Part shown: one piece after another, positions 1 through 64,000 of the stretch | Numbering within the stretch: the first letter of the stretch is position 1 | Layout: each line of letters opens with the position of its first letter | Origin: Scyliorhinus canicula | Lineage: Eukaryota | Reading direction: 5' to 3' | Assembly (NCBI RefSeq): GCF_902713615.1 | Contig: NC_052158.1 | Location: 38,493,729 to 38,557,728 of the forward strand | Length of the DNA stretch: 64,000 nt | Notes under the pieces: generated by a model | What the model was told of the DNA's origin: nothing | The model's database searches: none | The model's input: the letters and a program-made list of their open reading frames with translations, nothing else | Translations under genes and position numbers: made by a program

Positions 1-186
1 ATTTATTTTTAAGTTCTTTTGTTGTTCATTGGGGTTGGGGGGGGGGGGGGGGATGTGGTACATGCGTCGATACGGTCTGGGGAGTGTTACAATTATTATG
101 GGTTATTTTGTTGCATTTCATTGTTTGTCGTTATGTTTTATATTTTCTGTAAAAAATTCCAATAAAAATTATTTAAAAAAAAAAAA
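1..186 (+). mobile_element. 3' end of an L1 LINE
   Basis: aataaaaattattt plus A-run, matching the 3' end of the full-length L1 (17861-17880). Confidence 0.7.
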
Positions 187-344
187 CTTTTCTTAAATGC
201 TGTGAGAGTTCTCGTCTTGACCACACTTTCAGGCAGTGAGGTCCAGATTCCCACCACCCTCTGGATGAAAAAGGCTTTCTTCACATCCACTGTAAATCTC
301 CTTCTCCTTACCTCATATCTATGACCCCCTTGTTATAAATGGGC

Positions 345-2555
345 AAAGTACTAAATTAGTACTTTGCATCAGTGTTCACCAAAGAAAGGAGGCTGGATTC
401 TCCCCACTCCAATGCCAAAATAAGCTGGTGCTGGGGTGGAGAATCCATTTTGGCGCACAACATCGGGACCGGGGCCAGTTCCCTGATTCTCCAGGCCCCA
501 AAACGCGGCGTACCCGGAGAGTGCACCGTGCCGCATATCACCTACCTGTGGCTATTGCTGGAGGCCTACCCTGCCCCCAACTGGCTGAAGTCCCGACGAA
601 TTGGACCTAACATGGTCCTGTCGGTCGGGATACTAGCGTGGTGGCTGCGGGCCGATCGGAGGGCAGTGGGGGCCTTATACGTGGCCGGGCAATGTTTGGG
701 CGCGCGGCCAATCGGGGCACTATGTTAAGGTCCAGCTCCGCGGTCCGAATCTGCCATGGAGCACGGCGCGGCCGCTGGAGGCCACCGCTGTGCGCATGTG
801 CGGCTTCCGACCCAGAAGTGCGGGGGGCCCGTATCTGCAGCAAAAGCTGCCAGATTTACTCTGATACCCTGCTAGCCCCCTGCAGGGCTCGGAATATGTG
901 GCCCTTTCACACCAGTTTTTCTGGCATGAAAGTCCACAGTTTTTACGATGGCTTGGGGACATATTCTCAAAAACAGAGAATCCAGCCCAGGGGTTATGTG
1001 GAAGATGATTCATGGGTAGGGTGTGTGGATAGTCTGGGTCATGTTGACATCAAAAAGGAGGAGGTATTGGGTGTTTTAAAAGACATTAAGGTGGATACGT
1101 CACCTGATGGGATTTACCTCAGAATACTGAGGAAAGCAAGGGAGGAAATTACTGGGGTTTTCACTGACATCTTTGGATCCTCATTCACTACAGGTGAGGT
1201 CCCAGAGAACTGGAGAATAGATAATGTGGTACCGCTGTTTAAGAGTGTTTAAGAAAGGTAGCAGGGATAATCTTGGAAACTATAGGATGGTGAGCCTCAC
1301 CTTGGTAGTAGGTAAATTATTGGACAGAATTCTCGGGGACAGGATTTATACCCATTTGGAAACAAATGGACTCATTAACAATAGACAACATGGTTTTATG
1401 AAGGAGAGGCCGTGCCTGACATGATCAAGTTTTTTGAGGAGGTGACAAAGATAATTGATGAGGGGAGGCAGTGGATGCTGTCTATATGGACTTCAGTAAA
1501 GCCTTTGACAAAGTGCCTCATGGCAGACTTTCACAAAAGGTGAAGTCACACGGGATCAGAGGTGAGATCGTAAGATGGATACAGAACTGGCTCGGTCACA
1601 GAAGTCAAAGGATATCATAGAAGGTTGTTTTTCTGAATGGAAGGTTGTGACTAGTGGTGTTCCACAGGGATCGGTGCTGGGGCCCCTGTTGTTTGTAGTA
1701 TACATAAATGAGTTGGAGGAAAATATAGCCGGTCTGATTAGTAAGTTCGCGGATGACACCAAGGTTGGTGGAGTGGCAGATAGTGTTGAGGATTGTCAGA
1801 GGATTCAGCAGGACATAGATAGGTTGGAGACTCGGGCAGAAAAATAGCAAATGAAGTCTAATCCAGACAAATGTGAGGTAATGCATTTTGGTAGGTCTGA
1901 CATAGAGGAGAAATATACTGTAAATGGCAAAGCTCTTAAGAATATAGAAAGTCAGAGAGATCTGGGCGTGCAGGTCGACAGATCTTTGAAAGTGGCAATA
2001 CAAATAGACCAGGTAGTCGAGAAAGCATACGGAATGCTTGCCTTCATTGGATGGGGCATTGAGTATAAAACTTTACAAATCATGCTGCAGTTGTATAGAA
2101 CCTTGGTCAGGCCGCATGTGGAATATTGTATACAATTCTGGTCGCCACACTACCACAAGGATGTGGAGGCTTTGGAGAGGGTGCAGAGGAGGTTTACCAG
2201 GATGCTGCCTGGTCTGGCTATGTGGAGAGGCTGAATAGACTCGGACTGTTTTCACTAGAACGACGGAGGTTGAGGGACAACCTGATAGAGATTCTGAGAG
2301 GTGTGGATAGAGTGGATGGGCAGGCACTTTCCCAGGGTGGAGGGGTCAGTCACCAAAGGGGAAAGGTTTCAGGTCCATGGGGCAACGTTTAGAGGAGATG
2401 TGCAAGGCAAGGTTTTTACACAGAGGGTGCTGAGTGCCTGGGGAGGTTGTAGAAGCAGATACATTAACAAGGCATCAAGAGGCATCAGACGTTCAAAAGG
2501 CATCAGATACATGGATAGAATGTGTATAGAGGGATACGTCACAAGGAAGTGCTGA
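345..2555 (+). mobile_element. CR1 LINE ORF2 (RT) fragment with frameshifts, interrupted by a MITE
   Basis: GVPQGSVLGP, FADDTK, KSNPDKC and LERVQRRFTRMLPG motifs spread over several short ORFs. Confidence 0.9.
390..988. mobile_element. Harbinger-type MITE, copy 1
   Basis: TIRs (A/G)GGCTGGATTCTC...GAGAATCCAGCCC and AGG TSD (387-389, 989-991); the CR1 frame rejoins across it. Confidence 0.8.
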
Positions 2556-2639
2556 AGGTTTTAACCAAGGTTGGTATCATGACCGGTACAGGCTTGAAGG
2601 GCCGAAGGGACTGATCCTGTGCTGTATTGTTCTTTGTTC

Positions 2640-3715
2640 TTTGTTATTGAACCCTCTACTAAGGGGAAAAGATTCCTCCAATCTACCACATCTGTGTGCT
2701 TCATAATTTTGCATACCTCAATCAGTCCTCCCTCAGCCTTCACTACTCTGAGAAAAATAACCCCAGTTTAACCAACCTCTTCATAGTTGAATCACTCCAG
2801 CCCAGGCAACATCCTGGTGAATTTCCTCCACCATTTCCAGTGCTATCACATCCTTTCTACAGTATGCTGTCCAGAACTGCACATAGTACTCGATCTGTAG
2901 CCTAACACATGTTTTATACAGCTCCATCATAACCTCCCTGTTCTTATATTCTATGCCTCTGCTACAAAAGGCAAGTATCTAATTTGTCTTTGTAACCACC
3001 TTATCTACCTGCCTTGCTGTCTTCAGAGATCTTTGGACATGTACCACAAGGTCACTGTGATCTTTACTTCCTGGCATCCTACCACCCATTGTCACAGAGT
3101 CACAGAGGTATACAGCACAGAAAAGGCCCTTCAGCCCACCGCATCTACGCTGGTCAAAGACCACCACCAAATGATTCTAACCCTATTCTCCAGCACTTGA
3201 TGTCTTGTCATCACAAATGCACATCTAAATACTTCTTAAATGTTATGAGGATTTCTGCCTCCACCACCATCTCAGGCAGCGAGTTCCAGACTCCCACAAC
3301 CCTCTGGATGAAAAGCTTTTCCTCGCATTTCCTCTAAACTTCCTGCCCCTTACCTGAAATCAATGGCTTCTGGTCATTGACCCTCCACCAAGTGGAAAGG
3401 TTTCTTCCAATCCACTCTATCTCTGCCCTTCATAATTTCATACATCTCAATCCTGTCCCGCCTCAGGCTCCTCTGCTCTAAGGAAAAGAACCCCAGTCTA
3501 TCCAATCTCTCTTCATAACTGAATCACTCCAGCCCAGGCAACATTGTGGTAAATCTTCTCTTCACCATTTCCAGTGCTAACACATCCTTTCTATAGTGTG
3601 GTGACCAGAACTGCACCAGACCAATACTCTGGCTGTGGCCTAACCAGCGTTTTATACAGCATTATAAACTCACTGCTCTTATATTCGATGCTTCAGCTCA
3701 TAAAGACAATTATCT
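2640..3715 (-). mobile_element. Stacked CR1 3' fragments
   Basis: Repeated reverse-complement CR1 3' motifs (gaccagaactgcacacagtactc; cagcccaggcaacatcctggtgaa). Confidence 0.75.
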
Positions 3716-4075
3716 CAGATTCCAAACATATTCAAAAGTAAATAACTAAATAAATCCAAAACCATTCTCCACACCTCACAGATCACATTTTGTGCAGGTT
3801 TTTCCCCCTTTTCACCCCCTTCCCCCACTCCCTTCCCTCTCCCCAACGATGAACAATTCCTCAAACATGGTTATGTACAGCCCGACTGTATCTCAAACCC
3901 CTCCGCTGATTCGCTCAATTCGAACCTGATTTTTTCCAGCTGAAGAAAGTCGTACAGATCTGCCAGCTAGGCCACCGCCCCCAGTAGTGTTGTCGACCGC
4001 CATACCAACAGAATCCTTCGCCGGTCAACAAGAGAGGCGAAGGCCACAATGTCGGCCTCCCTCCCCTCCATCATG
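3716..4075 (-). mobile_element. L1 3' fragment
   Basis: AFASLVDRRRILLVW matches the ORF2 C-terminus AFTSLVARRRILIQW of the intact L1. Confidence 0.75.
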
Positions 4076-5094
4076 GTTTCATGTAATAAGCTAAAACAAT
4101 GGCTCACACCTTCATGGAATATAACTATCTCAGGAAGCATCTGGAAAAGCATGGATGAGAGTTTCAATTGAATTAAGTGACGAATGTTTAAAGCAGGCAG
4201 GTCTTTCAAGTCATAACCAAGTTAAATTTTAGCATACAGCTAAAAGCAAAGTTTCACAGCTTAATTAAAATAAACTCTCTTAGTAAACAGCTGGAAAGGA
4301 TGGATGATGCTCAGTCGAATTTGGTGTCAATTCTAAGTGTAAAATTCTACGAACATCAAGTCAATTAAAAGAAAATTGGAGACGACCTGTCTACGAGAGA
4401 TATAATTTAAAGTCAAAATCAAAGGCAAAGTTATGAGCTGGGGACAATTGGAAAATTAAATGATTCGAAATCACAGAAATAAAAGTAACTATTGAAACCA
4501 AAGCATTTTTAAATCAGATCTGAGAGGTGACGTTATGCCCAAAATGAATAATTAGTTGTATTAAAATGTTTACATCAAAGATACTTTTTAACTATCAAAG
4601 TGAAACAAGCTCATTTACAATAATGTCGTTAAAACTTAATAACTCTTCGAAAGAGAATATAAACCCGAAAAAAGGGGACAGCCAGCAGGGCCAGCTCTCA
4701 CAGCTCGGTACATAGGAAGGATAGGACACAGCAACCGAGTTCACCAGCGAATACATCTCAAGATGACCAGATTCTAAAGAAGATTGATTGTCAAGGTGGG
4801 CCTGAAGGTCCCTTCAACCAACAGGAAGGATCCAGAAGCAAGATCTTTTTACCTTTCTGTTAAGAAAGTGTTTACAGCTTTTTTTAAAAAAAATTATAAT
4901 AATAACTTAAAAGTTTTAACCTGAAACAGTGGTTATTAGCCTACTTTACTTACTTAACAACGCAGGACCCAGCTACTAAGGGGTAAGTAGGTAAAATTCT
5001 TCGGTGAAGGTATGGGTTATACCGGGGGATAACTTGAATATATAGTTTGACCTGAATAGCACCCACTGAAGCCTGCATCGGAGTCAGGCAGTGA

Positions 5095-5570
5095 GAATCC
5101 CTGTTCACCATTTAGAATATCGACCCTTTTTTGGTAAAGGGGGAATTCTAAGAATAGTGGTGAGTTTTAACTTCACCTATGTCCTGATAGATTCGGACCC
5201 TGTTCCCCTCCCATTCGCAGTTCCGCTTCTCCCTTGCCCACCATGGGATCTTCTCCTTCCCCACAAACTTGTGAAGCCTCGCAATCACCACCTCCGGCTG
5301 ATCCCCCGTTCTCAATTTCTGCCTTATGGACCTGTGTGCCCTTTCCACCTCCGGGGCCTTGTCCAGCACCCTCTCCGCCACCAGCCCCGGCAACATCCTT
5401 GAGACATATCTCGTGGCACCCATGCCTTCCACACTCTCTGGTAAGCCAATGACATGCAGATTCTGCCTTCTGGATCTGTTCTCCTGCTCCTGTACCTTTG
5501 CCCTTAGCGACTTGCAAAAGTGCCCAGGAGCCCCACCACTGCCACCAATGGCACCACCCAATCACTGTGA
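5095..5570 (-). mobile_element. L1 ORF1 fragment
   Basis: RSRRQNLHVIGLPESVEG...EVERAHR...NRVRIYQD is homologous to ORF1 at 12234-13079. Confidence 0.85.
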
Positions 5571-5649
5571 TTGAACATCACTTTCTTCATCTCCCGGAAA
5601 TGTAACCTCGTGCCTCTAGACACTTCTCGACTCTCCATTATAAAATGAC

Positions 5650-5982
5650 AGAATTTACAGTGCAGAATGAGGTCATTGGGCCATTAAGTCTCACCGGCCG
5701 TTGGAAAGTGCACCCTATTTCAGCCCCCACCTCCAAACCATCATCATTACCCAGTAACCCCACTTAACCTTTTGGAGACGAAGGGGCAATTTAGCATGGC
5801 CAATCCACCTAACCTGCACATATTTGGACTGTGGGAGGAAACCGGAGCACCTGAAGGAAACCCACGCAGACACGGGAAGAAAGTGCAAACTCCGCACAGA
5901 CTGTGACCCAAGGCCAGAATTGAACCCAGGAGCCTAGAGCTGTGAGGCAGCAATGCTAATCACTGTACCACCATGCCACCCA
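5650..5982 (-). mobile_element. tRNA-derived V-SINE (HE1-like), long CR1-tailed form
   Basis: tRNA-like head, V-domain core (gggtttcctcc...ggtttcctcccacagtccaaa...ggattggccatgctaaattgccc) and CR1-like tail. Confidence 0.8.
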
Positions 5983-7036
5983 TCGACCCTTTCAGGTGTA
6001 CTACCGCTCCCTCGATGGCCTTCGACTGATCTTCATTCATCTCCTATCGCTGCTGGTGGAACTCCTCTCTAATAAATGCCAGCAACTGCTTCATCTGAGT
6101 TAGCACTCCCTCAAGCCTTGCTCCAGAGTGTTTCTTTTGATTTGTGTGTTTAAGCCCTGGAGTGGGAGTTGAATTTTGACCTCTGCGATTCAGGGAGATA
6201 AGTGCACTACTAGCTCAGTCACTGCTGACACACATGGTCAGTAACAAAGGAGGGTATTGCCACCACTTCTTTGTGTTACATTCGGGGGGGGGGGGGGGGG
6301 GAGCAGGGGGGGTGGGGGGGGCGGTAATGTTTTGTGCATCTAATGCTTTAATGTTATTTGTAACTGTGAAATAAATCTTTAAATAAAAAAGATTTTTATT
6401 GGGGGGGGGTTGTTGGGTTACGGGTATAGGGTAGATACATGGGTTTGAGTAGGGTGATAATTGCTCGGCACAACATTGAGGGCCGAAGGGCCTGTTCTGT
6501 GCTGTACCTTTCTATGTTCTAATTGCGCATGATTAAAGTCACTCATCCCTCTGGCTAATATAGTAAATTCACCGTGAAAACTCTCCAAGGCTTGATGGTT
6601 GAAAAATGCCAACTGTTGAGATGCATTAAATTATTGGTGGTGGTGAAGTAACCACTAGAGGGCAACCACATCCCATTCATCAACAGGATTTCCTGGCCAC
6701 AGACGCTGTGGTCAGTTAGCTCGGTCACTCTTGGCCTGGTCACTCTTGGCCTGGAACTTCCGTACCATCCTCTGGCGCACGGAGTGGGTACGCCGCACAT
6801 GCGCAGCAGGACTATGCTGAAAAATAGAAAAACCTTTTGTACTGTACAATAAATGAAAACAAACGGCAATATATATAATTTTGAAAATGTCATTAAAAAG
6901 ATATTTTTTTAAACGACTATGCAGAAGTCCCGATGCACAGACATGCGCGCTGAAAGTGCGCCAAGTTCAAATTTCTGCTCCTGTGTCTTTCAAGTCCATT
7001 GAGCAGCACTGAAATATGAAGGCCCATAACCTATGT

Positions 7037-7333
7037 GGGCAGCATGGTAGCACAAGTGGATAGCACTGTGGCTTCACAGCGCCAGGGACTGTGTGGAATC
7101 TGCACGTTCTTCCCGTGTCTGCGTGGGTTTCCTCTGGATGCTCCGGTTTCCTCCCACAATCCAAAGACGTGCCGGTTAGGTGGATTGGCCATGATAAATT
7201 GCCCTTAGTGACCAAAAAGGTTAGGAGGGGTTATTGGGTTACGGGGGTCAGGTGGAAGTGAGGGCTTAAGTGGGTCAGTGCAGACTTGGTAAGCTGCATG
7301 ACCTCCTTCTGCACAGTATGTTCTATGTTCTAT
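7037..7333 (+). mobile_element. V-SINE long form, internally deleted
   Basis: Same head and core; (ttctatg)n tail. Confidence 0.8.
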
Positions 7334-7799
7334 GTAACCATGGTCCGCTCATTCTGAGGTAGAAAAGTGCCCACTTAACAACGCTCCAAAATCGCAATGA
7401 GATTTCTGACTCCAGTCGCCGCCTTGGGCCTATGTCGGGACACTCTGCGCAGGCTACCCTGCGGCACAGTTTGAATGTAGCCTCTCTCCCTTGTGACAAA
7501 ATTAAGACAATGCCCATTGAGGTCAGGGATTTAAATTGCAGCTGTATATTGAAGGCAAAAGGCAACAGGTTTCACAGCTGTTCTGACGGGATCAATGTTA
7601 TTTTAATCATTTTTTTTTTTGTTCTTTTATGGACATTTTTCATTTTATTTTTTAATTTAAAATGATTATTATTTAATATTCATAAGTTTTGTCATTTGTT
7701 ATAAATCTGTGAAACTACTATTTAAATTTGCACTGTATAACTTTACGTGTGACATGCTTAAAAATGTTTGTGTGTTTCCATTTAGAATGTGGCAACTGA

Positions 7800-9000
7800 A
7801 AATTCAGGTGGGAAGAAGAGAAGATGTGGCACCCCATGCCCCACCCCTGCCACTGGCAACCTGAAGCCAGACACCTTGGCACTGTTAGCCTGGTACCCGT
7901 GCAGTGTCACAGTCAGCTTGGCAATGCCACCCAGTTACTCTGGCAGTCAGGTGACGAGGTGCCAGGCTGGCAGTGCCAAAGTGACTGGGTGCCAGAGGGA
8001 GTGCGAGGATACCACCCTGCCCAGCGCCTGACCATCTGGAAGTCTGCAATGGTCTGGGAGAATCCCCCAGATGCCATTACATCTGATCCACAATTGTGTG
8101 GACCAATACTTAATACCGCCCGATTAAAGCCTCGCTGGCGAGACCGTTCGTTCCCAGGCCCTGGGGGAATATGGTGCAGGCATATTTAAATGAGCCTAAT
8201 AGCTCATTTAAATATGCTGATCAGGATCACGTCAGTGTGGGCAAGATCTAGATCGCAACGTGTTGTAAGGTTCAGTTGAATCTCAAGCATCGCGAATCCC
8301 GTGAGAGGCCAACGCCTCGTTGCATCACCAAATCGGGTGCGATGCGGCCAGGAAATCCCATCTAATGGTTCTGTTCTCCAAATACAGGAGGGAGTGGAGG
8401 TGAGAGGTGAGGGGGAAGGAGCAAGGGAGGGAGAGAGGGGAGGGGAGTGACGCAAAGGGTGAAGGAGGGGAGGGAGTTGGTGGGAGGGAATGAAGGAGAG
8501 GGAGGTGAGGGCAAAGAAGGGGGAATAAGACGGGGAGGGCAAATTAGAGGGGGAATGGAGGGAAAGTTCACTGTCTACAAGCAGCAGCTGCTAGGCAACC
8601 CAAACTACTCTTGATTCACCTGGAAGCTGGGCTTGCACACCTGCACCAGGAGATACTACTGCAACAAGCTCCGTATTGCCCTCCTCCCGCTCCTCCACTT
8701 CTGCTTGCAAGACATCTTCTGGGTGAATGCTCAGTCTACACTGAAGGGCAATGTTGTGCAGTGCACAATGCACTAAAACTGACACGAGTTTCATGTTCAT
8801 TGTTCAGGCAGTACGGCGGTTACTATTCGGCTTCAGCTCTTCCTTCAACATTTCACAAAGGAGCTCCGTTTCTCCCTTGCTGAAACACAGTCTCCTGGCA
8901 CACATCTCCTCTGATATTATTTCATAAGATGCCCTTTGTCTATACACCTTATGGTTGGGTAATTGATTTCCTTCCTCACCAGGCAGACATATAGCCTGAC
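7800..9000 (-). mobile_element. Internally deleted Harbinger transposon relic
   Basis: Minus-strand VYRQRASYEIISEEMCARRLCFSKGETELLCEMLKEEL (HARBI1-like N-terminus) is joined directly to HCALHNIA plus an acidic tail (C-terminus). Confidence 0.65.
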
Positions 9001-9194
9001 TCCAGATTTTGAATTTGCACTGGATTCTGCAATACCAGTCAGAGAGATAATTCACATTACCTTACAGGAGGCTTGCATGCGTCAACTAAGGCATTATTAA
9101 TGTAAAGTATTTGAAGCAATCACTGAGGATTTAAGGATCAACATGAGACAAGGAACAGAGAGCGAGTGCAGCTGAACACCTGGCTATAGGGCTG

Positions 9195-11240
9195 GTGCAG
9201 GAGGGAAGGCTTCAGATATGTAAATCATCGGGATACCTTCTGGGGAAGGTGAGACCTGTACGTGAAGGACGGGTTGTACCTAAACTGGAGGGGCACCAAT
9301 ATTCTGGGGCGGGAGGTTTTCTGGTGCTCTTCGGGAGGGTTGAAACTAGTTTGACAGGGGAGTGGGTACCAGAGCTACGGATCAGAGGATAGGTTAGCTG
9401 TTGAACAGGCAGAAATAGTATGCAGCGAGTCTGTGAAGAAGGAAGGCAGTCGGTAGGGCGATGTTACACTCAGTGGGATGGGTTCAAGTGTGTCTGTTTC
9501 AATGCAAAGAGTGTCAGGAATAAGGGAGATGAATATAGAGCATGGATCAGTACTTGGAACTACGATGTTGTGACCATTACGGAGAAATGGATTTCACAGG
9601 GGCAGGAATGGTTGTCAGATGTTCCGGGGTTTAGATGTTTTAAGAAGAATAGGGAGGGAGGTAAAAGAGGACGGGGAGTGGCACTGTTAATTAGGGAGTG
9701 CATCACAGCTGCAGAACAGGAGGTAGCTGAGGAGGGTTTGTCTACTGAGTCAGTATGGGTGGAAGTCAGAAACAAGAAAGGAGCAGTCACTTTATTGGGA
9801 GTTTTCTATAGACCCCCCAATAGCAGCAGAGAGATAGAGGAACAGATTGGGCGACAGATCTTGGAAAAGTGCAGAAGTAACAGAGTTGTTGTCATGGGTG
9901 ACTTGAACTTCCCTAATATTGACTGGAACCTCCTTAGTGCAAATGGTTTGAATGGAGCAGATTTTGTCAGGTGTATCCAGGAAGGATTCCTGACTCAATA
10001 TGTAGATAGGCCGGCTAGGGAGGAAGCCATATTGGATTTGGTGCTTGGCAACGAACCAGACCAGGTGTCGGATGTCTCGGTGGGAGAACATTTAGGTGAC
10101 AGTGACCACGACTCCTTGACCTTCACCTAGTCATGGCGAGGGATAAGAACAGACAGTATGAGAAGGTATTTAATTGGGGGAGGGGAAATTATACTGCTAT
10201 TAGGCAGGAGCTGAGAAGCATAAATTGGGCACAGTTGTTCTCAGGGAAATGCACAACAGTAATGTGGGGATTGTTTAAGGAGCACATGCTGCGAGTGCTG
10301 GATAGTTTTGTCCCACTGAGACAAGGAAGGAATGGGAAGTTGAAAGAGCCTTGGATGACAAGAGAAGTGGAGCTTCTATTCAAGAGGAAGAAGGAAGCTT
10401 ACGTAAGGTTGAGGAAACAAGGATCTGACACGGCTTTACAGGGTTACAAGGTAGCCAGGAAGGAACTCAAAAATGGACTGAGGAGAGCTAGAAAGGGGCA
10501 TGAAAAAGCCCTGGTGGGAAGGATTTGGGAAAACCGCAAGGCATTCTACACTTATTTGAGAAATAAGAGGATGATCAGAGTGAGAGTTGTGCTGATCGGG
10601 CATAGTGGAGGGAACTTGTGCCTTGAGTCTAGAGGTAGGGGAGGCCCTAAATGAATATTTTGCTTCAGTATTCACTAGAGGTTTTGCTGCAGTTTTATAA
10701 AACTCTGGTTAGACCACACTTGGAATATTGTGTCCAGTTCTGGTCGTCTCATTATAGGAAGGATGTAGATGCTTTGGAGAGGGGGCAGAGGAAATTTACC
10801 AGGATGTTGCTTGGGCTGGAAGGTATATCTTATGAAGAAAGGTTGAGGGAGCTAGCACTTTTCTCACTGGAACGAAGAAGGAAGAGTGGTAATAGAGTGC
10901 ATAAGGTGATGAGAGGCATGAATAGAGTGGATAGACAGAGACTTCCCCAGGGTGGAAACAGCTGTCACGAGGTTGCATGATTTTAAGATGATTGGAGGAA
11001 AGTAAAGAGGAGATGTCAGAGGTAGGTTCTGTACACAGAGAGTGGTGGGTGCGTGGAATGCACTGCCAGTGGAGGTGGTGGAGTCAGAGTGATTAGGGAC
11101 ATTTACGCGACTCTTGGACAGGCACATGGAGAGCAGTAAATTGAAGGGTGTAGGTTAGGTTGATCTTAGATTAGGATAAATGGATAAGAACATGGGCCGA
11201 AGGTCCTGTACTGTGCTGTACTGTTCTATGTTCTATAGCA
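9195..11240 (+). mobile_element. CR1 LINE: ORF1 end, ORF2 AP endonuclease, internal deletion near 10680, 3' tail
   Basis: NAKSVRNK, GVFYRPPN, MGDLNFP and LGDSDH endonuclease motifs; jumps to LLQFYKTLVRPHLEYC; ttctatgttcta tail. Confidence 0.9.
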
Positions 11241-11319
11241 TCAGGGAGACTCTAAAACACAGCTTTAAATACATTATAAAATTCAAATATGCTTTAGCTC
11301 CGAATCAGCTGGGACGACA

Positions 11320-11800
11320 GGCATGCTAATATTAGTGTCCTTGAAAGGACCAAGAGCACCATCATCGAGGCCAGGATCATCTGGAACCAACTACACTGGG
11401 CCGCCCATATGCTTAGAATGTCAGAGTCCCAGCTGCCAGAGCAAATCTTCTTCACCCAACTCAAGGAAGGATCCCAAACAAGAGAAGGACAAAGGAAGCT
11501 CTTCAAAGACACCTTGTAGGCTTACCTCAAGAAATGAAACATCGTCGACAATGCCTGGGAGACCTTTCCTCAGAAGAGATCTGCTTGGAGGAACATCTTG
11601 ATTGAAGGGACACAATTCTTTGAAGACACCTAACAGCACGAGGAGGCTGGGAAAAGGAGCCTGAGAATTGAATACCGGTAATCAAGAGTCCAAGTACCTC
11701 ACAAAAGCACCTGCGAAGTGTACGATTGAAGATGCGGCTTTAGGATTGGGTTTATCACCCACAAAACCCGTGACCAGTAACATAGAGTATCTTAGGTGGG
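11320..11800 (+). mobile_element. RTE (BovB-like) LINE 3' fragment
   Basis: QLHWAAHMLRMSESQLPEQIFF...GQRKLFKDTL resembles the RTE ORF C-terminus. Confidence 0.65.
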
Positions 11801-12233
11801 CAATCATACTCTTTAGCGAGTGATCTCCGAAGATTACATACACTTCAAATGCACTCTACCTATTATAGTTCCTTTAATGGAAATAACATCTTCATGACAA
11901 ACCAAACTTTAAATAGAATTTTTCTTCCACTTTCTATGACTCCGTTCTTATTTTATACATAAAAGTACAATTTAATGGAATTAAAAGCCCTTTCGACAAA
12001 CCAAACTTTAAGAGATATAGATCATTGTTTCATTTTATGCATATTTTAAACATATTTATAAACACTATTAAAAAAGATTAACTCACTTCCGGTTGCGGCT
12101 ATGACCAGCTAAGTCGCACGTTTGGTTGCTCCTGTTAGGAAGGTGTTTTCGGGCCGATTGGAGGGCCCCTAACGGCGCTGGAACGGCAATTCCCGGTGGG
12201 GGAAGGTTCCCAGAGGAGAACCCCGTCAAATTT

Positions 12234-13079
12234 ATGGTCGTCACCCGAAGTGGGGCAGGAAAAAAAGCGGCAGCAGCTCCCCGAAAAAAGCGGGGGAAGA
12301 AATCCAAAATGGCGGCCGGCGGCGCACCCGAGGACTGGAGGACATGGGCGGCGGAGCAGCAGGCCGCTCTCCTGCGCTTCTTCACGGAGCTGAAAGTGGA
12401 GCTGCTGGAGTCGATGAACGCGACGACCACCAGGCTGATGGGGGCACAGGCGACCCAAGAGGCGTCAATTCGGGAGCTGCAGCAGGAGATGACTGTGAGG
12501 GAGGAGGAGGCCACGGTCCTCGTGGGAAAGGTGGAGGTGCATGAGGCACTCCACCTGAGATGGCAAAACCGATTGGAGGAGATGGATACCCGCATGAGGC
12601 GGAAAAACCTGAGGATCCTGGGCCTGGCAGAAGGGCTGGAGGGGTCGGACCTCCAGGGGTATGTGGCAGAAATGCTGGGCTCACTGATGGGGGCAGGGGC
12701 CGTCCCTTCGCCCCTGGAATTGGAGGAGGCCTACAGAGTAATGGCCAGGAAGCCAAGAGCAAACGAACCCCCGAGGGCGGTGCTGGTTCGGTTCCAGCGA
12801 TTCAGTGACCGGGAGAGGGTGCTGAGGTGGGCCAAGAGAGAGAGGAGCAGCAAATGGGAGAACTCGACGGTGAGGATCTTTCAGGACTGGAGTGCGGAGG
12901 TGGCAAAGCGGCGGGCCCGGTTCAACCGGACGAAGGCGGTGCTGCATGCCAAGAGAATTAGATTCGGGATGCTGCAGCCAGCGCGCTTGTGGGTGACCTA
13001 CAAGGACCAGCACCACTATTTCGAGTCCCCGGAGGAGGCGTGGGCCTTTGTCCAGGAAGAAAAGCTGGACTCGAACTAG
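12234..13079 (+). CDS. L1 ORF1p (coiled coil, RRM, CTD)
   Basis: Open frame with RRKNLRILGLAEG, LELEEAYR, PRAVLVRF and VRIFQDWS. First ATG at 12234; the ORF track's 12126 start is TTG. Confidence 0.9.
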   Translation: MVVTRSGAGKKAAAAPRKKRGKKSKMAAGGAPEDWRTWAAEQQAALLRFFTELKVELLESMNATTTRLMGAQATQEASIRELQQEMTVREEEATVLVGKVEVHEALHLRWQNRLEEMDTRMRRKNLRILGLAEGLEGSDLQGYVAEMLGSLMGAGAVPSPLELEEAYRVMARKPRANEPPRAVLVRFQRFSDRERVLRWAKRERSSKWENSTVRIFQDWSAEVAKRRARFNRTKAVLHAKRIRFGMLQPARLWVTYKDQHHYFESPEEAWAFVQEEKLDSN

Positions 13080-13788
13080 AACCAGGGGATACTTGGCGGT
13101 CGTTGCCGCTCTGGTACTTTAAGCTGGACACGTGGCTTTCTGTTGGCTGGATTTTCACTTGGCCGTATTTTTGGACCCTTTTTGTTCTCTATACCAGTTT
13201 TTTCTCTCTTTTTCCTGTTATTTATAATGTTATGGTGGGAGGGCGGGGTGGGGGGGGAGTGCCGGGGGTATGTGTTTCTTGTGGGGTTTTTGGTTGTTTT
13301 GTATTTATCGGTGGGAGATCGGGGACGGGGGTGGAACTGAAGATGGAGGGGCGGGGAGGGGCAGGGCGAAAGCGCGGGCTTTCCTCTGGTTTCCCGCGCA
13401 CGGGGCAGAGGAGGGAGGGGGATGGGAGTAAGGGGCGTGGTCAGCAATGGCTCCCTTTCCCGCGCTGGAGCGGGGTCAAGGAGGGGTGGTAAGGGGGGGG
13501 ACGTCCCCCCATGCCGGGAGGAGCCGGAGTGTGGCAGGGGCAGCCGGGTCAGCGTAAACCAGCTGACTCACGGAAGTACTATGGAGGGTGCGTCGCGGCT
13601 AGGAAGGGTCCTAGCCTGGGGGGGGAGGGGGGTGGGAGGGGGAGGGGGGAAGGGGGGGGCCACCGGGTTGCTGCTGAAAAGGCCAGGGAGGAGAAGTTGA
13701 GGACTGGAGGGGTGGGGGGGGGGGCGCCATCGCCATGGGGAGCGGGTCAGAAAGGGAGGGCTGACTCGGGGCGAGCAGGTGACAGGAT

Positions 13789-16700
13789 ATGGCTAGTCGG
13801 CGGGGGAAAGGGGCGGGCTGCCCTTCGACCCGGCTGATCACTTGGAATGTGAGGGGGCTGAATGGGCCGGTCAAGAGAACGATAGTAATCTCGCATTTGA
13901 AGGGGCTGAAGGCGGATGTAGCAATGCTACAAGAGACCCATTTGAAGGTGGCGGACCAGGTCCGCCTGAGAAGGGGGTGGGTGGGACAAGTGTTCCACTC
14001 AGGACTGGACGTAAAGAACCGAGGGGTGGCGATCCTGGTAGGGAAGAGGGTGTCGTTCGTGGCGGCGGAGGTGGTGGCGGATAAAGAGGGTAGATATGTC
14101 ATGGTGAAGGGCAGGCTGCAGGGGGAGAAAGTGGTGATGGTTAACGTGTATGCCCCGAACTGGGACGACGCTGGCTTCATGAGGTGCCTACTGGGCCTCA
14201 TTCCGGACCTGGAGGCAGGGGGCCTGATCATGGGGGGGGACTTCAACACAGTGCTGGACCCCGTGTTGGACAGATCGAGTTCAAGGACGAGTAGGAGGCC
14301 GGCAGCGGCAGAAGTGTTAAAGGGGTTTATGGAGCAGATGGGAGGGGTGGACCCCTGGAGGTTTGGGAGGCCGAGGGCGAGGGAGTATTCCTTTTTCTCC
14401 CATGTCCACAGAGTCTATTCTAGAATTGACTTTTTTGTATTAAGCAGGGGACTGATCCCGAAAGTACGGGAAGTGGAGTACTCGGCCATAGCGGTCTCAG
14501 ACCACGCGCCACACTGGGTAGATTTGGAAATGGGAGAGGTGCGAGACCAGCGTCCGCTGTGGCGCCTGGATGTGGGGTTGCTGGCGGATGAGGAGGTGTA
14601 TAAGAGGGTCCGGAAGAGCATTGAGAGATATCTGGACATTAATGACACGGGGGAGGTGCAGGTGGGGATGGTATGGGAGGCCCTGAAGGCGGTGATCCGG
14701 GGGGAGCTGATCTCCATACGGGCACATAGGGAAAGGAGGGAGAGACAGGAGAGGGAGAGGCTGGTGGGGGAGCTTCTGGACGTGGATAGGAAATATGCGG
14801 AGGCACCAGAGGAGGGGCTGCTGGGGGAACGGCGTAGTTTGCAGGCTAAGTTTGACCTGTTGACCACCAGAAAGGCGGAGACACAGTGGAGAAGGGCGCA
14901 GGGCGCGATTTATGAGTATGGGGAGAAGGCGAGTAGGATGCTGGCGCATCAGCTCCGCAAGCGGGATGCGGCTAGAGAAATTGGGGGAGTGAGGGAGAGG
15001 GGTGGGAACATAGTGCAGAAGGGGCCAGAAGTAAATGGGGTTTTCAGAGACTTCTATAAGGAGCTGTATCGGTCAGAGCCGCCGACGAGGGGAGGGGGGA
15101 TGGCAGGCTTCTTGAACAAACTGAGGTTCCCCAAGGTCCAAGAGGAGCTGGTAGAGGGGCTGGGGGCGCAGATAGGGCTAGAGGAGCTAGTCAAGGGGAT
15201 TGGGCATATGCAGTCGGGGAAGGCGCCGGGGCCAGACGGGTTCCCGGTGGAATTTTACAAAAAATATGCGGATCTGGTGGGCCCTGTGCTGGTGCGAGCC
15301 TTCAACGAGGCATGGGAGAGGGGGGCTCTGCCCCCGACAATGTCGCAGGCACTGATCTCTCTGATCTTGAAGCGGGACAAGGACCCCGTGCAGTGTGGGT
15401 CATATAGGCCTATCTCGCTCCTGAATGTGGACGCCAAGCTGCTGGCAAAGATCCTGGCTACCAGGATAGAGGATTGTGTGCCAGGGGTGATACACGAGGA
15501 CCAGACGGGTTTTGTGAAAGGGCGGCAGCTTAATACGAACGTGCGGAGACTGCTAAACGTCATCATGATGCCGGCAGTGTAGGGGGAGGCGGAGATAGTG
15601 GTGGCATTGGACGCGGAGAAAGCATTTGATAGGGTGGAGTGGAAGTACCTGTGGGAGACGCTGGAACGGTTTGGATTTGGGGAGGGATTTATTAAATGGG
15701 TGAAGCTGATCTATTCGGCCCCGACGGCAAGTGTAGTGACGAATGGTAGGAGATCGGAGTATTTTGGGCTCCACCGGGGGACCAGACAGGGGTGCCCCTT
15801 GTCCCCCCTGCTCTTCGCACTGGCAATTGAACCATTGGCGATGGCACTGAGGGGCTCAGGGGGGTGGAGAGGGCTGACAAGGGGCGGGGAGGAGCACCGG
15901 GTATCGCTATACGCGGACGACCTGCTGCTATACGTGGCAGACCCAGAAGGGGGAATGCCGGAGGTGATGGAACTGCTAGCAGAATTCGGGGCCTTTTCGG
16001 GGTACAAGCTAAACTTGGGTAAGAGTGAGGTATTTGTGATACACCCAGGGGACCAGGAAGAGGGAATCGGGAGACTCCCGTTGAAGAGAGCAGGAAAGAG
16101 TTTTAGATATTTAGGGGTGCAGGTGGCAAGGAACTGGGGGACTCTCCACAAGTTGAACTTCTCTAGGCTAGTGGAACAGATGGAGGAGGAATTTAAAAGG
16201 TGGGACATGGTGCCGCTGTCGCTGGCGGGCAGAGTGCAGTCCGTTAAAATGACGGTCCTCCCAAGGTTTTTGTTTTTATTTCAGTGCTTGCCCATCTTCC
16301 TCCCTAGGGCCTTCTTCAAAAAGGTGACGAGCAGCATCATGAGCTACGTGTGGGCGCATGGCACCCCAAGGGTGAGGAGGGTCTTCTTGGAGCGGAGTAG
16401 GGAGAGTGGAGGGCTGGCATTACCCAACCTTTCGGGGTATTACTGGGCGGCTAATGTGTCGATGGTGCGCAAGTGGATGATGGAATGGGAGGGGGCAGCT
16501 TGGAAACGAATGGAGAGGGCGTCCTGTGGCAACATAAGCCTGGGGGCCCTAGTAACGGCGCCATGGCCGCTCCCTCCCACGAGGTACACCACGAGCCCGG
16601 TGGTGGCGGCCACCCTCAAGATCTGGGGGCAGTGGAGGCGACACAGGGGGGAAGTGGGGGGTCTGATGGAGGCACCGTTAAGAGGGAACCATAGATTCAT

Positions 16701-17583
16701 CCCGGGGAACATGGACGGGGGATTTCAGAGCTGGCACAGGGTGGGCATCAGGCAGCTGAAGGATCTGTTTGTAGATGGGAGGTTTGCGAGCCTGAGAGAG
16801 CTGGAGGAGAAATTCGGGCTCCCCCCGGGAAACGTGTTTCGACATTTGCAGGTGAAGGCATTTGCTAGCCGCCAGGTGGAAGGGTTCCCCTTGCTCCCCA
16901 GCAGGGGGGCGAGCGATAGGGTGCTCTCGGGGGTCTGGGTCGGAGGGGGGAGGATATCGGACATATACAAAGTAATGCAGGAGGCTGAGGAGGCATCAGT
17001 AGAGGAGCTGAAAGCCAAGTGGGAGGGGGAGCTGGGAGAGCAGATAGAGGATGGGACATGGGCTGATGCCCTGGAGAGGGTTAATTCTTCCTCCTCGTGT
17101 GCGAGGCTTAGCCTCATTCAATTTAAGGTGCTACATAGAGCCCATATGACGGGGACAAGGATGAGTCGGTTCTTTGGGGGTGAGGACAGATGTGTCAGGT
17201 GTTCGGGAAGTCCAGCGAACCATGTCCATATGTTTTGGGCATGTCCGGCACTGGAGGAGTTCTGGAAGGGGGTGGCAAGGACGGTGTCGAGGGTGGTGGG
17301 ATCCAGGGTCAAACCAGGATGGGGACTAGCGATCTTTGGGGTTGGGGTGGAGCCGGGGGTACAGGAGGCGAGAGAGGCCGGAATACTGGCCTTTACGTCC
17401 CTAGTTGCGCGAAGAAGGATACTGATACAGTGGAAGGACGCGAGGCCTCCAAGCGTGGAAACTTGGATTAATGACATGGCAAGCTTTATCCAGTTGGAAA
17501 GGGTCAAATTCGCCCTGAGAGGGTCGGTACAAGGGTTCTTCAGGCGGTGGCAGCCTTTCCTCGACTTTTTGGCTCAAAGATAG
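13789..17583 (+). pseudogene. L1 ORF2p (APE, RT, C-terminal CCHC) with one in-frame TAG at 15580-15582
   Basis: ORFs 13789-15582 and 15598-17583 are in the same frame. Motifs TWNVRGL, GGDFN, SDH, LDAEKAFD, RQGCPLSP, YADD and CVRC...HMFWAC. Confidence 0.93.
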
Positions 17584-18607
17584 GGTGCAGAGGTCGCAGC
17601 AGCAGCAACCCGGGGGGGGGGGGAGGGGGGGGGTGGCAACAACGGGTGTGGTGGGTTATTTAAGGTTGTAATGCGGACAAATATGTTCGCAGTTCATGTT
17701 TGATGTTAATTGTTGCTTTGTTTGTTTTTTTTGGGGGGGGGAGGGGGGGAGGGACAGCGCGCGCGGGGGGTCGGGCGGGGGGGGGGATATCTGTTAAGAG
17801 GGAATATTGTGTAATAGTCTATGGTTAGGGGGGGTAAATATTCTCATGTAAAAAATCTCTTCAATAAAAATTATTTTAAAAAAAAAGATTAACTCATGGA
17901 AAAAAAAGCTCTTCAATACCTCCAGCCTCAGTTCGATGATTCTGGATGGAAAATAAATTGCAAATAAACACGCACTTTTAGCACGCATGACCATGTGTCA
18001 GGGCATCTGCATAATCCCGGTGAGCATGTGCACCGTGCAATCTCCATATGCCTGAAGATTGTATAGATGTTTCAGGCCAAGAAAACACCAACAGATTAAA
18101 ACTCTCCCTCTACACTATCCCATCAAACACTTCCAGGACACGTACCACACGGGGTTAGATGCAGAGTAAAACTCACCTTCTACACTCTCCCATATTATGG
18201 GCCAGGGTTTCGAGAACACCAAGGTATCATGAAGTTCACCTGACCCAAAACTTTTAATAGATTTTGGTTATGGAGAGCAAAAGAGCCCACTTTACAGGTG
18301 TGATGCAACAGAGATCTAAAAGTATTTTTAAACAAAAATTATGTTTATTCGAAGAATCCAGGTAACATTTTATAAACACACAGTAAACAATTTATCAACA
18401 CAAATAATCCCCACAGATACAATACTCTATAGATAACCCTTAATAACTTTCCAAACAACATCCAATAGCCAAAACACTTTTTTAAAAAGACAGCAGGTTT
18501 GCATTCCTTGCAGAAATCATCAAGTGATCTGGAGACATACTTTAGACTGCAGTGAGAGACATCCATACACACATCTGCTTGGTTTGAATGCAAGTTTCCA
18601 ATTGAAA

Positions 18608-18791
18608 TGAAAATGAAATGAAAATTGCTTATTGTCACAAGTAGGCTTCAAATGAAGTTACTGTGAAAAGCCTCTAGTCGCCACATTCCAGCGCCTGTTC
18701 GGGGAGGCTGGTATGGGAATTGAACCGTGCTGCTGGCCTGCCTTGCTCTGCTTTAAAAGCCAGCTATTTAGCCCAGTGTGCTAAACCAGCC
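18608..18791 (-). mobile_element. tRNA-derived SINE with (tttca)n tail (third family; further copies near 63030-63183 and 63470-63650)
   Basis: Head ggggctggtttagcac...ggttcaattccc; TSD ccaattgaaa (18598-18607 and 18792-18801). Confidence 0.75.
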
Positions 18792-18944
18792 CCAATTGAA
18801 AGCAAAACTAAACACAGAGCCAGAAACAGCTTCCAGCTCAAAGCGAAAGTATAAAGTAAAGCAGAGCTCAGCTCCACCCACACAATGACATCGCTGCAGC
18901 CACTTAAGAAGACAAACATTTCTTAAAGTGGCATTCACATGGCA

Positions 18945-19095
18945 CCCATCAAACACTCCCAGGGGACAAGTACAACACAGGGTTAGATTAAGAGTAAAGC
19001 TCCCTGTACATTGTCCCATCAAACACTCCCATGGCAGATAAAGCACAGAGTTAGATACAGAGTAGGGTTCCTCTACACAGTCTCTTCAAACACTC
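18945..19095. repeat. Short ~60-bp tandem repeat (also near 18085-18195)
   Basis: Recurrent catcaaacactccc...ggttagat..agagtaaa..tccctctacac units. Confidence 0.6.
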
Positions 19096-20235
19096 TGGTG
19101 AATCTCTGTGTCTATTCGGAACCCTGGGTATCCAGTATCCCTTCTCAGGTCCCAAATAACAGGTCAAATCTGTGCTTTATGGCAAAGTCCACTTGCACTT
19201 TATTTGTCAGCTGTGTCACAGGTAACTTATTTTCAATGCAACATTTAGGAAGTTCCGACTAGCCCTACAGAAAGCTAGTCAGATTAATTGGCTTTAGCGA
19301 ATACAGTAGTTGAGTTTTCATTCAATTACGGATCGTAGTAATTCTTCAGGATAATATAACTAAGTGATTTAAACAAAAGAAAGATGGCAATTGGTAAGCA
19401 GCAAAGAACTAGGTTTCAGAAATATAGATAGGGTGATTCCAGAATGAGTTTTTCCATCCCGGTAAATGATTCTTAAGGAGATTATTATCTTAAGGTTTGG
19501 TCTTCTTATTACTTCTGATTGGCTTTAACTAATTTATAATTCGCTCAATTCGGCCAAACTGTCAGTCTATCAATTTATGAGATATATGTATTTCAATATA
19601 TTGGTGCCAATTTCCCATTCCATCGCTTGCCAATTTAATTAGAAAAATACAGTTTTTGTTAAGAGATTATCAGTCCTAGACTGGCTGTTACTATAGAAAC
19701 GGGACTACTCATACTGGACAGCCGCCCAGCTTTTACCAAACAATGGGGCCTTTTAGCTAGTTGACATCACTGGCAGTCTCACAAGCAACTTGCAAAATGT
19801 GAAACTTAAAAATTAAAGAGCATTATCTGGATTAACGCTTAGTGGATTCCCAACTACTGTTGCACTGAAATAATGCTTAGCATGATTATCGTTAATTATT
19901 ATTAATGAGTTCTCAATAAACCTCTATCATCTTCCCTTACTCTCATGATTATAGCTGATTGGAAAAGTCAATTTCTATCACACTCTCAGGGCAGGTATAG
20001 GATGTATAGATATACACTGTCGTTCTGGATCCACACACGTTCCATCAAATATCTAACAAAGGTGCACAGGATATGTTTTAGAGGGTGCTGACATAACCTC
20101 CAGTAAAATGTTGGGAACTTGAGGAGAACGTGGGAAGAGAATGGATGATAATAGATAAATGACACGCATTGGAAATGTTAACCGTCGGTTAGCAGTTGAG
20201 AACGTGTCAGCTTCTGCAGCATGTTAAATTGAAGA

Positions 20236-20241
20236 TTTATT
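20236..20241 (-). terminator. Polyadenylation signal (AATAAA) of the class I gene
   Basis: First AATAAA on the minus strand after the stop codon, about 330 nt downstream. Confidence 0.6.
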
Positions 20242-20324
20242 TTACATTTACAAGTAGTATTTATGAATCAGATGCACCATCTTTGCCCCATGAGTGTATC
20301 ATTCTCTACCAGTCTCTGCTGTTC

Positions 20325-20650
20325 TCCGCTAGTCACTGCCAGAGTCTGCTGGTAGCTGTGAGTCTCTGCCATTCTCTGCTGGTCATTGTGAGTCTCTGCC
20401 AATCCCTGCTGGTGGCTGCCAGTCTCTCTCATCTCGGACATTCATGGCTGGTCTCGGACAGTCGCTGTTGGTCTCTGCGAGTATCTGCTGGTCTCGGCTA
20501 CTGTCTGCTCGTCTCTCACCAGCCTGTGCACTGCCAGTCGAACCAGTTTCCACTGGTCTCCGTCACACTCTACTGTTCTCCGTCACACTCTGTCAGTGCC
20601 TGCAGGTATCTGCCAGTCTCTGCCAGTCTTTGCTGGTTGCTGCCAGTCAC
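20325..20650. repeat. Degenerate 10/20/30-bp tandem repeat spanning the class I stop codon and 3'UTR
   Basis: 30-bp units such as agtctctgccattctctgctggtcattgtg, 10-bp sub-periodicity, and a 20-bp tandem duplication near 20560-20600. Confidence 0.75.
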
Positions 20651-20766
20651 ATTGTTCATTCTCTTCCTCCAGAAACCAATTCCAATGATGATGCAAAGTA
20701 GAGTGAGTGAGATGGCTGTTGCTCCAACTGTAATCCCGACCTTCACGCCTTCTTGTGCCACTCTCT
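20570..20766 (-). CDS. MHC class I-like heavy chain, TM plus cytoplasmic exon
   Basis: CAGCAG acceptor in phase 1. Hydrophobic VGITVGATAISLTLLCIIIGIGFW followed by basic RKR, TAG stop at 20572-20570, AATAAA downstream. Confidence 0.8.
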
Positions 20767-20999
20767 CTGCTGGCACATACAGTTACATTAAAATTATATC
20801 GAGCAATAATAATTTACGAATGATTCTGTACTTCAATGTCCTGCAAACTAGTACTGTACATGTCTGATATTAGAGAAAGAATGTTTTAAATGTATGTACT
20901 ACCTTTTATGAACACAAGGCTAGATTGAGATAGGTACAGGACTATGGCGAGAGGTTAGCGGGACAATGGACTAGTTTGGGGTTGATACAGGGTTAGAGT

Positions 21000-21700
21000 C
21001 ATAGAGTTTTTACTGCATGGAAAGAGGTCCTTCGCCCATCATGTCTGTATCGGGCATCAAGCACCTATTCACTCCAGTGCCATTTTCCAGCTCTTGTCCC
21101 TTAGCCTTGTAGGCTGCAGCATTTCAACTGCTCTTCTAAATACTTCCCAAATGTTGTGAGGGTTCCCGCCTCTAGCACCCTTTCAGGCAGCGAGTTCCAA
21201 ATTCCTACCACCCTCTGGGTGAAAAACATTTTTCCTCACATCCCCTTTAAACATCCTTCCCCTTCCCTTAAATCTATGCCGCCTGGTTATTGACCCCTCT
21301 ACTAAGCGGAAAACTCACTTCCTATCCACACTATCTCTGTTCTTCATAATTTTATACGCCTCAGTTACCCAAGAAAACAACCCCAGCCGAACCAGTCTCT
21401 CTTGATAGCTGAAACACTCCAGCCCAGGAAACATCCTGGTGAATTCTCCTCAACCTCTCTAGTGCAATCATATCCTCCCTATAGTGTGGTGACCAGAACT
21501 GCACACAATACTCTAGCTGTGGCCCAACCAGTGTTTTATACAGCTCCATCATAACCTCCCTCTTATAATCTATGCCACGGCTAATAAAGGCAAGTATCCT
21601 TAACCACCTTATCTACCTGTCCTGCTGCCTTTCAGGATCTTTGGATACAACCCAAGGTCCCTCTGGTCTGTATTTCCCAGCATCCTACCATTCATTGCCA
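21000..21700 (-). mobile_element. CR1 3' fragment (another at about 22050-22400)
   Basis: LYKTLVGPQLEYCVQFWSPHYR and reverse-complement CR1 tail motifs. Confidence 0.8.
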
Positions 21701-22404
21701 TAGGGCGAAATCTTCCCAAAAGGAAACAAAGTCCTCGTGCGAGCGCGTTTAGCCATGTGGATATTCAAAATGACTTGCGTTGAATAAGGGGCTTAAACGC
21801 GTGGCCGAGGCCACATGTAGCCCCATTTTTTACAACCTTACTGTCTCGCTCTAAAGTGCAGAATTGACAAAAATGAATGCCACCTACTGTGGGCGGGATT
21901 CACCTTGCAACATCTTGTGGCATTGCATTGAGTCTCGCGAGGCATTGCGAGCCGGGTGGATCCCGGAAGCAGGGTCTCCCGGCTTCCAACAACCACACTG
22001 CCTACGGCGAGCTGCTTTTGGGGCACAGTGTGGCCACATGTTTGCACCTATAGAATCATAGAGGTATTCAGCACAGAAAAGCCCCTTCGTCCCATCGCTT
22101 CTGCACCGGTCAAAAACAACCATCTAACGATTCTAATCCCATTTTCCAGCCTTGTATGTCCTGTCATCGCAAGTACACATCTAAATACTTCTTAAATGTT
22201 ATGAGGGTCTCTGCCTCCACTGCCCTTTCAGGCAGCAAGTTTCAAACTCCCCCCCCACCCTCTGGTTGAAATCTATGTCCCTGATCATTGATCACTCCAC
22301 CGAGGGGAAAGGTTTCTTCCTGTCTACTCTATCTGTGTCCATCATAATTTTATGCATCCCAATGATTACCAACCCCCTCAGTCTCCTCTGCTCCAAGGAA
22401 AACT

Positions 22405-23318
22405 AAAACTCTCCCACGAGATGTCGGAATCGGAGCTCCACCTCAAATGGGTGGCACCGAATGACGCTCGTGGGCGTAGGTCGTGGACCTACTTACGACC
22501 TACCTGCGCGGGATCCACCGGTCTTTCATTCTTCGGCCTCTCCAGGGAGGCTGCAGCCAGGCTCCATTTAGTGCTGGTCCACACAAACATGGGCCAGGCG
22601 AATGGCACCCGGGCCATCAGAGAGACCTGGGTGGTCAGGGTCAGTGCAGGGTGGCTCCCTAGCCCTCCCCTGGAATTGGACACGTTGGCACTGCGCAGGT
22701 GGCACCTTGACACTGCTACCCTGGCACTGCCATGGTGCGTGGATGGCACTGCCAAGCTAGCAGGAGCACTGACTGGGTGCTAGGGTAGCAATACCAGGCT
22801 GCCCAAGTGCCAGGGTGGCACTGCCAAGGGTTAGGGATGAGGGGGACCATGCCCATGAAATGAGGGTGGGAGAGTTTGAAGGGAATGCAGGGCAGGTAGG
22901 GGCATCTGGGAGATTGGGGGGTAATGGATGGGGTACTATGCAGGAAGTGATACTGTAAGCTGGTTTTGGGGGGCAGAAGTGGGGGGGACCCCCAGGTACC
23001 CTATATTGGGGTGTCCTCACTTGGAGGGTGTGGGATAGAGTCCATGTGTGTGGAGGGTGACATTGCCCATGTGTGGGGGTGTGGGGGACCCACAAACTCA
23101 GTTAGAGTTCGGCGCACCATTTCAAAATGGCATCCCGATCTCTGAGTTCAGCTCCCCGGTGCTAAAGTGTGGGCTAAGCCTGTGAGAATATCCCCATTGC
23201 CCAATAACGTGACTGAGTGTCATTGAATAGCAGTGAGGAACTCGCCGGCAGAGCCGAGAGAAACCCCCTGAAAAACCCAACACAAATTAACTTAGAAATT
23301 TTGGGAGAGAATCGCCCC
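22405..23318. mobile_element. Non-autonomous Harbinger-like element, partial
   Basis: GC-rich, with a right end gagaatcgcccc like the MITE TIR; left TIR not found. Confidence 0.45.
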
Positions 23319-23409
23319 CGAACGGGTGGATTCTTCCACCCCACCAGCCACAAAAATGTCACAGGCGAGACAACAACAATCAGAAACTTCAGTAGGGCAG
23401 CAGAATTTG

Positions 23410-24790
23410 TTTGAGATTGATACAGAGCTAAGGGAAACGAGTTGGGTACTGGGATTAATTCGGGACTGATGCAGGGCTATGGGGAGAGTGTGGGGTTGTG
23501 GGATTAGTTTGGGATTGATACAGGGATGTTTGGAAAGAGTGGGCAGTGAGATTAGTGTTGGATTGATACAGGCCTATGCAGAGAGAGTGGGGCAGTGGAA
23601 TTAGCTAGGGATGGATATCAGGACCAGAGGTGACAGTGGGGCAGCGGGATTTATCTGGGACTGATACAGGGCAATGGGACAGCGTGGGGAAGTGGGATTA
23701 GTTTGGGATTGATACAGGGTGATAGGTAGTGTGGGACAGTGGGATTAGTTAAAGATTGATGCAGGCCTATTGGGAGAGAGTGGGGCAGTGGGATTAGTTT
23801 GGGATTGATACAGAGTTATGGGGAGAGAGTGGGGCAGTGGGATTAGTTTTTGATTCATACAGGGCGATTGGTAGAGTGTGGGACGGTGGGATGTTTGGGA
23901 TTGATACAGGGCTATGGGTAGAGTGTGGGGCAGTGGGATGTTTGGGATTGATACAGGGCGATTGGTAGAGTGTGAGGACAGTGGGATGTTTGGGATTGAT
24001 ACAGGACTATGGGGAGAGTGTGGGGCAGTGGGATAGAACATAGAACATAGAACAGTACAGCACAGAACAGGCCCTTCGGCCCTCGATGTTGTGCCAAGCC
24101 ATGATCTCCCTACTCAAACCCACGCTATACCCGTAACCCAACAACCCCCCCTTAACCTTACTTTTAGGACACTACGGGCAATTTAGCATGGCCAATCCAC
24201 CTAACCCGCACATCTTTGGACTGTGGGAGGAAACCGGAGCACCCGGAGGAAACCCACGCACACACGGGGAGGACGTGCAGACTCTGCACAGACAGTGACC
24301 CAGCCGGGAATCGAACCTGGGACCCTGGAGCTGTGAAGCATTTATGCTAACCACCTGCTACCGCGCTGCCCCTTTGTTTGGGATGTTTGGGATTGATACA
24401 GGGCGATTGGTAGAGTGTGGGACAGTGGGATGTTTGGGATTGATACAGGGCTATGGGGAGAGAGTGGGGCAGTGGGATTAGTTTGGGATTGGTACAGGGC
24501 GATTGGTAGAGTGTGGGAGAGTGGGATTAGTTTAGGATTGATACAGGGCGATTGGTAGAGTGTGGGACAGTGGGATTAGTTTGGGGTTGATACAGGGCGA
24601 TTGGTAGAGTGTGGGACAGTGGGATTAGTTTGGGATTGATACAGGGCGATTGGTAGAGTGTGGGACAGTGGGATGTTTGGGATTGATACAGGACTATGGG
24701 GAGAGAGTGGGGCAGTGGGATTAGTTTTTGATTCATACGAGGCGATTGGTAGATTGTGGGACAGTGGGATGTTTGGGATTGATACAGGAC
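23410..24790 (+). repeat. ~48-bp minisatellite (gggattgatacagggctatggggagagtgtggggcagtgggattagttt), split by a SINE
   Basis: Many degenerate tandem units are visible directly. Confidence 0.9.
24035..24372 (-). mobile_element. V-SINE long form inserted in the minisatellite
   Basis: Complete head, V-domain and (ttctatg)n tail in reverse complement. Confidence 0.85.
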
Positions 24791-25274
24791 TATGGGGTGT
24801 AATTAGAGCACTGGACTGCCATTACCACGGCCTGCAAGGCAGCCAATTGCTGCACACCACCCACCCTGGTTCTTCAAAGTGACACTGGCATATGGTTACC
24901 ACCACCTCCGCATCCCACCCTCTACCATACCACACCCACCCTGCACACCCGGCCACCACCTGCCAGCAGCCCACCCTGGACAAAGTCCATGGTAGCCACT
25001 ACGGGGCGAAGGTTGTGGACCAAGGAGCGTATCCCTAGCAAGGACAGTCCCAGCCAATAGTACCCCTGGCACCAGGGACAGGCGCCAGAGCCAGAGGCCT
25101 TCAGGCACCGACGGGGCCAGGAGTGCGGGGATGGGGGGAGGGAGCGAGTGTAGGGTGTTACATGCAGGGGCAGAGTCCGCAGTGACAACCTAAGCCGTTG
25201 TGTTGCTCGGTGGACCTGGTTGGGCATGGGGTACGCACCATGCTACCATGCCGGCCTTCCACCCCCTACAGCCA

Positions 25275-26480
25275 ATGGATATTGGAATTCAACAAGCAAT
25301 GCTGGCCTTGCTGCTAATCGCCGCAGCCCCGGGGGATAACTTGCGACTGTATGAGTTGGAGCTGCTCGAGGAGGAGGAAGCTGTAGCAGCAGAGCCTGCC
25401 CCAGAGGAACAAGAGGAGTCTGCCCAGGATGGAGAGCCAGCCACCCAACAGGCCGAGGAGGTGGAGGCGCCACATGAGGCCTTGTGTGTACCGGCAGCGC
25501 CTGTCATTTGAGGATCTGTCGGACCAGGTATGTCGTCCAAGACTCCGGATGAGCAGGGGGACAGTGCGACGTATCTACCAGGTGATAGCACTCCTGGCAC
25601 TGTGGTGGTATGGGGGAGGAGACCCGCTCTGGTGGCTGTCGGGGTGATGGTCACCCTGACCTTTTACAGCACAGGATCCTTTCAGGTGCCGAATGGCAGC
25701 TGTCTGGGATCTCACAGACCATCACAGAGGCCCTATATGCCCAGGTGGCTCAATACATCCACTTCAATGTGGACAGAGCCTGCCAGAATGTCCGGATAAT
25801 GAGGTTCGCCGCCATCGATGGGATGCCCAGGGTCCAGAGGTTGATTGACGGGATGCATGTCCGCCTACGACGAGCACCTGCAGATGACAGGCGGCTCTAC
25901 ACCAACTGAAAGAGGTTCCGCTCGATGAACGTACAGCTGATATGTGACAATCAACTGTGCATCATTCACCTCTGCATCGGATACCTGGGCAGTGTGCACG
26001 ACGCCTTCATTCTGACATGCTCGAGACACTTCTCCAGCTGGGAGGGTTGACTCTTGGGTGATCGGGGCTATCCGCTGCGGTCCTGGTTGATGGCATCTAT
26101 AGGGAGGCCACAGACTGACATTGAGACCTGCTACACTGATGCCCATTCAGCAACCAGGGCGTGATCGAGTGATGCTTCGGACTCCTGGAGGTGCAGTTCA
26201 GGTACCTGGTCCACTCTGGAGGGGAGCTCCAGTATGATGCTGTGAGGCTCGCTCGCCACTGGCGGCCTGCTGCATCCTCCACAACATCGCACAGCAGAGG
26301 GCCGATGTGCTGAAGGAGGAGGAGAAATGGCAGGCTTCATCCGACAGGCAGAATGCAGGTGAGGGTGAGGGAGGGCAGGACATGCGGCCCAGGCAGGCAT
26401 GAGAGGCCACACAACGTATGCGGCAGGGGCAACGTGCATGAGACACTCTGATCGCCTCCAGGTTCACCAACTCTTGGATG
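25275..26480 (+). pseudogene. Harbinger (HARBI1-like DDE) transposase, frameshifted
   Basis: YRQRLSFEDLSDQVC, TFYSTGSFQ, IDGMHV, SMNVQLICD, GSVHDAFIL, LLGDRGYPL and ILHNIAQQR across different frames. Confidence 0.85.
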
Positions 26481-26829
26481 GAGACTGGACGGAGGCACGG
26501 GCAGCTAAAGTGACTCCCTGTCGGGCCGTCCCCACAGCCTGCAATGCCCTCTGTGATACCTGCTGTACCGGATTGGCTGTGTTATGCGCACCAGATAGTG
26601 TCCCAGGAGCCTCTTCACTAAAGCCCAAACGAGGTGCTTATCTCTGGGATGGTGGAGGGTGTTGGAGATTCTGTTACTGGAAATCTGTGTCATCCTCTGA
26701 GCCGAAGTCCGGTTCTCCTGAGTCTCAGGTCGAGGGCTGACCTCTGAACTGCTCTCGGCACTGCTTGGCTCACGGTGGGGCTCCAGCCGTGGCACTGGCT
26801 ATGGGTGGGGGATGCCAGATGGACCCGCC

Positions 26830-27803
26830 TCATTACCAGCAGGTTCTGCAAAACACAAGATAAGACGCATGATTAGAATGCGGCTGAGGGGTGGTGGGGA
26901 TGAGCGTGTGGGTGGGAGATGGTGAGCGTCAGGGTAGTATAGGGTGCAGGTGTGGGTGAGGGTGTGGGTGGTGGGGGGGAGGGTTGTGTGGGGGTGGAGG
27001 TGGTGTAGGGTGCAGGTGTGGGTGAGGGTGTGGGTGGTGGGGGGGAGGGTTGTGTGGGGGTGGAGGTGGTGTAGGGTGCAGGTGTGGGTGAGGGTGTGGG
27101 TGGTGGGGGGGGGAGGGTTGTGTGGGGATGGTGTTAGGGGGGTGTTGACACGCATGTCATGGGGAACCGCAAGTAAACTGGGTCTCACTCCCTCACCCGT
27201 GGCTGAACTTCACCTCGGTGATCTCCCTTTCCTCCAGGCTGCCGACCACATCCAGGGCTCTCTGCTCTGCCACAATGAGGGGCCGCAGGTCCACCGGTCC
27301 CCCTCCTGTCTTCTCCCAATCCCGGCAATTATGGGTGGCCTTCCAGGGAAGGGCGGGGTGGGATGCAAACAACAAAATGACAGTGTTAGACAGTCCGACA
27401 CATGCAGCCCAGGGGGTGGGTAGCTGGTGGCCTCAGTGGCCAGGGCACATGGCTCTGGCGGCCGGTATGGGTGCCAGCATGTAGTGCAGGGTGGGTATTC
27501 GCCACCCTCCGGGTGGGTGGGTGTGTCGGGTTACAGGTGTGTGGGACAGGGGTTGGTGCCCGGGGCACAGTGCTGCCTACTCACCCTGGCCGCCCTGAGG
27601 AGGTCGTGCAGTTGTTTCTAGGCACTGCTGGCCAGTCTGAATGGTGTTGCCATGGCGCTGACCGCCTCTGCCATCTGTGCCGTGGCATGGTGAATGGTGG
27701 TGGCTGGCAGCCTCCTTCCCGGGCCAGGATATAGGGTCATCCTTCTCTGGTCCACCGCATCCAGGAGGGTCTCCAGCTCAGCGTCGGTGAGTCTTGAGGC
27801 CAT
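26830..27803 (-). pseudogene. Harbinger Myb/SANT-like DNA-binding protein relic (intron-containing)
   Basis: MASRLTDAELETLLDAV...QLHDLLRAAR|GTGAGT, then HNCRDWEKTGGG...AEQRALDVVG. Confidence 0.75.
26941..27125 (+). repeat. 66-bp G/T-rich triple tandem repeat
   Basis: Units start at 26941, 27007 and 27073. Confidence 0.85.
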
Positions 27804-29118
27804 TTTGTTGGCTGGGATGGGAGTGAAGTGTGTATATGTGGCTGCAGCTTGTCAGCCTCCCGAGTGTTGATCACAAAACCAGTGAATCCCACGCCATTTC
27901 TCATTGGAATCGATTGTGTTCCACGTGTCGCCGGCATTAGCCCCTTAATAGTAGCAAAATCGGTCCAGGTGCGGCACTGGTTTTGCTGTCGTGGAAGACC
28001 ATGAATTCTGAGTCAGCGTCAACACTGAGTGTTAGAAACAGAGAATCACGCCCACAGTGTTTTGCCTTCAACGGCTTCCTGTGGTAATGAATTCGATAGG
28101 CCGATGCTCTCTGAGTAAAGTAATTTCTCCTCATCTTTATCCTAAATGGTCTACCCCATATTCTCAGACTGTGACCCCGGGTTCTGGACTCTCCCACCAT
28201 TGGGAACATCCTACATCTACCCTGTCTAGTCCTGTTAGAATTTTACAGGTTTCTATGGGAACTCCCCCTCATTCTGCTGAACTTCGACAAACACAATCCT
28301 GACCAACTCAATCTCTCCTCATACATCAGTCTTGTCATCCCAGGAATCACTCTGGTAAACCTTCACTGCACTCCCTCTATCGCAAAGATATCGGATATCG
28401 GGAAGTCTATAATCCAAGAGATTGGAAGTAAGGAACTAGCTATGCAAAGCCCTAGTTGAGACCACATCTGGAATACTATGAACAAATGTGGGCACTAAAC
28501 AATTGGGAGGATACATTGGCCTTGGAATGTGAGGGGCATAGATTTACCTTCGACACGAAGGGTTTGACAGAAGTTCGGAAGTCTCATCCACAAAAGGCAA
28601 TTTGATGCCACATCAATTGCTCATTTTTGAAAATAGGATACATAGATTTTTATTACATGGGATAAAGGTGAGAAAATGGATTTGGGTCACTGACTGATCA
28701 CTGGATAGTGAAACAGGCTCGAGGGGCCGACCCATCGAATCTATACAGTGCAGAAGGAGGCCATTCAGCACATTGAGTCTGCACTAACCCTCTAAAAGAG
28801 CACCCCACCCAGGCCCACTCCCCCACCGTATCCCTGCAACCCCACCTAACCTGCACATGCCTGGTCATCAAGGGGCAATTTAGCATGGCCAATCCACATA
28901 ACCTGCACATCTATTCCTCTGTGTAAAGGAATGTGCCAATCCTTCTGGTTACCAACATTTAGTAACCCCACGCCTTTTAAAAAACAATCATCGCATGTCT
29001 GACCATTACAGATGAGACCATCTGACCCCTCACTGGGGCTTTCTGCTTTGAACAAACAGACTGAGAGAGCACCCAGGGCTGGTGGAAGGACCCTGCTGCC
29101 CTGTCACTTGTCACTTAC

Positions 29119-29391
29119 CCCAGCGTACATCGAGGCCCTGCAGGAGGCTGGCATGCTCGACGTGACAGGAGTATACCTCCCCATCATCTCCCATCAGATC
29201 CATCGTTTTCATCACCCGATATGTCTCGTCCTGGTTGGGCAGCGTGCCACTGGATTCAACGTTGAGGACTTCCTCACCGTCCCTCAGCCATGCCACATCG
29301 ATTGGCCAGGGGTAAAAACCCGTCACAAGGCAGGAGAGTCTCAGCACTCGCTCGCCCTCAATCCTGTTCGCAATGAACACCTCAGGGATGG
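29119..29391 (-). CDS. MHC class I-like heavy chain, alpha3 exon (Ig C1-set, 273 bp)
   Basis: Acceptor cacttgcag, donor G|GTAAGT. LSCLVTGFYP...W...YSCHVEH is the C1-set signature. Confidence 0.95.
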
Positions 29392-30214
29392 CTGCAAGTG
29401 AAACAAGGTCTGCAATCACTGACTATGAAGCTTCGACGAAAGACCATCGACCTGAACCATTAACTCCAGAAGTAACATTCCAGCCCCTCCCGCAGGCTGA
29501 TTTTTCACACCTGCCAAAATCTTTTGAATGGCCCCATCTGCCAGCCAAACAGAGCCGTAAAATTCCTCCCTCTCTTGTTCTCTCTCCACAGGTGCTGCTT
29601 AGAATTCCCAGCATGTCAGGTTTTGCTTTGTATTAATTTTTAAAAATTTGTTCATGGGATGTGGGCGTCGCTGCCTGCTCATCAACTGAGGGCCTTTAAG
29701 AATCAACCACATTGCTGTGGGTCTGGAGTGACATGTAGGCCAGACCACGTCAGGACAGCAGATTTCCCTCCCATTAGTGAACCAGACAGGTTTTTACAGC
29801 AACTAGGAATGGGTTCATGGTGATCATAGAATCATACAGTGCAGGAGAGGCCCTTTGGCTCATTAAATCCGCACCGACAAAATAAAACCTATTCTAACCA
29901 GCATTAATCCCATTTCTGACCTCGGGTGACTGTCTGTATGGAGTTTGCACTCTCTCCCCCTATCTGTTTGGGTTTCCTCCGGAAGCGCCGGTTTCCTCCC
30001 ACAGTCCAGAGATGTACAGGTTAGGTGGATGGCCATGGTTAATTTTCCCTGAGTGTCCAAAGCTTGGGTTTGGTTATGGGGATAGGGCGGGGGATTAGGC
30101 CTAGGTAGAGTTCTCTTTCGAAGGCTCGGTGCAGACTCGATTGGCCGAGTGGCCTTCTTCCGCACTGTCGGGAGTCTATGATTCCCAGCATTTGATTTTG
30201 AATGTGACATTTCA

Positions 30215-32345
30215 AAGAACAAAGAACAATACAGCACAGGAACAGGTCCTTCGGCCCTCCAAGCCTGTACCGGTCATGATACCAACCTTTGCCAAAACCC
30301 TCAGCACTTCCTTGTGCCGTATCCCTCTATACCCATCCTATCAATATGTTTGTCAAGATGCCTTTTGAACGATGTTAATGTATCTGCTTTAACAACCTCC
30401 CCTGGCAACTCGTTCCAGGCACCGACCACCCTCTGTGTAAAAAAGTTGCCTCTCTCATATTCCAAATGCGGCCTTACCAAGGTTCTATACAACTGGAACA
30501 TGACTTGCCAGTTTTTATATTCGATTACCCGTCCAATGAAGGCAAGCATTCCGTATGCTTTCTTGACTACCTTGTCCACTTGTGTTGCCATTTTCAAAGA
30601 TCTTTGGACATGCACGTCCAGATCTCTCTGACTTTCTATATTCCTAAGAGTTTTGCTATTTCCATTATATTTCCCCTCTATGTTAGACCTACCAAAATGC
30701 TCACGTCACATTTGTCTGGATTAAATTCCATTTGCCATTTCTCTGCCCAAGTCTCCTATCTATGTCTTGCTGTATCACCTGTCAATTCTCAACTATCTGC
30801 CACTCTCCCAACCCTGGTGTCATCCGTGAACTTACTCATCAGACCAGCCACATTTTCCGCCAAATCTTTTATGTACACTACATCAGAGGCCCCAGCACAG
30901 ATCCCTGTGGAACACCACCAGTCACAACATTCCATTCAGAAAAACACCCTTCTACTGCTATCCCTTGCCTTCTGTGACCGAGCCAGTTCTGTATCCACCT
31001 TGCTACCTCATGTCTGATCCTGTGTGACTTCACCATTTGTACCAGTCTGCCATGAGGCTCCTTGTCAAAGACTTTACTGAAGAGCATGTAAACAACATCC
31101 ACCGCCCTCTCCTCATCAATCATCTTTGTCACCTCCTTAAAAAACTCAATCAAGTTGGTGAGGCATGACCTCCCCTTCACAAAACAATGTTGTCTATCGC
31201 TTATGAGTCCATTTGTTCCCAAATGGGTATAAATTCTGTCCCTGAGATATCTCTCCAATAATTTACCTACTACCGACGTGAGGCTCACCTGTCTATAGTT
31301 TCCAGGATTATCCCAGCTCCCTTTCTTAAACAGCGGTACCACATTAGCTATTCTCCAGTCTACTGGGATCTCACCTGTAGCCAATGAGGATACAAAGATG
31401 TCAGTCAAAGCCCCAGTAATTTCCTCCCTTGCTTCCCTCAGTATTCTGGGGTAAATCCCATCCGGCCCAGGAGACTTATCTACCTTAATATCTTTTTTTG
31501 AAGACAGAATACCTCCTTTTTGATGTCAACATGATCCAGATTGTCCACACACCCTACCCAAGAATCATCTTCCACAAAGTCCCTGGGCAGGATTCTCCAA
31601 TAATGGGGCTATGTCCCCACTCCTGCATCAAAACACGGGTTTATCCTCCAATTTGCATGGTGCTCGCAGGACCCTGGAGTACTCCTCGCAGCTCTGCCTG
31701 CCAATACAGGGCCCTGCACTTCCTGTCAGGAGTCCATGCATGCACACGGCAACAGCCTTTGGCGGCTGCCCCGCACAACATGGACTCACACTGCGGAGCA
31801 GCCCCGGAAATATAGGCCCCCCTCGGGATCGCATGAACCGCGGATCGTTGTCCCCGATCGCTAGCCTGCCGTCCGTGAGGCCCCCCCCCCCAAGTGAAGG
31901 ATCTCCTCGCCACCCACTAGGGTGGCCGCCGACTGAGTCTGCAGCTGCTTCCGACTGTTCCCAATAGGCAAAGTGTGGTTAGAACCACGCCGTCGGGAAC
32001 TCGGCCAGTTATTGGAGAATCGCCGCGGGGGCCTGTGAATGGCCCCCTACCCACACCACGTAGACCACGCGTGCAATTCGCAGCGATTCTCCAGGGACCG
32101 GAGACTGTCGGGAGTGGCGTCATGCCGGTTTTCGGTGTCAAGGCCCATTCTCTGCCTCCGCACCGATCGTGATTTCGGGGGGGGGAGGTTTGGAGAATTC
32201 CGCCCCCTTTCTTTGGTGAATACTGATGCAAAATACTCATTTAGTACCTCGCCCATTTCCTCTGGCTCAACACATAGATTCCCCCCACTGTCCTTAAGTG
32301 GTCCAATCAATTCCCTGGCCACCCTCTTGCTTTTTACATATGAAT
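30215..32345 (-). mobile_element. CR1 ORF2 fragment interrupted by MITE copy 2
   Basis: VVPLFKKGSWDNPGNYR, GFVKGRSCLTNL-like and GVPQGSVLGP motifs on the minus strand. Confidence 0.9.
31585..32204. mobile_element. Harbinger-type MITE, copy 2
   Basis: TIRs GGGCAGGATTCTCC...GGAGAATTCCGCC(C) and CCT TSD (AGG on the CR1 sense strand). Confidence 0.8.
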
Positions 32346-33323
32346 AAAAAGCTTTATTAAAGTCCTCATCCACGTACATTTAAAGACTGTGATGGTTCCT
32401 GCCGCAACTGCCTTCCCAGGCAGTGAACTCCAGATTCTAACCACCATCTGGATGAAAACAGTTTTCCTCAAATCCACTCCTGCCATTCACGTGAAAATTA
32501 AGCCCCCTTGTTATTGACCCTTCAACTAAGCTGCTTTCTATCCACCCTGTCCATGCATCTTCATTGGACTTTTAATTCCAAATTACATATTTGGAATGTT
32601 TATGGAACTCAAATGTCACCATCTGCACTGGCAGGATATGACCTCAGGTCCCCAGAGAGTTATCCTGAGTCTCTGGCTTCCTACTCATCTCCCTTTCATC
32701 TCCCTTTGACAAACCCTTTATTCATTCATTTCTCATTTCCCTGCTCGTCAACATTCAGATGCCGGATGCCTCCGAAAGCTGCACGTTCCTCTTCGCTGCA
32801 CCTTCTTTAATGGCACTCTGCGCCGTGATGCCATGGCCAATCCACTCACCCCACCTTGCCGTCCTTTTGCTCCTCCACACAGGAGGCCAGGCAACACACA
32901 CGAGGAGAGAGACGCTGAGGGTGTGACTGACGAGAGGTCTTAAAATTATGCAAAGGTTTGTCAGGGAGATGTAGAGAAACTGGGGTGGTGGGGGGATGGT
33001 GCAGGGAAGATGGTTATGGTGATATCACAGCAATGTGACTGGACTAGTAATCCAGAGACATCAGCTCATGCCCTTGGGAACAATGGTTCAAATCCCACCA
33101 CGACAACTGGTGGAATTTAAATTCAATTGATGAAATCTGAAATTATAGCATGAATGAACAGACACTGGTCTTGTCAGCAAAGCCCACATCCCATGAAAGA
33201 AGAAAGGGGCAAAGCGTTGCTTCAACTTGTGCAGGTTACGAAACTAGAGGTTAGAAATATGAAATAGTCACCAATAAATCCAACAAGGACTTTCACTCCC
33301 CAGGGAGTGGAGGTGGGAACATG

Positions 33324-34030
33324 GGCCGGGATTCTCCCCTACCCGGTGGGGCGGGGGGTCCCGGCGTGATGGAGTGGCGTGAACCACTCCGGCGTCGGGC
33401 CGCCCCAAAGGTGCGGACGTCTCCGCAGCTTTAGTGGCCAAGCCCTCACATTGAGGGGCGAGGTCCGCGCCGGAGTGGTTGGCACTCCGCTGGCTGACGT
33501 GGACGGCCTTTGACGCCACGCCAGCCAGGGCCGAAAGGACTTCGCCGGCCGGCATAAGTCCACGCATGCGCCGGAGCGTCAGCAGCTGCTGATGTAATCC
33601 CTGCGCATGCGCAGCGGAGGGAGTCACTTCCGCCTCCGCCATGGTGAAGGCGGAACGTAAAGAGTGCCCCCACGGCACAGGCCCGCCTGCCGATCGGTGG
33701 GCCCCAATCGCGGACCAGGCCACCGTGGGGGCACCCCCCGGGGCCAGATCGCCACGTGCCCCCCACAGGACCCCAGAGCCCGCCCACGCCGCCAGTCCCG
33801 CCGGTCAGGTAGGTGTTTTGATTCCCGCCGGCGGAAGAGGCTTGACCGCGGCCGGACTTCGGCCCATCGCGGGCCGGAGAATCGCCGGGAGGGGGGCCGC
33901 CGACCGGCGCGGCGCGATTCCCACCGCCGCCGGCTCTCTGGTGGCGGAGAATTCGGGACACGGCGGGGGCGGGATTGACGCCGGCCCCTGGCGCTTCTCC
34001 GACCTGGCGGGGGGTCGGATAATCCCAGCC
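33324..34030. mobile_element. Harbinger-type MITE, copy 3
   Basis: TIRs GGCCGGGATTCTCC / GGATAATCCCAGCC (12/14 complementary) and ATG TSD. Confidence 0.8.
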
Positions 34031-34084
34031 ATGGAATTCAGGCACATGGAGTGGTTGATCTGAATAGTGCAGTTACATGATAAA

Positions 34085-34640
34085 AAATATACTTTTACAG
34101 ATGCACCATAGAAAGCATCCTATCTGACTGCATCAGAGCCTGGTATGGCAACTGTTTGGCCCAAGACTGCATGAAACTTCAGAGTCGTGAACACAGCCCA
34201 GTTCATCACACGAACCCGCCTCCCATCCATTGATTCCATCTACACCTCCCGCTGCCTTGGGAAAGTGGGCAGCATAATCAAAGACCCCTCCCACCCGGCT
34301 TACTCACTCTTCCAACTTCTTCCATCGGGCAGGAGATACAAAAGTCTGAGAACACGCACGAACAGATTCAAAAACAGCTTCTTCCCCGCTGTTACCAGAC
34401 TCCGAAATGACCCTCTGATGGACTGAACTGATCTCTCCACACATCTTCTCTACCAAGTAGTACTACACTCCTGTATGCTTCATCTGATGCCTGTGTCTAT
34501 ATATTTACATTGGTATTTTATGTTTGCGCTATTATGTATTTTCATATCATGTACGGAATGACCTGTCTGAGCTGCACTCAGAACAATACTTTTCACTGTA
34601 CACCGGTACTCGCGACAATAAACAAACCCAACATCCAACA
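34085..34640 (+). mobile_element. Rex1/Babar-type LINE 3' fragment
   Basis: AWYGNC...TAQFITRTRLPSIDSIYTSRCLGKVGSIIKDPSHP...RTNRFKNSFFPAV. Confidence 0.7.
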
Positions 34641-35204
34641 TGAAGGCGAAATGGATATATTATAGAGTGAGATGAAATCAGCTCATAGGGAACATAACGC
34701 CTGCGTAGAGCAGTTGGGCCCAATGGCCTCTTTCTGTCCTTTACATTCTCCATAAATCGACCCAAAGTCACGCTCTTGTTTGCCACACAACTAACCATTG
34801 GTCACGCAATGAGATCCAGGAAACCATTTGACAAGGTGGGGATTATAGTTTCGACCAATCCTGCCCTGTCCTGAAATGGTGACTGGGCAAAATAATTGAA
34901 TTTATTTCAACTATCGAAATCCTACTACCTCCTCACCTCACTCCCCACAAGCAAGTAATGCCGTATACTGAGGCCAGTGGCAGTGTCACTGCTCCCCCAC
35001 CCAAGAATTAGTTCAGAAGAGAACATGGTGGAAAACCCGGGGTGGAATTTTACTGTGGAAGCTGGGCCTGAAAACAAGGCGAACCGCAAAAATGTCCACT
35101 GACTTCAGCTGAACTGGAAAATCCTGCCGGCAGGCGAGGACTGAAAATTCCGCCTCTTCCCACCCTGAGGAGTGCTTCCTCCAAACACCATCCCCACACC
35201 GTAC

Positions 35205-35480
35205 CTCTCCTTTGCAGAACCCCTCGTCCGCACTTGAGGTATGTCAGCAGCCATTTCACGCAGTCCTTTTCCAACAGAGCCTTGAAGTACTTGTTCATAA
35301 AGGTGTAGGCATTCCATCGGTCCGCTAACGTCTGGAACTCTGGATTTAGTGCCATCCAGCTGATTCTGTCCTTGTCAAAAACAAATGCATCTTCCCCATC
35401 ATATCCCAGCTTTATGAACCCATCTGTGGAGTTATCGCTGTATATTTCGCAGCCACACATTCCCTGGACAAAGAAAATAC
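35205..35480 (-). CDS. MHC class I-like heavy chain, alpha2 exon (276 bp)
   Basis: Acceptor ccctttccag, donor G|GTACGG. QGMCGCE...GYDGED...W...RWN...CVKWLLTYL shows the canonical C101/C164 pair, W147, W167 and Y171. Confidence 0.95.
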
Positions 35481-36164
35481 CTGGAAAGGGCATGAATATT
35501 CAAATCAATTCACAATGTGAAATGGATTCATTCGGGTTGGTACAAACTTGTATTTATACAGCAAATTTAACATCATAAAACACTTCAAGAGCTCTTCACA
35601 GGGGCATCCTCAAACTAGATTTGACTCTGAGCCAGGTGGGAAGATATTAGGACAGGCGGTCAAAAGCTTTCAGAAAGTCAGTTTTCATTCTCATCTCAGA
35701 AAGGAGAGAGAAAGAAGTGGAGATGACTGGGAGTGGAGAGCTTTTTGGAAGCAATTCCAGAGAAACTATTTCCCTTCAATGGGAATAAATCTTGGGGAGT
35801 GGAACATGCTGCAGTCTCAGTCCCGCAGGAAGGAGATGGTGTATTCCGTTGAGTGATTGCATGAGCAGACTGTAAAAGTAAACTGGGGTTAAAGGCTCCC
35901 TCTGTCCTGCCCAAAACTTCAGTGCTACCTCCCCCTGGGACACGCCTTTTCGCTCAGCAGTCTTGCAACAGGATGCAGCGCTTCTTTTTTCACAGTTCAG
36001 CCTAAGCAGGGCTCTTGCCGGCAGCCATTGTGAAAAACATTACCCTCTATGGGGGGGACCATGAACTGGGGTGAAAGGCGCCCTCTGACCTGCCCAAAAC
36101 TTCAGAGCCAAGGGCAGTTAAGCACCTCCTGATGCAGACCGGCACATTCCAAATTCCAGGAGGA

Positions 36165-37037
36165 TAAGTACTGAGACAGTCCTGCACTGTCAGACGGTCA
36201 GTACTGAGGAAGTGTTGCACTGTCGGAGTGTCCATACTGAAGGAATGCTGCACTGTCAGAGGGTCAGTACTAAGGAAGTGACACTGTCAGAGGGTCAGTA
36301 CTGAGGGATTGCTGCACTGTCAGAGGGTCAGTGCTGAGGGAGTGCTGCACTGTCAGAGGGTCAGTACTGAGGGATTGCTGCACTGTCAGAGGGTCAGTGC
36401 TGAGGGAGTGCTGCACTGTCAGAGGGTCAGTACTAAGGAAGTGACACTGTCAGAGGGTCAGTACTGAGGGAGTGCTGCACTGTCAGACGGTCAGTACTGA
36501 GGGAGTGCTGCACTGTCAGAGGGTCAGTACTGAGGGATTGCTGCACTGTCAGAGGGTCAGTACTGAGGGAGTGCTGCACTGTCAGAGGGTCAGTACTGAG
36601 GGATTGCTGCACTGTCAGAGGGTCAGTGCTGAGGGAGTGCTGCACTGTCAGAGGGTCAGTACTAAGGAAGTGACACTGTCAGAGGGTCAGTACTGAGGGA
36701 GTGCTGCACTGTCAGACGGTCAGTACTGAGGGAGTGCTGCACTGTCAGAGGGTCAGTACTGAGGGAGTGCTGCACTGTCAGAGGATCATTAATGAGAGAG
36801 GGCTGCACTGTCAGAGGGTCAGCACTGAGGGAGTGCTGCACTGTCAGAGGATCAGTACTGAGGGAGTGATGCATTGTCAGAGGTTCTGTACCGAGGGTGT
36901 GGTGCACTGTCAGAGGTTCAGTACTGAGGGAGTGATGCAATGTCAGAGGTTCAGTACTGAGACGGTGCTGCACTGTCAGAGGGTCACTACTGAGGGCGTG
37001 CTGCACTGTCAGAGGGTCAGTACTGAGGGGGTGCTGT
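36165..37037 (-). repeat. 33-bp satellite array (reverse orientation)
   Basis: Tandem actgagggagtgctgcactgtcagagggtcagt units. Confidence 0.95.
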
Positions 37038-37269
37038 ACGGTTGCACAAAACTGACATTCTGTCTGTATTCTCAGTTTAAAGTGATTACGATCTACCACG
37101 AGAGCTCCCACATTGTAAAGAAAAGCAAATAAAATTATCATCCACTCCATTGCTCTTAGTGATACAGGAAATCAATGCTGTGTTAGTCCCAGAAAGTCAC
37201 ATTGGCCAGACAATTACCAGTCAGTTATTCAGTTATAATGTGTGACAGATCCCTTCTGTGTTAACACAA

Positions 37270-39020
37270 ATCACAGAATCACACAGTGCAGAAGAGGCCC
37301 TTCAACCATCGAGTTTGCACCAATATGTGAAAAACACCTGACCTACCTACCTAATCCCATTTGCCAACCCTTGACACTTGACCCGTGGCCTTGAATGTTG
37401 AGACGTACCAAGATCTCATCCAGGTACGTTTTAAAGGATGTGAGGCAATTCGCCTCTGTCTCCCTCCCAGACAGTGCATTCCAGACCGTCACCGCCCTCT
37501 GGGTGAAAATATTTTTCCTCAAATCCCCGCTAAACCTCCTGCCCCTCATTCGAACTTGTGCTCCTCATGACTTACCTTTTGACTCAGGGGAACTAAGGCT
37601 CCCTATCCTCCCTGTCATGCCCCTCATAATGTTGTAAAACTCGGTCAGGTCACCCCTCAGTCTTCTCTGCGCCAACGAAAACCAACCATGCCTTTCCAAC
37701 CTCTCTTAATAACAAATGTTCCATCTCAGGCAACATCCTGGTGAATTTCGTCTGCACCCTCTCCGGTGCAATCACATCCTTCCTATAATGTGGCGCCCAG
37801 AATTGAACACAGTACTCCAGCTGTGGTCTCACCAATGTTCTATACAACTCCAACATGACCTCCCTGCTTTTGTAATCTATGCCTCAATTGATGAAGGCAA
37901 GTGTCCCAGATGCATTTTTCACCATCACCTTCAGAGATCTATGGACAAACACACCCCTGGAACTTCCTGGTGACATGCCATTCACTGAATACTTCCTTGT
38001 CAAATTACTCCTTCCAAAATGTATCACCTCACACCTTTTAGGGTTAAATTCCATCTGCCCATTTCACCAATGGGTCTGTATCGTCCTGTAATCCAAGACA
38101 CAACCTCACATTTAACCACCCAGCCAATGTTTGTGTCATGCACAAACTTAATGAGCTTACACCCCACATAGTCATCTATGTCGTTTATATAATGACAAAT
38201 AATAGGGGACCCAGCACTGATCCCTGTGGTACTTCATTGGACACTGGCTTCCAGTCACTAAAGCAGCCTTCTGTCTCTTACAGCTGAGCCAATTTTGAAC
38301 CTACCTTATTAAATTACAATGTATCCCTTGTGCATTTGCCTTCTTTACAAGTCTCCCATTTGGGAACTTGTCAAAGATTTGCTGAGATCTATATAAACTA
38401 CAGCAACTGCACTACCCCCAATTACATACCTGGTCACCTCCTCAAATATTCAATCAAATGTGTTCGCATGACCTCCCTCTGACGAAGCCATGCTGACTAT
38501 CCCTGATCAAACCTTGCCTCTCTAAGTGGAGATAGATTCTCTCCTTTAGGATTTTCTCCAATATATTCCCGACCACAGACGTGAGACTCACTGATCTGTA
38601 GTTCCCTCACTTATCTCTGCAATCCTTCTTAAATAGTGGAACCACATCAGCTGTTCTCCAATTCTCTGGCATCTCCCCCATGGCCAGAGAGGAATTAAAA
38701 ATTTGGGTCAGAGCCCCTGCAATCTCTTCCGTCGCCTCCCACAGCAGCCTGGGACACAATTCATCCAGACCTGGGGATGTGTCCACTGCCGGCCTGCCAA
38801 CACCTCCAATAGCTTGTGAATTCAGATGTCAATTTGCTTAAGAACTTTGCAATCTCTCTCTGAGTTCCATACTTACATCCTCATTCGCTTGGGTGAAGAC
38901 GGATGTGAAGTATTTGTTCAACATCCTACCAATTTCCTCTGGCTCCACCCGCAGGTTGCCCCCTTGGTCCATAATGGGCTGGGCTTTTTCCCTGGTTATC
39001 CTTTTCCCATTGATATACTT
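37270..39020 (-). mobile_element. CR1 ORF2 fragments
   Basis: LYRTLVRPQLEYCVQFWAPHYRK and KYFTSVFTQ motifs on the minus strand. Confidence 0.8.
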
Positions 39021-39034
39021 ATACAATAGGGTGG

Positions 39035-39240
39035 CACGGTTAGCATTGCTGCCTCACGGCGCTGAGGACCTAGATTCGATTCCGGACCTGGGTCACTGTC
39101 CATGTGGAGTTTGAACATTCTCCCTGTGTCTACGTGGGTCTCACACCCACAACCCAAATATCTGCAGCGTAGGTGGATTGGCCACACTAAATTGCCCCTT
39201 AATTGGAAAAATTTTTTTAAATGTAGCCTTTTTTTCAAAA
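39035..39240 (+). mobile_element. V-SINE short A-tailed form (others near 39915-40122 -, 48438-48630 +)
   Basis: Head plus shortened V-domain (gggtttcgcccccacaaccc) plus ttaattggaaaaa tail. Confidence 0.75.
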
Positions 39241-40197
39241 AGATATACTTACAGAATATCTAGAGATTTTTCCTACTTTTACCAGCCAACGCTTTCTCAT
39301 ATCCCTTCTTTCTTCTCCTAAATGCTTTCATAAGCTCCATCCTGCACTTTCTGTACTAATGCCTTCGCTAATTTGTTTCCCTTGTATTTGCTAAAAGCCT
39401 CTATTTTCCTTCGCATCATATCTTGAATATTTATGATCATCCGTGGTTCTCTGGTAGACCTTGGAAAATAGGAGACAGGTTTAGATAAAGGATCTGGATC
39501 GGCGCAGGCTGGGAGGGCCGAAGGGCCTGTTCCCGTGCTGTAATTTTCTTTGTTCTTTGTTCTTCATATCACTTGAGAGGGAAAATGTTTGGCCTGTACC
39601 CTCCACATTTCCTTTTCAAATGCTCCCCACTGCTCTTCTGTAGATTTCTCCTCAAGTAGCTCTTCCCAGTCTCCTTTGGCCAGAACCTGCCTTATTTTAC
39701 TAAAATCTGGTCCCCCCAATCCAAAACTTGTCTTTGCAACTTGTTTATTTCTTTGTCCATAGCAAGCTTAAATTGTACCATATTGTGGTCACTGCACAAT
39801 CACTTGTTGGACCCTCTACATATTGACCTAAAAGGTTCTCCTGAATACATTTATGAAATCCACTCCATCTGAGCCCTTAACACTATGGCTATCTATGATA
39901 AATTTAGAGTACCCAATTAATATTTTTTCCAAGTAAGGGGCAATTCAGCGTGGCCAATCCACCTCACCTGCACATCTTTTGGGTTGTGTGGGCGAAACCC
40001 ATGCAAACACAGGGAGAATGTGCAAACTCCACACGGACAGTGACCCAGAGCCAGGATCGAACTTGGGACCTCGGCGCCATGAGGCCGCAGTGCGAACCCA
40101 CTGCGCCACCGTGCTGCCCCTGCCAAATTAGTTTAAACCCCCCTCAACAGCACTAGCTGTCACACAGTCGCTGCACCATCCCTCTGAGGAGCCTTAC

Positions 40198-40458
40198 CTT
40201 CAGCTCCATGCCGCTGTCGATAAAATATCTCAATGTTCCCTCTGACAAGACCATGGAATCCTGCCATAGTAATCATCATGGCGGCCCAGTGATCCTTCTG
40301 GAAGGAGTGAGCCATCCATCGCTGTCTGGGTACGATGCGCTGCAAGGTGCTGTCAAAATAGACTATCTGATAGTCATCCAGCATCGCCACCAAACTATAC
40401 TCAGGCAGCTCGGCCTGGCCAAGGTTCAGTAAGTAGTAAAATGCGAGGATGTGAAAAT
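40198..40458 (-). CDS. MHC class I-like heavy chain, alpha1 exon (261 bp)
   Basis: Acceptor tttatcctgcag, donor G|GTAAGG. Translation DFHILAFYY...LPEYSLVAMLDDYQIVYFDS...PRQRWM...DHW follows the class I alpha1 pattern (H3, D29/D30, W60). Confidence 0.93.
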
Positions 40459-40644
40459 CTGCAGGATAAAAAGTGGAAACCAGTCTCAAAAACACCATCG
40501 ATTGTGAAATAAGTGAGGTGGGAACATCACGGGTTAATGCTAAACTAGAGCTTAAGAAACAAGAGCAGGCCACAAAAACCCTCGGGCCCACTCCGCAAAC
40601 TCAGTAGGATCATTGCTGACCTGCTACCTGAAGAATGATGGGTA

Positions 40645-40866
40645 GGGCAGCACGGTGGCCTAGTGGTTAGCACAACCGCCTCACGGCGCTGAGGTCCCAG
40701 GTTCGATCCCGGCTCTGGGTCACTATCCGTGTGGAGTTTGCACATTCTCCCCGTGTCTGCGTGGGTTTCGCCCCCACAACCCAAAAATGTGCAGAGTAGG
40801 TGGATTGGCCACGCTAAATTGCCCCTTAATAGAAAAAAATAATTGGGTAATCTAAATTTTAAAAAA
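40645..40866 (+). mobile_element. V-SINE short A-tailed form
   Basis: 13-bp TSD aagaatgatgggt (40631-40643 and 40867-40879). Confidence 0.9.
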
Positions 40867-40952
40867 AAGAATGATGGGTGACCTTATTGATACATAAGAG
40901 AAAATGCTGGAAAATCTCAGCAGGTCTGACAGCATCTGAAGGGAGAGAAAGG

Positions 40953-40991
40953 AGCTAACGTTTCGAGTCCAGATGACCCTTTGTCAAAGCT
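40953..40991 (-). ncRNA. Degenerate minimal hammerhead motif in a short interspersed repeat
   Basis: AGCU-UUGACAA-A-GGGUC(AUCUG)GACUC-GAAACGUU-AGCU. Confidence 0.45.
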
Positions 40992-41214
40992 TTTTTTTTA
41001 AATTTAGTGTACCCAATTATTTTTTCCAATTAAGGGGCAATTTAGCCTGGCCAATCCATCTAACCTGCACATTTTTGGGTTGTGGGGGCGAAACCCACGC
41101 AGATACAGGGAGAATGTGCAAACTCCACACGGACAGTGACCCAGGGCCGGGATTCGAACCCGGGTCCTCAGCGCCGTGGGCAACAATGCTAACCACTGTG
41201 CCACCGTGCTGCCC
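40992..41214 (-). mobile_element. V-SINE short A-tailed form
   Basis: 15-bp TSD ccctttgtcaaagct (40977-40991 and 41217-41231). Confidence 0.9.
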
Positions 41215-41934
41215 TTCCCTTTGTCAAAGCTAAAAGATATAGAAAGTGGGAAACATTTATACTTAAGGGTAAGGGAAAAGAATGATTCATAGTCATTATT
41301 GAGACATCTGTTTTCAGGGGCTTTGCAGGGTAGATGTTGAGAGGTTGTTTCCCTTTGTGGGAGAGTTTGGGAACAAAGGACATAATCTCAGAATAAGGGG
41401 CCATTTGTCTGAGACATAGACAAGGAGGAATTTATTCTCTGAGATCTTAGTGAATATGTGAAATTCTTTACCACAGAGCGCTCTAGAGGTCGGGCCGTTA
41501 AGTATGTTCAAGGCTGATAAACAGACAATCAGTAAGGGAATCAAGGGTTATGGGGATAAATTGGGGAAGTGGAGTACAGGATTATCATTTCTGATCAGCC
41601 ATGATCTCATTTAATGGTGGAGTTCACACTAAATGGCCTACTCCTGCATCTGTTTATGGTGTCAAGCCCACTTTCCTTCCCACTCCCCAAGCCATCGATT
41701 CCATTCCTGCCCTAGCATTGATCACACTCACTGTTGAATATATGCACTGATGAGCACCCGCAACTCCCTGGGATAGGGAATTCCAAAGATCCCAATCAGA
41801 ATATTGTTTGGTTCAGAAGCGCGTCAAGGTCACAGAGAGGTTGTGGAAGAGATTTGCACCTGGTCTATGAAGCCTGAGCAACGAAGGCCGACTGGGATGT
41901 TTTCCGTTGGGACAGTGAAGGCCAAGGAGATTTG

Positions 41935-42640
41935 GGGCGCGATTCTCCCAAAGGGAGACTGAGTGCCGACGCCGGAGTGAAACCGGTGTTTCACTCCGGC
42001 GTCGGAGGCCGCTCCTCGTCCCCTATTCTCCCCCCCCCCCCCCCCCCCCCCCCCCCCGGGGAGCTAAGAGCGGCGTTGCGAGAAACTCGGGGGCCGGGCC
42101 TTGACGCTTGCGTCAAAGCGGTGGGCCGAGAATGACGCGGCCAGCGGCGCCTGAGTGACGTCGGCCACGCATGCGCAGGTTGGCCGGCTCCAACCTGCAC
42201 ATGTGCGGTTGCCGTCTTCCCCTCCGCTGCCCCGCAAGACGTGGCGGCTTGATCTTGCGGGGCGGCGGAGGGGAAAGAGTGCGTCTCTTAGAGACGCCGG
42301 CCCGCCCATCAGTGGGCACCGATCGCGGGCCAGTCACCTCACGAGCATGCCCGTGGTGCTCGATCCTCTCTCCACCCCCCCACAGGCCCCACACTTACCT
42401 GTCGCGCGCTGTTCACGCCGGCAGCGACCAGGTGTGGTTGCCGCCAGCGTGAACCCGTTGGGGTCGTCAGGCCGCTCGGACCATCTGGGCCGGAGAATCG
42501 CCGGTCGCCGGGAAAAATCTCCGAGCGCCGTGTCGCAAAACGCGACACGCCATTTTGGGGGGGGGTTGGGAGAATCACGGGGGGTGCAGGGCGGCGTGTC
42601 ATGATTCGCCCGGCCCTCCCGCAATTCTCCCACCCAGTGT
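41935..42640. mobile_element. Harbinger-type MITE, copy 4 (right TIR missing)
   Basis: Left end GGGCGCGATTCTCC; GC-rich body with internal ggagaatc motifs. Confidence 0.65.
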
Positions 42641-42737
42641 GGGGAGCAACTGGTCAAGAGGCTAAGACTATTGGGGAGATTGGTAAAGCAATGAGAAGAT
42701 TCGCAGGAACTTAAAACGTTAACTCTGTTTACCTCAT

Positions 42738-42960
42738 GGGACGGCATGTGGCACAGTGGTTAGCACTGGGACTGTGGCACCGAGGACCCGGGTTCAAATC
42801 CCAGCCCTGGGTCACTGTCCGTGTGGAGTTTGCACATTCTCACCATATCTGTGTGGGTTTCACCCCCACAACCCAAAGATGTGCAGGTTCGGTGGATTGG
42901 CCACGCTAAATTGCCTCTTAATTGGAAAAAAAATGATTGGATACTCTAAATTTAAAAAGA
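42738..42960 (+). mobile_element. V-SINE short A-tailed form
   Basis: TSD ctctgtttacctc (42723-42735 and 42963-42975). Confidence 0.85.
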
Positions 42961-44214
42961 ACCTCTGTTTACCTCTCCACAGACCTGCTGAGCTTTATCG
43001 AGCCTTTTCTGATTTCATATCAGGTTTGTTGCATTTGCAGTATTTTTCACTTTAATGATGTTCAAAGCTTCTCATTGTTTGGTGAGTCACGAGCCAGTGG
43101 GACAGCAATGATGTGTAGTGGTATTGTCAGTGGGCTGGCAATCCAACAACTTGTGGTAGTAAATTTGGGACCTGGTTCAAATCCCACCATAGCCGATGGT
43201 GAAGTTTAAATTCAATAAAACTCTAGAATTAAAAAGTCTCCTGAAATGTTTGTTGTAAAAACCCATCTGATTCACTAATGTCCTTTAGAGAAAGAAATCT
43301 GTCATGATTACTGGGTCTGACCGATCGGTGAATCCAGACCCACAGTAATGTGGTTGACTTTCAAATGGTCGAACAAGCCACTCAGGTAAGGGAAATGAGG
43401 AAAGGGCAATGAATACTGACCCAGCCAGCCATGCCCACATCCCATGAATGATTGTTTTTTTTCAAATCAAAGGAGAAAATGGACCAATTTGGGCTTTGAG
43501 AGAAATGTGGGATATTAGGGTATGGAAGCTGGGATTTTCTGCTTCCTCTTGGAATGGATGCCAGCAATCCATTCTGGAAAATTCATCACCCGCCATTCTC
43601 CCATCACATATGGGAGCAGTGGCATTGTTCGATGTGCCAATTTATTCAAGTCAATGACACTGTCTCCGACACTAGTTGAATAATTGCAGAGTCGGCAGCT
43701 AATTCCCTCCATAATCAGACATGGAGAGTTCATTTTGGCCTTGACTCAGTCCGACATGGTAATAAATCCCCATAGTTGACTCAGAATTTTTTTTTAAATC
43801 GTTCTTGGGCCGGAGAAGCCGATTGGGCAGTGCCAAAGTTCAGTGTGTTATCTACGAAGTGAAGGTGGAGCCGGGGGCTAGGTTGGAATCCACACCAACT
43901 GCATTGTCACCCTGGTTGACAGAGCAGAAGGAGTTTCAGAATAATTTCTATTTGTACAACGCCTGACGCAACTTCGGAGAGTCTCAAAAGGCTTCACAGT
44001 AAATGAGATGTTTCTGAAAGTGTCCAGTTGTTGCTTTGTGAGAAACTTCATTCATTGTGCAAAGTGGTTTTGAACCCAGAGCTCAAAGTATCAAATATGA
44101 GGATATGTTGCATATATTAATACTCCATTAGATAGTGAAGATTAAGGGGTTGTGTGATTTTGATGATGAAAGGGTTTGAAATGGTGGATAGAGGGAAAAT
44201 GTTTGAATTAGAAT

Positions 44215-45295
44215 TAGAACGGTACAGCACAGAACAGGCCCTTCGGCCCTCGATGTTGTGCCGAGCAATGATCACCCTACTCAAACCCACGTATCCACTC
44301 TATACCCGTAACCCAACAACCCCCCCCCCCCCCTAACCTTACTTTTTAAGGACACTAAGGGCAATTTAGCATGGCCAATCCACCTAACCCGCACATCTTT
44401 GGACTGTGGGAGGAAACCGGATGTTTGGGATGGACAATAAGTGTGGTCTCGCCAATTCATAGAATTTACAGTGCAGAAGGAGGCCATTTGGCCCATCGGG
44501 TCTGCACCGGCTGCTGGAAAGAGCACCCTACCCAAGGTCAACACCTCCACCCTATCCCAATAACCCAGTAACCCCACCCAACACTAAGGGCAATTTTGGA
44601 CACTAAGGGCAATTTACCATGACCAATCCACCTAACCTGCACATCTTTGGACTGTGGGAGGAAACCGGAGCACCCGGAGGAAACCCACGCAGACACGGGG
44701 AGGATGTGCAGACTCCGCACAGACAGTGACCCAAGCCGGAATCGAACCTGGGACCCTGGAGCTGTGAAGCAATTGTGCTATCCACAATGCTACCGTGCTG
44801 CCCATATCCATGATCCCCATAAACAAATTGAAGGAATTTTCTCTGGTGGGGGATTCCAGAACGAGGGAGTAATGACATCAGAAAGCCATTCTTCACACAA
44901 TAGATGCTGGAAATCTGGATCTCACACTCCCAGAAAGCTGATGGAGCTGCGAGGATCAATTGAAATTGTCATAGAAACATAGAATTTACAATGCAGAAGG
45001 AGGTTATTCGGCCCATCGAGTCCTCACCGGCCCTTGGAAAGAGCACCCTACTTAAGCCCACATCTCCACCCTATCCCCGTAACACAACCTAGCCTTTTGG
45101 ACAGTAAGGGCAATTTATCATGACCAATCCGCCTAACCTGCACATCGTTGGACTGTGGGAGGAAACCGGAGCACCCGGAGGAAACCCACCCAGACACGGG
45201 GAGAACATGCAGACTCCGCACAGACAATCACCTGAGGCTGAAATTGAACCCGGGACCCTGGAGCTGTGAAGCAACAGTGCTAACCACTGTGCCCT
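44215..45295 (-). mobile_element. Stack of three long-form V-SINEs (another near 46325-46510)
   Basis: Reverse-complement V-domain cores near 44370, 44620 and 45120. Confidence 0.8.
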
Positions 45296-45929
45296 AAGGT
45301 TTGTGACTGGATTGATTAATATTTGTGGGGTCGAGAGATTCAGGCTCATGGAAGCAAGGCAACCGGATGGAGTTAAGATCAAAATCTGCTGCAAAGTAAT
45401 TGGATGTTGGAGCAGGCTGAAGGGGATTGAATATTGTGTGATGGTTTGACTGTGTAAAGCAGCTTACACTCATGTAGCACCCCTTGTGCACCGAGAGACA
45501 CCTCAGAGAACACAGCGGAGATGGGTGGGGGTGCAAGTAGAGTCAAAATCACAGTTCGGAGAGAAGAAGCTACAAGAACTTCCGGAGGGTGGGAAGAGAC
45601 AAGGGGTGGGGTTCTCCTGTGCTTGGGATTCTCTTTTCCCGCCAGCAACGCACCCCCACCGTGGGTTTCCCAGCGGCATGAGGGTGGTTTAAATGGCAAA
45701 TACCATTGAAACCACCCTCATGCAGACCTGTTGTGCTCTCCTATGGTTGACCCCTTCCCCACCCCCAGATAAACCCCCAAACCTGGGCCAGGTTTCCTTC
45801 ATGTTTCTCAGCTCAATTGATCGTTAATGTCCAGGGCGCCATTTGAAAATCTGGCTCATCTTGTCTGCACCAACTCCGAATGAATACTCTACCCACGACC
45901 ACCCCAGCCTATCCCCACAACCTAATCTG

Positions 45930-46304
45930 TGTAGTGATATGTATTTATGCTGGTATATAAAGAGTTAACAACTACATCATAGTTTAAGATAACTACTGGA
46001 TGGCAGCACTAGATTCATGTAAAATAAGTGAACTCAAATGATCTTGGGTCTCTTCAAACCAGGAGTGACTGGACAGCAGTTAGAGAGAGGTATAGCATAG
46101 TTAATACTCATAGTTAAATTTAGTTCATACTTATTCTGATTTACTTTATCACCAGTTATAGTTCTGTAAGAGTGAACAAACTCGTTAGTATTTAATTTGT
46201 TATTCATTAAACGTATTTTGCTTTGAATTGAAGATTGGTAGTTTCTTTGAAATCTAACCATCAGACCATTCTGGAAGTAAAGCAAAGAGTAATGACCTAT
46301 TACA
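45930..46304. mobile_element. Possible solo LTR
   Basis: TGTAG...TTACA ends and AT-rich body; no TSD seen. Confidence 0.35.
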
Positions 46305-47003
46305 AACAAGTAATATACAAACCTGCACATTCCAGGACACTAAGGGGCAATTTATCATGTCCAATCCACCCAACCCGCACATCTTTGGACGTGGGAGGAA
46401 ACCGGAGCACCCGGAGGAAACCCATGCAGAGACGGGGAGAACGTGCAAACTCCACACCAGCAGACACCCAAAACCAGAATTGAACCCGGGTCCCAGGCAC
46501 TGTGAGGCAGCAGTGCTAATCACTGTGCCAATAGGCAGTGAGAGAGGACAGGAAACCTACATCAAACATCCACCTATACAGAAGAACTGAAGTACTGCTC
46601 AAAATATCTCTGCCTGCCCTTCCCCCTTGTATTCTCTTCTTACTCCCAACCCCGTTCCATTCCCAATTCTTCCTTTCAATCCCATTGCCTCTCTACCAAT
46701 CTTCTTCCCCCTTCCCGTCACATTCCTGTTATTCCCTCCCGAGTTACGGCTCTCAGACGTCCCATATCAATGACGATTATATGTAACGTCCACTTTGATG
46801 ATAGTAGGCAGCCCATAAAATAACAGCCCCCAAACAGAAACATGTCAGACAAATTATCAGCACAACTTGCCATGAAGACCCCCTCCTGAAGGGATCGCCC
46901 TATGTTGTGCCTGCCAATCTCATGGATGCCCCCTCACCCTCTCCACCCCCATACCTCCACCCCCTCCTCAAATTCTGCCGACAGAACTGTTAGAATTCCT
47001 TAC

Positions 47004-47055
47004 CGGAGGAGACTATGGACACACAGCAAACATTCAGCAAAGTAACAAGCAGCAT
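47004..47055 (-). CDS. MHC class I-like heavy chain, exon 1 (signal peptide MLLVTLLNVCCVSIVSS)
   Basis: Minus strand caaaATG, 17 mostly hydrophobic codons plus one G, then a GTAAG donor. The G joins the alpha1 exon's initial AT to give Asp in frame (phase 1). Confidence 0.85.
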
Positions 47056-47260
47056 TTTGAATTGACACACAGCACACTGATTAACCAGTAATGTAATCTC
47101 TTGCGCATCAGAACACCACGCTGGAGTGAAGCTACTTATCAGTGCTCATGTGAGGCAGGTCTGATAAGCAGATCCACTCAGATTGAAAATGGATTGTTCT
47201 GGTCACTGCTTTACCAGGGAGTAGATTATGCCACCTGCCTTTTACTGCAGGCGCTCACAC
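47056..47260 (-). promoter_or_regulatory. Putative proximal promoter/5'UTR of the class I gene
   Basis: Lies directly upstream of the leader ATG. Blocks such as CTCCCTGGTAAA.CAGTGACCAGAA and CTTCACTCCAGCG are shared with the inverted copy at 47708-47916. Confidence 0.5.
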
Positions 47261-47707
47261 ATTAAAATCATTTTAAATATGAGGGGAACGCAGCAGCCAC
47301 TTTGTGAGTAGCAAGCTCCCAGCAAAATCAACCTAATCAGGTGAGGGATAAATATTGGCTCTACGCTAAGGAGAACTACCCTACTCTTCAAAATGGTGTG
47401 ATGGGACCTTTGATGGAGATGGCAGATGTGATCTGTTTAATGTCTCATCTGAACCTCTGACAGTGCAGCACTCCCTCAGCAATCCCTCCACAACAATGCA
47501 GCTTTTCTCCTGTGCTGGTCATCCCACAGTGCCACACTCGCTCGGAGAGGGGAATTCTCTTCAGTGTCTTGTCAATACTTATCTCTCAATCAACATCACC
47601 TGATCATGTTGCTGTTCGTGGGATCTTGCTGCACACAAAATGGCTGCTTCACCCCCCCCCCTCCCCCCTTTCGTTGCTACATGCAAAAGATTGTTCGATA
47701 GACCGTA

Positions 47708-47987
47708 GTGTGAGCCCCTGGAGTAATAGGCAGGCAGCAGACTCCACTCCCTGGTAAATCAGTGACCAGAAGAATTCAGTCTCACTGGACCTGCAGAACT
47801 GCTGCACGTGCGCACCAATAAGTAACTTCACTCCAGCGTTGTGTCCAGATGCCGAAGAGATTAAATTACTGTTGCAACAGCTTCTCTCCTGGTTACTCAC
47901 TGTCCTCTGTTTCAACATGCTGCTTATCACTTTACTGAACATTTACTGTGTGCGTTCAGTCTCCCCAGAAAAGCAATTCAAACAGTT
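47708..47987 (+). pseudogene. Inverted paralogous promoter plus pseudo-leader exon (MLLITLLNIYCVRSVSP at 47917-47968; donor lost)
   Basis: Reverse-complement homologous to 46985-47260 with the same 17-codon+G exon, but followed by AAAAG instead of GTAAG. Confidence 0.8.
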
Positions 47988-49957
47988 TCCACCTGTGGAT
48001 TGACAGTGTCACAAGGCAGTATCGAGAGTCCCCTGAGTGTGCAGTGTTTCATTGTCCTGGGAGTACATGGGAGCATACATGGGAAATAGAAGCAGGAGGA
48101 GGTCTTTGAGCCTGCTCTGTCATTCATTATGAACATGGCTGATCATCAAGTTCACTACCCTGATCCCGCCTTTCCCCCATATCGCTTGATCTCCTTAGCC
48201 TAAGAGCTATATTTAATTCCTTCTTGAAATGACATGATGTTTTCGCCTCAACTACTTTTGAGGTAGTCAATTCCACAGATTCACCACTCTCTGGGTGAAG
48301 AAATTTCTCTTCACCTCAGTCTAAAAATGTTCACCCCTCATCCTCAAACTGTGACCACTAGTTCTGGACTCCCCACCATCAGTATGATTCTTTCTGAATC
48401 TACTCAGTTTAATCCTGTTCGAATTTTATACGTTTTAGGCGGCACAGTGGTTATCACTGCTGCCTCACGGAGCCAAGGACCCCGGTTCGGTCACAGCCCC
48501 GAGTCACTGTCCATGTGGAGTTGCACATTCTCCCCATGCCTGCATGAGTCTCACCCCCATAACAAAAATATGTGCCGGGTGGGTGACTGAATTGGCTGCA
48601 TTGAATTGCCCCTTAATTGGAATTTGTTTTAAAATTTGATAAATTTCTATGATATCATCCCTCATTCTTCTAAGCTCCAATGAATATAATCCAAACCAAT
48701 TTAGTCTCTCCTCATATGACAGTCCCGCCACTCCATGATTCAACCTGGTAAACCTTCACTGCACTCCCTCCAGAGCAAGAACATCCTTCTTTAGATGAGG
48801 ACACCAAAACTGCACAAAAAAGGAGGTTTTGGAGGTAGATGGGAGATATGCGGAGATTCCGGAACTGGGGCTTTTGGTGAGGAGGAAGGAATTATAGGTG
48901 AAGTTTGATCTTCTATCCATGGGAAGGGTAGCTGAGGCGAGTAAGGGGGTCGTTTATGTATGGCGAGAAGGCCAGTCGATTGCTGGCAGGCCAGCTCTGT
49001 TAGCAGGCCACAGCGAGGGAGATTGTGCAGATTAGAGATGGGACGTGTGGGTTGGTAATGGTAGGTGAATAAGGTGTTTGAAGACTTTTATAAGGACTTG
49101 TAAAGACAGATGGTATGTTGGATATAAGGGTCCGGAAGTGGGAGAGGAGGAGAGGGCGGAACTGGAGGAACCAATGGGGGTGGTAGAAGTGCAGGCAGCA
49201 AGGGGGATGCATTCAGTTAAGGCACCAGGGACAGATGGGTTCCCAGTGGAATTTTATAAAAAATTTAAGGATAGGTTAGCACCGCTGATGGTAGATATGT
49301 TTGAGGATTCGATGGTAAGGGGAGTATTGCCGGAGATGATGAGACAGTCATCCATCTCATTATTACTTAATAAGGATAAGGATCCAGTAGTGTAGGTCGT
49401 ACAGGCCCATTTCTCGACTGAAAGTGGACGCTAAGATATTGGCTAAAGTGTTGTCATTGAGGTTGGCGGATTGCCTCCTGAATGTGGTTGGGGAGGATCA
49501 GGTGGGGTTTGTTAAGGGCAGGCAGCTGACATTGTATGTGCTGCGGCTGCTGAATGTGGTGCTTCCACCGGCATAGGGGAGGGAGTTGGAGATGGTGTTG
49601 ACATTAGATGCGGAGAAGGCGTTTGACAGGATGGAGTGGTGCGATCTGTTTGCAGTGTTGGAGAAATTTAGGATTGAGTCTAAGTTTGTGGCATGGGTGA
49701 AATTGTGATACAAGGATCTGACGGCGTGTGTACGAATGAACAATATGAATTTGGGGTACCTTCCCATGTCTTTTGGTTGCCCCATGTCCCCCTTTCTCTT
49801 TGCATTAGCGACAGAGTGCTTGGCCATCGCACTGAGGGGTTCAGACTTATAGAAGGGGATAGTGAGGGAGGGCGTGGAGAATAGGGTCTCTGTACACGGA
49901 CGATTTGCTTGTACGTCTCGGACCCGAGCTCTTCGATGAGGGATATAATGGGGTTGC

Positions 49958-50251
49958 TGTGGTGAATCACAGTCCGTGTAATTCACACTGTTATTATATA
50001 TGATGTACTGTGTCTATGTAAGCTCGGTATGCGAGCAGATGCGCGGCTCTGCCCATAGGGGGAGATGAGAAGTTTGTACTGGGCTCCACCCTTGGCTCCG
50101 CCCATGGCTCCTCCCACTAACCGGAAGTATAAAGCTTCGCAGTCGTGAGCCTGCCTGCCAGTTCATCTCGTCGCAGGCAGGCTCTGTTGAAAGACTATTA
50201 AAACCACTGTTCACTTCCAACCACGTGTCGTGTGAATTGATGGTCACATCA
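49958..50251 (+). mobile_element. Solo LTR (294 bp)
   Basis: TG...CA ends, 5-bp TSD GTTGC, TATAAA and ATTAAA inside; the L1 frame rejoins across it. Confidence 0.85.
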
Positions 50252-50734
50252 GTTGCTAAGGGAATTTGGGGCATTTTCAGCGTACAAATTGAAATTAGGG
50301 AAAAGCGAGTATTTTGTGGTGTCCTCCAGGTGCAAGGGTAGGTGGGCGGGGGGGGGGGGGGGGGGGGGGTTGCATTCCGGGTGGCGACAACACATTTTAG
50401 GTATCTGGGGGTGCAGGTGGTGCAGGATTGGGCATGACTTTGTAAAAACAATTTCATGAGCTTGGTTGGGAGGGTGAAGGAGGACTTGTTGCGGTGGGAT
50501 AGTCTACCCTCGTTGTTGGCAGTTCGGGTGCAGGCAATGAAGATGAACATCCTGCCACTTATTTGTTTCTGTTTAAGTGTTTGTCGATCTTTTTACCTCA
50601 GTCATTTTTAATGGGTAGATAGGTTGGACTCGTCGTTTATGTGGGCAGGGAAGGTGGCTAAGATAAGGAAAGCGGTGCTCCAAAGGGTGCAGCAATCAGG
50701 GGGCTTGGCCATTCTGAACTTGCTATACCGTTAC

Positions 50735-51227
50735 TGTAATGATAAGCAGTAACAGTGTAACAAGCGTATATAACCTCAGACCACTAGGTGTCGTGCAAGA
50801 GGAACAGGACACTGGAACCAGACAAAAAACAGACTTGGTCAGTTACAAAAGTTGTTAATAGCATGGATAGAAGCTCCACAGTTGTGTCAGCAATAGTTTA
50901 GTTTACCCACAGTTTATTCAACATTAAATAACTAGTATTGAACTAGATGTTCTGTCATACACTGATTCATTTATTATCATAGTACACAAACACGAGGGCA
51001 GCACGGTGGCGCAGTGGATTAGCACTGCTGCCGAGGTCCCAGATTCAATCCCGGCTCTGGGTCACTGTCCGTGTGGAGTTTGCACATTCTCCCCATGTCT
51101 GAGTGGGTTTCGCCCCCACAACCCAAAAAGATGTGCAGGCTAGGTGAATTGGCAATTTAGCCCCTTAATTGGAAAAATGAATTGGGTACTCTAAATTTTT
51201 TTTAAATCATAGTACTCGAACACAACA
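50735..51227. mobile_element. Solo LTR containing an A-tailed SINE (50996-51205)
   Basis: TG...CA ends with GTTAC/CTTAC flanks; the SINE has an 18-bp TSD with 2 mismatches. Confidence 0.7.
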
Positions 51228-52436
51228 CTTACCGGGTGGCGAATGTGGAGAATGTGCAGGGCTGGATTAGGGAGATGGAGGCCTTATGGGTTCAGATGGA
51301 GGTGGGTTCCTGTAAGGGGTCGGGTTGCGGGTACTGGCAATGAAGCCGTTACTGTTCGCCCAGGGATGTATCCAGGGAGTCCTGCAGACGATTTGAGGGT
51401 AACTCCAGCCGCACTTTAAATTGGGGGCAGGCCCGAGGGTGATGCCAATGAGAGGGAACAATGGGGTTGAGACAGGGAGGATGGATGCAAGTTTCCAGGG
51501 ATGGGAGGAGAGAGGAGTGAAGGAGATGAAGGATTTGTTTTTGGAGGGGAAGTATGCGAGCTTGGAGAAGTTGTGGTGACGTTTGGGCTCCAGCGTGAGC
51601 TCCTTCTGCAAGTGCGGAGCTTCACAAGAAAGGTCTTCCCGAACTTTCCAGAGGCACCGTCCTCTTTGCTGCTGTAGGAGGTGCTGCCAGTGATGGGGCT
51701 GGAGGGTGGGGTCATTTCGCCGAATTATGGTAGGATCATGGAGAAGATAAGGTGTCCATGGGATTAAGGCCAAGTGGAAAGAAGAGCTGGGGATGGTGTT
51801 GGTGGAGTAAGTCTGGTGCGAGGTGCTGCAGAGGGTTAATGCCTCAACCGCATGTGTGAGAGTGGGGTAGATTCAATTAATGAAGGCATGCTTAATGAAG
51901 GCGAGGATGAGCCGGCTGCTTGAGGGGGTGGAGGATAGCTGCGAACAGTGCGGGAGAGGCCCAGCTAATTATGTTCATATGTTCAAGTCCAGCCCGATGT
52001 TGGAGAAATTTTGGAGATCGTTTTTTAGCACCATGTCAGAGGACCTACATGGAGATTTGGAAATGGTCTCTTGGAGGACATATGAAGTGGCAGACCTACC
52101 AGGGTGCGGGGGCAGTTGACTTAGCCATCGTATGTTAACCACTCGCAGGCGGGTTCTGTTGAGGTCAACTTCTCCCCACTGTGACTCGGCATGTCAGGGT
52201 GAACTCACGGAGTTCCTATGCTTGGAGAAGGTGAAATTCTCTCTGAGAGGGGCAGATGAGGGGTTCCACAATACATAGGGTTTGTTTATCTTACACTTTG
52301 GGGATCTGGTTACATTCAAGGGCTGGAGGGATGCAGTTTCGTGGAGGGCTGAGAGTGGAGATTTGTATTGGGTTTGTGTTTAATCTGTGTAAAAATGTTA
52401 AAATATTGCAAGTTGGAATAAAAATAATTATTAAAA

Positions 52437-55400
52437 TGCACTGATCCTCTGACAGTGTAGCACTCCCTCAGTACTGACCCTCTGACAGTGCAGCACTCCC
52501 TCAGTACTGACCCTCTGACAGTGCAGCACTCCCTCAGTACTGACCCTCTGACAGTGCAGCACCTCCCTCAGTACTGACCCTCTGACAGTGCAGCACTCCC
52601 TCAGTACTGACCCTCTGACAGTGCAGCACTCCCTCAGTACTGACCCTCTGGCAGTGCAGCACTCCCTCAGTACTGACCCTCTGACAGTGCAGCACTCCCT
52701 CAGTACTGACCCTCTGACATTGCAGCACTCCCTCAGTACTGACCCTCTGACAGTGCAGCACTCCCTCAGTACTGACCCTCTGACTGTGCAGCACACACTC
52801 AGTACTGACCCTCTGACAATGCAGCACTCCCTCAGTACTGACCCTCTGACAATGCAGCACTCCCTCAGTACTGACCCTCTGACAATGCAGCACTCCCTCA
52901 GTACTGACCCTCTGACAATGCAGCACTCCCTCAGTACTGACCCTCTGACAGTGCAGCAATCCCTCAGTACTGACCCTCTGACTGTGCAGCACACACTCAG
53001 TACTGACCCTCTAACAGTGCAGCACTCACTCAGTACTGGCCCTCTAACAGTGCAGCACTCCCTCAGTACTGACCCTCTGACTGTGCAGCAAACACTCAGT
53101 ACTGACCCTCTGACTGCAGCACACACTCAGTACTGTCCCTCTGACAGTGCAGCACTCCCTCAGTTTGGACCCTCTGACAGTGACGCACTCCCTCAGTACT
53201 GACCCGCTGACAGTGCAGCACTCCTTCACTATTGACCCTCTGACAGTGAAGCACTCCCTCAGTACTGACCCTCTGACAGTGCAGCACTCCCTCAGTACTG
53301 ACGCTCTGACAATGCAGCACTCCCTCAGTACTGACCCTCTGACAGTGCAGCACTCCCTCAGTTATGACCCTCTGACAGTGCAGCACTCCCTCAGTACTGA
53401 CCCTCTGACAATGCAGCACTCCCTCAGTACTGACCCTCTGACATTGCAGCACTCCCTCAGTACTGACCCTCTGACAGTGCAGCACTCCCTCAGTACTGAC
53501 CATCTGACTGTGCAGCACACACTCAGTACTGACCCTCTGACTGTGCAGCACACACTCAGTACTGACCCTCTGACTGTGCAGCACACACTCAGTACTGACC
53601 CTCTGACAGTGCAGCACTCCCTCAGTACTGACCCTCTGACAATGCAGCACTCCCTCAGTACTGACCCTCTGACAATGCAGCACTCCCTCAGTACTGACCC
53701 TCTGACAATGCAGCACTCCCTCAGTACTGGCCCTCTGACAATGCAGCACTCCCTCAGTACTGACCCTCTGACAATGCAGCACTCCCTCAGTACTGACCCT
53801 CTGACAGTGCAGCAATCCCTCAGTACTGACCCTCTGACTGTGCAGCACACACTCAGTACTGACCCTTGACAGTGCAGCACTCACTCAGTACTGGCCCTCT
53901 AACAGTGCAGCACTCCCTCAGTACTGACCCTCTGACTGTGCAGCAAACACTCAGTACTGACCCTCTGACTGCAGCACACACTCAGTACTGTCCCTCTGAC
54001 AGTGCAGCACTCCCTCAGTTTGGACCCTCTGACAGTGACGCACTCCCTCAGTACTGACCCGCTGACAGTGCAGCACTCCTTCACTATTGACCCTCTGACA
54101 GTGAAGCACTTCCTCAGTACTGACCCTCTGACAGTGCAGCACTCCCTCAGTACTGACCCTCTGACTGTGCAGCACACACTCAGTACTGACCCTCTGACAG
54201 CGCAGCACTCCCTCAGTACTGACCCTCTGACAATGCAGCACTCCCTCAGTACTGACCCTCTGACAATGCAGCACTCCCTCAGTACTGACCCTCTGACATT
54301 GCAGCACTCCCTCAGTACTGACCCTCTGACAGTGCAGCACTCCCTCAGTACTGACCATCTGACTGTGCAGCACACACTCAGTACTGACCCTCTGACTGTG
54401 CCGCACACACTCAGTACTGACCCTCTGACAGTGCAGCACTCCCTCAGTACTGACCCTCTGACAATGCAGCACTCCCTCAGTACTGACCCTCTGACAATGC
54501 AGCACTCCCTCAGTACTGACCCTCTGACAATGCAGCACTCCCTCAGTACTGACCCTCTGACAATGCAGCACTCCCTCAGTACTGACCCTCTGACAATGCA
54601 GCACTCCCTCAGTACTGACCCTCTGACAATGCAGCACTCCCTCAGTACTGACCCTCTGACAGTGCAGCACTCCCTCAGTACTGACCCTCTGACAGTGCAG
54701 CACTCCCTCAGTACTGACCCTCTGACAGTGCAGCACTCCCTCAGTACTGACCATCTGACAGTGCAGCACTCCCTCATTACTGTCCCTCTGACTGTGCAGC
54801 ACTCCCTCAGTACTGACCCTCTGACAGTGCAGCACTCCCTCAGTACTGACCCTCTGATAGTGCAGCACTCCCTCAGTACTAGGATGTTGCCTGGTTTGGA
54901 GGGAAGGTCTTACGAGGAAAGGCTCAGGGACTTGAAGTTGTTTTCGTTGGAGAGGAGAAGGCTGAGAGGTGACTTAATAGAGACATATAAGATAGTCAGA
55001 GGGTTAGATAGGGTGGACAGTGAGAGTCTTTTTCCTCGGATGTTGATGACCAACACGAGGGGACATAGCTTTAAATTGAGGGGTGATAGATTTAGGACAG
55101 ATGTCAGAGGCAGTTTCTTTACTCAGAGAGTAGTAGGGGTGTGGAACGCCCTGCCTGCAACAGTAGTAGACTCGCCAACTTTAAGGGCATTTAAGTAGTC
55201 ACTGGATAGACATATGGATGAAAATGGAATAGTGTAGGTCAGATAGGCTTCAGATGGTTTCACAGGTCGGGGCAACATCGAGGGCCGAAGGGCCCATACT
55301 GCGCTGTAGTGTTCTATGTTCTATGTTCTATGACCCTCTGACTGTGCAGCACTCCCTCTGTACTGACCCTCTGACAGAGCAGCACTCCCTCAGTACTGAC

Positions 55401-56187
55401 CCTCTGACAGTGCAGCACTCCCTCAATACTGAACCTCTGTGTGTAGCACTCCCTCTGTACTGACCCTCTGACAGTGCAGCACTCCCTCAGTACTGACCCT
55501 CTGACAGTGCAGCACTCCCTCAGTACTGACTCTGACAGTGCAGCACTCCCTCAGTACTGAACCTCTGACTGTGCAGCACTCCCTCAGTACTGACCCTCTG
55601 ACAGTGCAGCACTCCCTCAGTACTGAACCTCTGACAGTGCAGCACTCCCTCAGTACTGACTCTGACAGTGCAGCACACCCTCAGTACTGAATCTCTGGCT
55701 GTGCAGCACTCCCTCAGTACTGACCCTCTGGCAGTGCAGCACTCCCCTCAGTACTGACCCTCTGACAGTGCAGCACTCCCTCAGTACTGACCCTCTGACA
55801 GTGCAGCTCTCCCTCAGTACTGACCCTCTGACAGTGCAGCACTCCCTCAGTACTGACCCTCTGACAGTGCAGCACTCCCTCAGTACTGAGCCACTGACTG
55901 TGCAGCACATACTCAGTACTGACCCTCTGACAGTGCAGCACTCCCTCAGTACTGACCCTCTGACAGTGCAGCACTCCCTCAGTACTGACCCTCTGACAGT
56001 GCAGCACTCCCTCAGTACTGACCCTCTGACAGTGCAGCACTCCCTCAGTACTGACCCTCTGACAGTGCAGCACTCCCTCAGTACTGACCCTCTGACTGTG
56101 CAGCACACACTCAGTACTGACCCTCTGACATTGCAGCACTCCCTCAGTACTGAGCCACTGACTGTGCAGCACATACTCAGTACTGTA
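52437..56187 (+). repeat. 33-bp satellite array (cagtactgaccctctgacagtgcagcactccct), split by a CR1 fragment
   Basis: About 100 tandem units are visible directly. Confidence 0.97.
54881..55331 (+). mobile_element. 5'-truncated CR1 3' end inside the satellite
   Basis: RMLPGLEGRSYEERL...LRGDLIETYK and a (ttctatg)n tail. Confidence 0.9.
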
Positions 56188-56859
56188 CTGAACAATCGAC
56201 TGTTCCGCTCTCTGTCTGAGGCTAATATTTATTGTTCAATGGGCATTGTGAGACTCAGACATGAAGATCAACAATTCGTCCCATTTATGTTTAAAGGCAC
56301 AGACACCTGGCACTCTTGATCACACACAATTGCAGACTTTCTTGGGAGAGCCCCTACTTGTCTCGAATCCCCAGAGGTTTGCTGGTTTCAGAGTGGGCAT
56401 GCCCTCCTCTTCTCCCTTTACTCTAAGAATCCCCTGTTCAGTGTCCAAATTGCCCGGCAAGATGTGAGGGAAGGCCTTCCCCCTCTCAAATGCCCACCTG
56501 CATCATCCGAGCAGGGTGACCTTGAAAGATCTTCAGTCAGTACTGTAGCACGGGCGGTGGGCCTCATGGCTGCAGATCCTGAGATGAACCCAGAAATCTT
56601 AGAATTTCCCAATTGGCCAAAGCAGCCACTGTAGCTGAAGGACAGTCAATTGCTCCATTGGTACTACTGTCCGTTATGGACATATGAACATTTCTATCCC
56701 GCAATATATCTATCAGAATTTCTAGCTTTCAGCCCCCTAGGCTCACTGACAACCAACAAAAGTTAAAGACAGCCCAGGGGAGATGGTCTCCTGGAGTCAC
56801 CTGGGGTTGTCTGAAATAAGCAGCTCTGAAAATTGTGGGTATATCTGTGGGGGTCATTG

Positions 56860-57210
56860 TAGAACATAGAACATAGAACAGTACAGCACAGAACAGGCCC
56901 TTCGGCCCTCGATGTTGTGCCGAGCAATGATCACCCTACTCAAATCCACGTATCCACCCTTTACCCGTAACCCAACAACTCCCCCCCTTAACCTTGCTAT
57001 TAGGACACTATGGGCAATTTAGCATGGCCAATCCACCTAACCCGCACATCTTTGGACTGTGGGAGGAAACCGGAGCACCCGGAGGAAACCCACGCACACA
57101 CGGGGAGGACGTGCAGACTCCACACAGACAGTGACCCAGCCGGGAATCTAACCTGGGACCCTGGAGCTGTGAAGCATTGATGCTAACCACCATGCTACCA
57201 TGCTGCCCAT
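56860..57210 (-). mobile_element. V-SINE long form
   Basis: Nearly identical to 24035-24372. Confidence 0.85.
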
Positions 57211-58215
57211 TGTGTGTGTGTTTGTGGGTATATGTATGTGTTCGATCATGTACAAGTCTGTGGGTGTATGTGTGCGGTTCATTGTGTACCAGTCGGCACG
57301 GTGATACAGTAGTTAGTACTGCAACCTTACAGATCCGGGTTCAATTCCAGCTTGGGTCACTGTCTGTGCGAGTCTGCACGTTCTCCCGGAGTCTGTGTGG
57401 GTTTCCTTAGGGTGATCCCGTTTCCCCCCACAGTCCAAAGATGTGCAGGTTAGGTGGATTGGCCATGGTCGTGAAGGCCGAAGGACGGCGACTGAAATGA
57501 GAGATGGGACTGGAATTGGGACTTGGACTGAGAGGATGGGATCATTATCTTTCTTTTTGGGTCTTGTTTCCTGTGTTTGGGGGGGGAGGCGGTGGAAAAG
57601 CTGGGTTTTTGGGTTGGATGGTTATGGGTAATTTATCTTTGTTAAATCTACAGTTGGTTACAATTATATTGGGCTTTGGAGTTATGGTGGTTTTCTGGGG
57701 CGTGGTTTTTGTACTGATTTGTTTGTTGGTCTTTGTTTGCTGGGACTGGGTCACGGGGAAGGGGATTGGGAGGAGGGGGGCATGGGCAGGGACCACCACA
57801 CTGGCAAGCAAACGGGAAATTAGTGAACGGGAATGTGTTGGGGGGATGGGCCGCAAATGTGAAACCTGATTGAACAGGTTTTGAAGCACCAAGGAGGTGT
57901 GAAATGAGGGGATGGCGTCAATAGTGGGGGAGGTGTTTGCAAGAGGAAGTGGATGAGCGGATTTTGGGAGGGGGGACGGGTGCGATGGTAACAAAGTGAT
58001 GGGGTGAGTTAGGCCTGAAGGACAGGGTCCAGGGCTATGATGATGGTGGATAGGAGAGGGGGCGAGGAGGCGAGGGGGGGGGGGGGGGGGGGGGGGGGAA
58101 TGGAAGAGACCCACAGTCAGAATAGTCATGATGTGGAGATGCCGGTGTTGGACTGGGGTGAACACAATAAGAAGTCTTACAACACCAGGTTAAAGTCCAA
58201 CAGGTTTGTTTCAAA

Positions 58216-58250
58216 CACTAGCTTTCAGAGCGCTGCTCCTTCCTCAGGTG
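58216..58250 (-). ncRNA. Minimal type I hammerhead ribozyme motif in the Penelope terminus
   Basis: CAC-CUGAGGA-A-GGAGC(AGC)GCUCU-GAAAGCUA-GUG. Confidence 0.6.
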
Positions 58251-60071
58251 AATGAAGAGGTAGGTTCCAGAAACATATGTAGACAAAGTCAAAGATGCCA
58301 GATAATACTTAAAATGCGAGCATTTGCAGGTAATTAAGTCTTTACAAAGCCAGAAAGAGGGGTAACCCCAGGTTAAAGAGGTGTGAATTGTCTCAAGCCA
58401 GGACAGTTGGTAGAATTTTGCAAGCCCAGGCCAGATGGCGGGGGGTGAATGTAATGCGACATGAATCCAAGGTCCCGGTTGAGGGTGTACTCATGTGTGC
58501 GGAACTTGGCTGTAAGTTTCTGCTCGGCGATTCTACGTTGTCGCGAATCCTGAAGGCCACCTTGGAGAACGCTTACCCGGAGATCAGAGGCTGAATGCTC
58601 TTGACTGCTGAAGTGTTCCCCGACTGGAAGGGAACATTCCTGCCTGGTGATTGTCACGTGATGTCCGTTCATCCGTTGTCACAGCGTCTGTGTGGTCTCG
58701 CCAATGTACCACGCTTCGGGACATCCTTTCCTGCAGCTTATGAGATAGACAACGTTGGCCGTGTCGCATGAGTATGTAGCGCGTACCTGGTGGGTAGTGT
58801 TCTCATGTATAATGGTGGTATCCATGTCGATGATCTGGCACATCTTGCAGAGATTGAAATGGCAGGATTGTGTGGTGTTGTGGTCGCTGTTCTGAATGCT
58901 GGGTAGTTTGCTGCAAACAATGGTTTGTTTGAGGTTGCGCGGTTGTTTGAAGGCAAGTTGTGGGGATGACCTTGGCAAGATGTTCGTCTTCATCGATGAC
59001 ATGTTGATGGCTGCGAAGAAGATGTTGTAGTTTCTCGTCTCCAGGAAGTACTGGATGATGAAGGGTGCTCTGTCGGTTGTGTCCCGTGTTTGTCTTCTGA
59101 TGAGGTTGGTGCAGTTTTTTGCTGTGGCGCGTTAGAACTATCGATCGATGAGTCGAGCGCCATATCCCGTTCGTACAAGGGCATCTTTTAGCATCTGTTG
59201 TTGTCTGTTATGCTCCTCCTCGTCTGAGCAGATCCTGTGTATACGGAGGGCTTGTCCACAGGGGATGGCTTCTTTAATGTGTTTAGGGTGGAAGCTGGAG
59301 AAGTGGAGCATCGTGGGGTTATCCGTGGGCTTGCGGTAAAGCGAAGTGCTGAGCTGACCGTCCTTGATGGAGATGAGTGTGTCCAAGAATGCAACTAATT
59401 TTGGAGAGTAGTCCATGGTGAGTCTGATGGTGGGATGGAACTTATTGATGTCATTGTGTCATTGTTTCAGTGATTCTTCGCCGTGGGTCCAAAGGAAAAA
59501 AATGTCATCGATATATCTGGTGTATAACGTCGGTTGAAGGTCCTGTGCGGTGAGGGGGTCTTGTTCAAACTTGTGCATGAAGGTGTTGGCATATATTGAG
59601 GTACAAATTTGGTCCCCATGGCTGTTCGTGCGTCTGGATGAAGAACTTGTTGTCAAAGGTGAAGACATTGTGATCCAGAATGAAGCGGGTGAGTTGCAGA
59701 ATTGCATCTGGAAATTGGCAGGTGGCGGTGTTCAGTACTGAGGCTGTTGCAGCAATGCCGTCGTCATGGGGGATGCTGTAGAGGGCCAAGACGTCCATTG
59801 TGACGAGGAATGTTCAACTGGTCCATTGGTGCTGAGTTTCTGTAATAAGTCCGTCGTGTCGCGACATAAGCTGGGCGTTCCTTGTACGATGGGTTTCAAG
59901 ATGCCCTCGATGTAGCCAGAGGTTCTCACACAGGGTCCCATTGCCTGATACAATAAGCCGGCCTGGTGTGCTGGCCTTGTATATTTTCGGGAGGCAGCAG
60001 AAATCTCCAACGCTGGGAGTACGTGGGATGAGAGCATGTAGGGTGGTCTGACGGTCTGGATCCAAGGTCTT

Positions 60072-60415
60072 CATAGAATTTACAGTGCAGAAGGAGGCCA
60101 TTCGGCCCATCGAGTCTGCACCGGCTCTTGGAAAGAGCACCCTTCCAAACCGCACACCTCCACCCTATCCCCGTAACCCAGTTACCCCACCCAACACTAA
60201 GGGCAATTTTGGACACTTAGGGCAATTTAGCATGGCCAGTCCACCTAACCTGCACATCTTTGGACTATGGGAGGAAACCGGAGCACCCGGAGGAAACCCA
60301 CGCACACACAGGGAGAACATGCAGACTCCACACAGACAGTGACCCAAGCCGGGAATCGAACCTGGGATCCTGGAGCTGTGAAGCAACTGTGCTAATCACT
60401 ATGCTACCGTGCTGC
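60072..60415 (-). mobile_element. V-SINE long form inside the Penelope element
   Basis: Full head, V-domain and tail in reverse complement. Confidence 0.85.
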
Positions 60416-63400
60416 TCACCTTGATCAGTCTGTTGAGTTGGCGGGTGTGTTCCTTGGTCGGATCTGCGGGTAACTGTCTGTAGTGTTCCTGGTTGTTGAG
60501 TTGTCGGTACACTTCTTTGCAGTCGTCAGAATAGTGACATGGAACATGAGGACGTTAGGGGGGCCAGTGAAGAGATCGAGGATTTTTACAAACTTAAAGA
60601 GCTTAAAAGCCGACGTGGTGATGCTGCAGGACACCCAACTGAGGGTGAGGGATCAGGTGGGGCTTAAGAAGGGTTGAGTGAGTCAGGTTTTCCACTCGGG
60701 GTTTGATAGGAGGGCTCGGGGGGGTAGCGGTATTTGTGGGCAAGAGGGTGAAGTTTCAGGTGGAGGAGGTAATGGCGGACCATGGGGGCCGGTAGAGGGG
60801 AGTTTGGTGGCAAAGGCGAGGGTATATGGCCTCAACTGGGATGATGCAGGGTTTGTGATGAGGGTGCTGGTGCTATTCCGGATTCGGACACCCACAAGTT
60901 GATAGTGGGGAGGGATTAGAATATGGTCAGGAACAAAAGTTGGACAGGTCTCAGCTGTGCTTGCTGGCCCTGTCAGGGCTTATGCGGGAGATGGGTAGAT
61001 GGACCTGTGGATGTTCCTGCAGCCGAGGGAAAGGGAGTATTTGTTTTTCTCCCCGGAACACAAGGTGTACTCGAGGATAGACTATTGCATGGTGGGGAAG
61101 GCGCTATTGGCTAGGGTTATGAGGTTGGAGTACTCAGCAATCGTGATTTCAGATCATGCTCTGCATTGGTTGGATGTGGTTTTGGAGAAGGGGATGGCCC
61201 AGAGGCAGGGGAGGAGAATGGACATGGGGCTATTAGCGGAGCGTAGCTTTTGCGATAGATTGGGAAGGTGATCGAGAAAAATGCGGGGTAGGTTTCGCAG
61301 TCGGTGGCTTGGGAGGCTCTGAGGACAGTGAGGGGGAGGTGATTTTGTTCAAAGCTAAGGTGGACAAGGAGGAGAGAGAGAGAGGAGCACCAAAAACTGA
61401 TAGAGGAGATTCTGGAGGTGCATGGGAGGAGTGCAGGGGTCCCGGTATTAGGTCCCATGTCTCTTGGCCAAGAGGAAGGAGTTGGCTATAAAGCCCTTGA
61501 CCATTGCGCTGAGGTGCTCGGGGCTGTGGAAGGGATAGTGAGTGGGGGGGAGGGGGGGGGGGGGGGGGTGCGACGATCTGTTATTACATATTTCGGGACC
61601 GAGCACGTCAGTGAGTAGTATAATGGAGCTGCTCCAGGGATTCGGGACATTCTCGGGGTGTAAATTGAATTTAGGCAAGAATGGGTTATTGTATGGTCTC
61701 CTCGCCGGGAGTAGGGGAGGGGTTTGGGGGGGGCTGCCATTCCATTTGGCAGTAACCCACTTTAGGTAGCTGGCCCGGGATTGGTGAGGGCTCCGAAAAT
61801 ATCATTTCACTATTTTGATGGGGAGGGTGAAGGCTGATCTGACGAGGTGGGACAACCTCCCTCTGTCATTGACAGGCTGTTAAAATTAATGTTTGATCAC
61901 GATTCTTGTTTTTATTTCAGTGCCTGCCGGTCTTTTTATCAAAGTCCTTCTTCAGGGAGGTGGTCAGGTTGATCTCCTCGTTCATTTGGAGGGAGTAAGG
62001 CGGCCAGGATTGGGAGGGTGCTTCTGCAGAGATGACGACAGGTTGGGGGGTGGGGGGCGGTGGTGGTGGGCCTCCCAAACTTGCTGGACTGTTATTGGGC
62101 AGTTACTGCGAAGATGCAGGGCTGCAGCAAGGAGTGGGGTGTTCGGTGGGTAAGGATGGAGGCGGGCTCGTGCTGGGAGCTGAGATTGCGGGCACTGGCA
62201 GAGGCGTCGTTTCCAATAACTCCAGGAAGGTGCTCGGTGGGCCCGGTGCTGGTGGCCACATTGACGATTTGGAGGCAGTTCATACAGTACGTTAAGCTGG
62301 GGCCGGGTCAGGGGGGATGCCGATTATGGAGAATCATGGGTTCGAGCCCAGAGGGTGGATGCGAAGTTTCGGAGACGGGATGAGAGGGGGATCAAGGAAA
62401 TGAAGGATCTGTTCCTTCGGGGCGATTCGCAAGCCGAGAGGAGTTGGGAGAACAGTATAGTTTGGTGGAGGGGAAAGGGTTTAGGTACCTGCAGGTTCGG
62501 GACGTCACAAGAAAGGTTTCCCGACCTTCCCAATAGCGTTGGCCTATTCGTTGCTGAAGGTTGTGATGTCGGCAGGAGGGCTGGAGAGGGGGTTGTTTTG
62601 GCGATCAATGGGATGATCCTGGCAAGGGGTAGGGTGTCTATAGATGGGATTAAGGCAAAGTGGGAGGAGGAGCTTGGGGGATGTTGGAAGAAGGACTGGG
62701 ATGTGAGGTGTCACGCAGGGTGAATGCCCCGACCTCGTGTGTGAGGTTAGGGCTGATACAGCTGAAAGCCGTGCATAGGGCGCACCTCAGGAAATTAAGG
62801 ATGAGCCGGTTGCTCGAGGGGTGGAGGGTGTCTGTGAGCGATGTGGGAGGGGGCTTGAGAACCATGTTCATATGCTTTGAACCTGCTCGAAGCTGGATAG
62901 GTTTTCAAGGGTGGTATTCAGCACAATTTTGGGGGTCTTACATATTATTGTGGAGCCCAGTCCGCTAGAAGCCATATTCAGGGTGTCAGACCGGACTGAG
63001 CTGCAGGCGCAGTTGTCTTAATAATAGTAATTACTTATTGTCACAAGTAGACTTCACTGAAGTTGCTGTGAAAAGCCCCTAGTCGCCTGTTCAGGGAGCC
63101 CGGTGCGGGAATTGAACCCGTGCTGCTGGTCTTGTTCTGCATTACAAGCCAGCGGTTTAGCCCACTGTGCTAAACCAGCCCCAGTAGCCTTCACCTCGCT
63201 GATCGCTCGTAGGCAGGTCTTACTGTGGTGGAAGTCAGTCTCTCCATCCTGTCCCTTGCTGTGGCGGGGGGACCTGCTGGGCTTTTTGACCCTGGGGAAG
63301 GTGAAGTTCGAGCTGAGGGGGGGTTGAATGATGTGTTCCACAATTGTTGGGGTTTGTTCATCATGCACTTTCGGAAGTTGGTCACCGTTGACTGTTGGGG

Positions 63401-63769
63401 GGGGGTGAATCGGGGTGGGGGGAGGATTGGGGGAGCTTTCTTGGATTTGAGTGGGATTGTTTTTTATATGAAATTAAATGAAAATCGCTTATTGTCACGA
63501 GTAGGCTTCAATGAAGTTACTGCGAAAAACCCCTAGTCGCCACATTCCAGCACCTGCCCGGGGAGGCTGGTACGGGAATCGAACCATGCTGCTGGCCTGC
63601 TTGGTTTGCTTTAAAAGCCAGCGGTTTAGCCTGGTGAGCTAAACCAGCCCCATATTGTTGGGGTTGTTCTTTTTGTTTTTCTCTTGAATGGTGAAAACAG
63701 TGAAAAATTGTCAAATAAAAATATTTTTAAAAGATCACTTTGGCAGTCATACTGTACTTTGGAGTCTCT

Positions 63770-64000
63770 GGTCTGGTGGTAATGTCGCTGGACGAGGAAT
63801 TTTCAGGCCCTTGGGGTAATGCTTCTACAGCATGGGTTCAAATCCCACCATGGAAGCGTTGGAATTGAAATTCAATGAGTAAAATCTGGAATTGAAAAGC
63901 TAGTCTCAGTAATGGTGACCATGAAACTCTCATTGACTGTTGTGAAAGAAAAAGCCAAGTTCTCCTGAGTGAAGGAAATCTGCCATCCTGGCCGACATGT
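63770..64000 (+). mobile_element. Old tRNA-headed SINE (related copies near 33030-33170, 43110-43440 and 29640-29820 -)
   Basis: Shared gggttcaaatcccacc...gaattcaat...aatctggaatt...gaaggaaatctg motifs. Confidence 0.6.

Follow-up and report, generated by a model that had tools for sequence, protein, structure and literature searches.

A strongly conserved MHC class I-like gene of Scyliorhinus canicula belongs to an apparently unnamed elasmobranch lineage, sister to UGA, with an apolar groove

Introduction

Among animals that possess an MHC, sharks and rays are the oldest, and their class I-like molecules bear on the question of whether the presentation of lipids or metabolites is as old as the presentation of peptides, which the recent structures of two nonclassical molecules, UFA and UGA, are beginning to address. 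According to their titles, PDB entry 8GM8 (released 2024-11-27) is UFA and 9CH4 (released 2026-03-18) is UGA, and a review (PMC12562908) states, citing a personal communication, that crystallography and mass spectrometry show both to bind lipids; a primary paper for 9CH4, 8GM8 or UFA/UGA was not found in literature searches.

A stretch of 64,000 nucleotides of Scyliorhinus canicula contig NC_052158.1, termed the window, contains a class I-like gene that RefSeq names ‘MR1-like’. The first-pass annotation of the window read it as a nonclassical, beta2-microglobulin-binding molecule for a lipid or other non-peptide ligand, belonging either to one of the known lineages UBA to UEA or to an unassigned one. 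The locus raises the question of which lineage the gene represents and what, if anything, its groove would hold. The analysis described here indicates that the UGA region houses a second, separately conserved molecule, which has fewer peptide anchors than UGA and a fixed cysteine in its groove.

Gene structure

The gene lies on the minus strand and has five exons that run from 47055 to 20570, each bordered by canonical AG...GT sites, the introns all being of phase 1, and its frame is open throughout (353 aa, no internal stops). Its features, in window coordinates, are as follows.

47004-47055, minus strand: exon 1, with the ATG at 47055, the signal peptide MLLVTLLNVCCVSIVSS and a GT donor
40198-40458, minus strand: exon 2, the alpha1 domain (87 aa), with F7, H59, Q84 and an apolar helix containing an AGFHG motif
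35205-35480, minus strand: exon 3, the alpha2 domain (92 aa), with the C101-C164 pair, an extra floor Cys at 99, and A123, L143, R146, W147, L159 and Y171
29119-29391, minus strand: exon 4, the alpha3 Ig C1-set domain
20570-20769, minus strand: exon 5, the connecting peptide, transmembrane helix and cytoplasmic tail, with the TAG stop at 20570-20572
20215-20569, minus strand: 3' UTR, with AATAAA at 20236-20241
47596-47987, plus strand: inverted partial copy, head-to-head, of the leader exon and ~290 bp upstream of it, 77-83% complementary to its partner at 46985-47344

Exon 5 has a tandem CAG/CAG acceptor, and use of the downstream AG gives a product shorter by one Ala, which is the 352-aa form of the RefSeq models. 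With this form the GT-AG exons bear out the five-exon, 352-aa open reading frame without stops that the first-pass annotation had described, and the position of the AATAAA is consistent with the 3' end that it had placed at 20215. A degenerate 30-nt repeat encoding the ..QQRLAET.. tail runs on into the 3' UTR.

Pfam assigns both alpha1 and alpha2 to MHC_I and alpha3 to C1-set, and this platform, the C1-set alpha3, the transmembrane helix and the phase-1 plan of one exon per domain are those of the MHC class I heavy chain superfamily. The product would be a type I membrane glycoprotein made up of a leader, an alpha1/alpha2 platform, a C1-set alpha3 domain, a transmembrane helix and a short tail, and its sole N-glycosylation site (NST) sits in alpha2, in exon 3. 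When the product was compared with the 64-kb window by tblastn, each exon was present once only and a leader-like match was found on the plus strand at 47917-47970.

The RefSeq protein XP_038671277.1 is identical to the gene model in exons 2-5 and has no leader exon, which is also missing from the RefSeq model of S. torazame, while the Pristiophorus and Heptranchias orthologues carry a near-identical leader (MLLVTLLNVYCVP.VSS). The sequence evidence confirms that the S. canicula gene is genuine and intact, and that it encodes a strongly conserved MHC class I-like protein of sharks. A search of sequencing runs with the alpha2-to-alpha1 stretch gave small shares (~0.10) that are attributed to intron repeats, because the same runs contain none of the alpha1 exon; the whole alpha1 exon is present in four small runs only, all of one study and of uncertain library type.

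Orthologues and selection

Orthologues were collected in two steps, in which the alpha1 exon led to a representative protein and this in turn to full-length sequences. One-to-one orthologues with identities of 57-93% were found in 13 elasmobranchs, both sharks and rays, and their gene tree mirrors the shark/ray split. In the collections that were searched each species has a single gene of this lineage, with extra partial entries in two species, and UGA has one to three copies. The dN/dS ratios were calculated with Heptranchias and Leucoraja as partners and, against Heptranchias, are 0.14 for alpha1, 0.11 for alpha2 and 0.35 for alpha3; invariant columns make up 43-46% of alpha1/alpha2 and 28% of alpha3. 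Judged by these substitution patterns, the lineage is under strong purifying selection wherever it was found, and with its one gene per species this makes it a clean target for ligand, structure and tetramer work.

Phylogenetic placement and chromosomal linkage

In a maximum likelihood tree of the ectodomain, this lineage and UGA are each recovered with support of 100/100 and the two group together at 96/83, a pairing that is retained when only alpha1-alpha2 are used (97/81). UFA forms a separate, long-branched clade (100/100), and grouping with UFA instead of UGA was not rejected by the AU test (p 0.2). The gene is nevertheless not an orthologue of either. UGA is monophyletic (100/100) without it, the identity to UGA is 39%, and S. 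canicula has a UGA of its own (XP_038671856.1); orthology to UFA is rejected by the separate UFA clade and by an identity of 31%. CD1 and MR1 were compared through PDB scores and Z-scores only, outside the tree.

The AU test rejected membership in classical UAA when the lineage was constrained to group with Triakis UAA and the sequences related to it (p 1.7e-6). A multicopy shark clade that we take to be UEA, a labelling of our own made without a named reference, is likewise separate (100/100) and is without the disulfide of alpha2 that is retained in this gene. UDA, as it is described, keeps eight of nine peptide anchors vs two of eight in this gene. UBA is described as derived from UAA (PMC12562908), and the AU test excludes the gene from the UAA-like clade. 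Of the alternative offered by the first-pass annotation, a known lineage or an unassigned one, the second half is thus the better, because the gene is sister to UGA and yet not a UGA orthologue, although it falls inside an already known group rather than apart from it.

On a little skate contig a UGA-type gene occupies ~3-58 kb and the gene of this lineage ~100-112 kb on the same strand. In the sawfish map the lineage's gene, at 13.96 Mb, is followed by three UGA-type genes, all of them between B2M/BRD2 and COL11A2/RXRB (supplement, PMC10751288). In both species, for which gene positions could be read, the gene is thus the immediate upstream neighbour of the UGA genes within the MHC-Ib cluster and has their orientation. 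It shows both the sister relation and the physical adjacency to UGA that would be expected of a tandem paralogue. A name for the lineage was not found in the accessible literature. It is apparently an unnamed sister and chromosomal neighbour of UGA, rather than a gene of an entirely new type.

Anchor, contact and groove residues

Residue positions were checked in alignments with nurse-shark UAA (6LUP), Triakis UAA and MR1. Only two of the eight residues that hold peptide termini are kept, W147 and Y171, and the others are F7, H59, Q84, L143, R146 and L159. All of the substitutions read by eye in the first-pass annotation (Y7>F, Y59>H, Y123>A, T143>L, K146>R and Y159>L) were seen in the alignments, as were the retention of W147 and Y171 and an apolar stretch of the alpha1 helix, WAAMMITMAGFHGLVRGNIEIF. 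The loss of the Y/R84 anchor that it had noted holds as well, since position 84 is Gln, flanked on both sides by Arg. The replacements at Y7, Y59, Y159, T143 and position 84 are fixed in 13 of 13 species. The low number of anchors and the exclusion from classical UAA agree with the earlier description of the gene as nonclassical.

The contact residues for beta2-microglobulin, W60, Q96 and D122, are kept, as previously described, and Q96 is invariant in 50 of 50 sequences. From these residues we infer that the heavy chain would pair with beta2-microglobulin.

In the S. canicula gene 27 of 40 groove-lining positions are apolar. The mean apolar fraction of the groove is 0.67 in this lineage vs 0.55 in UGA and 0.49 in classical UAA, with a charged fraction of 0.08, which makes it the most apolar groove among the shark class I groups compared here. 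Small residues occur at the floor and walls (G97, C99, A123, G69, G76), and all 13 species have Cys at position 99, where UGA has Phe and classical chains have Tyr. This composition suggests that a lipid or other non-peptide ligand would occupy the groove.

Comparison with other class I molecules

The AlphaFold2 (AF2) model has a pLDDT of 90.3 and gives Z-scores of 22-29 to class I chains, and its top structural match is UGA 9CH4 (Z 29.2, 268 residues aligned). UGA is also the top PDB match of the alpha1 exon (9CH4, E 8.5e-20) and of the whole ectodomain (228 bits). The two molecules, both of which occur in sharks and rays, have in common the AGFHG motif of the alpha1 helix, the MN.YFK.LLEKDC stretch of alpha2, A123 and L159. 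They differ at positions 7, 59, 146 and 99, which are Tyr, Tyr, Lys and Phe in UGA and Phe, His, Arg and an invariant Cys in this lineage. Because UGA keeps Y7, Y59, K146, W147 and Y171, its mode of ligand binding need not carry over to the sister gene.

UFA, a nonclassical molecule of the same MHC-Ib cluster, likewise occurs throughout the elasmobranchs and is reported to resemble CD1 and to bind lipids, but its alpha2 domain is very divergent, its identity is 31% and its Z-score is 22.4. Classical UAA (6LUP of nurse shark; AAB97342 of Triakis) has the same arrangement of domains, the disulfides of alpha2 and alpha3, and W60, Q96 and D122. The alpha1 identity to UAA is, however, 24%, and this gene lacks the N86 glycosylation site as well as six of the eight anchors.

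CD1 holds lipid in deep apolar pockets, and most of its isoforms have a tyrosine-based endosomal motif in the tail. The modelled protein would resemble it in having a class I fold of the beta2-microglobulin-binding type and a groove that is apolar and without peptide anchors (chicken CD1-1, Z 25.9), but in sequence and structure no closer tie was seen to CD1 than to classical chains, HFE or ZAG, and this gene is within the MHC. A conserved YXX-hydrophobic motif of the CD1 type was not seen in the tails across the orthologues, the S. canicula tail reading YLQA and that of S. torazame HLQA.

Proposed function and its alternatives

The reading that we favour, with moderate confidence, is that the S. 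canicula gene is a member of an old, single-copy, MHC-linked class Ib lineage, sister to UGA, whose product pairs with beta2-microglobulin and holds a hydrophobic non-peptide ligand. The groove, which has lost the residues whose hydrogen bonds fix the ends of a peptide and has mainly apolar or small residues along its lining, would accommodate a conserved hydrophobic ligand, a lipid or the like, and may present it to innate-like T cells or an NK-type receptor, as is proposed for UFA, UGA and CD1. The lipid binding reported for UFA and UGA makes a lipid or other non-peptide ligand more plausible, and the earlier suggestion of a beta2-microglobulin-associated molecule for such a ligand also rests on the conserved contact residues and on a groove that is both apolar and strongly conserved.

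The apolar residues might instead pack the helices together in a ligand-free class I-like protein comparable to HFE, FcRn or MIC, which would itself act as ligand or receptor. This agrees with the loss of six of eight anchors and with Z-scores to HFE (25.8) and ZAG (25.5) that equal the scores to CD1 and MR1, and the strong conservation of alpha1/alpha2 fits a protein-protein interface equally well. The small floor and wall residues tend, however, to widen a cavity, and lipid binding is reported for UGA, its nearest relative. We hold a ligand-free protein to be unlikely, but the strongest of the alternatives.

A different possibility is that specialised hydrophobic peptides or lipopeptides are bound rather than pure lipids, as in chicken YF1*7.1 and H2-M3. 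W147, Y171 and R146 are retained, and YF1*7.1 with N-acylated ligands is among the high structural matches (Z 26.2-26.7), but the pockets for the N terminus (Y7, Y59, Y159) and the C terminus (T143, position 84) are replaced in every one of the 13 species, and we regard binding of this type as improbable.

More speculative, and quite doubtful, is the proposal that this is a third, unnamed elasmobranch antigen-presenting lineage, ~300 million years old, that works unlike UGA and UFA in that Cys99 captures its ligand covalently. The invariant free thiol in the middle of the groove would then be the counterpart of the lysine trap of MR1 and might react with, for example, electrophilic or acyl ligands.

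There is very little likelihood that the gene is silent or decaying and intact in appearance only, as might be supposed from the absence of a Logan-derived transcript protein from its 90% protein cluster, given the open frame, the intact splice sites, the polyA signal, the conserved leader and a dN/dS of 0.11-0.19 maintained over hundreds of millions of years in 13 species.

MR1 forms a Schiff base with its ligand through Lys43. A shark orthologue of MR1 that presents vitamin-B-type metabolites on a lysine is scarcely credible, as Lys43 is absent (the aligned residue is Ile), alpha1 is hardly similar (28 bits to MR1 vs 74 to UGA) and the ectodomain scores best with UGA, while the MR1 matches, top in the PDB for the alpha2 exon (E 1e-19; ~45% identical) and slightly above most classical chains for the ectodomain (165-172 bits, to MR1 alone), are no more than a conserved class I alpha2 would give. 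The case for orthology, as far as sequence comparison indicates, is weak, although this gene and MR1 are both conserved genes of the non-polymorphic type. The gene model presented here corrects both the RefSeq models, from which the true signal-peptide exon is absent, and the misleading name ‘MR1-like’.

Gene structure and RefSeq models

The MHC class I-like gene on the minus strand of the window is intact, conserved and MHC-linked, has the class I fold and was found in one copy per species, and its product has lost the peptide clamps and has an exceptionally apolar and fixed groove. It is the only class I gene on this strand, where ORF listing and frame translations revealed the alpha1, alpha2 and alpha3 exons; the transmembrane (TM) exon was located by a hydrophobicity scan and the leader was then located upstream.

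Exons of the window gene
47004-47055, minus: exon 1, start codon and leader
40198-40458, minus: exon 2, alpha1
35205-35480, minus: exon 3, alpha2
29119-29391, minus: exon 4, alpha3
20570-20769, minus: exon 5, connecting peptide, TM, tail and stop

All introns are GT-AG and of phase 1, and the open frame is 353 aa. The intact five-exon, 352-aa ORF called in the first-pass annotation is recovered through a tandem acceptor (CAGCAG) at exon 5, whose downstream AG gives the 352-aa RefSeq form, and an AATAAA at 20236-20241 is consistent with the gene end called there. Pfam assigns MHC_I to alpha1 plus alpha2 and C1-set to alpha3. No second class I gene was found in the window, the remainder of which consists of LINE/reverse-transcriptase ORFs and a 33-nt satellite.

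When the alpha1 exon was run through phmmer against a set of 1.84 billion representatives, a single strong match emerged, a little-skate (Leucoraja) protein with 74% identity in alpha1, and a search seeded with that protein returned RefSeq 'MR1-like' proteins of 12 shark and ray species. Identity between the spliced product and the S. torazame protein is 93%, and the window gene is already in RefSeq, the product of exons 2-5 being 100% identical to S. canicula XP_038671277.1. The latter model spans 54.6 kb and has a non-signal first exon far upstream, beyond the window, and the S. torazame model, XP_072331294.1, begins in intron 1 at a spot equivalent to 40867-40935. The signal-peptide exon (47004-47055) is missing from both, leaving annotated proteins without a signal peptide. 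Since the leader is nearly letter-for-letter the same in the Pristiophorus and Heptranchias orthologues, this sequence comparison indicates that the exon at 47004-47055 is likely the true first exon.

Relationship to UGA, UFA and classical class I

Two relatives of the lineage have solved structures, which in fold searches were titled 'shark nonclassical MHC class I, UGA' (9CH4) and 'shark nonclassical MHC class I, UFA' (8GM8), and the alpha1 domain is closest to 9CH4 (E 8.5e-20), then to 8GM8 (2e-11). UGA and UFA sets across sharks and rays were gathered by searches seeded with relatives of each. In a maximum-likelihood tree of 64 ectodomains, built without named UBA/UCA/UDA/UEA references and without CD1 or MR1, the window-gene lineage and UGA each form a clade (both 100/100, ultrafast bootstrap/SH-aLRT) and join at 96/83, UFA occupies a separate long branch (100/100), and bony-fish classical chains group with classical UAA. 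Alpha1-alpha2 alone supports the pairing with UGA at 97/81, so homogenisation of alpha3 does not account for it, and pairing with UFA in its place is not rejected by the AU test (p 0.2). The gene had been called non-classical from the sequence, and of the described lineages UGA and UFA were compared; membership of the classical group is rejected (AU test of a joint clade, p 1.7e-6). The AF2 model (pLDDT 90.3) best matches UGA (Z 29.2), followed by chicken classical class I (~27), MR1 (~26), chicken CD1-1 (25.9), HFE (25.8) and UFA (22.4).

One multicopy class I clade confined to sharks, with 54 sequences in a quick tree (S. canicula proteins P0145 and P0185 among them), lacks both alpha2 disulfide cysteines and is probably the published UEA lineage.

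Genomic linkage

The S. canicula UGA, XP_038671856.1, lies on the same chromosome as the window gene, and a little-skate contig carries a UGA-type gene (~3-58 kb) and a window-gene-lineage gene (~100-112 kb) on the same strand. Verissimo et al. (2023; PMC10751288) give a supplementary sawfish (Pristis pectinata) gene list, which runs BRD2, B2M, several MHC-Ib genes, a GPR139 cluster, TRIM39-like genes and the 'MR1-like' LOC127585976 (13.96 Mb), then three 'F10-like' genes (14.02-14.22 Mb), COL11A2, RXRB and HSD17B8, with all class I genes labelled just 'MHC-Ib'. Lineage labels, which are absent from the supplement, were assigned here by matching its product names to P. pectinata proteins; by that matching LOC127585976 belongs to the window-gene lineage, the F10-like trio is UGA-type and the MHC-Ib set after B2M includes UFA-type genes. 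Six more species have the orthologue together with the other class I genes on one chromosome-scale record.

Groove residues and constraint

Residues were checked in alignments to nurse-shark UAA (6LUP), Triakis UAA and MR1 (class I numbering). Two of the eight peptide-terminus positions are kept (F7, H59, Q84, L143, R146, W147, L159, Y171) and position 123 is Ala, such that the anchor replacements read by eye in the first-pass annotation (7, 59, 84, 123, 143, 146 and 159, with W147 and Y171 kept) are the same residues here. The beta2m contacts that it reported, W60, Q96 and D122, are likewise retained. Its hydrophobic groove is borne out by 40 unambiguously aligned groove-lining positions, 27 of them apolar and 3 charged in the window gene and nearly all fixed among 13 orthologues; the mean apolar fraction is 0.67 in the lineage versus 0.49 in UAA, 0.55 in UGA and 0.54 in UFA, whose alpha2 alignment is unreliable. 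An extra unpaired Cys on the groove floor at position 99 (ectodomain residue 96; codon 35435-35437) is invariant in 13/13 orthologues, whereas UGA has Phe and UAA/classical chains have Tyr. One glycosylation site is conserved, in an alpha2 loop, with none at position 86.

At residue 171, close to where the alpha2 helix ends, another extra Cys is retained in just 9/13 lineage sequences, the window gene included.

Values of dN/dS for alpha1, alpha2 and alpha3 were 0.14, 0.11 and 0.35 against Heptranchias and 0.10, 0.09 and 0.32 against Leucoraja, and, being lower in alpha1/alpha2 than in alpha3, identify the ligand-binding domains as the most constrained. This is the pattern of conserved-ligand molecules, and classical class I shows the reverse.

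Proposed function and novelty

Judging from the retained contact residues, the product would pair with beta2m. Its groove may bind a conserved hydrophobic non-peptide ligand; in support, a personal communication in PMC12562908 names CD1d-like lipids as ligands of both UFA and UGA. Recognition of the product would fall to an innate-like T or NK receptor. A CD1-style route is disfavoured by the tail, which lacks any conserved tyrosine sorting motif, and an MR1-style mechanism by Ile at the position of MR1 Lys43.

The lineages listed in a 2025 review (PMC12562908) are UBA, UEA, UDA, UFA and UGA, with none beyond these, and no name for the window-gene lineage was found in the literature searched. 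The published map (PMC10751288) already shows, under the label 'MHC-Ib', the sawfish gene identified here as the orthologue from its product name and species, and the lineage is very probably familiar to the groups that established UFA and UGA. The window gene is best regarded as a member of the UFA/UGA kind, one that is new or has at any rate not been described openly.

Tail, inverted leader copy and repeats

The tail is a degenerate 30-nt (10-aa, ..QQRLAET..) repeat that runs on into the 3' UTR (20303-20591; orthologous proteins P0120, P0122 and P0126). The Pristiophorus orthologue (416 aa) reads through many more units, and variation in repeat number accounts for tail length differences between species. 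The leader exon and ~290 bp upstream (46985-47344) are duplicated as a head-to-head inverted copy at 47596-47987, with four arms (77-83% complementary), a spacer of ~250 bp and a leader-like frame 61% identical to the real leader; this may be a promoter-duplication relic or a bidirectional element.

LINE-type retrotransposon ORFs lie at 9420-10654, 12126-17583 and 30878-31408. That at 13789-15582 goes on frame-shifted to 17583 (597 + 661 aa), a pair that, by eye, we take to be an endonuclease/reverse-transcriptase ORF. A reverse-transcriptase fragment lies within intron 3, and LINE-type insertions explain the large introns. The 33-nt satellite forms a long array at 36433-37150 (intron 2) and larger ones upstream of the gene (52431-56319). 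Several of its frames are open, with translations that read as HSLSTDPLTVQ or VSTEGVLHCQR repeats.

What the first reader, a model, noticed from the sequence alone, without database searches (positions are those of the whole stretch)
46985..47987. Head-to-head inverted duplicate of the class I promoter and leader exon with a killed splice donor
Seen: 46985-47260 and 47708-47987 are ~280-bp inverted, clearly diverged homologues. The left arm holds the functional leader (MLLVTLLNVCCVSIVSS-G|GTAAG). The right arm holds a same-length leader (MLLITLLNIYCVRSVSP-G) followed by AAAAG, and no class I exons were recognised on the plus strand after it. Inference: this is the relic of a divergently transcribed paralogue, which could act as a second enhancer set, a bidirectional promoter or an inversion substrate.
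Basis: partly seen in the sequence, partly recalled or inferred. Interest (0 to 1): 0.7.

Follow-up and report, generated by a model that had tools for sequence, protein, structure and literature searches.

The report
Orphan inverted copy of class I promoter
Next to a catshark non-classical MHC class I gene lies an old, back-to-front copy of just its promoter and first exon, which can no longer be spliced. It is probably a slowly decaying leftover, though it still holds control motifs that the gene's own promoter has lost.

Summary
46985-47260 and 47708-47987 are diverged inverted homologues (70.9% identity, E 4e-41). The left arm's leader reads in frame into an intact minus-strand class I gene. 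The right arm has AA where all orthologues have the donor GT.

The gene is a non-classical class I gene found in many elasmobranchs, here in a Scyliorhinus catshark. Its promoter and leader are conserved in sevengill shark, zebra shark, sawfish and skate.

The right arm is a lineage-specific, truncated duplicate:
- Homology covers a TE-derived upstream piece, the promoter, the leader and about 110 nt of intron 1, then stops at a transposon.
- No other class I exon lies in the 16 kb beyond it.
- The two arms are sister sequences (16 shared derived states; ML support 78%).
- Both arms occur at low copy in a related species. No inverted copy is seen in the held upstream sequence of the sevengill shark, zebra shark or sawfish loci.

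So this is not an interspersed repeat, and nothing shows it was ever a whole paralogue.

Function is open. The three RNA runs gave no reads on either arm. Both arms changed equally (25 vs 23 substitutions). The gene-linked arm has lost a CCAAT box, 20 nt of core promoter and an intron block that the orphan arm keeps, which hints at shared regulation.

The scan earlier noted orphan class II promoter modules and head-to-head class II genes in this genome.

The parts
46985..47260 (-). LEFT arm, unique core: promoter, 5'UTR, leader exon and start of intron 1 of the resident class I gene
   Evidence: blastn against the right arm gives 70.9% over 296 nt, E 4e-41. It aligns with the orthologous 5' ends in Heptranchias, Stegostoma and Pristis.
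47004..47055 (-). Left leader CDS (MLLVTLLNVCCVSIVSS + G). Donor GT lies at 47003-47002, phase 1, in frame with alpha-1.
   Evidence: The spliced ORF from leader through alpha-1, alpha-2 and alpha-3 has no stop. Orthologous models start MLLVTLLNVYCVP....
47131..47145 (-). Position of the conserved CCAAT box. In the left arm it reads CTGAT, so the box is lost.
   Evidence: Alignment A3; coordinates. CCAAT is intact in Heptranchias, Stegostoma, Pristis and the right arm.
47077..47100 (-). Left TATA-like site (ATTACAT) and the junction of a 20-nt deletion between it and the ATG
   Evidence: TATA-like to ATG is 43 nt here, against 54-63 nt in the orthologues and 58 nt in the right arm.
47169..47221 (-). 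Left X1-like, X2-like and Y-like module (CTCCCTGGTAAAGCAG, GTGACC, AGTGGATC)
   Evidence: This block is conserved in all sequences of alignment A3; coordinates. The motif names are my inference from mammalian SXY modules.
47280..47543 (-). TE-derived sequence upstream of the left promoter: three 33-bp minisatellite units at 47449-47543, then the element body. 47387-47543 is the unpaired spacer between the arms.
   Evidence: It is collinear with a TE copy at L002:30743-31189 and matches the 33-bp arrays at 36.2-37.1 kb and 52.4-56.2 kb. Depth in the relative's contigs is 60 to 390,000.
47544..47660 (+). Right arm, inner part: the copy of the 3' 117 nt of the same TE-derived segment
   Evidence: 72.6% identical to left 47386-47280, collinear with the promoter alignment.
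47705..47916 (+). RIGHT arm promoter and 5'UTR. It keeps X1/X2-like (47747-47772), Y-like (47781-47793), CCAAT (47812-47826), TATA-like TTAAAT (47857-47869) and the 20 nt lost from the left arm (47870-47889). It has three small deletions of 6, 5 and 5 nt.
47917..47968 (+). Right pseudo-leader (MLLITLLNIYCVRSVSP + G). The ORF reads through to a stop after 28 codons.
   Evidence: About five residues differ from the leader of the other elasmobranch orthologues.
47969..47970 (+). Destroyed splice donor: AA in place of the GT kept in all orthologues and in the left arm
   Evidence: Alignment A3, columns 294-295.
47971..48080 (+). Right-arm remnant of intron 1, including a conserved intron block (about 48009-48080) that the left arm has lost
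   Evidence: Local alignments to the intron 1 of Heptranchias (z 9.3) and Stegostoma (z 4.2).
48106..48819 (.). Transposable element with a nested SINE (48436-48628) that ends the right arm's homology
   Evidence: It matches window 28107-28385 and TE copies in L002 and L003. Depth in the relative's contigs is 1e4-1e5.
40198..40458 (-). Alpha-1 exon of the resident gene (context)
35205..35480 (-). Alpha-2 exon (context)
29119..29391 (-). Alpha-3 exon (context)
20573..20776 (-). Transmembrane and cytoplasmic exon ending in a stop (context; approximate bounds)

Best explanation
The right arm is a truncated, inverted duplicate of the 5' end of the neighbouring gene. That gene is a conserved non-classical MHC class I gene of elasmobranchs.

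A segment of about 0.5 kb was copied head-to-head about 160 bp upstream of the original. It comprised a TE-derived upstream piece, the X/Y-like, CCAAT and TATA-like promoter, the leader exon and about 110-135 nt of intron 1. The copying happened in the catshark lineage, after it split from the zebra-shark lineage and well before Scyliorhinus canicula split from a close relative.

The copy was never joined to class I body exons, as far as can be seen. Its splice donor is destroyed, so its leader is a dead pseudo-exon.

My most likely reading is that it is a non-coding relic that decays slowly because shark DNA evolves slowly. At most it fires short, unspliced divergent transcripts.

Shown: the homology, its limits, the sister relationship of the arms, the dead donor, the absence of body exons and the low copy number. 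Inferred: the duplication mechanism, the age and the present lack of function.
For: Homology and limits:
- The inverted homology has E 4e-41.
- Unique homology ends at about 48080 at a TE. The rest of intron 1 finds only SINE matches on the right side.
- No alpha-1, alpha-2 or alpha-3 relic lies anywhere else in the window.

Origin from the resident gene:
- There are 16 shared derived states out of 251 polarisable sites.
- Informative quartet sites favour left+right 8: 4: 1 over the alternatives.
- The ML tree follows the species tree with left+right as sisters (78/78). The stem is 0.024, the arms 0.16 and 0.145.

Distribution:
- No inverted copy is found in the sequence held upstream of the orthologous promoter: 9.7 kb in Heptranchias, 4.2 kb in Stegostoma, 12.3 kb in Pristis.
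- Both arms, each with its own outer flank, occur in contigs of a related species at about 94-95% identity and depth 2-7.

Signs of decay or neutrality:
- The donor GT has become AA, while the orthologues keep GGTAAGCAAT.
- The right leader has more derived changes than the left (5 vs 3). In leader plus intron the counts are 17 vs 11.
- Three small deletions shorten the X2-to-Y-like spacing from 19-22 nt to 16 nt.
- Left-right identity is much the same in the TE-derived part (72.6%), the promoter (77-80%) and the leader (75%). That pattern fits near-neutral drift of the whole unit.
Against: - The right arm has not decayed faster than the gene-linked arm: 23 vs 25 lineage-specific substitutions. 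A rate twice as fast is rejected (p 0.006).
- Each arm has fewer private changes (20-21) than the single working promoter of Stegostoma (32-36).
- Left-right differences avoid sites that are invariant in the orthologues (17.6% vs 31.1%, p 0.016). This depletion is as strong as between two working promoters.
- The right arm keeps the CCAAT box, the TATA-like site, a 20-nt core segment and a conserved intron block that the left arm has lost.
- No RNA evidence bears on either arm.
Confidence: 0.55

Rival explanations
1. The orphan arm is kept as a working regulatory module, and the two copies have degenerated in complementary ways. The right arm would supply orientation-independent elements (CCAAT box, X/Y-like module, an intron-1 block) to the left arm's start site 0.8 kb away. 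The left arm would keep the usable exon and donor. The pair might also fire as a bidirectional promoter.
For: - Three elements conserved in the orthologues are lost from the left arm but kept in the right arm. These are the CCAAT box, 20 nt between the TATA-like site and the ATG (together with TTAAR becoming TTACA), and the intron block at +67 to +135.
- In the distal promoter the right arm has 6 derived changes against 13 in the left. In leader plus intron it has 17 against 11 (Fisher p 0.075).
- Overall rates are equal, and conserved sites are avoided equally in both arms.
- CCAAT-to-TATA-like spacing is exactly 46 nt in both arms and in all three orthologues that cover both sites.
- The right arm's two upstream deletions add up to about 10 nt, roughly one helical turn, between X2 and CCAAT.
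- The gene itself is intact. Its protein is 95.7% identical to the S. torazame protein in alpha-1 and alpha-2, so it still needs a promoter.
Against: - The statistics are weak: p 0.075 for the region-by-arm pattern and p 0.11 for each arm alone.
- Site-specific mutation rates could produce the same avoidance of conserved sites.
- The presumably neutral TE-derived part is about as similar between the arms as the promoter is.
- The X2-to-Y-like spacing in the right arm is shortened by 5-6 nt. In mammalian SXY modules such a change impairs function (my knowledge, not tested here).
- There are no expression, chromatin or binding data.
- Conservation between S. canicula and the relative is no higher in the right arm (4.8% mismatches) than in the flanks (5.8-6.3%), beyond noise.
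Confidence: 0.3
2. The right arm is the remnant of a once-complete, divergently transcribed paralogue. The body of that gene would have been deleted or overwritten by transposons later.
For:
- The right arm's homology stops exactly where a TE begins, about 48080-48106, so its original extent is hidden.
Against: - No trace of alpha-1, alpha-2 or alpha-3 lies in the 16 kb downstream. At the arms' 20-30% divergence such exons would be obvious.
- No unique mirror copy of any part of the 6.5-kb intron 1 is found.
- The inner boundary lies inside a TE copy with a 157-bp spacer. This looks like a small local fold-back or template-switch event rather than a large segmental one.
Confidence: 0.12
3. The right arm is the live first exon of a plus-strand transcript. 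This could be a lncRNA or a gene beyond the window, using a cryptic donor downstream of the dead one.
For: - The promoter motifs are intact and the ATG is kept.
- Several weak GT sites follow within 150 nt.
Against: - Three RNA runs show no reads on 47760-47943. Those runs miss the left leader too, so this is weak evidence.
- The downstream 16 kb is TE and satellite sequence with no conserved exon.
- The ORF stops after 28 codons.
Confidence: 0.06
4. Both arms are copies of an interspersed repeat, or the structure is an assembly artefact.
For: - The inner parts (47280-47386 and 47544-47660) and the centre are TE and minisatellite sequence.
- Mirror-symmetric SINEs flank the arms.
Against: - The core arms have depth 2-7 in a relative's contigs, against 1e5-1e6 for SINEs.
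- There is one copy per orthologous locus, always at the gene's 5' end.
- At 71-80% identity the arms are far too diverged for a fold-back assembly error.
- The stretch is held in two samples of the species.
- The SINE symmetry is a coincidence, because the right SINE is nested inside another TE.
Confidence: 0.02

Closest known systems
Truncated MHC class I gene fragments and pseudogenes left by local duplication (the human HLA class I region has several such partial copies; from my knowledge)
   Same: It is a partial copy of a class I gene next to its parent. It lacks most exons and carries a disabling lesion.
   Different: Here the fragment is only the promoter, exon 1 and about 110 nt of intron. 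It is inverted head-to-head within 0.9 kb of the parent's own promoter, and its control motifs are at least as well kept as the parent's.
Orphan MHC X-Y promoter-type modules acting as distal elements (human class II region; also noted in this genome as s1-240145)
   Same: It is a copy of an MHC promoter module with no gene attached, and it might work as an enhancer.
   Different: This one belongs to a non-classical class I gene. It carries a recognisable dead leader exon and has a clear parent copy. Its Y-position is not a canonical ATTGG in sharks.
Shared bidirectional promoters in the MHC, such as TAP1/LMP2 (PMC2191963)
   Same: Two divergent start regions lie less than 1 kb apart (ATG to ATG is about 860 bp).
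   Different: TAP1/LMP2 is one shared promoter serving two real genes. Here there are two duplicated promoters and only one real gene, and no transcript is shown on the orphan side.
Duplication-degeneration-complementation of cis-regulatory elements (Force and Lynch model; from my knowledge)
   Same: The two copies have lost different conserved elements.
   Different: The classical model concerns two whole genes. Here only the 5' end was duplicated, so any complementation would be between two promoter copies serving a single gene. This is untested.
Direct duplication of the same promoter in Heptranchias perlo (L002:9778-10000 and 13092-13298)
   Same: It is an independent local duplication of the same promoter together with its TE-derived upstream piece. 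The second copy lacks a usable leader.
   Different: It is tandem rather than inverted, young (92.8% identity) and lies inside intron 1.

Membership tests
Truncated gene duplicate / gene-fragment pseudogene | Homology to the parent gene is confined to a part of it | tested here: met
   Homology covers only the upstream piece, promoter, leader and about 110 nt of intron. No other exon or unique intron match is found.
Truncated gene duplicate / gene-fragment pseudogene | Descent from the neighbouring gene rather than from another family member | tested here: met
   There are 16 shared derived states. Left+right are sisters in the ML tree with 78/78 support, which is moderate.
Truncated gene duplicate / gene-fragment pseudogene | A disabling lesion | tested here: met
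   The donor GT has become AA at 47969-47970, a site invariant in four orthologues and in the left arm.
Truncated gene duplicate / gene-fragment pseudogene | No productive transcript | tested here: inconclusive
   Three oligo-dT RNA runs give zero depth on both arms, including the parent's leader.
MHC SXY-type promoter | X1 (RFX-type) and adjacent X2 (CRE-type) boxes | tested here: inconclusive
   CCCTGGTAA(A/C)..CAGTGACC is conserved in both arms and in the three orthologues that cover the site. The resemblance to X1/X2 is judged by eye from memory of mammalian motifs; no motif library or binding data were used.
MHC SXY-type promoter | Y box (ATTGG) about two helical turns after X2 | tested here: inconclusive
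   The spacing is 19-22 nt in the orthologues and the left arm, and 16 nt in the right arm. The site reads ATTGG only in Pristis. It reads ACTGG in Heptranchias, Stegostoma and the right arm, and AGTGG in the left arm.
MHC SXY-type promoter | Occupancy by the RFX / NF-Y / NLRC5 enhanceosome | not testable with these tools
   This needs ChIP or reporter assays.
Bidirectional promoter | Divergent start regions less than 1 kb apart | tested here: met
   The ATGs are at 47055 (minus) and 47917 (plus).
Bidirectional promoter | Transcripts on both strands | tested here: inconclusive
   No reads fall on either side in the three runs laid.
Interspersed repeat | Many dispersed copies | tested here: not met
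   The core arms have depth 2-7, against 1e5-1e6 for SINE bins. The window holds only these two copies, and each orthologous locus has one. The feature is met only for the inner TE-derived parts.
Invertible (flip-flop) DNA switch | Near-identical inverted repeats and both orientations present in reads | tested here: not met
   The arms are 71-80% identical. None of the 15 best-supported joints printed lies at the arms (680 more joints were not shown). No DNA reads of this species were laid, so the second half of the feature is only weakly tested.
Conserved non-classical elasmobranch class I lineage (single-copy class Ib; UDA, UFA or UGA are candidates) | Orthologues across sharks and rays, class I exon structure, altered peptide-anchor residues | tested here: met
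   Twelve species have orthologues at 60-80% identity. The exon phases are canonical. By my alignment to HLA-A2 from memory, positions 7, 59, 84, 146 and 159 read F, H, F, R and L. Which named lineage it belongs to could not be settled, because the describing paper is not held.

The most novel reading that the evidence does not exclude
The orphan arm is not junk but half of a split promoter. After the 5' end was duplicated head-to-head, the gene-linked copy lost its CCAAT box, 20 nt of core promoter and a conserved intron-1 block. The orphan copy lost its splice donor and its X-to-Y spacing. The single class I gene would now depend on control elements held in an inverted pseudo-exon unit 0.8 kb upstream. 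This would be complementary degeneration between two promoter copies that serve one gene.
Probability: 0.25. Interest if true: 0.65.

Novelty: new member of a known kind. Interest (0 to 1): 0.4.

Why it matters
As a plain relic it is ordinary: one more partial duplicate in a duplication-prone MHC region.

Two results are more useful.

First, the comparison defines the promoter and true first exon of an elasmobranch non-classical class I gene. The 5' region (promoter, leader and start of intron 1) is about 70-79% identical from sawfish to catshark. The CCAAT-to-TATA-like spacing is fixed at 46 nt. Several public gene models of this gene miss the first exon.

Second, the catshark offers a natural experiment. 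There are two diverged copies of an old promoter side by side, each lacking different conserved elements, next to one intact gene. Testing them separately and together would show which conserved elements matter. It would also show whether MHC-type promoter modules already worked independently of orientation and position in cartilaginous fish.

Tried and rejected
- RNA test. Three oligo-dT RNA runs were laid on 45000-50500. Depth was zero on both arms, so nothing can be said about expression. No run on record as RNA holds the stretch.
- Mirror-symmetric SINEs (46335-46530 and 48438-48628, same centre as the arms). I first read these as part of a larger palindrome and rejected that. The sequence between the SINEs and the arms is not homologous (z 2.9), and the right SINE is nested inside another TE.
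- A larger inverted duplication suggested by oppositely oriented 33-bp arrays at 36 kb and 52-56 kb. Rejected: there are no unique mirror matches.
- 'The right arm is more ancestral or slower-evolving than the left.' The first pairwise BLAST identities suggested this (75.7% vs 71.7% to Heptranchias). The multiple alignment shows equal substitution counts. The BLAST difference came mostly from the left arm's 20-nt deletion.
- A search for short protein fragments carrying leader plus alpha-1 found nothing.
- No S. canicula protein model of this gene is in the protein database.
The Chiloscyllium protein is not on record.
- The paper describing the UDA lineage is not held, so the gene could not be assigned to a named lineage.
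- The S. torazame model's N-terminus maps to window 40935-40867 inside intron 1, between two SINEs, and lacks a signal-peptide core. I treated it as a likely annotation artefact, not as evidence that exon 1 lies elsewhere.
Full report
**1.
The repeat finder reports four collinear inverted pairs between 46985-47344 and 47596-47987, at 77-83% complementarity. blastn joins the outer three into 46985-47260 vs 47987-47708: 70.9% identity over 296 nt, E 3.8e-41. It finds no other copy in the 64-kb window. The local alignment score is 268, against 21 +/- 3 for shuffles.

The left arm, read on the minus strand, has ATG at 47055 and the leader MLLVTLLNVCCVSIVSS. Its donor is G|GTAAG, with GT at 47003-47002. 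The right arm, read on the plus strand, has ATG at 47917 and MLLITLLNIYCVRSVSP. AA stands at 47969-47970 where the donor GT should be, and the ORF then runs on to a stop after 28 codons.

DNA runs of two samples from two studies of the species hold the stretch.

**2. The resident gene.**
Minus-strand ORFs carry class I alpha-1, alpha-2 and alpha-3. Their exon bounds have canonical AG/GT sites, all in phase 1:
- alpha-1: 40458-40198
- alpha-2: 35480-35205
- alpha-3: 29391-29119

Spliced to the left leader they give an unbroken frame. A transmembrane and cytoplasmic exon near 20776-20573 ends in a stop.

A search of 1.8 billion representative proteins with alpha-1 gave one close hit, a skate protein at 74% identity. 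Word-indexed searches then found one orthologue each in twelve elasmobranch species, at 54-80% identity. All are named 'MHC class I-related gene protein-like' or similar. The S. torazame protein is 95.7% identical in alpha-1 and alpha-2.

The residues that hold peptide ends in classical molecules are mostly replaced. By my alignment to HLA-A2 from memory, positions 7, 59, 84, 146 and 159 read F, H, F, R and L. So this is a conserved non-classical gene. Reviews list the single-copy lineages UDA, UFA and UGA in elasmobranchs (PMC12562908, PMC10751288). I could not decide which one this is.

The annotated Heptranchias and Pristiophorus proteins begin MLLVTLLNVYCVP..VSS and continue into alpha-1. 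By orthology, then, the left leader is the true first coding exon. Several other public models start with unrelated N-termini that lack a signal peptide.

**3. The promoter is old and conserved.**
Four orthologous loci could be fetched. In each, the sequence matching both arms sits at the gene's 5' end:

| Locus | Species | Match | Identity to the arms |
|---|---|---|---|
| L001 | skate (Leucoraja) | leader at 100-153; the locus starts there | right arm 71.9% over 135 nt |
| L002 | Heptranchias | 9778-10095 | 72-76% |
| L003 | Stegostoma | 4196-4487, 10 kb upstream of alpha-1 | about 71% |
| L004 | Pristis | 12357-12724 | 67-70% |

Outside the exons and this 5' region, collinear matches between the loci are limited to short stretches beside exons, one intronic tandem repeat and transposable elements. 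So the 5' region is kept about as well as coding sequence.

The multiple alignment shows these conserved blocks:
- An X1/X2-like block, CCCTGGTAAC..CAGTGACC.
- A Y-position site 19-22 nt later. It reads ATTGG in Pristis, ACTGG in Heptranchias, Stegostoma and the right arm, and AGTGG in the left arm.
- A CCAAT box.
- A TATA-like GATTAAGTTAC exactly 46 nt after the CCAAT box in every sequence.
- The leader and the donor GGTAAGCAAT.

The motif names are my inference from mammalian MHC promoters. They were not tested.

**4. Origin and limits of the right arm.**
The two arms share 16 derived states out of 251 polarisable sites. Informative quartet sites favour left+right 8: 4: 1. The ML tree follows the species tree and places left+right as sisters with 78/78 support. 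The stem is 0.024, the arm branches 0.16 and 0.145, and the Stegostoma branch 0.25.

No inverted copy is found in the sequence held upstream of the promoter: 9.7 kb in Heptranchias, 4.2 kb in Stegostoma and 12.3 kb in Pristis. In contigs of a related species (coded organism B), one 903-nt contig covers the left arm with its intron flank (46509-47404). One 518-nt contig covers the right arm with its outer flank (47664-48145). Mismatch is 5-6% and depth 2-7, while SINE bins reach 1e5-1e6.

The duplication therefore arose in the catshark lineage after the split from the zebra-shark lineage. Arm-to-arm divergence is 20-29%, against 5-6% between the species. On that measure the duplication is several times older than the split between the two catshark species.

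- **Inner limit.** The left promoter is preceded by a TE copy running 47543 down to 47280, with 33-bp minisatellite units at its start. This copy is collinear with a TE copy at L002:30743-31189. The right arm holds only the last 117 nt of that element (47544-47660; 72.6% identical to 47386-47280). The copied unit is thus about 47386 down to about 46890, and the unpaired spacer is 47387-47543.
- **Outer limit.** With the orthologues as a bridge, the right arm matches their intron 1 up to about +135, which is window 48080 (z 9.3 to Heptranchias). It then meets a TE with a nested SINE at about 48106-48819.
- **Beyond the limits.** The rest of the left intron 1 has only SINE matches on the right side. 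tblastn finds no class I exon relic up to 64000.

The right arm is therefore a truncated copy. Nothing indicates that a whole paralogue ever stood there, though the TE hides the original end.

**5. Is the orphan arm decaying?**
It carries clear lesions. Both bases of the donor are changed. It has five residue changes in the leader. It has three small deletions, which shorten the X2-to-Y-like distance to 16 nt.

It has not, however, changed faster than the gene-linked arm:
- There are 23 right-only against 25 left-only substitutions. A twofold faster rate is rejected (p 0.006).
- Each arm has fewer private changes (20-21) than the Stegostoma promoter (32-36).
- Differences between the arms are depleted at sites invariant in the orthologues (17.6% vs 31.1%, p 0.016). 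This is the same degree as between two working promoters (0.22 vs 0.42). The depletion is symmetric at 13 vs 14 changes.

The left arm has its own losses:
- CCAAT has become CTGAT.
- The TATA-like TTAAR has become TTACA.
- A 20-nt deletion lies between that site and the ATG.
- The conserved intron block at +67 to +135 is gone, while the right arm keeps it.

By region, the right arm has 6 derived changes against 13 in the distal promoter, but 17 against 11 in leader plus intron (p 0.075).

Against a selective reading, the TE-derived part is nearly as similar between the arms as the promoter is. Mutation-rate differences among sites could also mimic constraint. The coarse comparison with organism B shows no extra conservation of the right arm.

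**6. Expression.**
Three oligo-dT RNA runs of the species gave zero depth over both arms, including the left leader. No RNA holder was found. Transcription from either side is therefore untested.

**7. Verdict.**
The finding is real, and its core description is correct: an inverted duplicate of promoter and leader with a dead donor.

The best explanation is a lineage-specific, truncated inverted duplication of the 5' end of a conserved non-classical class I gene. It leaves an orphan promoter and a pseudo-leader. The most likely state is a slowly decaying relic (0.55). A live regulatory role, through complementary loss of elements in the two copies, is a serious rival (0.3) and the most interesting reading. 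A deleted full paralogue, a live plus-strand exon, and a repeat or artefact are unlikely.

In kind it is a new member of a known class: partial MHC gene duplicates and orphan promoter modules. This scan has already noted orphan class II X-Y modules and head-to-head class II genes elsewhere in the same genome.

Noticed in passing
window 23391-24034 and 24385-24788; L002:31477-32938; L003:22610-22812: A 49-bp tandem repeat sits in the intron between alpha-3 and the transmembrane exon of the class I gene. The same unit lies in the same intron and orientation in Heptranchias, with about 30 copies at 84-88% identity to the catshark. That is better kept than the coding exons (75-80%). It is weaker in Stegostoma and not found in Pristis.
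   Followed up: partly
L002:9483-10000 and 12797-13298: Heptranchias has its own young direct duplication of the same promoter and its TE-derived upstream piece (period 3314 bp, promoter part 92.8% identical). The second copy lies in intron 1, has CCAAC in place of CCAAT, and diverges before the ATG.
   Followed up: partly
window 40867-40935 (minus strand); proteins P0123, P0124, P0125, P0126, P0128: Public gene models of this gene in S. torazame, Stegostoma, Hemiscyllium, Mustelus and Chiloscyllium begin with N-termini that lack a signal peptide. Where checked (catshark, Stegostoma and Heptranchias) the true leader lies 6.5-10.7 kb upstream of alpha-1. The S. torazame start maps into intron 1 between two SINEs. 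No S. canicula protein model of the gene was found in the protein database, although the reading frame is intact.
   Followed up: partly
window 48009-48080; L002 about 10121-10189; L003 about 4510-4535: A conserved block in intron 1 (+67 to +135 after the donor, with the core TTCATTGYCYTGGG) is shared by Heptranchias, Stegostoma, Pristis, the skate and the right arm. It is missing from the left arm, which keeps the next part of the intron (+140 to +316) instead.
   Followed up: partly
window 36200-37150 and 52430-56200; also 47449-47543: Long arrays of a 33-bp minisatellite lie in opposite orientation, in intron 2 of the gene and 5-9 kb beyond the right arm. Three units of it form the centre between the arms. 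The same unit forms arrays in the Heptranchias locus (L002:21.3-23.4 kb) and heads a TE copy there (30.7-31.2 kb). RNA reads pile up on it.
   Followed up: partly
window 46335-46530 and 48436-48628: Two SINE copies are mirror-symmetric about the same centre (47485) as the arms, to within one base. This appears to be a coincidence. The right one is nested in another TE with an approximately 18-bp overlap of the flanks, and the sequence between the SINEs and the arms is unrelated.
   Followed up: yes
window 40198-40458 and 35205-35480: The gene's groove residues differ from the classical peptide anchors. By alignment to HLA-A2 from memory, positions 7, 59, 84, 146 and 159 read F, H, F, R and L. 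Together with the Pfam MHC_I_3 hits of its orthologues, this may point to a non-peptide ligand. The lipid-binding single-copy lineages UFA and UGA reported for elasmobranchs are candidates.
   Followed up: no
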